Shown here one piece after another: positions 1 to 53,257 of a DNA stretch of 53,257 nt (the first letter of the stretch is position 1; the number at the start of each line of letters is the position of its first letter). A program made the translations under genes and the position numbers. The stretch covers positions 1 through 53,257 of the forward strand of contig CAYPGT010000002.1 in NCBI GenBank assembly GCA_964410425.1, given 5' to 3'. The notes below the pieces were generated by a model. It saw only the letters and a program-made list of their open reading frames with translations, had not been told where the DNA came from and did not search any database. Source of the stretch: an uncultured Gammaproteobacteria bacterium. Lineage in GTDB: Bacteria; Cyanobacteriota; Vampirovibrionia; LMEP-6097.

Positions 1-338
1 TAGAAATACCCTTCCTTCTTCTTCTGCTCCATGGATAAGCCCTTAGAACTAATAGCACATTGCAAAAAATACTTTTGAAAATATTCGATAGGGGTTCCGT
101 AAAGTTCACCACCATAGTAAGTGTCACAAAAAGTTTCTTTCAATCTGCCTATTTCTTTCTTACGATAAAGCGGCCAGCGCGAATCATTAAGAGTGTCATT
201 AAACAGATCTACCGCTCTAAAAAACGCGTTTTGGGCATGATCTTCTTTCCCACGTTTTTTCCAACTACTATAACGCTCCACTTCGCTGCCAATATTACCG
301 AGCTGTTCGAGCAAAGACATAGTATTAAAACTGCTCAT
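1..338 (-). CDS. small hypothetical protein (~112 aa), stop codon cut by the window edge; last 11 residues copy the CysD C-terminus
   Basis: Hand translation of the minus strand from ATG at 338-336 is open down to position 3 (MSSFNTMSLLEQLGNIGSEVERYSSWKKRG...[18 protein letters not shown]). Bases 2-1 are the first two bases of a probable TAA/TAG. ATGA overlap with the stop of ORF 335-682. Missing from the ORF track because the stop is incomplete. Confidence 0.55.
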   Translation of the reverse strand, partial: MSSFNTMSLLEQLGNIGSEVERYSSWKKRGKEDHAQNAFFRAVDLFNDTLNDSRWPLYRKKEIGRLKETFCDTYYGGELYGTPIEYFQKYFLQCAISSKGLSMEQKKKEGYF

Positions 339-682
339 TTAATTTTCCCCTCAACTATCTCAAGAATTTTTTTTCTAACATTCTCATCTTCCACATATCT
401 AGAACGGTTATTCTGATTCGGTCTGATGTTTACCATAGAATCATATTCAATCCAATTGGACCTATCTTCATCAGGATAAATATTGAAACCCCAGACATCA
501 TTTTGCTGAGAACCATCTGCTAATAAAGCCTGTTCTGCATCTACATGCAATTCCGGTCCAAACACAACAACCTCTCTAACTATATCAACAACACCCTTAA
601 CCATATCGTCAAAACCACCCCTCGCTAAATCCTTAATATCTTCAAGTGAAATATGATCTTTAACAATTTTAATCTCGAACAT
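335..682 (-). CDS. small conserved protein, DUF5674-like by recollection
   Basis: 115-aa ORF starting directly after the cysD stop and overlapping the next ORF by ATGA. Segments GGFDDMVKGVVDI, ELHVDAEQALL and IRPNQNNRSRYVEDE resemble a family I recall as DUF5674. Confidence 0.55.
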   Translation of the reverse strand: MFEIKIVKDHISLEDIKDLARGGFDDMVKGVVDIVREVVVFGPELHVDAEQALLADGSQQNDVWGFNIYPDEDRSNWIEYDSMVNIRPNQNNRSRYVEDENVRKKILEIVEGKIK

Positions 683-1609
683 TTAGAAATACCCTTCCTT
701 CTTCTTCTGTTCCATTGAAGAGTCTGAACCCAGGTCTATGACACGGTTTTCGCGTTCTGACTTACGTGCCAGCTTAGCTTCTTCGATAATGCCATCTATA
801 GTAGTGACATCAGATTCTACTGCACCAGTACATGGCATACAACCCAGTGAACGGAAGCGCGTCTTACGCATCAATACTTCTTCACCTTCTTTAGGACTAG
901 TAAACTCACTGGATCTATCTATTGGGATAATGATACCGTTACGAATTACCACTTCACGTTCTACAGCATAATAGATAGGCACTATTGGAATATTCTCAAT
1001 CTTGATATATTCCCAGATATCCACTTCAGTCCAATTAGATAGCGGAAACACTCTGATAGACTCACCTTCATTAATCTCTGAATTGTAGAGATTCCATAAT
1101 TCTGGGCGCTGATTCTTCGGATCCCACTGACCGAACTCATCTCTAATTGAATAGACTCTCTCCTTAGCGCGAGACTTCTCTTCCTCCCTGCGAGCACCAC
1201 CAAAAGCAGCATCAAACTTATATTTCTCAAGTCCACTTAAAAGCCCACCTGTCTTCAGTGCTGCACAACACTTATCAGTACCGTATTTGAAGGGATTCAT
1301 CTTAGTAGCGATAGCATCTTCATTACGATAGACAAGCAATTTACCACCAATACTTTTAATAAACCAATCACGGAATTCATACATCTCTGGAAACTTATAA
1401 CCCGTATCCACATGCAAGAAAGGAAACGGTACAGGCGCTGGATAAAAAGCCTTACGTGCTAAGTGCACCATTACACTTGAATCCTTGCCCACTGAATAAA
1501 GCATCACTGGATTCTTAAACTCAGCAGCTACTTCACGAATAATATGAATAGATTCTGCTTCTAATTGTTTTAGGTGATTTAATTTGGTTTCTTGTTTCAC
1601 AGCAGTCAT
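683..1609 (-). CDS. cysD: sulfate adenylyltransferase subunit 2
   Basis: 308 aa. N-terminal [23 protein letters not shown]-reductase-type YSVGKDSSV motif, and the typical CysD C-terminus [11 protein letters not shown] (E. coli CysD ends similarly). Confidence 0.93.
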
Positions 1610-1624
1610 TTGAGTTAGCCCTAT

Positions 1625-1969
1625 TTATAGATCAGATCTCGGAAAAATCTTAACATTTATCTCAGCTCCTACTTCAAAACCATCAAAAATCTTATACATG
1701 TCCTGTATTAACTTATCTATATCTAGGTTATCCCTATTATTTATATCAGCTACAAGGTTCTTTTGGGCTCTAAGCCACACCTTAGTCGCACCCACTAGCC
1801 TCTTCTCCTGCAATAGATGCAAAGCTGCAGCACACTGAATTATACCTTGTATAAGTTTCTTATAATCATCCTCATGCAGCTGGTTCCAATACTTTTCTAG
1901 CAGCTCATGAGCTTCATAATATTGAGATTGATTAAAAAGCTCTATAACTTGCTCCACTAAACTCTGCAT
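1625..1969 (-). CDS. DUF309 domain protein
   Basis: 114 aa with LFNQSQYYEAHELLEKYW, the characteristic DUF309 opening motif. Confidence 0.7.
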   Translation of the reverse strand: MQSLVEQVIELFNQSQYYEAHELLEKYWNQLHEDDYKKLIQGIIQCAAALHLLQEKRLVGATKVWLRAQKNLVADINNRDNLDIDKLIQDMYKIFDGFEVGAEINVKIFPRSDL

Positions 1970-1987
1970 ATGCCAGAATTATAGCCA

Positions 1988-2347
1988 ATGGAGACTCAGA
2001 AAGGCTTTATCATCTACGACTCAGACTGTGGTTTCTGCGAAAATAGCATAGCCAGATTAAGAAGCATCGTTGGTGAACAGATTAATTATGTACCAAGACA
2101 TGATGTTGCAGATGGCAACTACGGTATCTCTCTAGAACAGTCTAATGGTGCAATTCAATTCGTTGAAACTAATAATCAAGTATATTCTGGAGCCCAGGCT
2201 ATTTTTAAAGCCTTAAGTTACAAACAAGGCTGGGGGATTTGGTTATGGTTCTATAAATATTTACCTGGTTTCAAACTAATATCCGAAGCGGTCTATAAAG
2301 TAATCGCCAAGTATAGGTCTCAAATTAGTAGCTCTTGTAAAATATAA
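1988..2347 (+). CDS. DCC-family thiol-disulfide oxidoreductase (DUF393)
   Basis: 119 aa with IIYDSDCGFCENS (D-x-C-x2-C) near the N-terminus, typical of the DCC1/DUF393 family. Confidence 0.7.
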   Translation: METQKGFIIYDSDCGFCENSIARLRSIVGEQINYVPRHDVADGNYGISLEQSNGAIQFVETNNQVYSGAQAIFKALSYKQGWGIWLWFYKYLPGFKLISEAVYKVIAKYRSQISSSCKI

Positions 2348-2349
2348 TC

Positions 2350-2976
2350 ATGTATAGTAAGTCGTCATCAGAATTAAGCCACAGCGAAAAATATTTCTTA
2401 CTGATAGGTGGTATTAATCCGCGCCCCATTGCTTTTGTTTCAACGGTTTCTAAGAATGGAATTTACAATCTTGCTCCGTTTTCTTTCTTTAATGCTGTGA
2501 GTGCTGAACCTCCGATAGTAGTGTTTGGACCATCTTGTACTGATAATCCAGAACACCCATACAAAGACACCTATGTTAATTTAATTGATACTCAAGAATG
2601 TGTTATTCAAATGGTAACTTATGATATGCGAGAAGCTATGGTCAAATGTGCTGCCAATCTAACTCCTGAAATAGATGAGTTTAAGATCTCTGGATTTACT
2701 CCCATAGCCTCAGATATGGTCAAAGCTCCGCGTGTTAAAGAATCACCGTTTCAAATGGAATGCAAGCTACTGGAGATGAAAAACTTCGGTAAGTTTCCAG
2801 GAGGCGGCAATATGGCTATTTGTGAAATACTAAAGTTTCATATTGACGAGAAGATTTTTAAGGAAGGGACTAACAGAATAGACCCCCTTATTACTGATTT
2901 CATAGCGCGTAATGGTGGTAACTACTATACCAGAGCTAATGCTGCTGCTATGTTCGAGATGAAGGGACAGTCGTAG
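2350..2976 (+). CDS. flavin reductase-like (FMN-binding split-barrel) protein
   Basis: 208 aa. INPRPIAFVSTVSKNGIYNLAPFSFFNAVSAEPP matches the conserved N-terminal region of flavin reductase family proteins. Confidence 0.8.
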   Translation: MYSKSSSELSHSEKYFLLIGGINPRPIAFVSTVSKNGIYNLAPFSFFNAVSAEPPIVVFGPSCTDNPEHPYKDTYVNLIDTQECVIQMVTYDMREAMVKCAANLTPEIDEFKISGFTPIASDMVKAPRVKESPFQMECKLLEMKNFGKFPGGGNMAICEILKFHIDEKIFKEGTNRIDPLITDFIARNGGNYYTRANAAAMFEMKGQS

Positions 2977-3733
2977 TTACATTCACTTCAATTCCGTTTG
3001 GTAACTTACTTAGACTTAACCCATCATCACTAATCTTTATATTAAACAATCCAGGATTGGCTTCTATAAGTTGAAAGGAATCAGCATCGACTAGCTTAGC
3101 CAAAAGATCAGAACTAATTATCAGCTTATCGCTATCTGTAATTTTAGACTGTAAATCATCGATATTAATCTTCGTAGTAACCTGATCATCAATCACCAAG
3201 GATGATGCATAAGTTTTATCCACATCATTAACCTTAATGGGCAAATAATCAGAATGCACCAAAGTGGCACTATAAGAGTCACTATAATTCTTAGAACCCT
3301 GATTATTATAAGGATGCAAACCAAACTCTATGGTGTTTTTTAGTGCACTATTAGTATTGAGATCCAGCTTAGATAAATAATCTTGAATAATAGCGACACG
3401 TTCTGCATTGAGACTGGCATCCACCCGTCCACTGTTAGGATCGTAAGACTTGATGCTTTGTAATAATGAGTCCTTGAGAGCAGCAAGGAAGCTATTAGTC
3501 TCATAAACTACCCTGTTAGTAGAAGCCAGCACCATGGTATCCCAAAGGCTTAGAGACTTACTCTGTTGATGAAAATTCTTGAAACTATTAAAAGTGTTGA
3601 ATAAAAATAAGCTGAAGCTAATGGCAATTATTACGGCAAACGCTGTAAATGGAATCATATGGGTGATTTTAGCAAGTGAAGATTCGAAGAAAAGTATATT
3701 GACATCAGGCGAGAACTCAGGAAATAGCTTCAT
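2948..3733 (-). CDS. hypothetical membrane-anchored protein
   Basis: 261-aa ORF with one N-terminal hydrophobic segment (IPFTAFAVIIAISFSLFLF). No recognisable motif. The true start may be the internal Met just before that segment. The 3' end overlaps the convergent flavin reductase gene by 29 nt. Confidence 0.45.
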   Translation of the reverse strand: MKLFPEFSPDVNILFFESSLAKITHMIPFTAFAVIIAISFSLFLFNTFNSFKNFHQQSKSLSLWDTMVLASTNRVVYETNSFLAALKDSLLQSIKSYDPNSGRVDASLNAERVAIIQDYLSKLDLNTNSALKNTIEFGLHPYNNQGSKNYSDSYSATLVHSDYLPIKVNDVDKTYASSLVIDDQVTTKINIDDLQSKITDSDKLIISSDLLAKLVDADSFQLIEANPGLFNIKISDDGLSLSKLPNGIEVNVTTTVPSSRT

Positions 3734-3763
3734 ATTTTCGTATATGGTAGTTAATTATAGGTA

Positions 3764-3772
3764 TGATATAAT
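3764..3772 (+). promoter_or_regulatory. possible extended -10 promoter element (TGATATAAT) for the antitoxin-toxin pair
   Basis: TGATATAAT lies 34 nt upstream of the ATG at 3806. It is flanked by a 7-nt inverted repeat: ggtagtt at 3746-3752 and aactacc at 3797-3803. Confidence 0.3.
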
Positions 3773-3805
3773 GCTTTCATAAGGATAAAAGGGTATAAAA
3801 CTACC

Positions 3806-4108
3806 ATGAATCAAGATTCCAAGATACAGATCCCTCTTAATAGTAAACTTAAGGCAGCGCTACGTAAGAAATCCGAGGCTTATGGTTTCTCATCAGTAAA
3901 TGAAGTGCTGAGACTCTTAATCCAAAATTTTGTAACGGGAAATATAGTTATTCAGTTTATTCAACCTAATCAAAATCAGCAAATCCCCTATCTTGACTTC
4001 CAGACCGAACAAAGAATGACCAAGAATCTTAAAGAGATCAGTGATGGCGATTATGACATCGTAGATTTTGAAAAAAATCCCAATGCACTTAAAGACCTCC
4101 TAAAGTAG
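3806..4108 (+). CDS. putative antitoxin (ribbon-helix-helix-like N-terminus)
   Basis: 100-aa ORF 21 nt upstream of a RelE/YafQ-like toxin ORF. KLKAALRKKSEAYGFSSVNEVLRLLIQNF resembles RHH/DinJ-type antitoxin N-termini. Confidence 0.5.
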   Translation: MNQDSKIQIPLNSKLKAALRKKSEAYGFSSVNEVLRLLIQNFVTGNIVIQFIQPNQNQQIPYLDFQTEQRMTKNLKEISDGDYDIVDFEKNPNALKDLLK

Positions 4109-4129
4109 AGTGTTCACGAAATCAATCTA

Positions 4130-4417
4130 ATGTATAAAATCAAGCAATCCAAGTCGTTTACTAAATCGCTGAGAAAGCTCGTTAAGTTACATCGTATAAA
4201 TTCTGATCAAATTAACTATATTTTCTTTTTATTAGCGAAAGATCCTTTCGCTGCATCGCTCAAAACTCATAAAGTAAACAGCAAGAACCATGGGATGCAA
4301 TACAGCTCAAGGGTTGACGGAGACCTAAGGTTAATTTGGAATTTTGATAGCGAGAACAATCTTGTGATTATTATTGCTGATATTGGTGGTCACTCCGGTT
4401 TCAACAAGGTATACTAA
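4130..4417 (+). CDS. RelE/YafQ-family type II toxin (mRNA interferase-like)
   Basis: 95 aa. KSFTKSLRKL, HKV....G...SRVDGDLRLIW and the C-terminal IGGHS segment fit the RelE/YafQ pattern. Gene pair has small-antitoxin-then-toxin order. Confidence 0.6.
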   Translation: MYKIKQSKSFTKSLRKLVKLHRINSDQINYIFFLLAKDPFAASLKTHKVNSKNHGMQYSSRVDGDLRLIWNFDSENNLVIIIADIGGHSGFNKVY

Positions 4418-5634
4418 CGCTTATAATAATTCAAAACCTTAGCTAGAGCCTCAATTACATCACTAGCATCTTCTGCGCTCATGCCTTGAGAGATAGGAAT
4501 ACTAAGGATCTCATCAGCGAGCCTAGTGGCATTAGGTAATTTAGATATATCAGTATCCAAAGTTTCCTTATAAAATTTATGCAAGTGTAATGGCTTGTAG
4601 TGCACACCACAACCGATACCTTCAGCCTGAAGAGCATTAAGTATATGGTCTCTATCTACTTTCAACTTATCTAACTCAAGACGAATGATATATAGATGCC
4701 TTGCATGTATTGAGTTAGTCCAGGTTGGATCAAGCTCAGCAGGCGGCTTAGCTGGTAATCCTCTAGACAGTATTTCATTAGTATAGAATGACCAAGTTTG
4801 CTCGCGCACTCGGAGATAATCATAAATCTCATCTAAGTGTGCCAATCCAAGTGCCGCCTGAATATCAGTCATGTTGTACTTGAAGCCAAGTCTTATCGCT
4901 TCGTAATGCTTGAAACCCGCTTCAGAGAAGCGCTTCCAGGCATCCGAGCTTAGACCATGTAATGAACTCTCGTTAATTTGATCAGTAAGTTTATCATCAT
5001 TCCAAACAATCAATCCACCTTCGCCAGTAGTAAGATTCTTAGTAGCATAAAAACTATAACAACCGATATCACCAATAGATCCAGTAACCTGACCCTTATA
5101 TTTACCTTCTATAGAATGTGCAGAGTCCTCTATAATATGGAGTTTATGCTTCTTAGCAAGTGCCAAGATAGCATCCATATCCACAGGATGTCCAGCTAAA
5201 TGGACAGGAATTATAGCCTTGGTTTTAGGAGTGATAGCAGCTTCAACAGCCTTGATATCAAGATTAAAAGTATTATAATCTACATCTACTAGCACTGGTG
5301 TCGCTCTCTCAAATAAAACACTGTTAGCAGTAGCACAAAAGGTGTAGCTAGGCACTATCACCTCATCATCAACACCAATATCTAAGCCCCTTACAGCTAA
5401 GTGCAAAGCTGCGGTACAAGAATTAACAGCTTTAGCATGCTCAGTGCCAATATGCTTCCTGAGATGCTCTTCAAATTCTTTAACCTTAGGTCCAGCTCCT
5501 ATCCAACCAGAATGCAAGGAATCAATAACTCCAGCAATCGCCTTGTCATCTACCTTAGGCTTAGCAAAGACCAAAAATCGCTCTCTTACTTTAGAGCCGC
5601 CTTCGATCGCTGGTAATTTCGTTTTAGTTGACAT
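4414..5634 (-). CDS. DegT/DnrJ/EryC1/StrS-family PLP-dependent sugar aminotransferase
   Basis: 406 aa. Family-typical GAGPKVKEFE, SCTAALHLA, and FYATKNLTTGEGG with the PLP lysine. Confidence 0.9.
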   Translation of the reverse strand: MSTKTKLPAIEGGSKVRERFLVFAKPKVDDKAIAGVIDSLHSGWIGAGPKVKEFEEHLRKHIGTEHAKAVNSCTAALHLAVRGLDIGVDDEVIVPSYTFCATANSVLFERATPVLVDVDYNTFNLDIKAVEAAITPKTKAIIPVHLAGHPVDMDAILALAKKHKLHIIEDSAHSIEGKYKGQVTGSIGDIGCYSFYATKNLTTGEGGLIVWNDDKLTDQINESSLHGLSSDAWKRFSEAGFKHYEAIRLGFKYNMTDIQAALGLAHLDEIYDYLRVREQTWSFYTNEILSRGLPAKPPAELDPTWTNSIHARHLYIIRLELDKLKVDRDHILNALQAEGIGCGVHYKPLHLHKFYKETLDTDISKLPNATRLADEILSIPISQGMSAEDASDVIEALAKVLNYYKR

Positions 5635-5635
5635 C

Positions 5636-6619
5636 TCAGATTAATGCAGGCTTGACCTTGAGCCAATTAGTATTGGTTTTATACCATTCTATAGTCTTAG
5701 CCAGTCCAGCCTCAAAGCTCTCCTCAAGCTTAAAACCGAGAGCCTTAATTTTAGAACCGTCCATTGAATAGCGTAAATCATGACCCTTACGATCTTCTAC
5801 AAACTTAATCAATGATTCATCTTTACCCAGAACCTTAAGGATAGTTCGTGCTAGATCAATATTCTGCACTTCTTCATGACCCGGAATATTATAGATCTCA
5901 CCAATCTGTCCTTTATTACGCACCAAGTCCACAGCACGACAATTATCCTCTACATAGATCCAATCTCTGACGTTGTTTCCGGTACCATAAACTGGAATAG
6001 CTTGATCATTGAGAGCATTACTTATAACTACGGGGATAAATTTCTCAGGGTATTGATACGGTCCAAAATTATTACTAGAACGAGTGATAAGACAAGGCAG
6101 CTTAAAAGTTCTGTTATAAGATCTTACAAGGCAATCAGCAGCAGCCTTAGAAGCAGAATAAGGATTATTAGGCTGTATCGGAGCTGTCTCTTGAGTAGAA
6201 GGCGAATTGAAATCTAAGGATCCATAAACTTCATCAGTACTGATATGCAGGAATAACTCTGGTTCATATTTAAGAGCCACATCAAGCAAGCGCTGAGTAC
6301 CAACTACATTATTAATAGTAAAAGCTTCTGGATTGACGATGGAGTTATCCACGTGCGAATTAGCAGCAAAATTAATCACTTGATCAAATTTATTCTCCAC
6401 AAATAATTTATCCAATAAGTCCTTATCTAAAATAGAACCATGAACGAAACGATATCTATCTGAATCTTTATCCTTGTGATTATTCTTAGATATCTCAAAA
6501 TCTAAATTATCGATATTAACGATCTCAGTATTAGGATAAGACTTATAAATAAGATTGAGAAAATTGGTTCCGATGAAACCATTACAACCCGTTAAAAGTA
6601 TTTTTTTCGCCTGGCGCAC
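5636..6619 (-). CDS. rfbB: dTDP-glucose 4,6-dehydratase
   Basis: 327 aa. Rossmann motif ILLTGCNGFIGTNF, catalytic YSASKAAAD, HISTDEVYG. Starts 1 nt after the DegT start region, so same operon. Confidence 0.88.
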   Translation of the reverse strand: MRQAKKILLTGCNGFIGTNFLNLIYKSYPNTEIVNIDNLDFEISKNNHKDKDSDRYRFVHGSILDKDLLDKLFVENKFDQVINFAANSHVDNSIVNPEAFTINNVVGTQRLLDVALKYEPELFLHISTDEVYGSLDFNSPSTQETAPIQPNNPYSASKAAADCLVRSYNRTFKLPCLITRSSNNFGPYQYPEKFIPVVISNALNDQAIPVYGTGNNVRDWIYVEDNCRAVDLVRNKGQIGEIYNIPGHEEVQNIDLARTILKVLGKDESLIKFVEDRKGHDLRYSMDGSKIKALGFKLEESFEAGLAKTIEWYKTNTNWLKVKPALI

Positions 6620-6672
6620 AATACAAGGATAACATAAATAATATCTTTCATTAAAAAATCTCTCAACAAAGA

Positions 6673-6692
6673 CAGTTGCAAATTGGCAAAAC
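6673..6692. repeat. solo copy of the 20-nt terminal repeat of the 15732-15862 element
   Basis: cagttgcaaattggcaaaac matches cagttacaaattgccaaaac (15843-15862) at 18 of 20 positions. It is followed by agatttaga and accacaac, words also present at 15902-15927. Confidence 0.5.
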
Positions 6693-6729
6693 TAGATTTA
6701 GAACCACAACAAAAAAAAGAAAATTACGT

Positions 6730-8649
6730 TTAATACGTTGGCTTATATTCGTCTATCCACAACTGTAAGCTTAATAAAGCCCAAAGTAATTTACGGTTAT
6801 TAGTTTTATGATCTAGATGTTCATCTATAAGTTTTTTAATGCCCTGATAATCAAAAATACCTTGAGACTCAAGTCTATCCTTAGACAATAAATCCAACAT
6901 TGGCTCTTTAAGGTCTTCTCTCAGCCATTGGGTAATAGGAATACCAAAGCCTTTCTTCGGTCTATATATAACTTCATCAGGAATATATTTCTCAGCAACT
7001 TTTTTAAGTATATATTTAGTCTGTAAAGTTTTCAGTTTAAACCTATCAGGCAACATTGAAACATATTCAACTAAGCGATGATCTAGAAACGGCGAGCGTA
7101 TCTCTAGAGAGTTCTGCATACTAGCACGATCAGACTTAACCAAAATATCATCCATTAAATAAAGTTTTTGACTTAGATAAAGCAAGCGATCTGTTTCATT
7201 ATGAATATTAGTTCTAGATAGATATCTATTGAGATCAGAATAAGTGAGCTGTCCAAGAATTTTATTCTGATAATTTTCACTCAATATGCCCTTCTTCTCT
7301 TGGTCTAGGAAGCCTCCCATCCATCTAAAGAAGCGGATCTCACTAGCTACACCAGCCCCTCTAAAGAACTGCTTAAGCTTAAAATCTAAAGCAATATTTT
7401 TATTAGAGATCGGTATCAATGAGCCTTGAGCTTTACTAAACAGAGTAGTTAACCTTGAACGCAGCTCATAAGGGATGATGTTATAAATTTGCACCAGTTT
7501 GTTAGCGCTATAGGTAGGATAGCCAGCAAACATTTCATCTGCACCATCACCGCCCATAACTGTTTTAACGTTCTTAGCTGTCATCTGCGATAAGAAATAA
7601 GTAGGCACTATAGAAGCATCTGCCATAGGCTCATCCATAATACGCCCCAGCTGACCAAACACTGAAAGCATATCCTTAGAACTAACGGTCTGTGAATAAT
7701 GCTCTAAGTCATACTTAGAAACTATCTTCTTGATATAACTCGATTCATCATAACTAGCCTCATCGAAATAAATAGAGAAGCTCTTAATTCTTTCGCTACC
7801 AGTTTTCACCTTCGAAGCAATCGCAGTCACCAAGCTAGAATCAATACCACCACTGAGTAGCACTCCCACTGGTACATCAGCTTGCATGCGTATTTTAATA
7901 GAATCACTAAGTAAAGAATCTATCTGCTCTATCGCTTCCTTCTCGGTGTGAACAGTACCTTCTTGAAAACCATAACTAGGATGCTGCCAGTAAAAGCTCT
8001 TCTTCATTTCATGCTCAGTGATTACAGCTATCTCACCAGCTTCTAATTTCCACACTTGATCAAGAATCGTGTATGGAGTCGGCACATACTCATAAGTAAG
8101 ATATTTATTAAGACCTTCACTGGATAACTCACGTGAACAATGGGGATGCTTCACTAAGGCCTTCATCTCAGAAGCAAAGAAGACATCATTACCCTTGCGC
8201 TGATAAAAGAGCGGCTTCTCGCCCATGCGATCTCTAGCAAGCACTAATCTCTCTTCATCGATGTCCCAGAGAGCAAAAGCAAACATACCATTAAGTTGCT
8301 TCACGAAATCCAAGCCAAACTTCTTGTATAGACTGAGAATCACTTCTGTATCAGAATTAGTCTTAAAAGGAAAACCATTCTTCTCTAATGAAGCTCTAAG
8401 TTCTTTATAGTTATAGATTTCACCATTAAAAACTATTACTTGTTTTCTATCAAAAGAAAACATAGGCTGATGCCCAGTCTCCAAACCAACAATACTAAGT
8501 CTTCTAAAACCAAGATTAATCTTGTCCTGTATCTCAATGCCACTATCATCTGGTCCTCGATGCACAATGCTCTGGCACATGGCAGTAAGGACTGATGACT
8601 TATCAAAGCCCAGATCCTTAAAACTTGTAAACCCGACTATTCCGCACAT
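6730..8649 (-). CDS. asparagine synthase (glutamine-hydrolysing)-family amidotransferase
   Basis: 639 aa starting MCGIVGF (Ntn Cys). SGGIDSS PP-loop motif present. Sits in a glycan locus, so it may amidate a sugar rather than make Asn. Confidence 0.9.
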   Translation of the reverse strand: MCGIVGFTSFKDLGFDKSSVLTAMCQSIVHRGPDDSGIEIQDKINLGFRRLSIVGLETGHQPMFSFDRKQVIVFNGEIYNYKELRASLEKNGFPFKTNSDTEVILSLYKKFGLDFVKQLNGMFAFALWDIDEERLVLARDRMGEKPLFYQRKGNDVFFASEMKALVKHPHCSRELSSEGLNKYLTYEYVPTPYTILDQVWKLEAGEIAVITEHEMKKSFYWQHPSYGFQEGTVHTEKEAIEQIDSLLSDSIKIRMQADVPVGVLLSGGIDSSLVTAIASKVKTGSERIKSFSIYFDEASYDESSYIKKIVSKYDLEHYSQTVSSKDMLSVFGQLGRIMDEPMADASIVPTYFLSQMTAKNVKTVMGGDGADEMFAGYPTYSANKLVQIYNIIPYELRSRLTTLFSKAQGSLIPISNKNIALDFKLKQFFRGAGVASEIRFFRWMGGFLDQEKKGILSENYQNKILGQLTYSDLNRYLSRTNIHNETDRLLYLSQKLYLMDDILVKSDRASMQNSLEIRSPFLDHRLVEYVSMLPDRFKLKTLQTKYILKKVAEKYIPDEVIYRPKKGFGIPITQWLREDLKEPMLDLLSKDRLESQGIFDYQGIKKLIDEHLDHKTNNRKLLWALLSLQLWIDEYKPTY

Positions 8650-9512
8650 TATTTATTCTTCCTAAACAGGAATTCATTATTCAGCAAACCATTATTACTA
8701 GTAAGATTTTCTAATTGCAAACCATATTGCTTACAAAAGTTAAAAATCTCAGCAGAACTCGCATATTCATATGGATAGCCACCCAACCAATCGACGATAT
8801 CAGTCTTCCAATCCATACCTCTAAAACCAATATGTTCTTTTATTTTTTTAACTGGATTGGTGAAAGTTATCAGATAGAAAAATATCAGTATAGACATAGC
8901 GATATAGTCAATAATCGCTTGGATAAACCTAGGCATTTGTGAGTAGATTTTTTTCTCTAAATACCACATGTAAGAATTACCAAACCTAAAATCAGGATAG
9001 ATGTTAAAACCATCAGAGTTATTGTAGATAGCAATGTACATCTGTCCCTGATCCTTGACTAACTTAGTAGTGTTTTCAATAGCTCGCCACATATTGCCTG
9101 TGTGGTGCAATACACCCCAAGAATAAACAAAATCAAAACTACCTAAACTTTCTACAAACCTATTATCGAGGATTGAACCGTGTATGATTTGCCAGTTATC
9201 AGGCTCTCCCATTAGGTGATAGAGCTTCTTGCAACAAGCAACAGAATTCTCATCAATATCAATACTCAGAACTGATTTAGCTCCTAACTTATAAGCAGCC
9301 AGAGAGAAGAGACCACTACCACAGCCGATATCGACAAAGGTCTTGCCCTTCAAAGCATCTTTGCCACAAAAATCTTCAAATGACGCAATAGCCTTATTTA
9401 AGACTTTTTCGTCAAAGCAGTTTTCTAAATATTGAGACCAGTTTTCACCGAAATGAAAGAAATTCTTCGGCTTTTCTGGGTTTGTTGTTTTTTGACTAAG
9501 ATCTAAATTCAT
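8649..9512 (-). CDS. class I SAM-dependent methyltransferase
   Basis: 287 aa with VDIGCGSGLFSLAA (motif I). 1-nt overlap with the AsnB-like gene. Confidence 0.8.
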   Translation of the reverse strand: MNLDLSQKTTNPEKPKNFFHFGENWSQYLENCFDEKVLNKAIASFEDFCGKDALKGKTFVDIGCGSGLFSLAAYKLGAKSVLSIDIDENSVACCKKLYHLMGEPDNWQIIHGSILDNRFVESLGSFDFVYSWGVLHHTGNMWRAIENTTKLVKDQGQMYIAIYNNSDGFNIYPDFRFGNSYMWYLEKKIYSQMPRFIQAIIDYIAMSILIFFYLITFTNPVKKIKEHIGFRGMDWKTDIVDWLGGYPYEYASSAEIFNFCKQYGLQLENLTSNNGLLNNEFLFRKNK

Positions 9513-9592
9513 TAAAGCGTATCCAGGTTCTATTATATTACCTAATTCCTCATAATTCTATACTCATTATTTCTAATCTTATTTTTTGTTCT

Positions 9593-9626
9593 GGTTCCGC
9601 GCAATCGCCGCGCAGCGGCGGAGCCC
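9593..9626. repeat. GC-rich hairpin-forming intergenic element, copy 1 (inverted relative to copies 2 and 3)
   Basis: ggttccgcgcaatcgccgcgcagcggcggagccc. Its reverse complement gggctccgccgctgcgcggcgattgcgcggaacc aligns with the elements at 17919 and 20242. Confidence 0.6.
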
Positions 9627-9679
9627 TAAAAAGATAAGTAAAGTAAAGAATTAAGGGGATTGGGTTATATTATAGATTT

Positions 9680-11425
9680 ATGACTAAGCAACAAACCTAT
9701 AATATCCTTATATCTCTAATTATTGCCTTCTTTATCAGTTGGGAGGTCATCAGTCCAATTCTTACTAATGAGTTGGTAGTACAGGATGATTTTCGGCAAA
9801 GTTTGTTTTGGCTATGGCATCTTTGGGATCCGGAACTCTTCACTAATGATTTCTTTACACCAATATACTCAACCCTAGTACAAAAAGTTCCACTTTTATA
9901 TCTGCTGTTTAAGATCGCTCCCTTCTTCTGTAGCAGTATAATTTTCTATTCGAAATTTCTAGTACTTATTATTGCAGTTGCAACAGGGTTGATGGCATTT
10001 CTATTCTTTCAAGCTTTACTTGCTAACTACAATAGTTTTAATGAGAAGCTGGGTGAACTTAAGTTTCTAGGATTAAATTTTAAGTTAATTGATATCTGGG
10101 CTCTGTGTTTCTCTACGATATTAATCACTACAGCATGGTGCACGGATCATTTATCAGCAGCACATTCTAGATCTTTCGTATGGCTTGGGATTCTAGCTTA
10201 TATGTATTTTAAGCTTATTCATAAACCCATAGCTGCAGCTTCAGTTTGTTTTATTAGCATCTTCCTTAGTCCCCATGCGTTTTTGATTTGTTTTGCAATG
10301 GAATTTTTCTATGGCATTATCAAATACCGCAGTGCGTTTATAAACTTCAAGCAGAAGGAATTTTTACTTTGGTTCATTAATGGCGCAGTCACCGCATTTA
10401 CCTACTTAGTTCTGTTTAAGGATATTAAAACTCAAGGAGTGGGGACTGCGTTTACCGTAGCAGAGATGAAAGCCTTGCCAGAATTCAATCCTGGAGGCAG
10501 ACATCCGATATTTGGCTCCTCTATTTGGGATGGTAGCTGGTGGACAAACGAGCATTGGGGACTTGGTATTGGTTATCTTCCTATTAGTTCTATTATTAAA
10601 TATGCTTTCATAGCTGGGATAATTTATCTAATCTCTATATTAATTAGCAAGAAAAACAAGAAGAATATTTTTCACAATTCATTCTCTGCAATCTTTGCTT
10701 CGGTACCAGCGACCTTACTTTATGCAGCTATCTCTTTATACATAGCATCACAATTACTATTTCCGATTCTATACTTACCCAGCAGATACCTTGCTGTACC
10801 TTCCCTGCTGCTTTCAGTAATAAGCTTGACCTTAATGCTTGGTATCTGGCTCAGGGACTTAGCTCAAGAACTACCTAAGTCACTCTCTAACAGAGTTTTT
10901 GCCCTAGCATTAGTGATCACTACTGGAGCTTACTGGAATATTGCTCACAAGTTTTATCACACTCGCTATGTTTCTATCAGTCCAGAAGTTAATGCTGCAC
11001 TATCACAAACACCAAAGAACAGCCTTATCGCGGGACATCCAATATTACCAGATATCAACGTAGCCTCGATCACATCTAAACGGTCAGTCTTTGTTGATTA
11101 CGAACGCAGCATGGCTTACACACATGAATCACTCGCAGAGATCAGAAGGCGTAATGAAGTGGCACTAAGAATGACCTATGCTAAATCCAAGGAGGAGTTT
11201 TTGAAACTGGCTGATGATAACGGCATAACTCATTTCTTAGCTTTATATAACTTGTACCAAAAACCTTATATTGATAATCCAAGCTATATGGAGCCATATA
11301 ATGCCCTATTACGTGAACTAGTCAAACTCAATCCTGGAGAATCTTTCTTCTTAGAAAGATTTATGGCAGAGAAACATATAGGCTATATGGTTGTGGATAT
11401 CAACGATATACGCAATAGGTCTTAA
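9680..11425 (+). CDS. large polytopic membrane protein, GT-C-like glycosyltransferase candidate
   Basis: 581 aa with many hydrophobic segments, then a ~150-aa hydrophilic C-terminal region. Acidic pair (VVQDDF) lies just after the first hydrophobic segment, as in GT-C enzymes. Confidence 0.5.
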   Translation: MTKQQTYNILISLIIAFFISWEVISPILTNELVVQDDFRQSLFWLWHLWDPELFTNDFFTPIYSTLVQKVPLLYLLFKIAPFFCSSIIFYSKFLVLIIAVATGLMAFLFFQALLANYNSFNEKLGELKFLGLNFKLIDIWALCFSTILITTAWCTDHLSAAHSRSFVWLGILAYMYFKLIHKPIAAASVCFISIFLSPHAFLICFAMEFFYGIIKYRSAFINFKQKEFLLWFINGAVTAFTYLVLFKDIKTQGVGTAFTVAEMKALPEFNPGGRHPIFGSSIWDGSWWTNEHWGLGIGYLPISSIIKYAFIAGIIYLISILISKKNKKNIFHNSFSAIFASVPATLLYAAISLYIASQLLFPILYLPSRYLAVPSLLLSVISLTLMLGIWLRDLAQELPKSLSNRVFALALVITTGAYWNIAHKFYHTRYVSISPEVNAALSQTPKNSLIAGHPILPDINVASITSKRSVFVDYERSMAYTHESLAEIRRRNEVALRMTYAKSKEEFLKLADDNGITHFLALYNLYQKPYIDNPSYMEPYNALLRELVKLNPGESFFLERFMAEKHIGYMVVDINDIRNRS

Positions 11426-11487
11426 TATATAGTCTTAAGAATGATATGAAGAATCCGTTAAGCATGATAATATTTGGGTCATAGATC

Positions 11488-11850
11488 ATGCCTGCAGATA
11501 AAGACACCTTAGTAACAGCTAAAACTCAAAATACAGAATCAGCAGATTTTCAATTCCTCGCAACTTTAGATGAATTAGAACCTCACGGACAATTAAGTCG
11601 CTGGGTGAATGATCATGATATTTTACTTTATAAACATGAAGGTGAACTTAAAGCTATCAGTAATATTTGTCCACACTTTGGTGGACCAGTCGGCTATCGC
11701 AAGGCGAAGGATGGAATATTTACTTGTCTTTGGCATAATTGGCAATTCTCCTGTGCAGATGGTTCTTGTAAGACCAATCCAGGATTGAGTTTAAGGCAGT
11801 ATCAATTAAGAGTTGAGGGTAATAAAGTTTACGTAAACTTATTAGGGTAA
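11488..11850 (+). CDS. Rieske [2Fe-2S] domain protein
   Basis: 120 aa with CPHFGGPV ... CLWHNWQF (C-x-H ... C-x2-H Rieske ligands). Confidence 0.85.
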   Translation: MPADKDTLVTAKTQNTESADFQFLATLDELEPHGQLSRWVNDHDILLYKHEGELKAISNICPHFGGPVGYRKAKDGIFTCLWHNWQFSCADGSCKTNPGLSLRQYQLRVEGNKVYVNLLG

Positions 11851-11854
11851 AGTC

Positions 11855-12544
11855 ATGGTGAAAAATAAAAGTAACAAGGTTAAATTAACTCTGGAGCTAG
11901 AACTAGAGCAAGACTGCCCCAAGGAAGTAATAATGTGGAACTATTATGACCATGAACACTTACTGGGCACTCACCAAAAGCTTTACAGAGAAGCTCGTAT
12001 CTTAGCAGAAAGAGATGATTGGGCGTTGGTTTATAGAAGAGCTAAAATTCCTGTAGTACCTTTCGAGAATGAGGGAATTGGTTTTCAGTATATGCCTGAG
12101 CCTCATATTATGAGGACAGTTCATAGAGATATCTGGGGCATGTTAGACATGGAAGTTCACTTCTTTGATCTTCCTAACAACAGATCAAGAATGAAGATTT
12201 ATTACAATATGCATGTTCCTAGATGGATGGGATTTCTTCAACCAGCATTCAGGATAGTGTTTAGTTCATGGCTCAAAAACGCATGGGCAGAGGATGTACC
12301 AATGAGAAACAGACGCTGGAAAGTTCATACCTTGGGCTTCAAGGATTTTCATGGTATTGATTGGATTAACAAGAAACAAACTAAGCCTGTAGACCTCAAT
12401 CCTGGTCCTTATATTTTCGAACCACCAGTACCTTCTCTACCTGTTATTAAAAATGAAGGGATGTTCAGACCTGATGTAAGCGAAATAGTGCTACCCAATA
12501 AAGAATATAATGTTGACTATACAGCAGGAGTAGCAAATCATTGA
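11855..12544 (+). CDS. hypothetical protein; candidate non-heme iron catalytic partner of the Rieske protein
   Basis: 229 aa starting 4 nt after the Rieske ORF stop, in a different frame. YDHEHLLGTH (nt 11948-11974) fits the D-x2-H-x4-H mononuclear iron motif of Rieske oxygenase catalytic domains. Confidence 0.4.
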   Translation: MVKNKSNKVKLTLELELEQDCPKEVIMWNYYDHEHLLGTHQKLYREARILAERDDWALVYRRAKIPVVPFENEGIGFQYMPEPHIMRTVHRDIWGMLDMEVHFFDLPNNRSRMKIYYNMHVPRWMGFLQPAFRIVFSSWLKNAWAEDVPMRNRRWKVHTLGFKDFHGIDWINKKQTKPVDLNPGPYIFEPPVPSLPVIKNEGMFRPDVSEIVLPNKEYNVDYTAGVANH

Positions 12545-13437
12545 GTTGTATTGTATGTAATTCAGATAGTGAGTTACCTTTATTTACCGGACTAAAAGAC
12601 TGGGAGTACGAAACCTGTGGTCCAATTGATTTTTACAAATGTACCTGCTGTGGTCTGATATCACAAAAGCCCTTACCTAAGCTAGATCTAGTCCCAAAGT
12701 TTTATCCTGCTAACTATCGCAACTACTTAGCTATAGGCTCGGGCATATTCTCACAGTTAAAAAAAATAAAATTCCGCAAGCAAGCACAGGACCTTAGTAA
12801 GTTTTTCACTAAGAGTTCTAAAATTCTTGAAATCGGCTATGGTAACGGCGAGCTACTAGTAGCATTAAAAGATTTAGGATATGATAATTTATATGGTTGC
12901 GATTTCAGCAGTGCTGCCTCTGAAAAGCTCTCAAACAAAGGCATTCAAGTTCAAGTAGCTAACGTTGAAAAAGAAATCCCATTTAACAAAGAGTTCGATA
13001 TCATTCTTCTCAACAATGTTATAGAACATTTCTTAGATCCAGCAGCCGTAATGAAGAACTGCTACTCCAAGCTTAAACCTGGAGGACTGTTACTCTTATT
13101 CACACCTAACTCTAAAGCAATTGAACTTTCTATATTTGGGAAATATTGGGCTGGGCTCCATGTCCCAAGACATATACATTTATTCAATCAACAAAATCTA
13201 CAGCTGATGTCTAAGAAAAGTGGCTTCTCTTCTATAAAATTTCATGCAGATCTAGATCCTGCTCAGTGGGCGATATCCATACAGAACTATCTTCAAGACA
13301 CTAAACTATTTCACACTAAATTAGAGAACGGCATGTCATTCTATATGGTTCCCTTAAGCTTGATGTTTATTCCAGTCGCAATCCTACAAAGACTTACAGG
13401 AAACAGTACAGGGATTCTGGCAGTCTTAAAAAAATAA
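12541..13437 (+). CDS. class I SAM-dependent methyltransferase with N-terminal Cys4 zinc-ribbon
   Basis: 298 aa. CIVC ... CTCC pairs at the N-terminus, ILEIGYGNGELL motif I, NNVIEHFLDP. TTG start as given by the ORF track; overlaps the preceding ORF by 4 nt. Confidence 0.78.
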   Translation: MSCIVCNSDSELPLFTGLKDWEYETCGPIDFYKCTCCGLISQKPLPKLDLVPKFYPANYRNYLAIGSGIFSQLKKIKFRKQAQDLSKFFTKSSKILEIGYGNGELLVALKDLGYDNLYGCDFSSAASEKLSNKGIQVQVANVEKEIPFNKEFDIILLNNVIEHFLDPAAVMKNCYSKLKPGGLLLLFTPNSKAIELSIFGKYWAGLHVPRHIHLFNQQNLQLMSKKSGFSSIKFHADLDPAQWAISIQNYLQDTKLFHTKLENGMSFYMVPLSLMFIPVAILQRLTGNSTGILAVLKK

Positions 13438-13452
13438 GTTATAATCACAGTA

Positions 13453-15708
13453 ATGTTGATTACTTTAATCCTAATTAAATTCGCTATTTTACTTTTAGTT
13501 TTAAGCTTAATCGGCAAAGCTCTCTATCAAAAACTTACTAGTCAAACTGAAAATATATTAGCCAATAGCTACAAGCTTACGCGCTATGCAAGTTACCTAA
13601 TAATAGGTCTAGGGTTTGCCTTAGTCACATCACATCTACTGTCATTTATCACTCAAAGCTACAGAAGCAGTTTGAATATTCTTCTGCCTGTCTTCTTAGT
13701 TGTAGCAGGGATTCCCTGTGTTAATTTCTTCAAAAATAAAGACCGTAATTGGCTTGAGTTAATTAAATTTAGCAAGGTTGAATTATTTCTTTTAGCGCTA
13801 CTGGGTTATCTAGGCTATATCTACATTCAAGTAGATGCTTTTACTTTCGGTTCTTGGGATAAGATTCATCATTGCTATGTTGCTTCAATCATGGAGAATA
13901 ATTTCTATCCTCCAGCAGAACCTACTGACATAAGCCAAAAGATGGACTATTACCATTATGGTGTTGACCTTATAGCTGGAGCATTTAGTCATTATTTAGG
14001 CATAGAACTCTGGTACGCTTACGCATTACAACTAGCCTTGTTTGTTTGCATATTAATAGTATTCTTATTCTCAACCATAAGCCTTTTCATTCCCAGTGCA
14101 GCACTTGCAGCATTCTTAACCATATTCACTTTCTTTTTCTCAACACTGAATAATCTAGAGTTCTTATTGCGCTATAGCACTATATTTGCTGGTTATCCTC
14201 TCGACTTAGCAAAATTCTTCGATGTCTTCAAAGCTATGTCTGCTCTATCAGCCAAGAATTTAAGCGTGCGCATGCTTTTCTACTCTCCGAATATGGGGTT
14301 TGCGATGTCATTTACTAGCTTATTCTTCTTAGTAAAATTCCTCAAACTAGATGAACTAAAGAACTATATTAAGTATCTAATTATCGTCTTCTGCTCATTC
14401 TTACTATATTTCGGTGAACCTTCAATGTGGTATCCGTTTTTTGGGGCATTAGCTATATACTCAACAATTAAATTTCTCTATAACTTCAAACCTTTAGGCA
14501 TTGAAGCATCTATAAAAGCAAGTAAACTAAGTCTCTGCTATATCGCCTCGATGTTCTTAGGTAAACTCATCTGCATGAACAGGCATATCTCAGACTTCAA
14601 CGGTATTAATCTATTTAGCTTTCATCCATCTCTTAATTTAAACATTCCTATTAGCTGGGGCTCTATATATCAGCGATTATTTATCGATGAAATTCTTAAA
14701 CACTATAAGATCATACATCACCATTTCAATTATTTTGAAGCTCCTTTGTTCTCAGAGATTGGTTTTCGAGAGATTGGCATATTTGTTCTTCTAGGTTTCA
14801 TAGCATTATTATTAAATTTATTTATCAAGAAACAGAGTTTTCCAGTAGCTTTTATTTTCCTAGTAGCATTCTTGGGATTTCTCGTTCCTTTCTTTTTTGA
14901 GTACTCAATCAGACCAGAAGAAGACCTAAGATTCATAATCTTCAGCAAACCATTTTTCACTTTAGCTGCTACTTTAGGATTCTTCATGCTCAGCAGGAAT
15001 TTCAACAACTTCTTCTCAAGTTGGGAATTAATTATCATTGCCTTAATGATCTTAAACATAGCTCCAACTTTTTACACAGTGGTTACAGGTGAAGCTCCTC
15101 ATCAGGGTCACCTAGTCGTCACTCCTGAACAAAGCAAATTCGTTAAAGAATTTCGCAAGTATCATAAGTCTGGCGAAACCTGCTTAGATGACTCTATGTA
15201 TATAGGCTGGGCAGGTAACTCTACCTTGGCAGGCTGCTATGGGTTGGGTTATAAGCTCTATAGAGAAAACAAGAATACTCGAGAGACGGCTTTAGCCACC
15301 ATGAATCCTTTCTTACTTAAAGAGCTTAACGTTGATTATATTGTCATCAGCGATTACGACAAACTCTCTGCAGAAGCGAAACAGCGACTTGGCGATCCAA
15401 AGCTCTTCAGTGAAATGAAGATAGATGATAGCCTTAATTGGCATATCTATAAATTCAATAAGAACTTTAATACAGCTGATAATATAAAACTCGCTGATGA
15501 ATATATCTGGGCTGTTACCATGGTAGATATTGATGGAGGAACTCTTATGGTTGAAGATACAGAGCACCATTATTATATGTCCAAAGACCGTAAGCTTCTT
15601 CTAGATGAACTCGCGAAGATCAAGGATATAATTAAGGATCAAAGTGTAGAGTTTGTTGTTTGGGGTTCAGTGGAAGCTTTTAAGACAGCTGATTTCGCTA
15701 AGAAGTGA
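13453..15708 (+). CDS. large polytopic membrane protein, GT-C-like candidate; paralogue of 43521-45722
   Basis: 751 aa, many hydrophobic segments plus a soluble C-terminal ~200 aa. Shares YHYG(V/T)DLI and NP(F/L)LLKEL(N/H)V.Y ... AKQRL(G/D)(D/N)PKLF with the 733-aa protein. Confidence 0.5.
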   Translation: MLITLILIKFAILLLVLSLIGKALYQKLTSQTENILANSYKLTRYASYLIIGLGFALVTSHLLSFITQSYRSSLNILLPVFLVVAGIPCVNFFKNKDRNWLELIKFSKVELFLLALLGYLGYIYIQVDAFTFGSWDKIHHCYVASIMENNFYPPAEPTDISQKMDYYHYGVDLIAGAFSHYLGIELWYAYALQLALFVCILIVFLFSTISLFIPSAALAAFLTIFTFFFSTLNNLEFLLRYSTIFAGYPLDLAKFFDVFKAMSALSAKNLSVRMLFYSPNMGFAMSFTSLFFLVKFLKLDELKNYIKYLIIVFCSFLLYFGEPSMWYPFFGALAIYSTIKFLYNFKPLGIEASIKASKLSLCYIASMFLGKLICMNRHISDFNGINLFSFHPSLNLNIPISWGSIYQRLFIDEILKHYKIIHHHFNYFEAPLFSEIGFREIGIFVLLGFIALLLNLFIKKQSFPVAFIFLVAFLGFLVPFFFEYSIRPEEDLRFIIFSKPFFTLAATLGFFMLSRNFNNFFSSWELIIIALMILNIAPTFYTVVTGEAPHQGHLVVTPEQSKFVKEFRKYHKSGETCLDDSMYIGWAGNSTLAGCYGLGYKLYRENKNTRETALATMNPFLLKELNVDYIVISDYDKLSAEAKQRLGDPKLFSEMKIDDSLNWHIYKFNKNFNTADNIKLADEYIWAVTMVDIDGGTLMVEDTEHHYYMSKDRKLLLDELAKIKDIIKDQSVEFVVWGSVEAFKTADFAKK

Positions 15709-15731
15709 TCTCCTCATAGTAATTCAATAAA

Positions 15732-15862
15732 GTTTTGGCAATTTGTAACTGTCTTTTCTCCGTTCAGGTCAAAAGATCGGGTATTTGTGTAATTGCAGAT
15801 TCCCTCCCTTGAAGATCTGGTTGACCTGAAACTTCGAAAATCCAGTTACAAATTGCCAAAAC
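15732..15862. repeat. 131-nt long inverted-repeat element (MITE-like or structured RNA) between convergent genes
   Basis: Perfect 20-nt arms: gttttggcaatttgtaactg (15732-15751) and cagttacaaattgccaaaac (15843-15862). Inner perfect 10-nt arms: ttcaggtcaa (15763-15772) and ttgacctgaa (15821-15830). Further agatc/gatct pairing inside. Confidence 0.65.
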
Positions 15863-15893
15863 TAAAATCATGAAACTTTCGGAGGAATACTAT

Positions 15894-15934
15894 AGGCGCG
15901 TAACCACAACCAAATGAGATTTAGATTAATAATT
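15894..15934. repeat. ~40-nt intergenic repeat, copy 1 (second copy at 20308-20354)
   Basis: aggcgcgtaaccacaaccaaatgagatttagattaataatt shares the blocks aggcgcgtaacca, aac, agatttagat and taataatt with 20308-20354. It abuts or overlaps the stop of the minus-strand gene 15926-17515. Confidence 0.55.
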
Positions 15935-17515
15935 GATTTGACGAGATAGACTTTTAGCTAACATATCCTTCCCTAAGTAATACAGTAAATGACAATATGG
16001 GTAGTGATGTAAGGCAGCGATATTTAAGTAGATCAAAGCTGTCATCACTTGAACTTTCCTGTAGTCATAACCCTTAGACTCAAGATAGCTTTGAAAGAAC
16101 CTTTCACACTCCACTAATATCTGCTTACGATGCAGGTCATAGCTGATTTCATTGGCGTTAATTTTAGTCTCATATAAATCCTTCGCTATCAATTCATGAC
16201 AAACAATAAGTCCGTGATTAAGCTTTCCTAAGTCGTAATAGACATCACCATATTCAATTACTCCACCAAAGTTTTGTCTCCAATCAAGAAAAGTAAACTC
16301 ATGCGTATTTTTGTTGTACAAAATATTCTCAAAATGAAAATCACCATGAAAGTTACCTGGCAAGCCATTTGTAACCCAGTCCCAATCTAGGCTATCGAGT
16401 AGAGCCTTAGTACTTGGGCGTTCTAAACCATTGATCATCTCTTCTTTATCAGTATTGCCAAAGACTTTATAATACTGTTCTACACGCTGGAAAGTTTTAA
16501 TCTTATAAAAATCAACACAAGTATCTTTGAAACGCTTCTGTTCTTCTGGGCTTAGGGTCTTAGGCTTAGCAGGACTCGAATCCCAAAACTTCTGAGAATA
16601 ATCTAGTAATTCCTTAAATATTTTAAGATCAATAATTTTAGAAAGTACTTCACCTTGAACTTCTTGGTAGCAGTACATATGCTCTGTAGCTCCAGTAATG
16701 GGAGGCACAAAATCGCCCAAGACCTGAGTACGTTTAACTCTATCAGAAATAAACTTGTCATCAGTATTAAACTTAATTACCTTATCATTAACAAACCAAA
16801 TTGCTTCAGTGGGTTTCTCCAGTATATTTGGACCTTCTGGGTCATGGAATTGACTACGCACCTTATTCAAAGCTTCAAGATTGCCAGTGTCATGCCAACT
16901 AAACTTAGATGCGGTAATATTTTTCAGCTCTCTTAATCCATAGCTCTCACCAAGCAAGATAGCCTCAGCTCCACCTGCTTCCATGGCTTGCCAAAAGCTC
17001 TTATAATCATAAATTCCAGCTAGTCCAATATAAGGATAAATATTATTTGCCTTAGTCCCTTTCTCTAATATTTTTAAGACTATATTAGCTTCTACTTGAA
17101 CAGTACGATATTGATCTATTGAGCCTTCGACTTGAGCGTAGCCCATCCAATTATGATCAGGCTCTGCTATCCTCTCATCAACAATGGTGTCACAAGAACA
17201 AAAAATAAAAGGACATTGTAAATATTCCTTACAACTCAGCACCGTCAAACCCAGTCCAGATCCCTCACCCTCAAATGGACTAACTTCTACAAACTCAAAC
17301 TTACGCTCAGGATATGCGAGTTCTAAATATTCTCTAACTAAGTTTCCCTTATAACCCAAAGCAATAACCATAGGAACTTCTTGAGGAAATTTTTCTATAA
17401 TATATGAAATACTAGGCTTATTAGCAATAGCAACTAGCGACTTATTTACGTTCTTAGTCAGATCAGCCAAGCGTGATCCAGTACCAGCAGTTGGAATTAA
17501 TACTTTATAGATCAA
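15926..17515 (-). CDS. bifunctional sugar-phosphate nucleotidyltransferase / APH-fold (choline/anomeric-sugar kinase-like) kinase
   Basis: 529 aa. N-terminal LIPTAGTGSRL (G-x-G-T-R-L nucleotidyltransferase signature). C-terminal FHGDFHFENILY (H-x-D-x4-N kinase motif) followed by FLDW. Confidence 0.78.
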   Translation of the reverse strand: MIYKVLIPTAGTGSRLADLTKNVNKSLVAIANKPSISYIIEKFPQEVPMVIALGYKGNLVREYLELAYPERKFEFVEVSPFEGEGSGLGLTVLSCKEYLQCPFIFCSCDTIVDERIAEPDHNWMGYAQVEGSIDQYRTVQVEANIVLKILEKGTKANNIYPYIGLAGIYDYKSFWQAMEAGGAEAILLGESYGLRELKNITASKFSWHDTGNLEALNKVRSQFHDPEGPNILEKPTEAIWFVNDKVIKFNTDDKFISDRVKRTQVLGDFVPPITGATEHMYCYQEVQGEVLSKIIDLKIFKELLDYSQKFWDSSPAKPKTLSPEEQKRFKDTCVDFYKIKTFQRVEQYYKVFGNTDKEEMINGLERPSTKALLDSLDWDWVTNGLPGNFHGDFHFENILYNKNTHEFTFLDWRQNFGGVIEYGDVYYDLGKLNHGLIVCHELIAKDLYETKINANEISYDLHRKQILVECERFFQSYLESKGYDYRKVQVMTALIYLNIAALHHYPYCHLLYYLGKDMLAKSLSRQINY

Positions 17516-17859
17516 TTTCTTTTATAGTCGTCAACCAGACGCACTACATCATCCATTTCTGGTGTAGAGGCTTCAAGATAGACAGCATCTCCCAACTCAG
17601 CTTCCATTCTATGCACTACGCCAGGGCTAATAGTCACAGATTCACCAGGATGAAACTGTTGCTTAGCGAGAGTTTCAACACTATTACCAATATAAATATT
17701 TAGGATTCCTTCAAGCACATAAATAGTTTCCTTCTTATGATTATGATATTGAATACTGCATCTATGCCCCTTATGCATAGTAAGCTTTTTCATCATGTAC
17801 TTGTCATTGATTTCTACTACTTCTTCTTTGCCCCAGGGCTTGTCTATTGTTTGTAACAT
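17512..17859 (-). CDS. cupin domain protein, type II phosphomannose-isomerase-like
   Basis: 115 aa. KPWGKEEVV ... KKLTMHKGHRCSIQYHNHKKETIYVLEG matches the PMI-type cupin pattern. 4-nt overlap with the downstream gene. Confidence 0.75.
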   Translation of the reverse strand: MLQTIDKPWGKEEVVEINDKYMMKKLTMHKGHRCSIQYHNHKKETIYVLEGILNIYIGNSVETLAKQQFHPGESVTISPGVVHRMEAELGDAVYLEASTPEMDDVVRLVDDYKRN

Positions 17860-17918
17860 AATTATATTATTTATCCTATATTTCTATTGAGAATCCTTCC
17901 AAACATCAAAATAGAAAT

Positions 17919-17955
17919 GGGTTCCGCCTCTCCGCGGCGGTTGCGCTGCGCGCGA
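17919..17955. repeat. GC-rich hairpin-forming intergenic element, copy 2
   Basis: gggttccgcctctccgcggcggttgcgctgcgcgcga is near-identical in its core to 20242-20279. ccgcc/ggcgg and gcgc/gcgc self-complementary blocks. Confidence 0.65.
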
Positions 17956-18054
17956 CATAATAAAAAATTATTTAGCAGCCCATGAGACACAGCCGTGTCG
18001 TAGACACATATTATAGTAAAAATGAAAATTAAATTGATTGAGTAAGTGAACATA

Positions 18055-18885
18055 TTAAGTAATTTTATACTCCGCTAACTCTGGATAGTGCTCAAAAAAC
18101 TTATCATAAAAATTCTTAGAATACATCTGTAATAACCAGCGACTATTAAATCCATATTTATTACGCATCCAGCTCTTACCTTCTTGAAGCAGCTTCTGAA
18201 TATTTATATCATAACTATCCGTCATCATTATTCCAGCCTTAGTTTTCAAGTAAGATTCATTCTCTGCCTGCCAAGCTCTTGGAGTGATACCGCAAGCCCA
18301 GTCATTGGCATAAGCCTTCGCAATAAGCTCTAAGTCAACTCCATAACCTCTGAAATTAGCTCCATCGAACATGAAGTTAATATGGCTTGAGTTTTCCATT
18401 GGTATGATATCTTCGATAAATTCTCTTCTAATAAACCAAGAAAGGAATTGTGTGTACCAAAAATACTTGACTTCTTTAGTATCTCTTATAAGTATCTTCT
18501 CTCCCCATTGTTCTGAGCATGGAGACAGAATGCCAAGTCGAGGATGTTTATTCATCTCTTCTTCCAAAATTTCAACTACATTAGGTGTAGAGAACTCTAT
18601 ATCATTACAAACCAAGAAAAAATAATCATACTGCTTAAACTTACTATCTTCATAGAGTTTATGTAAGCCATAGTTAAAGCCTCTTGGATAACGCAATCCT
18701 TCCTCTATCGCTTCCGGCCAGTCAGCATGCCAGGTACAATATTTAGATAGAGAATCTTTATTAGAGCCACTTTCTACTACGTAGACATCAGTAAACTCAG
18801 AATTATATTTCTCTAAATTCTCACAGAGCTTATTAGTAACATCTGGTAAATTTCTATTAAGAACTATAGTGGCAGTTCTTTTCAT
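18055..18885 (-). CDS. glycosyltransferase family 2-like protein
   Basis: 276 aa. IVLNRNLPDVT ... VYVVESGSNKD and RGFNYGL resemble the GT2 N-terminal region and acceptor loop. Confidence 0.55.
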   Translation of the reverse strand: MKRTATIVLNRNLPDVTNKLCENLEKYNSEFTDVYVVESGSNKDSLSKYCTWHADWPEAIEEGLRYPRGFNYGLHKLYEDSKFKQYDYFFLVCNDIEFSTPNVVEILEEEMNKHPRLGILSPCSEQWGEKILIRDTKEVKYFWYTQFLSWFIRREFIEDIIPMENSSHINFMFDGANFRGYGVDLELIAKAYANDWACGITPRAWQAENESYLKTKAGIMMTDSYDINIQKLLQEGKSWMRNKYGFNSRWLLQMYSKNFYDKFFEHYPELAEYKIT

Positions 18886-20129
18886 ATAGCTTTCTCCTGA
18901 GCTTTTTTATTTAAGATGAGCATCTCATTATCCAAACTATATTTAGAGATATCTAGAAGTCTAAACGCCTTGAGATAGCGCATAATACTTAGCTTCACTC
19001 TATCCTTTAAATATTGATCGATCTCTATATCCTTGGTAAATTTTTGTGCTTCTTTTTTAATCTCTTGGAACTCTGGTTTAGCAAAAACATAATGACCAGC
19101 AATAATAGCCCGTTCACGCTTGCCAGCATTAGTATTAGGCAACATCCACTTATCCCATTTATTAGAGTTGTAAGCCAGGTTAATAAATCTATCTGCAAGT
19201 TCTGGTAACTTGTGATCTTCCAAAAGTTTCAAGAAAGCTCTCGTCTCTTCTACACCAAACTCAGGCGCAACATTAGCAGCATGGATACCAAACTTGGGAT
19301 GCCAGCTCAAAGCCTCATCAGAAAGGTAATCAGTATTATGCTCCTTCATAAATATATTGTACTTATTACAAAGTTCTATCATTTGCGGCACTTGAATCTC
19401 TGCAGGCAGTTCACCAATGATTCTCAGCGGCCAATCAAAAGTACCGACGTTCTTAGTCTCCATTACTTTAGTACCAGTTTGTATAACTATAAAAGTAGGT
19501 TTTTGAATTTTACTCTTATCGCAAAAACTCAACACATTCTGCAAAACATATTCAAGCTGCTCGCGAGTGTTAGTACCACCACTCTGCTCTTCAGTACCTA
19601 TCTCGAAAGCTATATCCTTACTAGCTTTCTGTGCAACGCTAGTACAAAATTCCAGTAACTCATAAACTCTATCTAGTATCTGATCAGTGCTAGAGGTACC
19701 AAAAATATCTTCGCTCGGATCTATATGTATAACTTCAAACCCTGACAGAATATCAGCTTCATAAGATTTCTTCGCAGATTCCATCGCTCGCTTCAGACTC
19801 AGCTTCTGCTCTTTCTCAATAGTGTTCTGCCATGGTCCACCGTGGTCGCGAGCCAGAATAATAAATCCCTTCTTATCCTGATCAATAACATAGCGAGAGT
19901 ATTCTTCTGTAGTCCAATTATTAACGTAACCACCACCAAAAGCTTCAGAGTCAATCTGACGGCGAGAAGCTATAAGCATAAGTGGTACTTGATGATCATT
20001 AGCAAGCTCTATGCTGGCATCAACACAATTCTTACTCATCGGACCCACACCTAATAAAGTGCAGCGTCTCTTCTTCATTAAATTTTCTAAGCGGTCTTTT
20101 ATCATCGCAGACCTTATTATTCTACCCAA
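18882..20129 (-). CDS. GatZ/KbaZ-family protein (class II tagatose-bisphosphate aldolase accessory / sugar-phosphate epimerase family)
   Basis: 415 aa. LLGVGPMSKNCVDASIELANDHQVPLMLIASRRQID fits the family N-terminus. The track start at 20129 is TTG; the in-frame ATG at 20105 (MIKDRLENL) is an equally plausible start. Confidence 0.7.
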   Translation of the reverse strand: MGRIIRSAMIKDRLENLMKKRRCTLLGVGPMSKNCVDASIELANDHQVPLMLIASRRQIDSEAFGGGYVNNWTTEEYSRYVIDQDKKGFIILARDHGGPWQNTIEKEQKLSLKRAMESAKKSYEADILSGFEVIHIDPSEDIFGTSSTDQILDRVYELLEFCTSVAQKASKDIAFEIGTEEQSGGTNTREQLEYVLQNVLSFCDKSKIQKPTFIVIQTGTKVMETKNVGTFDWPLRIIGELPAEIQVPQMIELCNKYNIFMKEHNTDYLSDEALSWHPKFGIHAANVAPEFGVEETRAFLKLLEDHKLPELADRFINLAYNSNKWDKWMLPNTNAGKRERAIIAGHYVFAKPEFQEIKKEAQKFTKDIEIDQYLKDRVKLSIMRYLKAFRLLDISKYSLDNEMLILNKKAQEKAI

Positions 20130-20241
20130 TATTAGGATAATATTTGAAATACATATTATCCTGAGGATTAATTAAACTTGTAACTACTCACCTCCTTGAT
20201 ATAATATTTTCTTTTTAATCCTTAAATCTAGGATGGGATCT

Positions 20242-20279
20242 GGGTTCCGCCGCTTCGCGGCGTTTGCGCTGCGCGCGGC
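20242..20279. repeat. GC-rich hairpin-forming intergenic element, copy 3
   Basis: gggttccgccgcttcgcggcgtttgcgctgcgcgcggc. cgccgc-ttc-gcggcg forms a perfect 6-bp GC stem, followed by a gcgc-tgc-gcgc block. Confidence 0.65.
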
Positions 20280-20307
20280 TTAATATAGTAAATTATTAGC
20301 CGTTCGA

Positions 20308-20354
20308 AGGCGCGTAACCATAACATAAAATAAGATTTAGATAGATTAATAATT
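20308..20354. repeat. ~40-nt intergenic repeat, copy 2
   Basis: aggcgcgtaaccataacataaaataagatttagatagattaataatt; see 15894-15934. Lies about 20 nt downstream of the stop of the minus-strand HAD gene. Confidence 0.55.
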
Positions 20355-20372
20355 ATTTGGTCGGCTGAGTAG

Positions 20373-20870
20373 TTACTTCTTTAACTCCAAAATTTTATCA
20401 GGGTTATAAGCACCGAAAAACTTCTCTAAAATATGGCGGCAAGCTTCCGAGACCGCTCTATCGCCTCCAGCCCGCTTGCAGACATAGTCAGCATGCTCAG
20501 CTGTGTAAGCATCAGAAGCTGCCGGGGCAATGCTATAGCCGACCTCACGAAATACCATATAGTCAAAGATCCCGTCACCCATATATATAACTTCTTCTGG
20601 CTTGTATCGTTCCTTAATCCAGTCAATACGATTAAAAGTACTAACAAGATCAAGAGGATACTTCATATCCTCTTCCACACGTTTCTTAGTAACAGAGAAA
20701 CCTCTCTTATCCCCGCTGACAAAACGAATCTCAAGTAAATCTTCGACTAGCGTCAGAGCATCATTGTCATCCGCGCCAAACTCCTTCATCACCTTACCGT
20801 GCTCACTATAAAAAAATCTTCCTGTGTTGAGAACTCCGTCGACATCTAGAATAAAGACCTTGGGCTGCAT
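20373..20870 (-). CDS. HAD-IIIA phosphatase, KdsC-like (phospho-sugar phosphatase)
   Basis: Start set to the internal ATG at 20870 (MQPKVFILDVDGVLNTG...), giving a 165-aa KdsC-size protein with DVDGVL, SGDKR and YMGDGIFD motifs. The longer track ORF (to 21044) overlaps the divergent GT2 gene. Confidence 0.78.
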   Translation of the reverse strand: MQPKVFILDVDGVLNTGRFFYSEHGKVMKEFGADDNDALTLVEDLLEIRFVSGDKRGFSVTKKRVEEDMKYPLDLVSTFNRIDWIKERYKPEEVIYMGDGIFDYMVFREVGYSIAPAASDAYTAEHADYVCKRAGGDRAVSEACRHILEKFFGAYNPDKILELKK

Positions 20871-20901
20871 ATATATGAATTGTATTATATAATTTCTATT
20901 T

Positions 20902-21717
20902 ATGGCTGACCGACCAAAGCTAATGTTATTTATCCCCATGTATAACTGCGAAAAGCAGATTCCACGCGTTCTTAGTAAGTTCAGCGAAGAAATACAGAAG
21001 CTTTTTACTGAGATCATAATAATTGATAATGGTAGTAAAGACAAAAGCTTAGATGCTGCTCAAACTGGATTAGAAAAACTAAACTACGTTAAAACTACAT
21101 TACTACAAAATTGTGACAATTATAATTTAGGTGGTTCTCATAAAGTAGCTTTTAATTACGCATTAGAGCAAGGCTATGATTACGTCGCAGTGCTGCATGG
21201 CGACGACCAGGGTGAGGTAAGCGATTTTGTACCACATCTGATCAGTGCTGAATACCAAACTTATGACTCCTTCTTAGGCTCAAGATTCCACAAAGATTCT
21301 AAGCTAATTCATTACCCTGCATTTAGAGCTTGGGGTAATATCGGGCTCAATTTATTATGCTCAATAATCACTGGCTATTGGATTACAGACATGGGAGCAG
21401 GTTTGAACATATATAGTACAAGCTACCTAAAAAATAAATTTTACTTATACTTTCCAAACAATCTTACTTTCAATGTATTCATGTTGTTCTATGGTTGCCA
21501 TGTGAGATCTCGATTCAAGTTCTTCCCTTTAGTTTGGAAGGAAGAAGATCAAATCAGCAACGCGAAAGTATTTCAGCAGGGCTTTAGAATACTTTATTTA
21601 CTCCTAGAGTATCTTTTCACACGCAAGCAACTCTTCTCTGGCACTGAAAATGAGTGGTCTCAAATTGATTATCAGTCTAAGACTATATTTAGTAGCAACC
21701 CACAAGCAAGCTTATAG
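20902..21717 (+). CDS. glycosyltransferase family 2
   Basis: 271 aa. LFIPMYNCEKQIPRVL ... IIIIDNGSKDKS ... VLHGDDQ (GT2 DxD-type region). Confidence 0.82.
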   Translation: MADRPKLMLFIPMYNCEKQIPRVLSKFSEEIQKLFTEIIIIDNGSKDKSLDAAQTGLEKLNYVKTTLLQNCDNYNLGGSHKVAFNYALEQGYDYVAVLHGDDQGEVSDFVPHLISAEYQTYDSFLGSRFHKDSKLIHYPAFRAWGNIGLNLLCSIITGYWITDMGAGLNIYSTSYLKNKFYLYFPNNLTFNVFMLFYGCHVRSRFKFFPLVWKEEDQISNAKVFQQGFRILYLLLEYLFTRKQLFSGTENEWSQIDYQSKTIFSSNPQASL

Positions 21718-22944
21718 AAATATAGCTGGCACTTGATATATATTTTCAGAGATCTGCTCAATCTCATCACCGTTGTTTATGACTATCCCATAAGGGCAAG
21801 CTTGCTCTTCAATAAAGCTAGTCATGGCTCTTAACTGATCACTCTTAGTAAAACTTCCAGATTTAATTTCGATAGGAATAATACCAAACTTACCTTCTAT
21901 AATGAAATCAATTTCAGCTTGATGATGAGTTCGATAGAAATAGTAGTCAGCTTTTATAAATAAGGATTCAAGATTTTTTATAAGCTGTTCAATCACAAAA
22001 GCTTCCCAAATATTACCAAAACTTGGATGAGCGATCAAATCTTCCACGCTATTAATGTTCAACAGAAAATTTATAATATTGGTATTCCTTATATAGCCCT
22101 TCGGCATTTTCACTAGTCGCTTCTTAGTATTTTTAGAATAACAAAGAAGCTTTCTCCAAATGAAAGTACCTTCTGCTATATCAAGGTAGCTTTTTATAGT
22201 TGGCTGAGACACATCTAAAGAGCTTGCAAAGTTAGATGCCTTGAATAAGTCTCCAGAAGAGAAACATAGCATTTTAATAAATCTTCGATATGCGTCAATA
22301 TTAAGTTGGGGAAACAAAGCTCTTATATCTCTTTCAATATAGGACTTAATATAGTTCTCTTGCCAAAGCTGGTATTTCAGAGAATCTTTACGTTCTAAAA
22401 AAGGTTCTGGATATAAACCATTTAAGCAAAGCTCATACAATTCAGGTCGCGTATAAATAGGTTTGAGTTTCTTGAACGATTCTGGAGAATTAAGATTCTC
22501 ATAAAGTTTAGATTGTTTTTTCTGTAACGCTTCATTCCAACTAAAAGTGGGGACTTCAATCATAGCTATCCTTCCAGCTAAAGATTCACTTATACCTTTA
22601 ATTAAATGAGGAGAGCTCGAACCACTGATCAAGAATTGACCATTTTGTTTTCTATTCTTGTCAATCTGCACTCTCAGAGCAGAAAATAATTCTGGATACA
22701 GTTGCGCTTCATCAAAAACAAGGGGACCTTTATTCTCCTTAAATATCAAATCCAATCTACCTGGATCAGTGATTCTTTCATAATCTGGGGCGTGTTCAAG
22801 ATCAAAAAATTTAGCTTTAGGCAATACTCTCTTTAGCAAGGTAGATTTACCAACCTGCCTAGCGCCCAGAAGCGCTACGCAGGGGAATTTATCGAGTAAG
22901 GTTTTAACAGACTTCTCAAGCTCTCTTTTTATAATAGCGGACAT
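21712..22944 (-). CDS. AAA-type ATPase with DUF4143-like C-terminal domain
   Basis: 410 aa. Walker A LLGARQVGKSTL, Walker B-like LVFDEAQ. Overall layout matches the widespread ATP-binding protein family carrying DUF4143. Confidence 0.8.
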   Translation of the reverse strand: MSAIIKRELEKSVKTLLDKFPCVALLGARQVGKSTLLKRVLPKAKFFDLEHAPDYERITDPGRLDLIFKENKGPLVFDEAQLYPELFSALRVQIDKNRKQNGQFLISGSSSPHLIKGISESLAGRIAMIEVPTFSWNEALQKKQSKLYENLNSPESFKKLKPIYTRPELYELCLNGLYPEPFLERKDSLKYQLWQENYIKSYIERDIRALFPQLNIDAYRRFIKMLCFSSGDLFKASNFASSLDVSQPTIKSYLDIAEGTFIWRKLLCYSKNTKKRLVKMPKGYIRNTNIINFLLNINSVEDLIAHPSFGNIWEAFVIEQLIKNLESLFIKADYYFYRTHHQAEIDFIIEGKFGIIPIEIKSGSFTKSDQLRAMTSFIEEQACPYGIVINNGDEIEQISENIYQVPAIFL

Positions 22945-23038
22945 TACTAAAGTCTAACTTTAATATTACACGGTGTCAAGTAGCAATAAGAATCCCAATT
23001 AAAACCTATTTTATACTATACTTTGTGATGTAAGAAAC

Positions 23039-24628
23039 ATGTTAACGATGGAATTAATCAAGAAAAACAAAGAACTCATTATTTTAGCCGCTATCGCTTT
23101 GTTTGTTAGGTTCTCATATCAACTACCAGTATTGTTTATAGATGACTCAGTAAAGTTTTTTGTACCATTACAAATCGTCTACAATCACGATTTCAGCTGG
23201 ATTTTTTCTACTATAAACTTCAGTCTCTTACATCGAATCATAAGTTATTTCATTCAGTCACTCGATAGCGGATCAGTAGCCAATATGATAATCCTAGAAA
23301 AGTTTTTTGGAGTCCTTTCAACAATAGTGTTTTACAGACTATTGCTTAAACTAACTCAACAAAGAAAACTTCTCAGCCTTGCAGTAGCATTGATTTTTTC
23401 CCTTAATCCACTCATGCTCTACATAGAACAAATCATAATGCCCGAAGCATTGTTCTTGTTCTTACAATTACTAGCCAGTTTAATGTTTTATAAGTTTCTT
23501 GAAACCAAAAATCAAACCAAATACATCTACGCTCTAGGCATGGGCGTTTTAGCTGGACTCATAGTTATAACTAAGCATAGCGGAGAGACCTGGTCTAATG
23601 CAGTACTCGTAACAGTAGTGGTCTTAGGCATAGTTCAATTCCTCAAGGATAAGAATAAAAGCCTTCTTATTCTAGGATTAATTTTAATTAGCACTAACTT
23701 TCTAATTAAGCTGCCAATCATGTTACACAACCAACAAAAACATGGAGTATTTGCAGTAAGCCTATTTGACGTAAAAGGTGCATTACTACTAGCCCTTACT
23801 CCCGAAATGATAGAGAATAATCCTTCTAATAAATATCCCTTCTTAACTGAAACTATTAAGCAATATACTAAATATTTCGAGACCAAATTTAGCACAAACG
23901 ACAATCGACGAGAGGCTTTTGAGAAAGCAATCTATACACTAAATATACCTGGACGTGAAGGACAATTACAGAACCCCATCACCGGTCAAAGAATATCTTC
24001 CAGAGAATGGTCTCAAATAACTGCAGAATATTTCGTAAGCACTGTCATCAAGAATCCGATAAAAACTATCAAGAGGATCTGTCAGGTTTCGCTTCCAAGC
24101 TTAATCAACAGCAATAATTTAACCCTAAATGAATTTCGTAAATCTCTCAGACCTGGGCTGAATTATGAAGTTATGCAGTTCACCCTAGAGCCCTATTCGT
24201 TTAAGGAGCAACTTGATCCTAAATTAAAGAATTGCAGAATAGTGAAAGGTACTGAGCTAGAACAATTCAAGGATCATCATGAGAAAGAATTTTTATTAAT
24301 GTATGGCAGAGACTCTAATACAGCATTTGTTATAGAGAAGCGAGGTTTATCATTATGGATACAAGACTTATTCACTAGTTTTTCTCCCGACAAAATTACC
24401 TTTACTCTGTTTACTCTGAGTCTAATTTATTTCCTAATTAACATTAAAGGACTAAGACCTAGTTTATTTCAACTATATATACTTGCAACTACACTACTCT
24501 ACTTCCTTCTACCCCTACTTATTACCAGCGGAGAACCTCGGTACAGACTGCAATTCATACCCTTTATGTTGCTATTTAGCACTTATATACTGGCTACTAT
24601 CCTTAATAGTAAAGAGAGTAAGACATGA
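23039..24628 (+). CDS. polytopic membrane protein, GT-C-like candidate (tandem paralogue 1)
   Basis: 529 aa. Acidic IDDSVKFFVPL after the first hydrophobic segment, many TM-like segments, C-terminal GEPRYRLQFIPFMLLF shared with the next gene. Confidence 0.5.
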   Translation: MLTMELIKKNKELIILAAIALFVRFSYQLPVLFIDDSVKFFVPLQIVYNHDFSWIFSTINFSLLHRIISYFIQSLDSGSVANMIILEKFFGVLSTIVFYRLLLKLTQQRKLLSLAVALIFSLNPLMLYIEQIIMPEALFLFLQLLASLMFYKFLETKNQTKYIYALGMGVLAGLIVITKHSGETWSNAVLVTVVVLGIVQFLKDKNKSLLILGLILISTNFLIKLPIMLHNQQKHGVFAVSLFDVKGALLLALTPEMIENNPSNKYPFLTETIKQYTKYFETKFSTNDNRREAFEKAIYTLNIPGREGQLQNPITGQRISSREWSQITAEYFVSTVIKNPIKTIKRICQVSLPSLINSNNLTLNEFRKSLRPGLNYEVMQFTLEPYSFKEQLDPKLKNCRIVKGTELEQFKDHHEKEFLLMYGRDSNTAFVIEKRGLSLWIQDLFTSFSPDKITFTLFTLSLIYFLINIKGLRPSLFQLYILATTLLYFLLPLLITSGEPRYRLQFIPFMLLFSTYILATILNSKESKT

Positions 24629-26205
24629 ACACTATTCTAAAAGAGCAACGCTATCCACTATTAATCATATTTATATCTGCTTTAGTAAGATTCACTAACA
24701 ATATACCCGTACTATTTATCGATGACTCTGTAAAATATTTTGTCCCCCTACCGATAATCGAAGCGCATAATTTCAATTGGGTATTGGACACCATAAATTT
24801 CAGCTTATTACAAAGAGTTCTGAGCTACTTTGTTCAATCGTTTGATAACGGTTCTGTAATAAACTTAGTAGTAATCAACAAGACTCTAGCGATTGCTTCT
24901 GCTTTAATCTTCTACTTCATTGCCATTAAATTAAGCCAAGGTAGACAGGGATTGAGCTTCATTGCAACGCTAATCTTCACACTTGATCCCCTAAATCTAT
25001 ATATAGAGCAAGTGATAATGCCTGAATCTGTTTTCATTTTTCTGATTCTTAGTGCAAGTTTATTTATCATCAAGATGTTTGAACGTGACAGATATATGTA
25101 TCTGTATGCAATCATGACAGGTCTATGCTCTAGCTTAGCGAGTCTCACTAAAGAAACTGCTGTATCTTGGTTAATGATTTTAACCATCACCTTGCTTCTA
25201 ATTGGTATTTATGAAGCTATCAAACTCTCTAATAAATCGATGTTAATCGCAGCTATCTTGATCTGCTCAACAAATTTCCTAGTCAAGCTTCCCATGAGGC
25301 TCTATAACATGCAAAAACATCAGCAGTTTAAGGTCTCAGTTTATTCTACCTCCGGGGTAATTCTTTGGTCATTAACCGAAGACATGATCAGAAACAATCC
25401 TAGTAGCTTGTATCCTTGGATAACTCAAGGAATACTCGATTACACTAATAGCTTCAGAGCTAAATTGGGTCAAGGTTCTCCTAAGGATCAAGCTTTCTAT
25501 CAAGCCATCTCCATAGTTAACACTTTAGGCAGGGAGGGGAAGGTCATTCACCCGCAAACCCAGTCAACACTTAGCTCTGAGCAATGGGCTAAGATATGTT
25601 TAGATTACAGCATAGACACTATGTTAAAGAACCCTATATCTACTCTTTCAAGAATATTCACCTTGTCTTTGCCAAATTTATTCCTATCTTCTAATTTACA
25701 CTTGAATAATTTTCGTGGCTCACTCAAGAAAGACCTGGACTATGAAGTCCCAGAATATACCTTAATACCATTCTCACTTAAACTAAACGTAGACCCACCC
25801 GTGGACAGTAAGCCGATGATCATTGGCAAGGATGCTATCAATCAGTTCAAAGAAGCTCAGAGTAAGAAATCCTTTCTACTAATGATTAACAATGACACGG
25901 ATATAGCATTCACCTTAACCAAAAACAATATTTCTCTACTAATTCAAGATTTATTTCAAGACCTCACTTTTGCCAAAATTATTATTCCTGCGTTTTTTAT
26001 TTCTGTTTTAATATTCATTAGCAGTAAACCAAGCTTACTAAGTTCATTAACAGAACTCTACATTCTTGGCACAGCTCTATTCTATGCCCTATTTCCGATG
26101 ATATTAGTGCAAGGAGAACCGAGATATAGACTGCAATTTATACCGTTTATGTTGCTGTTTATTGTATATCTGATTAGCTCCAGGAAAAACAGAAAGATCA
26201 AATAG
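24625..26205 (+). CDS. polytopic membrane protein, GT-C-like candidate (tandem paralogue 2)
   Basis: 526 aa. ATGA overlap with the preceding gene. Colinear similarity throughout (IDDSVKYFVPL, NFSLLQRVLSYFVQSFDNGSV, GEPRYRLQFIPFMLLF). Confidence 0.5.
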   Translation: MNTILKEQRYPLLIIFISALVRFTNNIPVLFIDDSVKYFVPLPIIEAHNFNWVLDTINFSLLQRVLSYFVQSFDNGSVINLVVINKTLAIASALIFYFIAIKLSQGRQGLSFIATLIFTLDPLNLYIEQVIMPESVFIFLILSASLFIIKMFERDRYMYLYAIMTGLCSSLASLTKETAVSWLMILTITLLLIGIYEAIKLSNKSMLIAAILICSTNFLVKLPMRLYNMQKHQQFKVSVYSTSGVILWSLTEDMIRNNPSSLYPWITQGILDYTNSFRAKLGQGSPKDQAFYQAISIVNTLGREGKVIHPQTQSTLSSEQWAKICLDYSIDTMLKNPISTLSRIFTLSLPNLFLSSNLHLNNFRGSLKKDLDYEVPEYTLIPFSLKLNVDPPVDSKPMIIGKDAINQFKEAQSKKSFLLMINNDTDIAFTLTKNNISLLIQDLFQDLTFAKIIIPAFFISVLIFISSKPSLLSSLTELYILGTALFYALFPMILVQGEPRYRLQFIPFMLLFIVYLISSRKNRKIK

Positions 26206-27574
26206 ACTCATTGGTGCCAATTACAAAGAAGTTAGGGTTATCATTTTGGTTATTATATTCTGTTTTTATCCACTCAGGTGAGCGTGCAATCTTTGACAAC
26301 CTTACTTCATCTAACTGAGCCAAGTAAAATTGACTTCTACTTCCTTCATTAGATCGCGCACCGATAGTTACTGGAACAGAAGGTTGGTTAACAATATTAT
26401 TGGTTGATCCTGATCCATCGTTGTTTCCGTCAACATATACGGTGCTATTACCTCCTTGTACTTTAGTTCCAGTTAAAAATCTCCAAGAACCATTACTAAT
26501 ATTAGTAGTAGATCCCAAAAAATCATTGAAGTTAGGAGCTGATGCTGTAGACAGAAATACCCTGTCAATCCCACCACCATATATTCCAAAACCCCACTGA
26601 AATGTACTAGTACCACTTCCAGTTTTGCTAATTAAATGTTTATATGTAGAGGTGTCGGAACCTTTGTACCAAAGAGATACTGTCATACTAGAGCTAGCAA
26701 ATGATAGACTAACAGGGGTTCCCAAGCTGAAATAATCATTGACACCATCGAAGTTAATAGTTTTACCTAGTTTACCTGATAACAACTGACTAGTAGTCAT
26801 TGCTCCTACAGATGTGCCCATATTGTTATTACCACTAGAATCAATTAAAATTGAATTACTTGGATCATTCTGCATATGCCAAACACCAACGTATCCGTTA
26901 GTCCAAACACTCTGCCCACCTATCTCCGTTGCAGTTTGATTGCCAAAATAAATATAGAACTCATTATCAACACCCGCTTTCAAAGCGTCAGCCTTAAAAT
27001 GTAATTCTCCGGTTTTGTTTACTTTATCAACTGAAACTACCTCTCTAGCTAGTTCAGCTTTACCATCTGCTTTAGTTACTCTGATATCAGCGCCACTACT
27101 CTGTACTGTAGTAAAAAACTCACTTGGTAATATTCCGAGGTTTAAATACACAGGGAAGTCAGTTAAGTCTCCAGCAATCTTAGCCGCTTTAATAGTGATC
27201 TTAATTCGATTTGACCATGCTTGACTCATCCAATTCTCAGGCACAACAGGTCCTGTGGGCACCAACGATTCACTAATACTTATAGTCTTAGTTGTTATTG
27301 TTTCACTAACAGCATCTTTAACCTTAAGCTTTACACTATACGTTCCAGGTCCAGGGAAAACATAGGACCCATCTAGCTGAGTTGAGTCGGTGACTCCATC
27401 ACCATTAAAGTCCCATTCAACTGTTTTGGATGCATCAACACTCGGGCCGGGATGAAAAACAGTCGTATAGATAGTAATGAAATCCTCTTGAGAACTTGCT
27501 TTGCTATATATTGTATTAAAGAAAAATACTAAGGCTAAAGCTAAAGAAACTAGATTATGAGTTTTGATTTTCAT
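26198..27574 (-). CDS. secreted PKD / DUF2341 / LamG (concanavalin-like lectin) domain protein
   Basis: 458 aa. Signal-like N-terminus, PKD-like EWDFNGDG, DUF2341-like WSNRIKITIKAAKIAGDLTDFPVYLNL, and LamG-like VGVWHM...DSSGNNN...GKTINFDGVNDY...LDEVRLS. Confidence 0.78.
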   Translation of the reverse strand: MKIKTHNLVSLALALVFFFNTIYSKASSQEDFITIYTTVFHPGPSVDASKTVEWDFNGDGVTDSTQLDGSYVFPGPGTYSVKLKVKDAVSETITTKTISISESLVPTGPVVPENWMSQAWSNRIKITIKAAKIAGDLTDFPVYLNLGILPSEFFTTVQSSGADIRVTKADGKAELAREVVSVDKVNKTGELHFKADALKAGVDNEFYIYFGNQTATEIGGQSVWTNGYVGVWHMQNDPSNSILIDSSGNNNMGTSVGAMTTSQLLSGKLGKTINFDGVNDYFSLGTPVSLSFASSSMTVSLWYKGSDTSTYKHLISKTGSGTSTFQWGFGIYGGGIDRVFLSTASAPNFNDFLGSTTNISNGSWRFLTGTKVQGGNSTVYVDGNNDGSGSTNNIVNQPSVPVTIGARSNEGSRSQFYLAQLDEVRLSKIARSPEWIKTEYNNQNDNPNFFVIGTNESI

Positions 27575-27666
27575 TTTTCACTTTCACTCGTTCATTACGA
27601 GTCCTGTATATTCAGGTCATCTTAACTGATACCTTAATAATTTTTCAAGATTTTTTTAATTTTTTC

Positions 27667-27696
27667 TTGACAATTAGACTGATAATTTTTTAAGAT
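27667..27696 (+). promoter_or_regulatory. possible sigma70-type promoter for the giant gene
   Basis: TTGACA (27667-27672), 18-nt spacer, TAAGAT (27691-27696), about 19 nt upstream of the ATG at 27715. Pattern match only. Confidence 0.3.
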
Positions 27697-27714
27697 TGCC
27701 CTAGGTACTTACAT

Positions 27715-30700
27715 ATGAGGGGAAATTTTTTCCACCAAAATTTTCTAAAGAAGCTAAATAGACTGCTTGTCAATCTGTTCTTGTTAGCTATTTTTCTTTT
27801 TCAGCAATCGTATGTTAACTTGTTAATGCTCAAAGCTGAGGCTGCAGAGCCGATACCTACTGGGATTGACTTCAATGCTGTGATCAAAAGTAGAGATGAT
27901 AATCTGGCCAACGGTAAATCAAAAATAAAATTCTCTATTCAACAAAGCGTAATTCAAGATCTCGGAGACCAGAAATTTACGGCCTTTCTTTTCTTTGGAG
28001 ATGATTTCTATAAGAATTATCAATACTTTACAGGTAAATACTCAGATTTCAAAGAGCTTGAGCATGAATATACTAAACATGGTAGCTATAAACCCCTATT
28101 AATAGTGTATTCAGAAACTCTTAAGAGTAGAGTATTTAAGTTTCTAGATCCTATCATCGTTGAACAGAAGGATGCCTATAAGCCTATCGCTCAAGGTGCA
28201 ACAGTTCTCAAGACCCACGATGCCATAGCTAATACTGTCACCGTCAAGTTTAGTGGACTGGGAAGTTTTGATCCACAGGCTACTGGCAGCACTAATCTAA
28301 CCTATTATTGGGATTTTGGAGATAGTGGTTCTACCAATACTAAGAACCTAGAGATTAGTCACACATATAAATCAGCTGGAAGCTTTTCTCCGACACTAAT
28401 TGTAGAAACCATAGATGGTCGCCGTAGTGATAAATATGAATTACCATCGATCACAATTGATGAAAACACCATAATCGACTATAACAAACGATCATTTGCC
28501 GCTGATATCATTCCAACAATTCTATCTAAAATAAATCAAGCTCCATTATTAGATGCAAAGGTTGCAATTGGATTTAAAACTATTAATGAAAACTTGAAGC
28601 TAAGCACTAAGAAATTTACAGTATTTGTATTCTATGGTGATAATTTCTATCGATCATATGAACAATTCACTAATAAATTTTCGGAGTTCCCCAGCATCAC
28701 TCATATTTATAAGGAACCTGGTAGCTATAAACCATTAGTTATAGCCTATTCAAGTGACTTACAAGATAGGTTGTTTAAATTCCTTGACCCTATACAAGTG
28801 ACTAAAGTTGGAAAGGATGTCTATCTTCCAATAGCTCAGGCAAGATTAATAGAGAGAGTAGATGATAGGAATGCTAATACTGTTACTGCAAATTTTTCTG
28901 CGGAAGGAAGTTTTGATCCGATAGATAATTCTAGTAATTCCTTAAATTATTTATGGGATTATGGCGATGGTAGTCAGTCGGAAATAACTAATCAGGATAT
29001 ATCTCACATATACAATGCTCCTGGTACTTTTAATCCTAGCCTTACTGTCAAAACGGCAGACGGCAGAACTAGTACTAAGTATGATCTTGAACCAATTATA
29101 ATCTCCAAGGAGGTTGTCTGTTTAGAGTCACGAGATTCATGGATTAATATAGGCGTTTGTCAAGCTGACTGTGGTGGTATTGCTGGCAATCAATTGCAGG
29201 CTAATTTATGTGATGAAGAAAGATATATAGAATGTGTAAGCCCTGAATGCCGGTCTAATTCATTTACAATACTGAATGATTATGTCGAAGCCGAGCAGTA
29301 TCTTTCTTTTGATGCAGACACCAGTGGCTTTGATGATGAAAGCAAAATAGCTTTTAGGTATATAATCAGCTCTGCTTCCGAGCAGACTCGTGAACAAATT
29401 TATAAACAGAGTAGGTTTTATATAGATGAAGCAGGATCATACTCGGTAACATTAGAAATATATGAGAATTCATTCAAAGCATCAACTTATACCCAAGTTA
29501 TAGAAGTTGCAGAAGCTAATAAGCCACCAGTAGCTAATGCTAGTGCAGATAAATATACAGGCGAGGAGAGCTTGCAAGTGAATTTTGATGCTTCAGCCTC
29601 ATATGATCCAGAAGGAAGGGAGTTAAGTTATGAATGGGACTTTGGCAATAATGAGCTAGTCAGTGGAGTTAAGGTGACTCGCAATTATACTGATCTAGGA
29701 ACATACAGAGTTAGCCTGAAGGTAACTGATGACAGGGGGCTTGCTTCTATAGTTAAATTAAATGATATAACAGTTACTGAGAAAAATTATCCTCCTAATG
29801 CTAATTTCGTGCAGAATGTATTTGACTGTAAGGTTGACGAACAAGGCAAGATAGCTCTAGAGCAAAAACTAGATGATAAATTCTTCTGCAGTATAGAGCT
29901 TGATGGCTTATTAAGCTCCGATCCTAATGGCAATATAAGTAATTACACTTGGTCAGTATCATTTTATAATCCAGTAACAGAACAAACAGAAAACTTGATT
30001 TTGGATAAACCTAATAGCCCTAAATTTACATCTAAGTTCGATAAATTTGGAATTTATAATACTCAGCTGACAGTTACAGATGCTGGTGGACTATCAGACA
30101 TCCACTCTTCTCAGTTTGAAATACTGGAACCTAGTCCAGTGCTGAAAGCTGAAGTTCAAGATAGAGTAAATGATTTAGAGAATAGTAGCTCCACTCTAAC
30201 CTTTAGTGCTAATGGATCAATTTATTATCAGAATAAGCCTGAGTTCAATCCTGGTGCAGCAATACTAGACTATATTTGGGACTTTGGAGATGGGTCCAAT
30301 GGACAAGGATTAGTGACAGTACATCAATATACTAAGGCAGGAGTCTATTCTCCAATACTTAGAGTCAATATAAAGACTGACGAGAATAAAACTGTACTCG
30401 CGAGAAAGAATCTAGAATCAATTGTTGTTACAGGAGTGTTACCGGTAGTAGGCTCTCTTAGCTTCAGTAACTTACAAGCAATAGAAAACGAGGAAAGCTC
30501 AATTGACGCAGTCACATTTGGTTCTATCAGTAGAGAACAATATAAGTGGATTTATCGTGCTTATGAGAAAGATACTAACGGTAAAACCATACTGGCAGAT
30601 AGATCTAGTGAGTTTAATGAAGCATATGGTGAAGTAGCTTCAAGTATTCTTGATGCCCCGCAGAGCTTTACAGAAGCTGGTCAATATCAGCTAGTGCACC

Positions 30701-33700
30701 AATTAGATGATAAGCCTATACTCAGTGAGACTCTCACTGTCCTACCAAATCAAATCCCCATCCCTAATCTTCAACTGACATATAGTCCTGGCTCAAATTA
30801 CGTGGCTATGAGTGCTGAAGGTAGCTATGATCCTAAGAATTATGAAATAAATAGTTACGAATGGGATTTTAATGATGGAACAACCGCGCAGGGAATTACC
30901 GCATCTCACACTTACCTCAGTAGTGGAATCTATTATATCAAACTGACCGTAGTAGACTCTAGGGGACAAGTAGCTAATGCTTTTAGTAAGGCGATAGTAG
31001 TGGGGGACTTTGCTGATACCATCTCTGATGTACCGCAATATGTCAAAGTTCCTGACGAAGAAAATAGCGATGAGGTGATCTCTGCTGATTTAATGTCACG
31101 TATGAAATTTCAGAGTACCGACGATCCAGTAAGCGATTTTGATAATGTTGCCAATATACCGAACAATGACAATGGTACTCCTATACTGGGCTTAGTATTA
31201 CCATCTGAGGGTGTTTGTACTACTGGTAGTGCTGGTAGCTGCCAGTGTAAGTCTAGCTACGCTTCTAACATATCTATTTCAAGTGTAATATTCGATTCGC
31301 CAAATGAATCACGCATTCAGGATAGGGGAGCGGCTACAGTTGAAATCTTGGGTAGTAATTTCTGTCAAGCTCAGCATGCAGTGAAGGTTAGCGTTGACGG
31401 TGGAGACTTGGAAGATAGACCAAGTGTGTTTGTTAATAACGGTAAGCTAGTAGCTAAACTCAAGGCTAAAGATTTCAGAGGATCTAGCTTGAAGATTAAA
31501 GTTAATCAGCAAGCTACGAGTAACAACTTATACTATAGTGCCGAGAAAACTTTTACAACTCCTAGTTATACTCCTGAGCTAAAAACATATAAAGTGCAAG
31601 ATGGCAATTCAGTTAAAATTGATTACAACATTCCCAATATTTTTATTGAAGGTGCTAATGGATATGGTAACGCTTATCATATCTTTAGAGATGCCATGCC
31701 TGTAGTCTATGACAGTGATACCATGATTTATTCTAAGAACCTTCGCTTGGAGACTGGCACTGCCAATCAAGCCAAGTTAAAAATTCATCTCAATGGTAAT
31801 AGATTCGATGGTATTAGAGTGTGGGTGAATGGTAGCTTAGTTCTCTCCAAGGATCCAGCTGCTGGTAATAAATTCTATGATCTAGTCTCTGATGCTTTCA
31901 CCATCGCTACTGGTCCTCTCGATCTACAGATTAAGATTATTGGCCCGTCTACTAATGGAGTACAAGTTAAAGCTGTCACTGTCTATACTGCTCCACCTAA
32001 ACCGACGATTAATAATCTGAAACTTGACTTATTTGGCGATAAAAATTCCAAGAAGAAAACTGTAACTATCTCTATGGATACAACTCCGAATACGAGACTG
32101 CAAGCGGTACACCTCAACAGGAAATCAACTCAAGGTACTAATGCTGGGAAGTATAAAATACTTCAGGCTCTAACAAGCAATGGTAATAATACTGGCAGTA
32201 AAGTCAATCTAACTTTTGGTGAAGAAAACTTTATGCCTGGCACACATTGTGTTTATTTTTATCTAACTAATGGAAGTAAGTCTGATGCAGTCATGGAAGA
32301 TTACATTAAGAATAATCTAGTCAAACCTTTTAACCAGGCTACAGCCCAGGGTAAGTTTGCGTTTATTAATCAGAGTCAATTCAATTATTTACAGGGTAAT
32401 GCTCTGTCTATTCAGCATGGGGTCTGCTTCAATGAAGATCACCAAGTAAACTTAAAGATCAGCTCTCCAGAGACCCCAATAATCACCCAACAGAATAATC
32501 AAACCTGTGAGATCCAACTAAGCAGTGATGCTCCAAACGATAAAATCCGCGATGGTTGGATATATGAAGTGCAAATCTTCGATGGAGCGAACCAGGAGAG
32601 TTCTAGTCATGTGATAGATGTACCTTTCAACAAGCCTGAGCATAAGGCGCAAAGAGAACAGATTAAGTTTGATATGAGTAGAGATTATTTAGGTGATCGT
32701 AATATGGTGATTCGCGCACACTACTATGATCCAGATACTTACTTAACTTATGTCGGCGAAGTTTCCACTCAGCTGAATGTTGTGGAGGATAAGAGCCCTA
32801 TCGCCAAAGTAACCACTGACGACATCAAGAAACTAATACTAGAACCAAGTGATAACCCTAATGAAAGAGCTACTTTCCTCGGTTATAATAGCTACGATCC
32901 TAACAGAGCTTCGAAGTTTGGGTCTCACATAAATGACGGCATCAGATCGTATGCTTGGCAGACTCAGTTTAAGAACTTAGAAGCTACTGCTGATGCTGAG
33001 TTCACTAGCCTAAGCTCAAATTATGATCCACACGCTAATGTGTTCTATATAGGCCCAAGTAAGGACCCAGGTATCTATAGGGCTCAACTTATCGTAGAAG
33101 ATTTCTATAAGAATTCTGCTAGCGCACTTTCCGACAGTGTTCAGGTGATCAGACCAGGTCAAAGTTTAGTAGCGTCTCTCAGCGTAAATAACGCTAGTAA
33201 AATCTTCGAGCCTGATCTTAGTGGCAAGAGTGAGGTAAGTCTCAATGCTAGAGTGAAAGTAATCACAGCCAAGAATAACCCACCTATCTCCTTAGGCTAT
33301 AAGTTTATTTATAATGATGGATTAGAAGAGAATGGCTCAGTGAGTATTGCTGATGTTCAGATCAATAAATATATTGACCTAAAGACATTAACTGAACGTA
33401 AACATACTTATGTTAAAGGAGAATATAATCCACAGCTAGAAGTCAGTGCCAGCTTCACTGATGGACATGCAGAGAGTTGGACAGTATCAGCTGGAACGGT
33501 TACTATCGCTAAGCTTCCTACCCTTGTAGCTTTCACCCCTATTATTGCCAATCTGGGTCCCAAGGATATCCCTAATCCTGGGTTTAAAGCTGAACTTAAG
33601 GTTACTAGTAAGAGTAAATATGGAACCAAGGTGTCAGCGTTTGGCTGGGACTTTGGTGATGGCACGAGCTGGACCTATGCTGGCGCGAATCCAGACACTG

Positions 33701-36700
33701 ACTTCATGAAGGCTTCTGTTACAGACACTAAGCATACCTATAGTGATGTGGGTACTTATCAAATTAAATTCTGGGTGAAAACTATTGATGAACCTGAGCC
33801 CATTGCCTTTGCGCTGAAGCCTTTAGTCATAAGGGATATACCTGCACCAGTGATCACATCACTAATGATTAACAAACAAGCTGACAATGTAAAGGTGAGT
33901 GATGAAGAGATCATTACTATAGAAGCAGAAATCGCCACGAAAATTACCTTGCAGAGAATGGAAGTGCAAGTATATGACAAGGGAACTAATGAGGTAATGT
34001 ACTCTAAGACCCTCACTGGTAATGTAGCTACTAAGTTTAGAGAAAGTTTCACAGATCTTTATTTATCTCCTGGTCGCTATATCCTAGACATACTTGTGTT
34101 TGATGATCTAGAACAGAGAGGGGCTGGTGATTTGGAGTTTGTTGTAGAGAAGACTAAGATACAAGATATCGCTATTGATATGAGTGATCTGGAAAACATA
34201 TTAAAGAGAAATAAGAATTATACTTACGATAGAATTCAAAAAATACCTGCTCAGATTAATAAGCGCTTAAAGGAAATCAGGATTTATAATAATTCTAAGC
34301 TAATCAAGTCATATACAAATGTTTTAGATGATACGACACGGTATATGGAATCGGATGATTATAGTGAGGAAGCAATTCCTGATTCTAATAATGGAGAAGT
34401 TCAGCAGATTGATGATAGATATTTAGAATCAGATCTTACTTATGAAATAAATGAAGGAAATAATTCTATATATTTTGAAGCCACTTTGCCAAATGGCAAG
34501 ATCATTAAATCAAAAACTTTCAATATTATATTAGACTCGATTGAACCTTTAATAGAGATTGATACTCCAGTTGATTACTCGACATATACGTCAAGTAATC
34601 TTATTTTAGCAGGTGATGTATATGATGATAATCTTTCACAACTTTTCTATAAGATTAATAATGGTGCTTTTAAAGAATTTACTGCTAATAAAGATATTGA
34701 CGAGACGGATCTTTGGACTTTTGAAAAGGAGATTGATTTAAGTAGATATCAAATCAACTTAAATGATCGAAATATCGTTGAAATTATGTCTATAGATAAA
34801 GCTGGAAATAAAAGATTTGAACACAAAACGTTTTTTTATAATAATTCTACAGGGGGAAGGAAATTTCTCAATACCACAAAGTTCAATCTAGATGATCCTT
34901 TCTTTAATGATAAGCCTTCTGATTGCGTTTTACCTTTTGTAAATAATACTGTTGGTTTCAGTGACGGTAGCTATCCTAGTTTTGATGGGTCACGTTACAC
35001 AATACCTCAAGGTAAAGCGTTTGATATAGCATTTAACGCCAATGTCTGTGATGATAACGAATTAGGTACTGAACGGACAAATTTTGCATTTAATGTAAAT
35101 CCCGCCATCGAAATGGTTTCAGTTACTAACCAAAGAAGAACAGTACTAGGTGCTTTTTATACACTTGATAATGGTCAGCTTATAGATACAATAGCTGATT
35201 CTGAATCGTCTTATAGAACATACATAGATACAAACTTGACTCCAAATGGTGATGTTGATTCCTCTAGTTTGCATCCTTATGTTACACAACCTTACTTTTT
35301 GTTTGAAGGAATGAACAGCCAATTAGGCAATAGATTTGATATAGATGTAGGTAATATGAAGGATGTTTGGTCAAGCGGCAGTGTCTCTTACTATCTTCAT
35401 GCAGCATGGATAAATGAATTAAACAAAACTGGTACTAATGTAACTTTAGACCCTGGTATTTCGTTTAATGTTGTTCCTGGAAACATTGGTGATGCAATAC
35501 CATCAGTATCATACAAGACAATACCGGATGTTTTATTTGCAGGACATAATATTGATCATTTAGAAATGACTATTGCTGTTAAATCAGTTACTCCATTTAG
35601 TGCGTCAAATCTAAAAATATACCAATATAGAAATCCAACTTATAGAATACAGCTAGACCCTATATTACATGGGTTGCAAATAACTCCAATGACAGCAATG
35701 AGCAATGATTCATATGGAAATTACATGCAAAATTTTAAAATTACAGCTGATAATTTACCAGCTTTATCTGGTGGTGATAAAGGTCATAAAATCCACATTA
35801 CACTGAGCAATCAAGAGGATAGTGATTTTGTTTTGGCTCAAGGCTTTGTAAACTTAAATGTTTTGCCTCTACCTGAAAAATATCTTTTTGTTGAAATTGA
35901 AGAGAAGCTTGATGGTCTTAGCCCAGAACAAATTAAAAAAGAAAAGGGGTTTGTTTCTCTCAGACCTAAGAATTTTAATATGCATATCCATTATATTGAT
36001 GACGATGGATTAATTCCAGAAGAAAAGCTTGAAGGTTTTGATCCGAGTAAGTCATTAATGCTTAATAATTTACTGATTACTAAGTATGATTATGCTAATA
36101 AGTCTTCTGTAGTTAATGGTCAAGAATTATCGTTTAAATTAACCAAAACTGAAGCTTCCGATAAATATCCTGGATATCATAAAAGTACATATGAATCTTT
36201 AGGACTGGTGAATGGTGGAACCTTATTCAAAGATGAAGTATCTCTTGAATTTAAGGTTGATTTAGTTGCACATTTTGATAAACAGAAGGAAGCAGGCTTT
36301 ATTTTTATCGATGATCCAAAAAGGCAAATTGATCAAGTAACTTATAAAATTGATCCGATACCTGTTGCAATGACAAACTTATCATTAGATACAGATGAAA
36401 TATTTTTCGAGCCATCATTCAATACATCGATAGGTGAGAATTTTGAAATTGCCTCTAATGAATTTAATTTTAGTAGCGAATTTGATTATGATGAGAAGCT
36501 CACTAATAAATTTAGATCCATAAGCTTTAATTTCAAAGCAGACGATCCTGACAAACCAAAGAAACAGAAAAATTATAAGCCAGAATTAAAACTTAATAAG
36601 AGTAAATCTAAAAATGCTTCTATTGAGTTTAAAGGAATTGGTCATGAAGAAGATATAGATATTAATGATTCCAGTTTTGCTAGTTCAAAATTAAACATAC

Positions 36701-39700
36701 CAATAAATTTAGCGTTAAACTCTAGAAGTGATATTCTATTGAAAAAACAAGAAGCAACTGACTTAAGCAAAACACATACTTTAGTCATACCTTTTTCAGT
36801 TGTGACTAAGTCTGTTACTGATCTTGATGTTCGCCTTAAAGGTATCTACGAAACAGATACGACTCCATTACAAGATCCAATAGACGAAACAACGGAAACA
36901 AATATAACACCGCTGGAAAATACGATCGTTGTGAAATTTATGGACTTCCCGTCTTTTGATAATCGTAATCTCCTGAATCAAAGGGTCAAAATTAAAGGTT
37001 CTGATGGCAAAGAGAACATGTACTTGTATTCTAAAATCAGCAATATTGTTGGCAAGAAATTTGATCCACTTGAACTTGAGTTGCAACTTTTTGACGAAAC
37101 TAGTTCTACCATTGGTGATCCAATTATAATTAATGGCTCAGTACTAAAGGGAAATAATGTGGTATCGCCAATTAAATCAAAAGGATACAATAGTTCAATA
37201 GAAAATATTTCCATTACCAAGAAAATTAATACTAACCTCACACAGTTTTTAGGTGAAAGTGACTTTAAAACTAATATGCTAGATGCAGAATTTGTTGGAA
37301 TTAAACTAAGAAGAGATCGAGCATATCTAGCAACTTTAGTGGATCAAGGAGACATAGATGAATACTATGAAGTTGATGAGAATGATGCTTTTAGGTACCA
37401 GAAGTTAGAAATAGATCATGGATATAGAAATCACTGCTCAATAAGAGTCAATGATCGACCAGTGCTTAGTCCTTATACTATAGCTGATGAGTCAGATCTA
37501 CAATATATAACCATTAATTTTTCATCTGCTAGTAAAAATACTGCGAAGATTTGGGTTTTAGATAGTGAAAGAAATGATTTCAAATTTTCTAATGATGTGA
37601 TATATACTTCAACAAATTTTGATACTCCCTTTATTATTGTTAACAAAGAGAACCATAAAATTAATTACAATGGTGGTATTTTCAATTTCAATGGTTTTAG
37701 AGCACCAGAAGATAAGTCACGTTATTCAATTAATTTTGTAGTGGCAAAAGGTAATGCTGATCCGAATGTTGTCGCGCAAGGTGGATTCGATTCTAATACG
37801 GGAGTGGTTTGTTCGATTGAAGTTGTTAAAGATATACCAAATGCAGAGATTCTTATTCAAGGATTAGAGAAAGGTGTTTTGAATAGTATACCTCTAGGAA
37901 GATCCTATCCAGTAATCGTGAGTACTAATCCTACTCGATCAATTGATGGTGTTAGAATGGGCATTGCTTATCAAGACCCTAAAAATCCAACTAATACAAT
38001 CACGAAATTTATTTCTTATAAGAGGGATGGTGCGTTTATCCTTGTAGACTTGGATGAAGTTGTTCCTCTGCATCAAATAGGTATAAAATACACTCTTATT
38101 GCTGAATTGAGATATAGTGATCCAACGGTCGCTAATGGTTATAGCGTTAAAGACGAAACTAGAGATTTCATATTAGTTGAAGACACCGAACCAATCATAA
38201 CCTTCGGTACGGATGGGATTAATGATCTTGGTGATCCTGGTTCTGGCAATAATGACGGTGAACCGAATGTGATCTATGCTCCAGCTGAGCAAGATTATGT
38301 ATTTGATAGAACCATTACATTTACAGGTATTAAGAATGAAGATGTCAATAAGATTAGCTTCAAGCTCATAGATAAAGCTGCTAATCAAGAAGCATTAAAC
38401 CCAGTAACAGTACGTTCTACAAGTCCGACTACGAATGCCGATGAATATACCTATAATATCTCTACTATTATTCCTTTTCAACGAATTGAAGATATTAAAG
38501 AATATATCTTAGAAGCGTACTTTGATAATCAGAGACTGAGTCAGACTGCAGAGTTCTTTATTATTGATGATCCAGTGTTGAAAGTTGATATCCCTGATTT
38601 TCTGGAATTTGATGAAAATGGGACTGATGCTATTCTGCAGTTTACAGCAAATATTGATAATGGTTTTGAAAGAGATATGCATGTTGAATATACTACGTAT
38701 ATTGATGGGGATCCTGAGAAAGGATTGGAGAACTCCGAACCATATACTACAAAGCCTATTCAAGGTAATGAATTGACTGTATCTCAAGAGTTTTCTAGGT
38801 CTATAGATATAAATGTGTCGTCTTTATCTGTAATTCGTAAAGGATTGCTTATTGCAGATGATTTAATCCTATTAGAGGCGATATCAGGTGCAATTGGGAC
38901 TACTGTGATTGCTAATAGAAAGAAAATTGAAAAAACCTTTTCTACTCTCGCTGCTTCTGCAATGCTCGCTACCGAGAACTTAGTAAAAAATACTAGAATA
39001 TCGTTTGGTACCAAACAGCCATTATTTGATTTCAAAATCATTGGCTCTGATGGTAATGCTGTGGAATTTATGGATGGAAGTAGTTCTACTTATAAATTAC
39101 GTGTTACTAGTGCCTTAAATTTTGGAGAAGTATATCTTTGTCAAGAAGTTGATCAAACTGATCAATGTAATGAAATCGAAACGGGTGAATATCAATTAGA
39201 TACTTTTGAAGAAAAAGGTCCCTTTACTTTTACATTACCTGATGGTAAACCTAAAAATCTAAGTACTAGTTATGTAAAAGATTTAGAAATAAAAGCCCCT
39301 CCTGTAATTCCTGGAACGAATATTGGTATATCTACAATTAGAGTAAGGTATTATGACAGGGATCGTGATTCAACAGTATTTCTCTCTGCAATGACAATGT
39401 TATTGTCAAAAACTTCTGATAATTGGTGTATTACTAAAGAAGTTGCTAGATTAAAGGGATTGGCTAATCCTAATCTAGCACTACCTTTTATTGCTCGATT
39501 TATTGACCATGCAACTAGAGTTAGAGATTCGATTAGTGATGAAGGTATAGTTGTCAACAATCATCCATATACCTTCTTTAAAAATGATTTGCGTGGAATC
39601 AAATATGATCTTTGGAGATTAGTTCCGAAGACCCAAGGTAAATATTCTATCTCAAATCCTGATGCAGCCTTAGGGTATTGTATGTCATTAGCTGATCATA

Positions 39701-45722: not shown

Positions 45723-46554
45723 TATAATCCAATCTATCACCAATAATCTAAATCTGAAAGATGGTATCTTTTTCCCTAACAATAGTTATGATGATTATAA
45801 GATTTCCTATCCAGAAGAAAGCCATGATTACTATTTAGATATAGAAGAAAATTCTTTTTGGTTTCAGCATAGAAACAAATGTATCTATTCACTAATCAGT
45901 CACTTTAGTCCCAATGAAATCTTTTTTGATATTGGAGGTGGCAATGGTTTCACCTCATTATATTTAACACAGAACCATATTAAGTCCGTTGTAATAGAGC
46001 CAGGTCTCAGTGGAGCTATAAATGCTAAGAAAAGAGGTCTCACCACCATTTGTTCGAGAATTGAAGATCTTGGATTTAACCAAGAGAGTATCAAGTCTGT
46101 TGGGCTATTTGATGTTATTGAACATCTTGCAGATGAAAGACCCTTCCTCAATACTCTAAAAAACTATCTGGCAAATGATGCTTTCCTCTACGTAACAGTT
46201 CCAGCTTATGATTTTTTGTGGTCTTACGAAGATCAATCTTCTGGACATTTTAGAAGATATACGGTCAAAAGCTTAACTCACATTTTAGAAGAGCTAGGAT
46301 TTTCAATCAAATATGCAAGTTACTATTTCTCTCCATTAGTGCTACCAATATTTTTATTGAGAACGCTGCCTCACAAATTAAATAAAAACAGAAAGCCCAA
46401 TATCAATACAAATAAATCGGAACACTCCAATACGAAAATCTCTTCGAAAATAATATCACCTCTACTAAATTTAGAATTAAAGCTAATTGATAAATTAGAA
46501 ACCTTACCTTTAGGTGCAAGCATTCTAGCCGTAGCACAATACAAGGGAAACTGA
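45715..46554 (+). CDS. class I SAM-dependent methyltransferase
   Basis: 279 aa. FFDIGGGNGFTS (motif I), LFDVIEHLADE. 8-nt overlap with the preceding membrane protein gene. Confidence 0.78.
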   Translation: MNNIIQSITNNLNLKDGIFFPNNSYDDYKISYPEESHDYYLDIEENSFWFQHRNKCIYSLISHFSPNEIFFDIGGGNGFTSLYLTQNHIKSVVIEPGLSGAINAKKRGLTTICSRIEDLGFNQESIKSVGLFDVIEHLADERPFLNTLKNYLANDAFLYVTVPAYDFLWSYEDQSSGHFRRYTVKSLTHILEELGFSIKYASYYFSPLVLPIFLLRTLPHKLNKNRKPNINTNKSEHSNTKISSKIISPLLNLELKLIDKLETLPLGASILAVAQYKGN

Positions 46555-46559
46555 GCTAA

Positions 46560-47594
46560 CTATGCCCCGCACAGCTTATTAATAATGAACTGCTTGCCGC
46601 ATATATCCAAATTCTTATGAATTACTGATGATATCAGAGTCGAATCTCTAACTGAGGTACTCTCCATAACGATACTGTCCTGCACTTCACTATTCTCAAT
46701 AATACAGTTATCAGCGATTGCAGTGAAAGGTCCAAGCGTAGAGTTATAAATCCGTACATTCTTGCCAATAAAGATCGGCCCCATTAAGTTAGAACCTTCT
46801 ATAACTGTTTTCTCTTTAACAGCAATGTTACCGTGTAAGTATGAGTCTCTGATAGTTGAATCCACGTTATCAAATTTATTGGATTCTATCAGTAGTGTTT
46901 TATTAGCATCTAGAATACCATCTCGAGTTCCAGAATCAAACCAGTAAGAATTCAAAATATGCGTGGTAACACTTTCACCACTTTCTACTTGCGCAGAGAT
47001 CGCATCGGTGATCTCCAATTCCCCTCTAGGACTAGGTTGCACTTGGTCAATAAACTTATAAATATTCTTACTGAATAAATAGACACCAACGATCGCATGT
47101 CTAGAAACAAAAGTCTTAGGTTTCTCAACAAGCTTCTCAGCTTTACCCTCTTCACTAAACTTCACCACTCCAAAGTCATAAGGTCTATCAACTTCTTTAA
47201 TAAGGATTAAAGAATCTGCCTTGGTATCGTAAAACTTCTTCACCATTTTCACCAAGGGCTCATCAAAAATATTATCACCAAGAATCACCGTGAAATCATC
47301 ATCACCAGTGAACTCTCGATTAATACCCACAGCATGAGCTAGACCACGCGGCGCATCTTGATAGAGAAAACTAATATTCACTCCAAAATCTTCCTGGCGC
47401 ACTTTTTCTTCAATAAGCTTACCTGTCTCAGGATTAAGAACTATTTGAATATCATAGATATCTGCTTTACGTAAGTTTTCAATACAATGAAACAGTATAG
47501 GACGTCCCATCACTGGGACTAATTGCTTGGGGTAATTATCAGTTATAGGAGCTAACCTTGAACCCTTACCTCCAGATAATATTATGCCTTTCAT
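46560..47594 (-). CDS. sugar-1-phosphate nucleotidyltransferase, long form (paralogue of 42391-43425)
   Basis: 344 aa. MKGIILSGGKGSRLAPITDNYPKQLVPV. Colinear with the other copy over the full length, clearly diverged at the nucleotide level. Confidence 0.85.
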   Translation of the reverse strand: MKGIILSGGKGSRLAPITDNYPKQLVPVMGRPILFHCIENLRKADIYDIQIVLNPETGKLIEEKVRQEDFGVNISFLYQDAPRGLAHAVGINREFTGDDDFTVILGDNIFDEPLVKMVKKFYDTKADSLILIKEVDRPYDFGVVKFSEEGKAEKLVEKPKTFVSRHAIVGVYLFSKNIYKFIDQVQPSPRGELEITDAISAQVESGESVTTHILNSYWFDSGTRDGILDANKTLLIESNKFDNVDSTIRDSYLHGNIAVKEKTVIEGSNLMGPIFIGKNVRIYNSTLGPFTAIADNCIIENSEVQDSIVMESTSVRDSTLISSVIHKNLDICGKQFIINKLCGA

Positions 47595-47605
47595 TTACTG
47601 TTAGG

Positions 47606-48856
47606 TTATACCCGAATCTGCTTCTCGATAAACTTAATTCTCTCTTCCTTCACTCCTGCTTGGAGTGCATATTTCCGAAAGTTCGAAAACTTATCTTGGA
47701 TCCGCTCAATCATTTTGGCAGCATTCTTGATATGAAATGTATCAGCGATTATCAATAAGTCATCATTAGTAATATTTTGTGATTTACCGTTTATCAGTAG
47801 ATTATGCTCCTTGAGCCAATAATGATCAGGATTATATGAGAATGTCAAATCATAAGCAGGTGCTAATTTCCACTTGGCATCTATTCCCATTAAGAAAGCA
47901 AAATTCTTCGTGTGATCATCATGATTACGTCCTATAACATTGAAAACCATGCGCAGGAAGAGCTGCTCCTTCTCTTTCATAGTCAAACTCAATTGATTCG
48001 CAACTCTAAACAATATTTCATAAGAAGTTGTTCTTGCTTGATTGTAATCCAAGTGCGTCAGAGCACATAAAGTCTGCACATGTAATTTTTCATAGGAGTC
48101 GCTGCGATCAAAACGTTTAGTAAGGAAGTGGCTGCGACCATTCTCTTCAATAAGCTTACTTAGCATCATCTCGATACCACAGTCTCTAGCTATAAGATAG
48201 TATGCGTATTCTATATTGGTATAGCCCAAGGGATCACTCAGTGACTCATTTGTAATGCCATCCAATTTAATTATCCAATACTCAAATCCTTCTTGCCGTA
48301 CTTGACCTGAACGGATCTCTTGAGTATCAGGGTGAATCGCAATCACAGCTTTAGCCCTAGCACCTCCTGCCGAAGAGCCGATATGCATGATCGTTGCCAC
48401 ATCATCAAAAGCAGCACGCTGATTTATACGCTTCTGAAGAATTTCAGTAGATAGATTGACTAAAGTATTAAGGTCTATTGCTTTATCCTGAATATTTTCA
48501 TCCTTATTAGGGAAGAACTCTAAAGCTCCCATAGCTCTAGTTCCTAAATAACAAAGCTTATCTAAGGCAGAAACATCACCCAAAGCAATGCCCTCTTGTG
48601 CAAACCAAGCATCAATCATATTATTGCCATACCTGTCTGGAAGTGAGTCAGCAAGCAAGCCTGGTAAACCATGAAAAGTTTCTTCATTCAAGTCGAAACT
48701 CCAGACTTGCTGCTTAGACCTGGGCATCATGATAGGAGAGAGATCATAAATTTCTGGGAAGCGCAAATCATACTCAAAATGCACTAAACGACTATTTCGA
48801 TAAGCTGCATAACCCACTATTAAATTCCATAAGCGGATTTCTATTTCACGAATCAT
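47606..48856 (-). CDS. hipA: HipA-family Ser/Thr kinase toxin
   Basis: 416 aa. HipA-type catalytic region GRNHDDHTKNFAFL and SSAGGARAKA. 4-nt overlap with the upstream HTH gene. Confidence 0.88.
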   Translation of the reverse strand: MIREIEIRLWNLIVGYAAYRNSRLVHFEYDLRFPEIYDLSPIMMPRSKQQVWSFDLNEETFHGLPGLLADSLPDRYGNNMIDAWFAQEGIALGDVSALDKLCYLGTRAMGALEFFPNKDENIQDKAIDLNTLVNLSTEILQKRINQRAAFDDVATIMHIGSSAGGARAKAVIAIHPDTQEIRSGQVRQEGFEYWIIKLDGITNESLSDPLGYTNIEYAYYLIARDCGIEMMLSKLIEENGRSHFLTKRFDRSDSYEKLHVQTLCALTHLDYNQARTTSYEILFRVANQLSLTMKEKEQLFLRMVFNVIGRNHDDHTKNFAFLMGIDAKWKLAPAYDLTFSYNPDHYWLKEHNLLINGKSQNITNDDLLIIADTFHIKNAAKMIERIQDKFSNFRKYALQAGVKEERIKFIEKQIRV

Positions 48857-49164
48857 TTCCTTGCCCTTTGTCGTTGTTTTTTTGAACTAGTTGCGTACTG
48901 CTCTTTGATTGAAATATTCTGTGCTTGCAATATAAGGTTCAGTTTATCTAGCTCATTAAAATACCTCAAAATAGATATAAATATTTCAAGCCTAGATCCA
49001 TGTCCTTGTTCAATTTTTTGAATCGTTAGTTTAGTCACACCAACTTCATGAGCAAGCTCTTCTTGAGTAATATTTCGTAATAAACGTCTTTCTTTTAATC
49101 TTGAACCTAAAATTTTCAAGATTTCATCATCAGTTTGCCATAAGCTTATATCGGATCCTAGCAT
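48853..49164 (-). CDS. hipB: XRE-family helix-turn-helix antitoxin, HipB-like
   Basis: 103 aa. LRNITQEELAHEVGVTKLTIQKIEQG (XRE HTH). Located upstream of and overlapping hipA. Confidence 0.78.
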   Translation of the reverse strand: MLGSDISLWQTDDEILKILGSRLKERRLLRNITQEELAHEVGVTKLTIQKIEQGHGSRLEIFISILRYFNELDKLNLILQAQNISIKEQYATSSKKQRQRARK

Positions 49165-49249
49165 CCGTAATATTATACCCTAAAGCATGTAAAACTATAT
49201 ACTAACGAACGAACAAGCATATAAAACATGCTTTTTCATACTTTACCAC

Positions 49250-50563
49250 TCAAGTTCTCTGCTCAATTGGCATGTAAGCCTGTTCATTATCACCAGTGTA
49301 AATCTGACGCGGACGGAATATTTTATTAATGCCACTATCACGTTGTTCTTTCCAATGAGCTAACCAACCAGGAATTCTTCCTAAAGCAAACATCACTGTG
49401 AACATGTCCACAGGAATACCAAGAGCCTTGTAAATGATACCTGAGTAGAAGTCCACATTAGGATATAACTTACGAGAAACGAAGTAATCATCCTTCAGAG
49501 CTTCTTCTTCCAAACCTCTTGCAATATCTAATAAAGGATCATTAACACCAAGCTTGTTAAGTACAGTATCACAAGCCTTGCGTAGAATCTTCGCACGTGG
49601 ATCGAAGTTCTTATATACTCTGTGACCAAAACCCATAAGTCTGATAGAAGACTTCTTGTCTTTTACCTTAGATAAATAAGTCTTATAGTCATCGCCACTG
49701 GCTCTAATATTCTCAAGCATCTCTAATACCGCTTGGTTAGCACCACCGTGCAATGGACCCCAGAGAGCAGAGATACCAGCAGAGATCGCAGCATAGATAC
49801 TTGCACCAGAACTTTGCACAGTACGAACAGTAGACGTAGAGCAGTTTTGCTCGTGGTCAGCATGTAGGATTAGTAATTGATTTATCACCTTCACTAGATC
49901 AGGATCTATTTCGTAAGGTTCAGAAGGAACAGCAAACATCATATTCAAGAAGTTCGCACAATAAGTAAGCGAGTTCTCAGGATAGATCAAAGGTTGACCA
50001 ATAGACTTCTTGTAAGAGAACGCTGCGATAGTTCTTAACTTAGAAAGAATACGAATGATATCTAAGTTCACTTGCTCATCAGAGACTATATCTTGTGACT
50101 CAGGATAGTAACTAGAAAGCGAAGATGTCATAGAACTTAGAATAGACATCGGGTGCGCCTTACTAGGAAAACCTGAAAAGAAATGCGTCATATCTTCGTG
50201 TAATAAAGAATGTCTAGTAAGACCAGTAGAGAAGGCGGACAACTCATCCTTAGTAGGAAGCTTGCCATAAATCAATAGATAAGCACTTTCTACGAAAGTA
50301 GACTTCTCAGCTAAATCTTCGATATTATAACCACGATAACGTAATATACCTTTCTCGCCATCGATAAAACATACAGAACTCTGACAGGAACCGGTATTCA
50401 CAAAGCCATGATCAAGAGTAATCAAACCTGTGTCACTTCTTAACTTCGATATATCTAGGGCCCTCTCGCCTTCTGTACCTTCAATAATCGGCAATTCGAA
50501 GGTCTTACCATCAACGTTAAGTGTGGCTGTTTTCGATGCTACTTCTGTCTGAGCTGAATTCAT
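49250..50563 (-). CDS. gltA: citrate synthase (type II, Gram-negative-like)
   Basis: 437 aa. LRYRGYNIEDL, HADHEQNCSTSTVR, GFGHRVYKNFDPRA; all are classic citrate synthase motifs. Confidence 0.95.
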   Translation of the reverse strand: MNSAQTEVASKTATLNVDGKTFELPIIEGTEGERALDISKLRSDTGLITLDHGFVNTGSCQSSVCFIDGEKGILRYRGYNIEDLAEKSTFVESAYLLIYGKLPTKDELSAFSTGLTRHSLLHEDMTHFFSGFPSKAHPMSILSSMTSSLSSYYPESQDIVSDEQVNLDIIRILSKLRTIAAFSYKKSIGQPLIYPENSLTYCANFLNMMFAVPSEPYEIDPDLVKVINQLLILHADHEQNCSTSTVRTVQSSGASIYAAISAGISALWGPLHGGANQAVLEMLENIRASGDDYKTYLSKVKDKKSSIRLMGFGHRVYKNFDPRAKILRKACDTVLNKLGVNDPLLDIARGLEEEALKDDYFVSRKLYPNVDFYSGIIYKALGIPVDMFTVMFALGRIPGWLAHWKEQRDSGINKIFRPRQIYTGDNEQAYMPIEQRT

Positions 50564-50688
50564 AATTACAATCTTCCCATAATTTATTTTTTATCACTCT
50601 AAACATTGACAAGCTATTATCTTGTGAGTGTAACGGAAGCGTGCGAAGTCGAAACGTTACCATCCCGAATACAGTATAATTTTCCCCT

Positions 50689-52422
50689 ATGAAATTAGAA
50701 AACATGTTCAGGAAAAAATGTATTGTTAAGTTAAATGAAGAACCGATAGATAGTGTTGGTCATATAAGCTTAAACAGAATTCTTACCACCAGAGATTTAA
50801 CTGCTCTTGGCGTAGCAGCGATTATTGGAGCTGGCGTTTTTAGTACTATTGGACGTGCTTGTTTTAATGGTGGTCCGGCAGTATCTTTACTCTTCGTGTT
50901 TACGGCTATCACTTGTACATTTTGTGCGCTGTGCTATGCAGAATTTGCTTCAAGAGTGCCAGTAGCAGGCAGTGCCTACACGTATTCTTACGTAGCTTTT
51001 GGAGAGATTATCGCTTGGATCATAGGCTGGAACCTAATTATGGAATATGCCATTGGTAACATTACTGTGGCTATTGCTTGGTCTAGCAACCTTGTTAGTT
51101 TTCTCCGCGGATTTGGCATTCATATTCCAGATTACTTAGCTAATAGTTATATGGCAGCAGCGAAAGGACATGCGAAGTTTTTAGAACTCACTACTCAAGC
51201 GGCTTCCGTACCAGCAGTCAACCCTCCTATCGAAATTCCTAGTCACATTAGTTACCTACATGAACTTTGGCTCAGTGCACCACAAGTTTTTGGTTATCCA
51301 TTAATCCTTAATCTTCCAGCCTTCTTAAGCGTCGTGGCGATTACAGTGCTGGTTTATGTCGGCGTAAAAGAGTCTCGTAACACCACTTTATTCATGGTGG
51401 GATTTAAGGTAGTAGTAGTTTTACTAGTAATCCTTATAGGTGCTTTCTATGTCAATCCTGAGAACTGGGTACCCTTCGCTCCGAATGGAGTCAGAGGTGT
51501 GATGCAGGGTGTCTCTGCTGTATTCTTTGCTTATGTTGGATTTGATGCTGTCTCTACTACAGCGGAAGAATGTAAAAATCCTCAGAAAGATTTACCTCAG
51601 GGCATGATTAACTCTCTACTTATTTGTACAGCTTTGTATATTGCGATATCACTTGTGTTAACGGGAATGGTTAAATATACAGAACTGAATGTTGGTGATT
51701 TCATTGTAGTAGCTTTCAATTCAGTAGGCTTAAATTGGCTTGGTGGCATTCTTGCTCTCAGTGCAGTAGTAGCTACAACCAGTGTGATGTTAGTATTCCA
51801 GTTAGCTCAACCACGTATCTGGATGGCAATGAGCCGTGATGGTTTACTTCCTAAGAAATTTTCACATATACATCCTAAATTTCGCACTCCTAGTTTCGCG
51901 ACTGTAGTTATGGGTGTAATGGTTGCAGTGCCAGCCTTAATCTTAGATGCTGAGCTTGCAACTGATATGAATAGTATCGGTACGCTGTTTGCGTTTGCTG
52001 CAGTCTGTGCAGGTATATTGATGCTACCGAAGGAAGGAACTCATGGTAAATTCATGGTGCCTTTTATCAGTGGACGTTACATTATTCCAGCTCTAGTACT
52101 TATTAGTGGAATGCTGCTCTATGTTTACAATCCAGCTGCTTGCAGTGAATTCTTTAGTTTAGATCACGCTGTACTCAGTCCGATGCAAGTCTTAATTAAT
52201 AAGATCCCTCATTTTAGTTTCGTTGTTCTAGTACTCGGCATGGCGATTCTGTGCTTCTTCAAAAAACTTTCTGTAATTCCAGTATTAGGCTTACTCTCTT
52301 GTTTCTATCTAATGACAGAACTTGGAATCCTCAACTGGCAAAGGTTTGGAGTGTGGATGCTGATAGGTTTTGCTATCTACTTACTCTATGGCTATAATCA
52401 TAGTAAGATGAACGACGAATAG
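50689..52422 (+). CDS. APC-superfamily amino acid permease (cationic amino acid transporter-like)
   Basis: 577 aa, about 12-14 hydrophobic segments. LGVAAIIGAGVFS, AEFASRVPVAGSAYTYSY and GFDAVSTTAEECKNPQKDLP are typical of the family. The start could be the second Met (MFRKK). Confidence 0.88.
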   Translation: MKLENMFRKKCIVKLNEEPIDSVGHISLNRILTTRDLTALGVAAIIGAGVFSTIGRACFNGGPAVSLLFVFTAITCTFCALCYAEFASRVPVAGSAYTYSYVAFGEIIAWIIGWNLIMEYAIGNITVAIAWSSNLVSFLRGFGIHIPDYLANSYMAAAKGHAKFLELTTQAASVPAVNPPIEIPSHISYLHELWLSAPQVFGYPLILNLPAFLSVVAITVLVYVGVKESRNTTLFMVGFKVVVVLLVILIGAFYVNPENWVPFAPNGVRGVMQGVSAVFFAYVGFDAVSTTAEECKNPQKDLPQGMINSLLICTALYIAISLVLTGMVKYTELNVGDFIVVAFNSVGLNWLGGILALSAVVATTSVMLVFQLAQPRIWMAMSRDGLLPKKFSHIHPKFRTPSFATVVMGVMVAVPALILDAELATDMNSIGTLFAFAAVCAGILMLPKEGTHGKFMVPFISGRYIIPALVLISGMLLYVYNPAACSEFFSLDHAVLSPMQVLINKIPHFSFVVLVLGMAILCFFKKLSVIPVLGLLSCFYLMTELGILNWQRFGVWMLIGFAIYLLYGYNHSKMNDE

Positions 52423-52432
52423 GGTTCTGCAC

Positions 52433-53209
52433 TTAACTCCGAATCCACTCAGCAATATCATCAGCAATAGTCACGACTAGATCAGACCAAATCCAGTCGT
52501 GATCAGCGCCTGAATAGATACGCATAGTTTTACTAGCTGCAGGTATTGCTTGATAAAATTGATCCTGGGTTTTATTATCCACCACCTTATCGCCTTCCAT
52601 TTGAATTAATAGCACTGGCGTTTGCAGTTTGAGAATATTTTTCTGAGTAATACCGCGCATCTTCACTATCTCAAACAGCAGAGTCTGAGTTACAGTGCCA
52701 ACTCTAAGTGGATCAGTCATAGCGGGAGTGAGCTTGGCTTTCTCAGAGACAGGCATCTCCACGTAAACATCTCTATCAAAAATCAATTTATCAATAATTA
52801 TTTTTCGTATCGTATTAATCATAAACGGCAAATCAAAAGTAGAAGAAGCACCCTTAAATCCAGGCACTGACAACACCAGCTTGTCTCCCGGAGCGATTGC
52901 TGGCAGATTCACAGCAATCAAAGCTCCAAGACTATGTCCCAGAATGGTAATTCTGGCATCAGGATTAGCAGTCTTCAGATCTTGATATTTCTTCTGAGTA
53001 AAATCAACCCACTCTTGATACGAATCTATATGACCTTTAGTATAAGGACTATGATTATCGTGGTCTAAATTATGGTTCTTACCAAATCCCGGCAAATCAT
53101 AAGCAGCAAACCCTATACCCTTACGTTTAAGTTCGTCAGCCAAACTAGCAAACCAACCGCTATGACCGCCCAAACCGTGAATTGCAAGTACGATGTCTTT
53201 GCTCATCAC
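52433..53209 (-). CDS. alpha/beta hydrolase (lysophospholipase/monoacylglycerol lipase-like)
   Basis: 258 aa. HGLGGHSGWF oxyanion region, nucleophile elbow GHSLGA, C-terminal DH pair. Confidence 0.78.
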   Translation of the reverse strand: MMSKDIVLAIHGLGGHSGWFASLADELKRKGIGFAAYDLPGFGKNHNLDHDNHSPYTKGHIDSYQEWVDFTQKKYQDLKTANPDARITILGHSLGALIAVNLPAIAPGDKLVLSVPGFKGASSTFDLPFMINTIRKIIIDKLIFDRDVYVEMPVSEKAKLTPAMTDPLRVGTVTQTLLFEIVKMRGITQKNILKLQTPVLLIQMEGDKVVDNKTQDQFYQAIPAASKTMRIYSGADHDWIWSDLVVTIADDIAEWIRS

Positions 53210-53257
53210 TTGTATTATATACGTAGAATGAAAGTCTGTAACTGTATCGTCATCCTG

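Follow-up and report, generated by a model that had tools for sequence, protein, structure and literature searches.

A probable surface-glycosylation island encoding GT-C-like membrane proteins of three families in an uncultured bacterium

The window analysed here, a stretch of 53,257 nucleotides in all, comes from an uncultured relative of cyanobacteria, a Caenarcanales-like member of the Melainabacteria, and makes up nearly all of a 55-kb metagenome contig. Its segment from 4.4 to 47.6 kb probably represents a strain-variable surface-glycosylation island. The segment lies between the genes for PAPS reductase and citrate synthase, a slot conserved in relatives, and its gene content differs from one relative to the next; the flanks consist of housekeeping genes. 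All the open reading frames on which a sequence-only reading of this DNA had relied were found in place, and the identities that it had given to the soluble enzymes (two RmlA, RmlB, a DegT aminotransferase, an N-formyltransferase and a GtrB/ArnC-type GT2) were upheld by matches to Pfam, NCBIfam and PDB entries.

The DegT-family sugar aminotransferase gene (4414-5634, minus strand; PF01041, E 4e-116) encodes an enzyme that probably acts at C4. In the PDB it comes closest to ArnB and perosamine synthetase; the NCBIfam ArnB and PseC models score under their cut-offs. Its gene adjoins that for dTDP-glucose 4,6-dehydratase, RmlB (5636-6619, minus strand; TIGR01181, 409 bits against a cut-off of 365). 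Two genes for glucose-1-phosphate thymidylyltransferase of the long form pass the TIGR01208 rmlA_long cut-off of 320 bits: RmlA1 (42391-43425, minus strand, 339 bits) and RmlA2 (46560-47594, minus strand, 329.5 bits). The latter, 61% identical to RmlA1, closes the island on the right. PseJ itself is known to use a UDP-linked intermediate of the pseudaminic-acid pathway and not a dTDP sugar. The short sugar N-formyltransferase of the island (189 aa; 40913-41482, plus strand; PF00551) is of the PseJ type: it shares the single-domain format of PseJ from Anoxybacillus kamchatkensis (PDB 6ci2) and aligns with it over the full length (residues 2-186 on 2-184, E 8e-47). Unlike PseJ, it is accompanied by RmlA, RmlB and DegT, a dTDP-6-deoxyhexose context, and not by a pseudaminic-acid cluster, so its substrate probably differs from that of PseJ. 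Since the DegT/RmlB pair lies 35 kb away from the formyltransferase/GtrB pair, the coupling of the two is an assumption. In a related locus (L085), an RmlA-like gene, RmlB, DegT and a GT-C gene of family A (see below) are grouped, with DegT running directly into family A.

RmlA1 lies directly upstream of the gene for a GtrB/ArnC-type polyprenyl-phosphate glycosyltransferase of family GT2 (41398-42387, minus strand). The protein has GtrB-type sll0501 (E 5e-45) and ArnC (E 5e-30) as its best PDB matches, displays DGSPD and DCD motifs and ends in two hydrophobic helices (approximately 216-243 and 256-280). Its best NCBIfam match is PgfS (161 bits), ahead of ArnC (124 bits), both under cut-off. 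A second GT2 of 271 aa, hereafter GT2-271 (20902-21717, plus strand; PF00535), lacks transmembrane segments; dolichol-P-mannose synthase leads its PDB matches, with ArnC next. It is a candidate for a second polyprenyl-phosphate-sugar synthase and probably supplies a second lipid-linked donor. Its homologues are divergent from GT-C genes of family B in L174-L176 (62-76% identical), and one lies directly upstream of family B in L177 (65%). The RmlA1-GtrB pair is divergent from B2, a family B gene, both in the window and in a compact sister locus. The pairing of this GT-C family with polyprenyl-phosphate-sugar-synthase-like GT2 genes is conserved. Nearby, all on the minus strand, lie genes for a 529-aa fusion of an N-terminal nucleotidyltransferase (PF00483) and a C-terminal APH-type kinase (PF01636; 15926-17515), 83% identical to its L086 homologue; a cupin of the mannose-6-phosphate-isomerase C-terminal type (17512-17859; PF01050 and PF07883); a 276-aa protein with no family match (18055-18885); a GatZ/KbaZ-like protein (18882-20129; PF08013, 32 bits against a gathering threshold of 26.7); and a KdsC-like HAD sugar-phosphate phosphatase (20373-21044; TIGR01670, E 2e-18 over residues 62-207) whose true start is probably downstream of the TTG used here. 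We consider the fusion protein part of a second sugar-activation cassette. To the single ArnC/GtrB-type loader named in the sequence-only reading, GT2-271 with its own activation cassette probably adds a second donor supply.

Five polytopic membrane proteins are encoded in the island. They had been described as GT-C-like, a description that holds for all five. They form not one but three unrelated families, and profile-profile comparisons among families A, B and C gave nothing significant. Family A is represented by one protein of 581 aa (9680-11425, plus strand) and family B by two, B1 (751 aa; 13453-15708, plus strand) and B2 (733 aa; 43521-45722, plus strand); no Pfam or NCBIfam model recognises either family. 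The high-confidence AlphaFold models of A and B1 (pLDDT 94.3 and 91.4) were compared with the PDB using Foldseek. All 18 matches of A at E<=1e-3 are GT-C enzymes (STT3, PglB, AglB, DPY19, AftA), as are all 13 of B1 (DPY19, AftA, STT3, PglB, AglB), after which the B1 list falls abruptly to noise. Transporters, the outcome that would have spoken against the GT-C assignment, appear only at E>0.05 and with probability below 0.25. The models point to a GT-C fold for A and B1, at a moderate level of structural similarity to the solved enzymes (TM 0.35-0.50). B2 is taken to be GT-C-like because of its homology to B1 (27% identity over 704 aa, E 3e-56); its orthologue in the sister locus is 79% identical. 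Family C comprises C1 (23039-24628, plus strand; PF02366, 34.8 bits against a gathering threshold of 22.7) and C2 (24625-26205, plus strand; 34.9 bits, likewise above threshold), which are 44% identical to each other and, having passed the PMT threshold, are predicted members of the PMT/ArnT superfamily; the C1 orthologue in the sister locus is 75% identical.

The acidic pairs previously noticed after the first hydrophobic segment are indeed found there in family A, where D36 and D37 after TM1 are invariant in 58 of 58 sequences, and in C1 and C2, where TM1 is followed by a FIDDS motif of which the second Asp (D36) alone is invariant in the four sequences aligned. In family B, by contrast, the conserved Asp, D136, comes after the fourth helix; 44 of the 47 sequences have an acidic residue at this position, and E490 and R493 are conserved as well. 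The positive-inside rule places the loops carrying the conserved acidic residues in the periplasm.

Several further genes lie between these. An AsnB-type glutamine amidotransferase gene (6730-8649, minus strand; PF00733, GATase_7; TIGR01536 above cut-off) is the most conserved neighbour of family A and adjoins it in most related loci. Three genes encode SAM-dependent methyltransferases. The first (8649-9512, minus strand; Methyltransf_11/23/25) is kept in the sister locus; the second (12541-13437, plus strand; Methyltransf_23, E 7e-27) forms a triad, intact in L086, L087 and L166, with the gene for a small Rieske [2Fe-2S] protein (11488-11850, plus strand; PF00355) and that for a 229-aa protein with no family match (11855-12544, plus strand), which invariably accompanies the Rieske gene and is 85-92% identical in L166 and L086. 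The third (45715-46554, plus strand; Methyltransf_23) overlaps the end of B2, which it also follows in the sister locus.

The middle of the island is occupied by the gene for a giant secreted protein of 4147 aa (27715-40158, plus strand) with six PKD stretches and a sole, N-terminal hydrophobic segment. Divergent from it is the gene for a secreted PKD/DUF2341/LamG protein with a signal-like N-terminus (26198-27574, minus strand; Laminin_G_3 and PKD), and the stop of the giant gene is overlapped by 4 bp by the start of a gene for a 242-aa protein, hyp242 (40155-40883, plus strand), with no family match. Collinear orthologues of the giant protein, 35-43% identical over 1,250-2,380 aligned residues, are encoded beside GT-C genes in the islands of L174, L175 and L176, together with homologues of hyp242 (which come after the giant orthologues in L174 and L175) and/or of the LamG protein. 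LamG homologues adjoin family B in L176 and L179, and in both the window and L176 a GT-C gene immediately precedes the divergently oriented LamG and giant genes. The giant gene is absent from L166 and L171, and in several related islands that carry family A no homologue of it is encoded within a distance of 10 kb. The sister locus lacks giant and LamG genes, so the giant protein falls outside the conserved core; since three other genomes encode collinear orthologues of it next to GT-C genes, it is better seen as an accessory component and a possible acceptor.

In agreement with what had been concluded from the sequence, no Wzx, Wzy, Wzz, ABC, Bac_transf or Glycos_transf_4 match to Pfam or NCBIfam was obtained with any ORF in the window measuring 100 aa or more, and the intergenic gaps contain no small ORF with several TM segments; no flippase gene was found in the window by either approach. 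The immediate housekeeping flanks contain no conventional export genes, which the sequence-only reading had named as neighbours that would overturn it, and no conventional polymerisation genes. A gene for an LPG_synthase_TM (flippase-like) protein adjoins family A in L089, L093 and Calothrix L151. Our search covered the 53-kb window and its flanks; other parts of the genome may encode conventional glycan genes and the actual acceptor pathway.

We propose, with a probability of roughly 0.65, that the island uses lipid-phosphate-linked monosaccharide donors in a "three-component"-type scheme of GtrB plus GT-C, and not a Wzx/Wzy or ABC route. Precedents are the GtrB/flippase/GT-C systems (PMC11127046) and the glycosylation of proteins by GtrB or PgfS plus GT-C, with adhesins encoded in the same cluster (PMC12041528). 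We infer the identity of the sugar, the lipid carrier, the flippase and every acceptor; the cytoplasmic steps are suggested by family membership and gene order. RmlA and RmlB would produce dTDP-4-keto-6-deoxyglucose, which the ArnB/perosamine-synthetase-like DegT enzyme would aminate, probably at C4, and the PseJ-type enzyme would N-formylate the amine; methyltransferases may tailor the sugar further. The GtrB-type GT2, presumably co-transcribed with RmlA1, would load the product onto undecaprenyl phosphate. A second lipid-linked sugar would probably be made by the DPM-synthase-like GT2-271 with its kinase/nucleotidyltransferase/GatZ/HAD cassette. After flipping by a flippase presumably encoded outside the window, the five GT-Cs would transfer the sugars to acceptors located at the outer surface of the cytoplasmic membrane. 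This order of events, from dTDP-sugar through a GtrB-like loader to GT-C, had been suggested earlier and fits the gene linkage. A core set (A, B2, C1), which the sister genome keeps although it lacks the giant protein, probably modifies a conserved envelope glycoconjugate. B1, C2 and GT2-271 make up an accessory set, which is linked to the LamG and giant PKD proteins and most plausibly glycosylates both.

A possible, less probable alternative is that the main purpose of the island is the O-glycosylation of the giant and LamG proteins in the periplasm or at the surface, much as in the Pgf system. The recurrence of giant, hyp242 and LamG homologues beside GT-C genes points this way, as do the LamG/giant pairs next to GT-C genes; moreover, in the sister locus without the giant gene, C2 is internally deleted and only remnants of RmlA2 are left. 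C1 and C2 match the protein-O-mannosyltransferase Pfam family, the best NCBIfam match of the GtrB-like GT2 is PgfS, and there is a precedent for such a system (PMC12041528). However, A, B2, C1, the GtrB-like GT2 and the whole sugar pathway are intact in the sister locus, PF02366 also includes the lipid A-modifying ArnT, and the genes could be neighbours simply because they sit in the same island of surface variability. The Ser+Thr content of the giant protein itself is ordinary (12-20% per 200 aa), and the protein has neither IDR-like tracts nor Ser/Thr-rich ones of the kind seen in known substrates of GtrB/GT-C protein glycosylation. The earlier suggestion that it is the acceptor is favoured by its genomic neighbours and disfavoured by its composition and its absence from the sister locus.

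Equally tentative is the view that single residues, a formamido-deoxyhexose or others, are added to lipid A, core or pre-made O-antigen, with the genes for the backbone (Wzx/Wzy or ABC, WaaL) residing elsewhere in the genome. Such LPS decoration fits the classic three-component logic (PMC11127046), suits the GtrB/ArnC-like GT2 and the ArnB-like aminotransferase, and agrees with the strain-level variation of cassettes typical of serotype-converting modifications. Furthermore, the island contains almost no Leloir glycosyltransferases and cannot build a repeat unit alone. Against it, the number of GT-Cs, three to five serving one or two donors, greatly exceeds what is known from Gtr and Arn systems, the features of Arn membership fail, and no LPS genes are visible on the contig.

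An arabinan-style polymer appears improbable. Mycobacterial arabinan is built by several GT-Cs out of one lipid donor. Similarly, the three families could initiate, elongate and branch a homo- or oligo-polymer of (methylated) formamido-deoxyhexose from Und-P-monosaccharides, which would account for the lack of Wzx/Wzy or ABC machinery. The sister locus, with one loader, one sugar pathway, three GT-C families and no other glycosyltransferase, would suit this scheme, and AftA is among the closest structural neighbours. But there is no sign of processivity, no visible function exporting such a polymer or attaching it across an outer membrane, and the protein-modifying STT3, PglB and DPY19 are equally good neighbours. 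Finally, that the polytopic proteins are transporters, polymerases or ligases clustered by coincidence is very hard to credit: the failure of A and B to match any Pfam or NCBIfam model and the insignificant comparisons among the families would allow it, but every significant Foldseek match is GT-C, periplasmic Asp residues are conserved, the pairing with synthase-like GT2 genes is maintained and C1 and C2 pass the PMT threshold.

The mycobacterial assembly of arabinogalactan and LAM (AftA-D, EmbA-C, PpgS/Rv3779) employs many GT-Cs that use polyprenyl-monophosphate sugars outside the membrane. The island resembles it in its many GT-Cs, in the structural matches to AftA and in the weak likeness of GT2-271 to PpgS/DPM synthase, and departs from it in having no sequence homology to Emb/Aft, no decaprenyl-phosphoribose pathway and no sign of polymer synthesis. 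With the Arn pathway for L-Ara4N modification of lipid A (ArnA, B, C, D, E/F, T) it shares the logic of a keto-sugar transaminated, N-formylated, transferred to undecaprenyl phosphate by a GT2 and then moved by a periplasmic GT-C, as well as the ArnB match of its aminotransferase and the Pfam family uniting C1 and C2 with ArnT. The label "Arn-like" could nonetheless not be retained. The formyltransferase is of the 189-aa PseJ type and not ArnA; there is no UDP-GlcA decarboxylase, deformylase (ArnD) or ArnE/F; the precursor is dTDP-glucose via RmlA and RmlB; and scores with the ArnB and ArnC models fall between about a quarter and one half of the equivalog cut-offs. The Streptococcus mutans Pgf and streptococcal GtrB/PgtC2 systems (PMC12041528) likewise combine a GtrB/PgfS-like loader, several GT-Cs and large secreted adhesin-like proteins in one cluster. 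Here, however, the GT-Cs do not belong to the YfhO type, Ser/Thr-rich disordered tracts are missing from the candidate substrate, the host is a diderm cyanobacterial relative and the sugar is probably not a HexNAc or Glc. Close relatives are the three-component systems: GtrA/GtrB/GtrC of Shigella and Salmonella phages, CsbB/GtcA/YfhO and the GT136 pentofuranose systems (PMC11127046, PMC7389260). The island differs from these in having no GtrA, MATE or other flippase gene in the window, five GT-Cs of three families (two without Pfam or NCBIfam match) instead of one, a donor that is probably dTDP-derived with an amino-formyl group, and a second, TM-less loader. It has in common with them a GT2 that faces the cytoplasm, carries C-terminal TM helices and is a homologue of GtrB (PDB 5ekp, E 5e-45), GT-Cs with periplasmic acidic motifs, and a location in a variable surface-glycan locus.

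The glycan island at positions 4414-47594 encodes five polytopic membrane proteins that an earlier, sequence-only reading had described as GT-C-like members of an Arn-like pathway. Our ORF map reproduced every ORF coordinate of that reading. The five proteins do not form one family. They fall into three groups, A (9680-11425), B (B1, 13453-15708, and B2, 43521-45722) and C (C1, 23039-24628, and C2, 24625-26205), between which no sequence relationship is detectable and profile-profile alignment with hhalign is not significant. The check for a GT-C fold by profile searches and AlphaFold models, proposed in the same reading, upheld the assignment through models and Foldseek comparisons for A and B1 and through Pfam PMT matches for C1 and C2; B2 is assigned through its homology to B1 only.

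Family A (581 aa) and its 57 aligned homologues match no Pfam or NCBIfam model; about 84 homologues were recovered by word-indexed search. Residues D36, D37, R274, R369 and E475 are invariant, the two aspartates following TM1 in 58 of 58 sequences. Comparison of the AlphaFold model (pLDDT 94.3) with the PDB by Foldseek returned 18 matches at E<=1e-3, all of them GT-C enzymes (STT3, PglB, AglB, DPY19, AftA), with E values down to 2e-6 and TM scores up to 0.46; transporters appeared as noise only. Family B likewise lacks a Pfam match, and its two members are 27% identical over 704 residues. A word-indexed search with B1 returned the query alone; its relatives, only 88 in number, had to be collected by exhaustive HMMER searching across 1.84 billion representatives. 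All 13 significant Foldseek matches of the B1 model (pLDDT 91.4) are GT-C enzymes (DPY19, AftA, STT3, PglB, AglB; TMt up to 0.50 with AftA). Position 136, D in B1, is acidic in 44 of 47 sequences, and E490, R493 and F494 are nearly invariant. A scan of 185,579 species genomes with a narrower family B alignment found nine loci, and the family seems confined to Caenarcanales-like Melainabacteria. C1 and C2 are 44% identical and exceed the gathering score of Pfam PMT (PF02366; 34.8 and 34.9 bits against 22.7), the PMT/ArnT family, which we take to correspond to CAZy GT39/GT83. Both carry FIDDS directly after TM1, with D36 invariant in the four family C sequences. A word-indexed search with C1 gave three proteins. 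Neither C protein matched an NCBIfam ArnT model, and PDB sequence searches with families A and C yielded nothing useful, the Pmt1 match of family C being weak (E 0.017).

When the positive-inside rule is applied to the sequences, all three families present a conserved acidic residue or pair where the GT-C module enters its first periplasmic loop. The acidic pair that had been noticed after the first hydrophobic segment was found in A and C. In B, D136 follows the fourth helix instead; it is predicted to lie in a periplasmic loop followed by two short helices, the arrangement of canonical GT-C modules. Distant family A homologues (L096-L164; 21-27% identical, QDDFRQ kept) are widespread in filamentous cyanobacteria (Microcoleus, Lyngbya, Calothrix, Rivularia), and other multi-TM proteins cluster with the homologue in the two such loci examined. 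The homologue of the Calothrix locus L151 lies beside two PMT_2 GT-Cs; that of the Lyngbya locus L121 clusters with a DUF6798 protein and a methyltransferase.

Profile searches bore out the identities first given to the soluble enzymes. The ORF at 4414-5634(-) encodes a DegT-family aminotransferase (PF01041, E 4e-116) whose closest solved relatives, by PDB sequence search, are two enzymes that aminate C4, ArnB and perosamine synthetase. Its neighbour at 5636-6619(-), RmlB, reaches the dTDP-glucose 4,6-dehydratase equivalog (TIGR01181, 409 bits against 365). Two nucleotidyltransferases with 61% identity, RmlA1 (42391-43425, -) and RmlA2 (46560-47594, -), reach the long-form RmlA equivalog (TIGR01208, 339 and 329.5 bits against 320). 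The formyltransferase (40913-41482, +; 189 aa) is nearest to PseJ, with VioF and other dTDP-sugar formyltransferases much weaker matches in the PDB. Pfam covered only profile positions 75-171 of this protein; truncation was ruled out because its alignment with the structure of PseJ (192 aa; PDB 6ci2, E 8e-47) runs over the full length.

The glycosyltransferase encoded 4 bp downstream of RmlA1 (41398-42387, -) has the GT2 domain (PF00535, E 8e-25), the motifs DGSPD and DCD, and the two C-terminal TM helices of ArnC/GtrB type already seen in the sequence, at residues 216-243 and 256-280. Its closest solved relative is the GtrB-type protein sll0501 (PDB 5ekp, 5e-45, residues 2-304), followed by ArnC (5e-30); the top NCBIfam matches, PgfS and then ArnC, both lie far under the equivalog cut-offs. 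In its GT-A domain with a DXD motif, its pair of TM helices at the C-terminus and its homology to GtrB and ArnC, the protein has the features of a GtrB-type polyprenyl-phosphate glycosyltransferase. The formyltransferase and GtrB-like genes are convergent and their 3' ends overlap by 85 bp (41398-41482), an arrangement kept in a sister contig (L166, 13852-13936). A further GT2, of 271 aa and devoid of TM helices (20902-21717, +), has dolichol-P-mannose synthase and ArnC as best solved relatives. A second sugar-activation cassette occupies 15926-21044 and comprises a nucleotidyltransferase/APH-type-kinase fusion, a cupin, a 276-aa protein, a GatZ/KbaZ-like protein and a KdsC-like HAD phosphatase. 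No NCBIfam equivalog was matched in this cassette, and its product may be an undescribed NDP-sugar. Homologues of the 271-aa GT2 are accompanied by differing NDP-sugar cassettes in different genomes, such as an NTP-transferase, a DHQ-synthase-like protein and an SDR in L174.

The sequence-only reading had recognised no conventional polymerisation or export machinery. In agreement with this, none of the window ORFs of at least 100 aa matches Wzx, Wzy, Wzz, Wzm/Wzt or an initiating phosphoglycosyltransferase, nor the ABC transporter, Bac_transf or Glycos_transf_4 families. The intergenic gaps of the window hold no small multi-TM ORF of the GtrA, ArnE/F or GtcA type, as had also been noted, and no dedicated flippase (GtrA, GtcA, ArnE/F, MATE or similar) is encoded within the window. 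An MprF-flippase-like gene (LPG_synthase_TM, PF03706) lies beside family A in two Melainabacteria assemblies (L089, 9023-9958; L093, 6488-7438) and beside a distant family A homologue in Calothrix (L151, 5413-6399) and therefore represents a candidate flippase class for such systems; the window contains none. Scans of the window for tRNAs and Rfam families were empty. The window takes up almost all of a 55,278-bp metagenome contig (ENA ERZ3430528 NODE_321), and the flanks visible within this contig consist of housekeeping genes. Since the same housekeeping slot flanks the island in relatives, Wzx/Wzy or ABC export genes are not to be found immediately outside it either.

This chromosomal slot, bordered on the left by PAPS reductase, DUF309, DCC1 and flavin reductase genes and on the right by citrate synthase, permease and hydrolase genes, accommodates a glycan island of variable content in related genomes. 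A 537-aa ORF with no Pfam match occurs just past the position of the window's left end (L081, 11646-13259). The closest genomes are metagenome-assembled genomes labelled Candidatus Melainabacteria or Candidatus Caenarcanales. An archaeal, Agl-type origin, brought to mind by the low GC content, the PMT matches and the long RmlA, was ruled out, as neighbours and homologues come from bacterial Melainabacteria assemblies. Several assemblies from SRP150892 and SRP302895 with the closest homologues (loci L086, L087, L171, L174-L176) are titled "uncultured Gammaproteobacteria". These labels are probably wrong, because their citrate synthase and island genes group with Melainabacteria/Caenarcanales assemblies.

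A compact locus of about 20 kb is present on the sister contig NODE_220 from the same sample (L166, L171), with proteins 73-95% identical to those of the window. Its gene order is DegT, RmlB, DUF4143, AsnB, methyltransferase, A, Rieske protein, 229-aa protein, methyltransferase, family C and a deleted C2, followed by a toxin-antitoxin pair, PseJ-like formyltransferase, GtrB-like GT2, RmlA, B2, methyltransferase, RmlA2 remnants, DUF4143 and citrate synthase. Comparison of the two loci defines a core in which a single sugar pathway and a single GtrB-type loader are combined with one GT-C per family. Beyond this core the window carries three blocks: B1 with the second sugar-activation cassette; the TM-less GT2; and intact C2 together with a LamG protein (26198-27574, -), a giant PKD protein, a 242-aa hypothetical protein (40155-40883, +), RmlA2 and HipAB. 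In L166, C2 is internally deleted (11586-12623), retaining residues ~1-175 and 352-515, and RmlA2 is reduced to fragments (19033-19259). Accessory genes have thus decayed in the same genome from which the giant/LamG block is missing. The module junctions of the window (47606-49164, 3806-4417 and 21712-22944) carry, respectively, a HipA/HipB toxin-antitoxin pair, a YafQ-like toxin gene next to that of a 100-aa partner, and the gene for a DUF4143/AAA_14 ATPase. At the corresponding junctions of the sister locus there are two DUF4143 genes and a ParE pair. Such mobile or selfish elements may mark the recombination points of the island.

Linkage ties the GT-C genes to sugar activation and lipid loading. 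Family B is divergently paired with a loader-type GT2, of the GtrB type in the window and sister locus and of the 271-aa type in L174-L176; in L177 a GT2 of the latter type lies just upstream of family B. The family A gene of L085 directly follows DegT in an RmlA-like/RmlB/DegT cluster. An AsnB gene adjoins family A in most related loci; this AsnB-type amidotransferase (6730-8649 in the window) is the most constant linkage partner of family A across relatives, and its surroundings encode neither a uronic-acid pathway nor any other evident source of a carboxyl substrate. The genes for a Rieske protein, a 229-aa protein matching no family and a methyltransferase form a conserved triad directly after family A (11488-13437), kept in L086, L087 and L166, which may constitute a split Rieske oxygenase tailoring a sugar. 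In L175, two MBOAT (DltB/AlgI-like) membrane O-acyltransferase genes follow the family B GT-C (11926-13338 and 17658-19034), which hints at extracytoplasmic acylation of the product of family B.

The giant protein (27715-40158, +; 4,147 aa) begins with a signal-like segment and contains only six recognisable PKD stretches; some 85% of its length has no Pfam match and no internal repeats were found at the BLAST level. Its Ser+Thr content is ordinary (12-20% per 200 aa), with no Ser/Thr-rich tracts. The sister locus has no giant gene, which shows that the core can do without such a protein in cis. Following this comparison the gene had been taken for an irrelevant insertion, a view revised in light of collinear orthologues in the same island of three other genomes: L176 (43% identity over 2,241 aligned residues), L175 (37%, 2,383) and L174 (35%, 1,254). 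Homologues of the 242-aa protein follow the giant gene in L174 and L175, a LamG homologue lies beside it in L176, and all three genomes have a GT-C gene nearby. Since the orthologues are 35-43% identical and the flanking housekeeping proteins 88-96%, the comparison suggests that the giant protein evolves fast. Its recurrent linkage to GT-C genes, together with a hint of co-degeneration from C2 and RmlA2 in the sister locus, is compatible with the accessory GT-Cs using the giant protein as an acceptor, yet far from proving it.

The identities, folds, motifs and linkage described here best support a "three-component" pathway working with lipid-phosphate sugars, for which we infer sugar, carrier, flippase and acceptors as follows. 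The Rml enzymes would convert dTDP-glucose to dTDP-4-keto-6-deoxyglucose, which would be aminated, probably at C4, and then N-formylated. The GtrB-type GT2 would transfer the sugar onto undecaprenyl phosphate, a flippase encoded outside the window would carry the lipid-linked sugar across the membrane and the GT-C enzymes would use it on the periplasmic side. The 271-aa GT2 and its cassette would probably supply a second donor. That the GT-Cs use polyprenyl-phosphate sugars is predicted from the linkage of their genes to the GtrB-like and dolichol-P-mannose-synthase-like GT2s. A bolder proposal holds that a major surface structure, either a glycan polymer or the giant PKD protein, is built or heavily decorated wholly outside the cytoplasmic membrane of this diderm relative of cyanobacteria by the three GT-C families, two of them uncharacterised, from undecaprenyl-phosphate monosaccharides including a formamido-dideoxyhexose, with no Wzx/Wzy, ABC or synthase route. 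We consider this improbable; if true, a new phylum would be added to those with a process resembling arabinan assembly in mycobacteria or protein O-glycosylation of the eukaryotic kind.

Most glycosylation beyond the membrane is the work of GT-C enzymes, among it N-glycosylation, O-mannosylation, the modification of lipid A and the synthesis of arabinan, and new families are still being founded, GT136 in 2024 for example. Families A and B are two candidate additions: their models are confident, candidate catalytic residues stand out clearly and gene linkage is informative. Family A extends to many filamentous cyanobacteria. The compact island with three GT-Cs and the expanded one with five and a giant protein constitute a natural experiment in which loaders, GT-Cs and acceptors can be matched. 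To our knowledge little is known of the Melainabacteria envelope, and a literature search for its glycans found nothing relevant; the island gives a first view of envelope glycobiology in this group. Should the donor be confirmed, a lipid-linked 4-formamido-4,6-dideoxyhexose would, as far as we know, give GT-C chemistry and glycoengineering a donor of a new type.

Among known systems, the island follows Arn/Gtr logic and yet, for all the Arn-like label first given to it, is no Arn pathway. ArnA, which joins a formyltransferase to a UDP-GlcA decarboxylase, is absent, the island formyltransferase scoring 66 bits against 777 (NF005998), and no ORF has a Pfam or NCBIfam match to the ArnD deformylase or the ArnE/F flippase. 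The DegT protein falls short of the ArnB equivalog (NF008658, 347 bits against 631) and the GtrB-like GT2 of the ArnC equivalog (NF007986, 124 against 529), although the family-level resemblance is real in both cases. Resemblance to Pgf-type O-glycosylation is limited to the co-location of secreted giant and LamG proteins: Pgf systems use YfhO-type GT-Cs and modify Ser/Thr-rich disordered regions, whereas the island has no YfhO Pfam match and the giant protein no tracts of that kind. The lipid-linked-sugar mechanism has precedents in Gtr, Arn and GT136 systems (PMC11127046). Another is protein glycosylation that depends on GtrB or PgfS and has adhesin genes in its cluster (PMC12041528). Relative to the known three-component systems, the island differs in the number of its GT-Cs, three to five, and in their spread over three families, of which A and B lack a Pfam or NCBIfam model, in a donor probably derived from a dTDP-linked formamido sugar, and in combining two kinds of loader.

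Follow-up and report, generated by a model that had tools for sequence, protein, structure and literature searches.

The window analysed here, a stretch of 53,257 nucleotides of contig CAYPGT010000002.1, is a glycan island: it carries genes for GT2 glycosyltransferases, a DegT aminotransferase, a dehydratase, and two PMT-type GT-C proteins, together with an RmlA-like gene. Five intact open reading frames lie on its minus strand at exactly the coordinates given in the preliminary description. They encode a KdsC-like HAD phosphatase of 165 aa (20373-20870), which begins with the ATG at position 20870 and then reads MQPKVFILDVDGV; a GatZ-like protein (18882-20129 from a TTG codon, or 18882-20105 and 407 aa from the ATG at 20105); a 276-aa protein with a predicted GT-A fold (18055-18885); a PMI-like cupin of 115 aa (17512-17859); and a nucleotidyltransferase::kinase fusion of 529 aa with a TTG start codon (15926-17515). 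The GatZ-like gene overlaps the gene for the 276-aa protein by 4 nt (ATGA), and the cupin and fusion genes likewise share 4 nt (TTGA). Pfam and NCBIfam profile searches bore out the domain assignments previously made for the HAD protein, the GatZ-like protein, the cupin, and the fusion. None of the five proteins reached the equivalog cut-off of a known pathway in the NCBIfam search.

To place the genes in a wider context, 80 related loci were collected via the fusion protein, and the partner genes were sought by tblastn. Matches were obtained for the cupin in 71 of the 80 loci, for the HAD phosphatase in 66, for the GatZ-like protein in 60, and for the 276-aa protein in 51. The order HAD, GatZ-like, GT-A, cupin, fusion is nearly constant across these loci, which represent more than 10 phyla, and the proteins are 46-85% identical between loci. 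The genes mostly overlap or nearly touch, as illustrated by the cupin/fusion junction (median -4 nt in 68 related loci). The five-gene set was seen in Melainabacteria, Proteobacteria, Chlorobi, Cyanobacteria, Campylobacterota, Firmicutes, Planctomycetes, and others. We conclude that the window contains, in intact form, a five-gene unit that is kept across many phyla and is far from a chance grouping. The cassette is apparently new to the literature.

The GatZ-like protein was matched by PF08013 (GatZ_KbaZ-like) with 32.4 bits (cut-off 26.7). Its AlphaFold2 model (pLDDT 91) was submitted to Foldseek, and the GatZ/AgaZ structures 3txv and 2fiq came out on top (TM-scores 0.71-0.76); class II aldolases and tagatose 4-epimerases ranked next. 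Judged by this model, it is a distant GatZ/KbaZ-like protein of the class II aldolase fold, with an identity to GatZ of only about 16%. For E. coli GatZ, a fructose-6-phosphate C4-epimerase, Asp87, His88, Glu171, and His257 have been proposed as catalytic residues (PMC11907403). They align with D87, H88, E172, and H256 of the GatZ-like protein; D87, H88, and H256 are invariant among its homologues, and E172 is nearly so. The GatZ fold and the retained residues support the earlier suggestion that a GatZ-type epimerase heads the route. We predict that the protein is a metal-dependent ketose 6-phosphate epimerase, which most likely acts at C4 and converts fructose-6-phosphate into tagatose-6-phosphate. 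Two contacts to the C3-OH in the GatZ model are, however, changed (E44 to I45 and K279 to N278), so that its substrate or stereochemical outcome may differ from that of GatZ.

The cupin resembles the PMI domain of bifunctional GMP-PMI enzymes. It was matched by PF01050, the C-terminal cupin of PMI, with 46.6 bits and by the C-terminal region of TIGR01479 (GMP_PMI) with an E-value of 1.2e-11, and it contains the metal motifs SIQYHNHKKE and PGVVHRMEA. With a PMI-type cupin directly before a nucleotidyltransferase, the cassette shows the AlgA/ManC pairing split over two genes. The profile matches point to a type II PMI-like isomerase that would interconvert a ketose-6-phosphate and an aldose-6-phosphate. 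The HAD protein scored 67-68 bits with TIGR01670 (KdsC subfamily), below the cut-off of 107. A profile of its family retrieved KdsC structures from the PDB (E about 1e-19) as well as Aquifex AQ2171 (E 1e-25), and the motifs DVDG and GDGxxD are invariant among 20 homologues. It is predicted to strip the terminal (C6) phosphate from a sugar 1,6-bisphosphate or a sugar 6-phosphate.

The fusion protein consists of an N-terminal sugar-1-phosphate nucleotidyltransferase of about 225 aa (PF00483) and a C-terminal APH-fold kinase of about 300 aa (PF01636). It has at least 1876 homologues, which are 520-545 aa long and 55-82% identical. The kinase motif H-x-D-x4-N had been read correctly (H-G-D-F-H-F-E-N), and the nucleotidyltransferase motif, noted as G-x-G-T-R-L, is actually A-G-T-G-S-R-L. 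From its domains, the protein is predicted to act as a C1 kinase for a sugar and then as the NDP-sugar-forming enzyme. In Treponema, a LicC-LicA fusion has the same domain order. A fusion of that type would convert choline or another amino alcohol into a CDP-alcohol for glycan decoration, and the other cassette genes would be unrelated neighbours. Several homologues are indeed annotated by JGI as 'choline kinase', and LicC (1jyk) is among the PDB matches (E 1.3e-5), but sugar-1-phosphate nucleotidyltransferases score better. Moreover, the kinase domains of all 20 family members compared matched APH and none matched the Pfam family Choline_kinase, which makes the domain APH-type and not choline-kinase-type. 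The partners that accompany the fusion in different phyla are enzymes of sugar phosphates, and the cupin and fusion genes overlap; both points speak against unrelated neighbours. The LicA/LicC reading is thus not supported, and we give it hardly any credence; nor does the set have an equivalog-level match that would let another described pathway explain it.

Among PDB sequences, the nucleotidyltransferase domain matched best with two HddC-type heptose-1-phosphate guanylyltransferases, 5xhw and 6jq8, at E-values of about 2e-7. This resemblance would suit a heptose version of the route, in which the GatZ-like protein epimerises sedoheptulose-7-phosphate, the cupin forms an unusual heptose-7-phosphate, and the remaining steps proceed as in NDP-heptose synthesis, with a logic identical to that of GmhA/HddA/GmhB/HddC. 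The NCBIfam HddC match is weak, however (23 bits, cut-off 300), the match of the cupin is to phosphomannose isomerase and not to GmhA, and the kinase has the APH fold and not that of GHMP or PfkB kinases. Furthermore, the activity known for the GatZ family concerns hexulose 6-phosphates (PMC11907403). We therefore regard a heptose product as unlikely.

The 276-aa protein was matched by no Pfam or NCBIfam model. Its AlphaFold2 model (pLDDT 92) was most similar to the GT-A glycosyltransferases SpsA, WrtF, RmlT, and TarP among PDB structures, with Foldseek TM-scores of 0.5-0.57. The earlier term 'GT2-like' thus rests on this confident model. Homologues from other phyla are 49-76% identical and invariably contain R11, N12, E38, N94-D95, and D174-G-x-N-F-R-G. 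The model suggests a soluble GT-A fold protein, presumably a glycosyltransferase dedicated to the sugar of the cassette.

The cassette probably constitutes a self-contained, phosphomutase-free pathway to a nucleotide-activated rare aldose. This reading agrees with the proposal in the preliminary description of an NDP-activated rare hexose made by isomerase/kinase/phosphatase/nucleotidyltransferase logic, which gains support from the conservation of the unit across phyla, the GatZ fold, and the APH-type kinase. The analysis shows which genes are present, that the set is conserved, what folds and catalytic residues the proteins have, and how the front end varies; substrate, product, nucleotide, and order of the following steps are what we infer. 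The GatZ-like metalloenzyme would epimerise a central ketose 6-phosphate and most likely convert fructose-6-phosphate into tagatose-6-phosphate, with inversion at C4 by a retro-aldol/aldol mechanism. The cupin would then turn the ketose-6-phosphate into an aldose-6-phosphate, which would be D-talose-6-phosphate in the case of mannose-type stereochemistry at C2; D-talose is our best guess for the sugar. Phosphorylation at the anomeric C1 by the kinase domain would yield the 1,6-bisphosphate, removal of the 6-phosphate by the HAD phosphatase the aldose-1-phosphate, and reaction with an NTP at the N-terminal domain of the fusion the NDP-sugar. The 276-aa protein would most likely attach the sugar to a conserved acceptor, and neighbouring GT2 and membrane glycosyltransferases would incorporate it into a surface glycan, the most likely destination of the NDP-sugar. 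The main variation would be a reversal of the kinase and phosphatase steps. In the MupP/AmgK/MurU system, the phosphatase acts first and the kinase then uses the free sugar.

The closest characterised analogue is the UDP-arabinofuranose route of phage HY126, which comprises AfhE, the HAD phosphatase AfhF, and an arabinose-5-phosphate isomerase (PMC13326640). AfhE combines an N-terminal UDP-sugar pyrophosphorylase with a C-terminal APH-like kinase, the same domain fusion as in the cassette, and it both converts Araf5P into Araf1,5P2 and subsequently forms UDP-Araf (PMC13326640). Since the same fused enzyme occurs in this described route, the cassette's back half is a variation on a known scheme. 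The earlier remark that the route could not be matched to a described pathway holds insofar as no equivalog cut-off was reached, but not for this back half. In hhalign comparisons, the fusion family aligned over its full length with PLANC_62 of Enterococcus phage Planchet (99.5% probability), which is encoded within a DNA-hypermodification locus. The probability was only 72% for the RB69 gp52 kinase, with the motifs HGDxxFxN and DxRxxFG...YDxAK aligned. No specific similarity was found between the HAD protein of the window and the RB69 counterpart of AfhF.

In eight loci, an RPE-family paralogue and a SIS isomerase replace the GatZ-like protein and the cupin, and HAD and fusion are kept. The GatZ-like gene was detected in none of the four variant genomes searched (positive control, 6/6). 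In a search of six variant genomes, a separate housekeeping rpe scored above the cut-off in five, and HxlA was found in none. The SIS protein scored as 6-phospho-3-hexuloisomerase (175.5 bits, cut-off 160) and does not score as KdsD. The swap implies an 'epimerase plus isomerase' slot that either pair of genes can fill, and the replacement or loss of the GatZ-like gene makes the front end modular. Two further loci, L045 without and L048 with the GatZ-like gene, encode fusion proteins that are 87% identical, and an optional GatZ-like gene fits an upstream epimerase that alters only the stereochemistry of the sugar. Among 144 fusion positions at least 90% conserved in GatZ-type loci, none was consistently changed in RPE/SIS-type loci. 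Both cassette types also share a TylF-like methyltransferase (50% identity). If both make one sugar, simple C4 epimerisation of fructose-6-phosphate by the GatZ-like protein and simple C3 epimerisation by the RPE-like protein cannot both hold.

These variants bear on two further readings. The cupin or SIS protein could isomerise ribulose-5-phosphate to arabinose-5-phosphate, with the epimerase merely supplying the pentulose pool, to yield an NDP-pentose such as NDP-D-arabinose. The near-normal RPE paralogue with its SIS partner, loci with cupin and fusion that lack an epimerase, and the origin of the phosphate-bearing end of the natural KdsC substrate, which comes from arabinose-5-phosphate in the Kdo pathway, are in line with this possibility, as is the composition of the phage system (isomerase, same fused enzyme, and HAD phosphatase; PMC13326640). 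It would, however, leave the GatZ-like enzyme without a role despite its presence in most of the loci, the cupin matches PMI and not an arabinose-5-phosphate isomerase, the SIS protein scores as a hexuloisomerase and not as KdsD, and the hhalign probability with RB69 gp52 is only 72%. We consider a pentose quite improbable. Alternatively, the product might be an activated ketose (e.g., NDP-tagatose) or 3-hexulose; the cupin would then not be a 1,2-isomerase, and the SIS protein would be a true 6-phospho-3-hexuloisomerase. The pair of GatZ-like protein and cupin and the pair of SIS protein and RPE paralogue would carry out the same two steps in different order and arrive at one ketose phosphate. 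Such a product would account for the equivalog-level SIS score and explain why the fusions of both cassette types show no specificity-determining differences. Carbons 2-6 of 3-hexulose-6-phosphate are identical to ribulose-5-phosphate, and its chemistry suggests a natural substrate for the RPE paralogue. Against it, neither tagatose nor 3-hexulose is known to us in NDP-activated form, and the specific similarity of the cupin is to PMI; we thus judge it very unlikely. An aldose 1-epimerase gene, present in three loci, likewise disfavours a ketose. Together with a 380-aa SAM methyltransferase gene in about 50 loci, it fits the preferred rare aldose, as a free-anomer sugar tailored afterwards.

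Divergently from the cassette, on the plus strand, lies a gene for a GT2 glycosyltransferase of 271 aa (20902-21717; PF00535, E 2e-12), which may use the NDP-sugar of the cassette. Its best NCBIfam matches, all weak, were the polyprenyl-phosphate glycosyltransferases ArnC, PpgS, and PgfS, and its homologues (cluster c17) adjoin the cassette in six other loci. Convergent with the cassette, a plus-strand gene (13453-15708) encodes a strongly hydrophobic, polytopic membrane protein of 751 aa without a Pfam match. The nearest relative has a 32% identical homologue at the same position beside the cassette, and we regard the protein as a candidate downstream glycan-assembly enzyme.

Two long spacers interrupt the gene string in the window, each with one copy of a GC-rich repeat of 36-45 nt, in agreement with the preliminary description. 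The one that separates HAD from GatZ-like (20130-20372) carries the copy 20241-20285, and that between the 276-aa and cupin genes (17860-18054) the copy 17918-17962. A 60-aa open reading frame over the latter (17871-18053) gave no family match. None of the related loci compared has spacers nearly as long at these junctions: the median distance is -4 nt for HAD/GatZ-like (50 loci, at most 77 nt) and 10 nt for 276-aa/cupin (46 loci). A second repeat, about 45 nt long, lies behind the HAD stop codon in the first of the two spacers (20308-20354), and another copy (15894-15938) extends over the final codons and the stop codon of the fusion gene. The GC-rich repeat is dispersed genome-wide, with 24 copies in the 2.04-Mb draft genome compared with none for a reversed-pattern control.

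The cassette occupies positions 15926-20870 on the minus strand, and reading of its ORFs confirmed the five intact genes placed there by the preliminary description. The first encodes a HAD phosphatase of 165 aa (20373-20870, ATG start at 20870). It is followed by a GatZ-like protein of ~407 aa (18882-20105, with an alternative TTG start at 20129), a 276-aa protein (18055-18885), a cupin of 115 aa (17512-17859), and a nucleotidyltransferase-kinase fusion of 529 aa with a TTG start (15926-17515). Overlaps of 4 bases connect the genes for the GatZ-like and 276-aa proteins and those for the cupin and the fusion. In family-model searches, none of the cassette proteins reached the equivalog cut-off of any named pathway. 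True membership in the KdsC, GatZ, MurU, or HddC families was rejected, because every score was below its cut-off.

The HAD protein scored 68 bits against TIGR01670 (KdsC subfamily) and 59.6 bits against NF007019, below the respective cut-offs of 107 and 208. Its DVDG and GDGxxD motifs are invariant in the family alignment, and the family profile matches KdsC structures with an E value of ~1e-19. On sequence grounds, we assign it to the KdsC/YrbI-type phosphatases (C0-type YrbI subfamily) with intact motifs; KdsA and KdsB genes are absent from the cassette. The cupin exceeded the Pfam gathering score of PF01050 (46.6 bits vs. 23.6) and matched the C-terminal region of the NCBIfam model TIGR01479 (E = 1.2e-11), and its sequence contains the metal motifs QYHNHKKE and PGVVH. 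In the fusion, PF00483 covers residues 6-65, NCBIfam nucleotidyltransferase models extend to residue 170, and PF01636 (APH) covers residues 370-432. The nucleotidyltransferase motif, previously given as G-x-G-T-R-L, has to be corrected to AGTGSRL, whereas the kinase motif HGDFHFEN does fit the proposed H-x-D-x4-N pattern.

Homologues of the cassette proteins carry generic or misleading public names, such as 'tagatose-6-phosphate kinase', 'choline kinase', and 'phosphotransferase'. One rival reading of the product is phosphocholine, and the preliminary description had named a LicA/LicC-type system as a finding that would refute sugar activation. The APH model PF01636 was matched in 20 of 20 family members. 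PF01633 (Choline_kinase), by contrast, was matched by none of the 20 kinase domains at E ≤1, and we rejected LicA/LicC phosphocholine activation on this basis. A profile of the kinase domains gave no PDB sequence match.

The GatZ-like protein passed the cut-off of PF08013 (IPR012062; 32.4 bits vs. 26.7), with residues 21-189 aligning to model positions 12-180 of 420, and the domain was present in all 120 GatZ-like homologues among the matches listed. Its scores against the AgaZ/GatZ/KbaZ equivalogs TIGR02810 and NF012002 were 27.5 and 28.5 bits, compared with cut-offs of 569 and 707, and a single-protein PDB sequence search found nothing. When an AlphaFold2 model of the protein (pLDDT 91) was submitted to Foldseek, the top matches were 3txv and 2fiq (E = 1.5e-15, TM-scores of 0.71-0.76, 16% identity), with class II aldolases and tagatose 4-epimerases among the lower matches. 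According to the model, the protein adopts the GatZ fold, that is, a class II aldolase-type TIM barrel with a C-terminal helical extension.

In a 2025 study, GatZ and KbaZ of E. coli were shown to convert fructose-6-P to tagatose-6-P, and modelling of GatZ led to the proposal of a catalytic Asp87, the Zn ligands His88, Glu171, and His257, and the family-specific residues Glu44 and Lys279 (PMC11907403). In a profile alignment to 2fiq, residues D87, H88, E172, and H256 of the window protein pair with GatZ Asp87, His88, Glu171, and His257. D87, H88, and H256 are invariant among 40 homologues, and E172 is nearly so. Glu44 and Lys279, however, correspond to I45 and an invariant N278 in HMMER alignments to 2fiq and 3txv, an assignment made by alignment only. 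The conserved catalytic residues and the two replacements suggest that the metal-dependent retro-aldol epimerase machinery has been kept, while the pocket around C3 is different. The protein thus shares with the GatZ/KbaZ C4 epimerases (2fiq, 3txv; PMC11907403) the fold and the Asp-His, Glu, and His metal/catalytic residues. It differs from them in that identity is only ~16%, in that the Pfam match is confined to the N-terminal 170 of 420 model positions, and in a genetic context that is biosynthetic instead of dedicated to galactitol or GalNAc catabolism.

The preliminary description had called the 276-aa protein GT2-like. This designation holds for the fold, but not for a match to sequence models: no Pfam or NCBIfam model (PF00535 or related) was matched at E ≤0.01, and neither the single protein nor the family profile gave a PDB sequence match. 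Foldseek searches with its AlphaFold2 model (pLDDT 92) retrieved SpsA, WrtF, RmlT, GnT-I, and TarP (E values of 3e-7 to 1e-5, TM-scores of 0.45-0.57), indicating a GT-A fold. Within the DxD region of the homologue alignment, only N94-D95 is invariant, and the third position (E97 in the window) is variable. The invariant residues of the protein sit at the nucleotide-sugar ligand positions of GT2 enzymes, and a membrane segment is absent. Its identity to homologues is 49-55% across most phyla and 76% to that of L002, the related locus closest to the window, which suggests that the acceptor is conserved.

Homologues of the fusion are numerous, with at least 1876 proteins of 520-545 aa and 55-82% identity. 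While a single-protein scan of genome contigs found no loci, an alignment-based scan with one genome per species yielded 80 related loci. The carriers comprise Melainabacteria (the closest, with 67%), Gamma-, Beta-, and Alphaproteobacteria, Chlorobium, Synechococcus/Prochlorococcus, Campylobacter concisus, Arcobacter, Lachnospiraceae, Planctomycetes, Bacteroidota, Bdellovibrionota, Spirochaetota, Verrucomicrobiota, candidate phyla, and others; Marinomonas colpomeniae, Aliiglaciecola lipolytica E3, Massilia sp. Root418, and Chlorobium ferrooxidans are examples of cultivable carriers. A tblastn search detected the cupin in 71 of these loci, the HAD phosphatase in 66, the GatZ-like protein in 60, and the 276-aa protein in 51, and the gene order was the same. 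We conclude that the cassette is a conserved unit that has spread horizontally. A search of plasmids returned only nucleotidyltransferase domains from Haloferax. The flanks of the related loci contain ordinary O-antigen and capsule genes, encoding aminotransferases, dehydratases, acetyltransferases, WbsX glycosyltransferases, ABC exporters, and UDP-glucose dehydrogenase.

About 50 loci contain a sixth gene, which is absent from the window. It encodes a 380-aa SAM methyltransferase whose weak domain matches are arranged as in NDP-hexose C-methyltransferases. The 298-aa methyltransferase of the window was rejected as its orthologue, since the generic SAM domains of the two are only 25% identical. 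In three loci (L007, 10808-11743; L009; L027), the cassette-linked methyltransferase gene is followed by one for an aldose 1-epimerase (PF01263), which is consistent with a free-anomer aldose intermediate. A 120-aa SnoaL/NTF2-like protein is encoded in or beside the cassette of five loci (L002, 4132-4494; L004; L008; L034; L058); in L002, its gene lies between those of the cupin and the fusion.

The window copy contains two long spacers, of 243 nt between the HAD and GatZ-like genes and of 195 nt between the genes for the 276-aa protein and the cupin. Each carries a copy of the GC-rich repeat GCGCAGCGCAAnCGCCGCGnAGnGGCGGAACCC, with a length of 36-45 nt at these sites (20241-20285 and 17918-17962, respectively). 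Across the 2.04-Mb draft genome from which the window derives (G000), this repeat, 33-45 nt long, occurs in 24 copies distributed over both strands, compared with 0 in the control, and it resembles REP- or MITE-like elements. Another repeat is located behind the HAD stop codon, and a further copy of it overlaps the stop codon of the fusion. In the related loci, the same two junctions are tight (HAD/GatZ-like: median -4 nt, at most 77 nt; 276-aa/cupin: median 10 nt), indicating that a small dispersed repeat has invaded the window copy. A scan of the spacers for promoters and terminators gave nothing above chance. The repeats are not obvious intrinsic terminators, because they fold no better than shuffled sequence. 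Between the fusion gene and the convergent gene for a 751-aa protein lies an inverted repeat (15731-15863) with 28-nt arms that are 93% complementary and 77 nt apart; it may act as a terminator in both directions or represent a small mobile element.

We propose that the cassette proteins act in a six-step route. The GatZ-like protein would epimerise a ketose-6-P, probably fructose-6-P and probably at C4, to yield tagatose-6-P. The PMI-type cupin would convert this product to an aldose-6-P, which would be D-talose-6-P if C2 takes the mannose-type configuration. The kinase domain would add the anomeric phosphate, the HAD protein would remove the 6-phosphate, the nucleotidyltransferase domain would form the NDP-sugar, and the GT-A protein would transfer the sugar. 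We regard this general scheme as probable. Folds, residue conservation, linkage of the genes, and the make-up of the variant loci were established here, and the substrates, the order of the kinase and HAD steps, and the nucleotide are putative assignments; D-talose as the specific sugar is a tentative choice. The preliminary description had considered an NDP-activated rare hexose or ketose-derived sugar. A ketose is a rival reading of the product, and the cupin step of our scheme would instead deliver an aldose.

Variant loci differ in their front ends. Eight loci encode the HAD phosphatase and the fusion without the GatZ-like protein and the cupin; instead, they contain genes for a 235-aa paralogue of ribulose-phosphate epimerase (RPE) and a 185-aa SIS protein. 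The latter scored 175.5 bits against the 6-phospho-3-hexuloisomerase model, above the cut-off of 160. We rejected the view that the two genes simply serve the pentose-phosphate or RuMP pathway: of six variant genomes searched, five possess an additional housekeeping rpe that scores higher and exceeds the cut-off, and HxlA (3-hexulose-6-P synthase) was found in none. A GatZ-like gene was absent from all four RPE/SIS variant genomes searched (positive control, 6/6). When the fusion proteins were placed in a quick tree, the RPE/SIS variants formed at least two clades, which are interleaved with the GatZ-type loci. Some Gastranaerophilales loci are reduced to HAD, cupin, and fusion, or to cupin and fusion only, and a GatZ-like gene was found nowhere in their genomes. 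One of these GatZ-less fusions is 87% identical to the fusion of a GatZ-carrying relative.

No specificity-determining positions that separate the fusions of the different cassette types were found. Of the 144 positions conserved to at least 90% in GatZ-type fusions, none was consistently changed across both RPE/SIS clades. Three positions differ in the cupin-only fusions, and these changes are at least partly common to related GatZ-carrying Gastranaerophilales. A TylF-like O-methyltransferase is encoded inside one cassette of each type (GatZ and RPE/SIS), and the two proteins are 50% identical. According to our interpretation of these data, the phosphatase and the fusion make up a fixed activation module, and the 'epimerase plus isomerase' slot in front of it is exchangeable. 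If both front ends delivered one identical sugar, simple C4 and C3 epimerisations of fructose-6-P could not both hold. Either the back end does not read C3/C4, or one front-end enzyme departs from the usual reaction of its family.

The closest characterised system is the UDP-arabinofuranose pathway described in 2026 for arabinosylated 5-hydroxycytosine in phage DNA (HY126, RB69 gp51-55, DLP3 gp81-83; PMC13326640). AfhE of HY126 combines an N-terminal UDP-sugar pyrophosphorylase with a C-terminal kinase in one protein. It converts arabinofuranose-5-P to the 1,5-bisphosphate by phosphorylation and, in a later step, produces UDP-Araf. AfhF is a HAD phosphatase that takes off the 5-phosphate, and a SIS arabinose-5-P isomerase supplies the route from ribulose-5-P (PMC13326640). 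The nucleotidyltransferase-kinase architecture is common to AfhE, DLP3 gp82, and RB69 gp52:53 (PMC13326640). The cassette shares with the Afh system the N-terminal NDP-sugar pyrophosphorylase and C-terminal APH-like kinase in a single chain, the partnership of this enzyme with a HAD phosphatase and a ketose/aldose isomerase, and a mutase-free logic that leads from the sugar-omega-P via the 1,omega-bisphosphate and the sugar-1-P to the NDP-sugar.

This likeness makes a pentose a further rival reading of the product. The sequence similarity to RB69, however, is marginal. In hhalign comparisons, the fusion family matched the gp52 kinase with 72% probability (E = 3.4e-5; HGDxxFxN and DxRxxFG...YDxAK aligned) and the gp53 nucleotidyltransferase weakly (41%), and the HAD family showed no specific similarity to gp51 (0.3%). 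Moreover, the phosphatase is of the KdsC subfamily and not of the AfhF (GmhB-like) type, and the isomerase of the window is a cupin and not a SIS protein as in Afh, the SIS type being confined to the eight variant loci. The cassette also adds a GatZ-like epimerase and a GT-A protein, and it resides in a bacterial surface-glycan locus instead of serving phage DNA modification. The uncharacterised protein PLANC_62 of Enterococcus phage Planchet (L082, 4986-6617), annotated as 'Glycosyltransferase', matched the fusion over its full length (hhalign 99.5%). Its gene is surrounded by genes for thymidylate synthase/pyrimidine hydroxymethylase, dUTPase, nucleotide kinases, and glycosyltransferases, and the protein probably supplies the phage with the NDP-sugar needed to glycosylate a DNA base. 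A full-length fusion homologue with 38% identity is encoded by marine virus AG-345-E15 (MH319741.1, 16082-17551; hit H6), an unannotated marine single-cell 'virus' record.

A heptose product would draw on the NDP-heptose pathways (GmhA, HddA/HldE, GmhB, HddC/HldE), which likewise employ an isomerase, an anomeric kinase, a terminal phosphatase, and a nucleotidyltransferase. HldE is also a kinase/nucleotidyltransferase fusion, and HddC is the best PDB sequence match of the cassette nucleotidyltransferase domain. Against this reading, the fusion scored 23.4 bits vs. a cut-off of 300 for the HddC equivalog, and all NDP-heptose equivalogs were far below cut-off. Furthermore, the kinase has an APH fold instead of a GHMP or PfkB fold, the isomerase is a cupin and not a SIS protein, the phosphatase is KdsC-like and not GmhB-like, and the epimerase step is extra. 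MupP/AmgK/MurU, which convert a sugar-6-P to a UDP-sugar during MurNAc recycling in Pseudomonas (PMC5371407, PMC5371409), similarly comprise a HAD sugar-6-P phosphatase, an APH-fold anomeric kinase, and a uridylyltransferase. They are, however, three separate proteins, the phosphatase acts before the kinase, and an amino sugar acid is salvaged. The MurU equivalog NF045761 gave 20.8 bits (cut-off 250), and AmgK-type models were unmatched. The type II PMI-GMP enzymes (AlgA, ManC, XanB) also unite a PMI cupin and a sugar-1-P nucleotidyltransferase in one pathway, and the cassette cupin matches the PMI domain of TIGR01479. The cassette differs in having two overlapping genes in reverse order and in replacing the phosphomannomutase step by kinase and phosphatase. 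By analogy, the back half of the cassette would work like AfhE/AfhF, the NDP-heptose enzymes, and MupP/AmgK/MurU, though not as a demonstrated member of any of these systems.

Mutase-free bisphosphate routes to NDP-sugars are already known, but the front end found here is new, and full-text literature searches found no description of the cassette. It is conceivable, though we would not yet favour it, that the cassette represents an undescribed and very widespread modular family for mutase-free hexose activation, with a fixed back end, interchangeable front ends, and NDP-D-talose as the product of the window version. If so, the KdsC-like phosphatase and the fusion would turn any manno-type hexose 6-phosphate into an NDP-sugar. 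The stereochemistry would be set by the GatZ-like protein with the cupin, by the RPE paralogue with the SIS protein, or by the cupin alone, allowing surface antigens to be varied cheaply through gain or loss of one epimerase. It would also be the first anabolic role for the GatZ family, revealing a function of GatZ-like proteins beyond catabolism. Reconstituting the pathway once would be enough to re-annotate thousands of homologues from metagenomes and from genomes of more than 10 phyla, and it would extend the known set of nucleotide sugars by one member together with a mutase-independent route to it. It would further connect bacterial glycan synthesis with the recently described phage DNA-glycosylation route and provide a compact enzyme set leading from fructose-6-P to a rare NDP-sugar.

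The window itself is a glycan island that also encodes a divergent GT2, two PMT-type GT-C proteins, the 751-aa membrane protein, a DegT aminotransferase, a dehydratase, an RmlA-like protein, and a formyltransferase. The divergent GT2 gene adjoins the cassette in six other loci as well. The convergent plus-strand operon at 11488-15708 encodes a 120-aa Rieske [2Fe-2S] protein, a 229-aa protein without family, the 298-aa zinc-ribbon SAM methyltransferase, and the 751-aa polytopic membrane protein, and may constitute a set for sugar tailoring or glycan modification directed at the cassette product. Between the genes for the GT2 and the two PMT-type glycosyltransferases, a minus-strand gene (21712-22944) encodes an AAA_14/DUF4143 ATPase with a weak NERD match, which seems to have no connection with glycan synthesis. 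The plus strand carries one ORF of 4147 aa (27715-40158) shortly downstream of the glycan genes.
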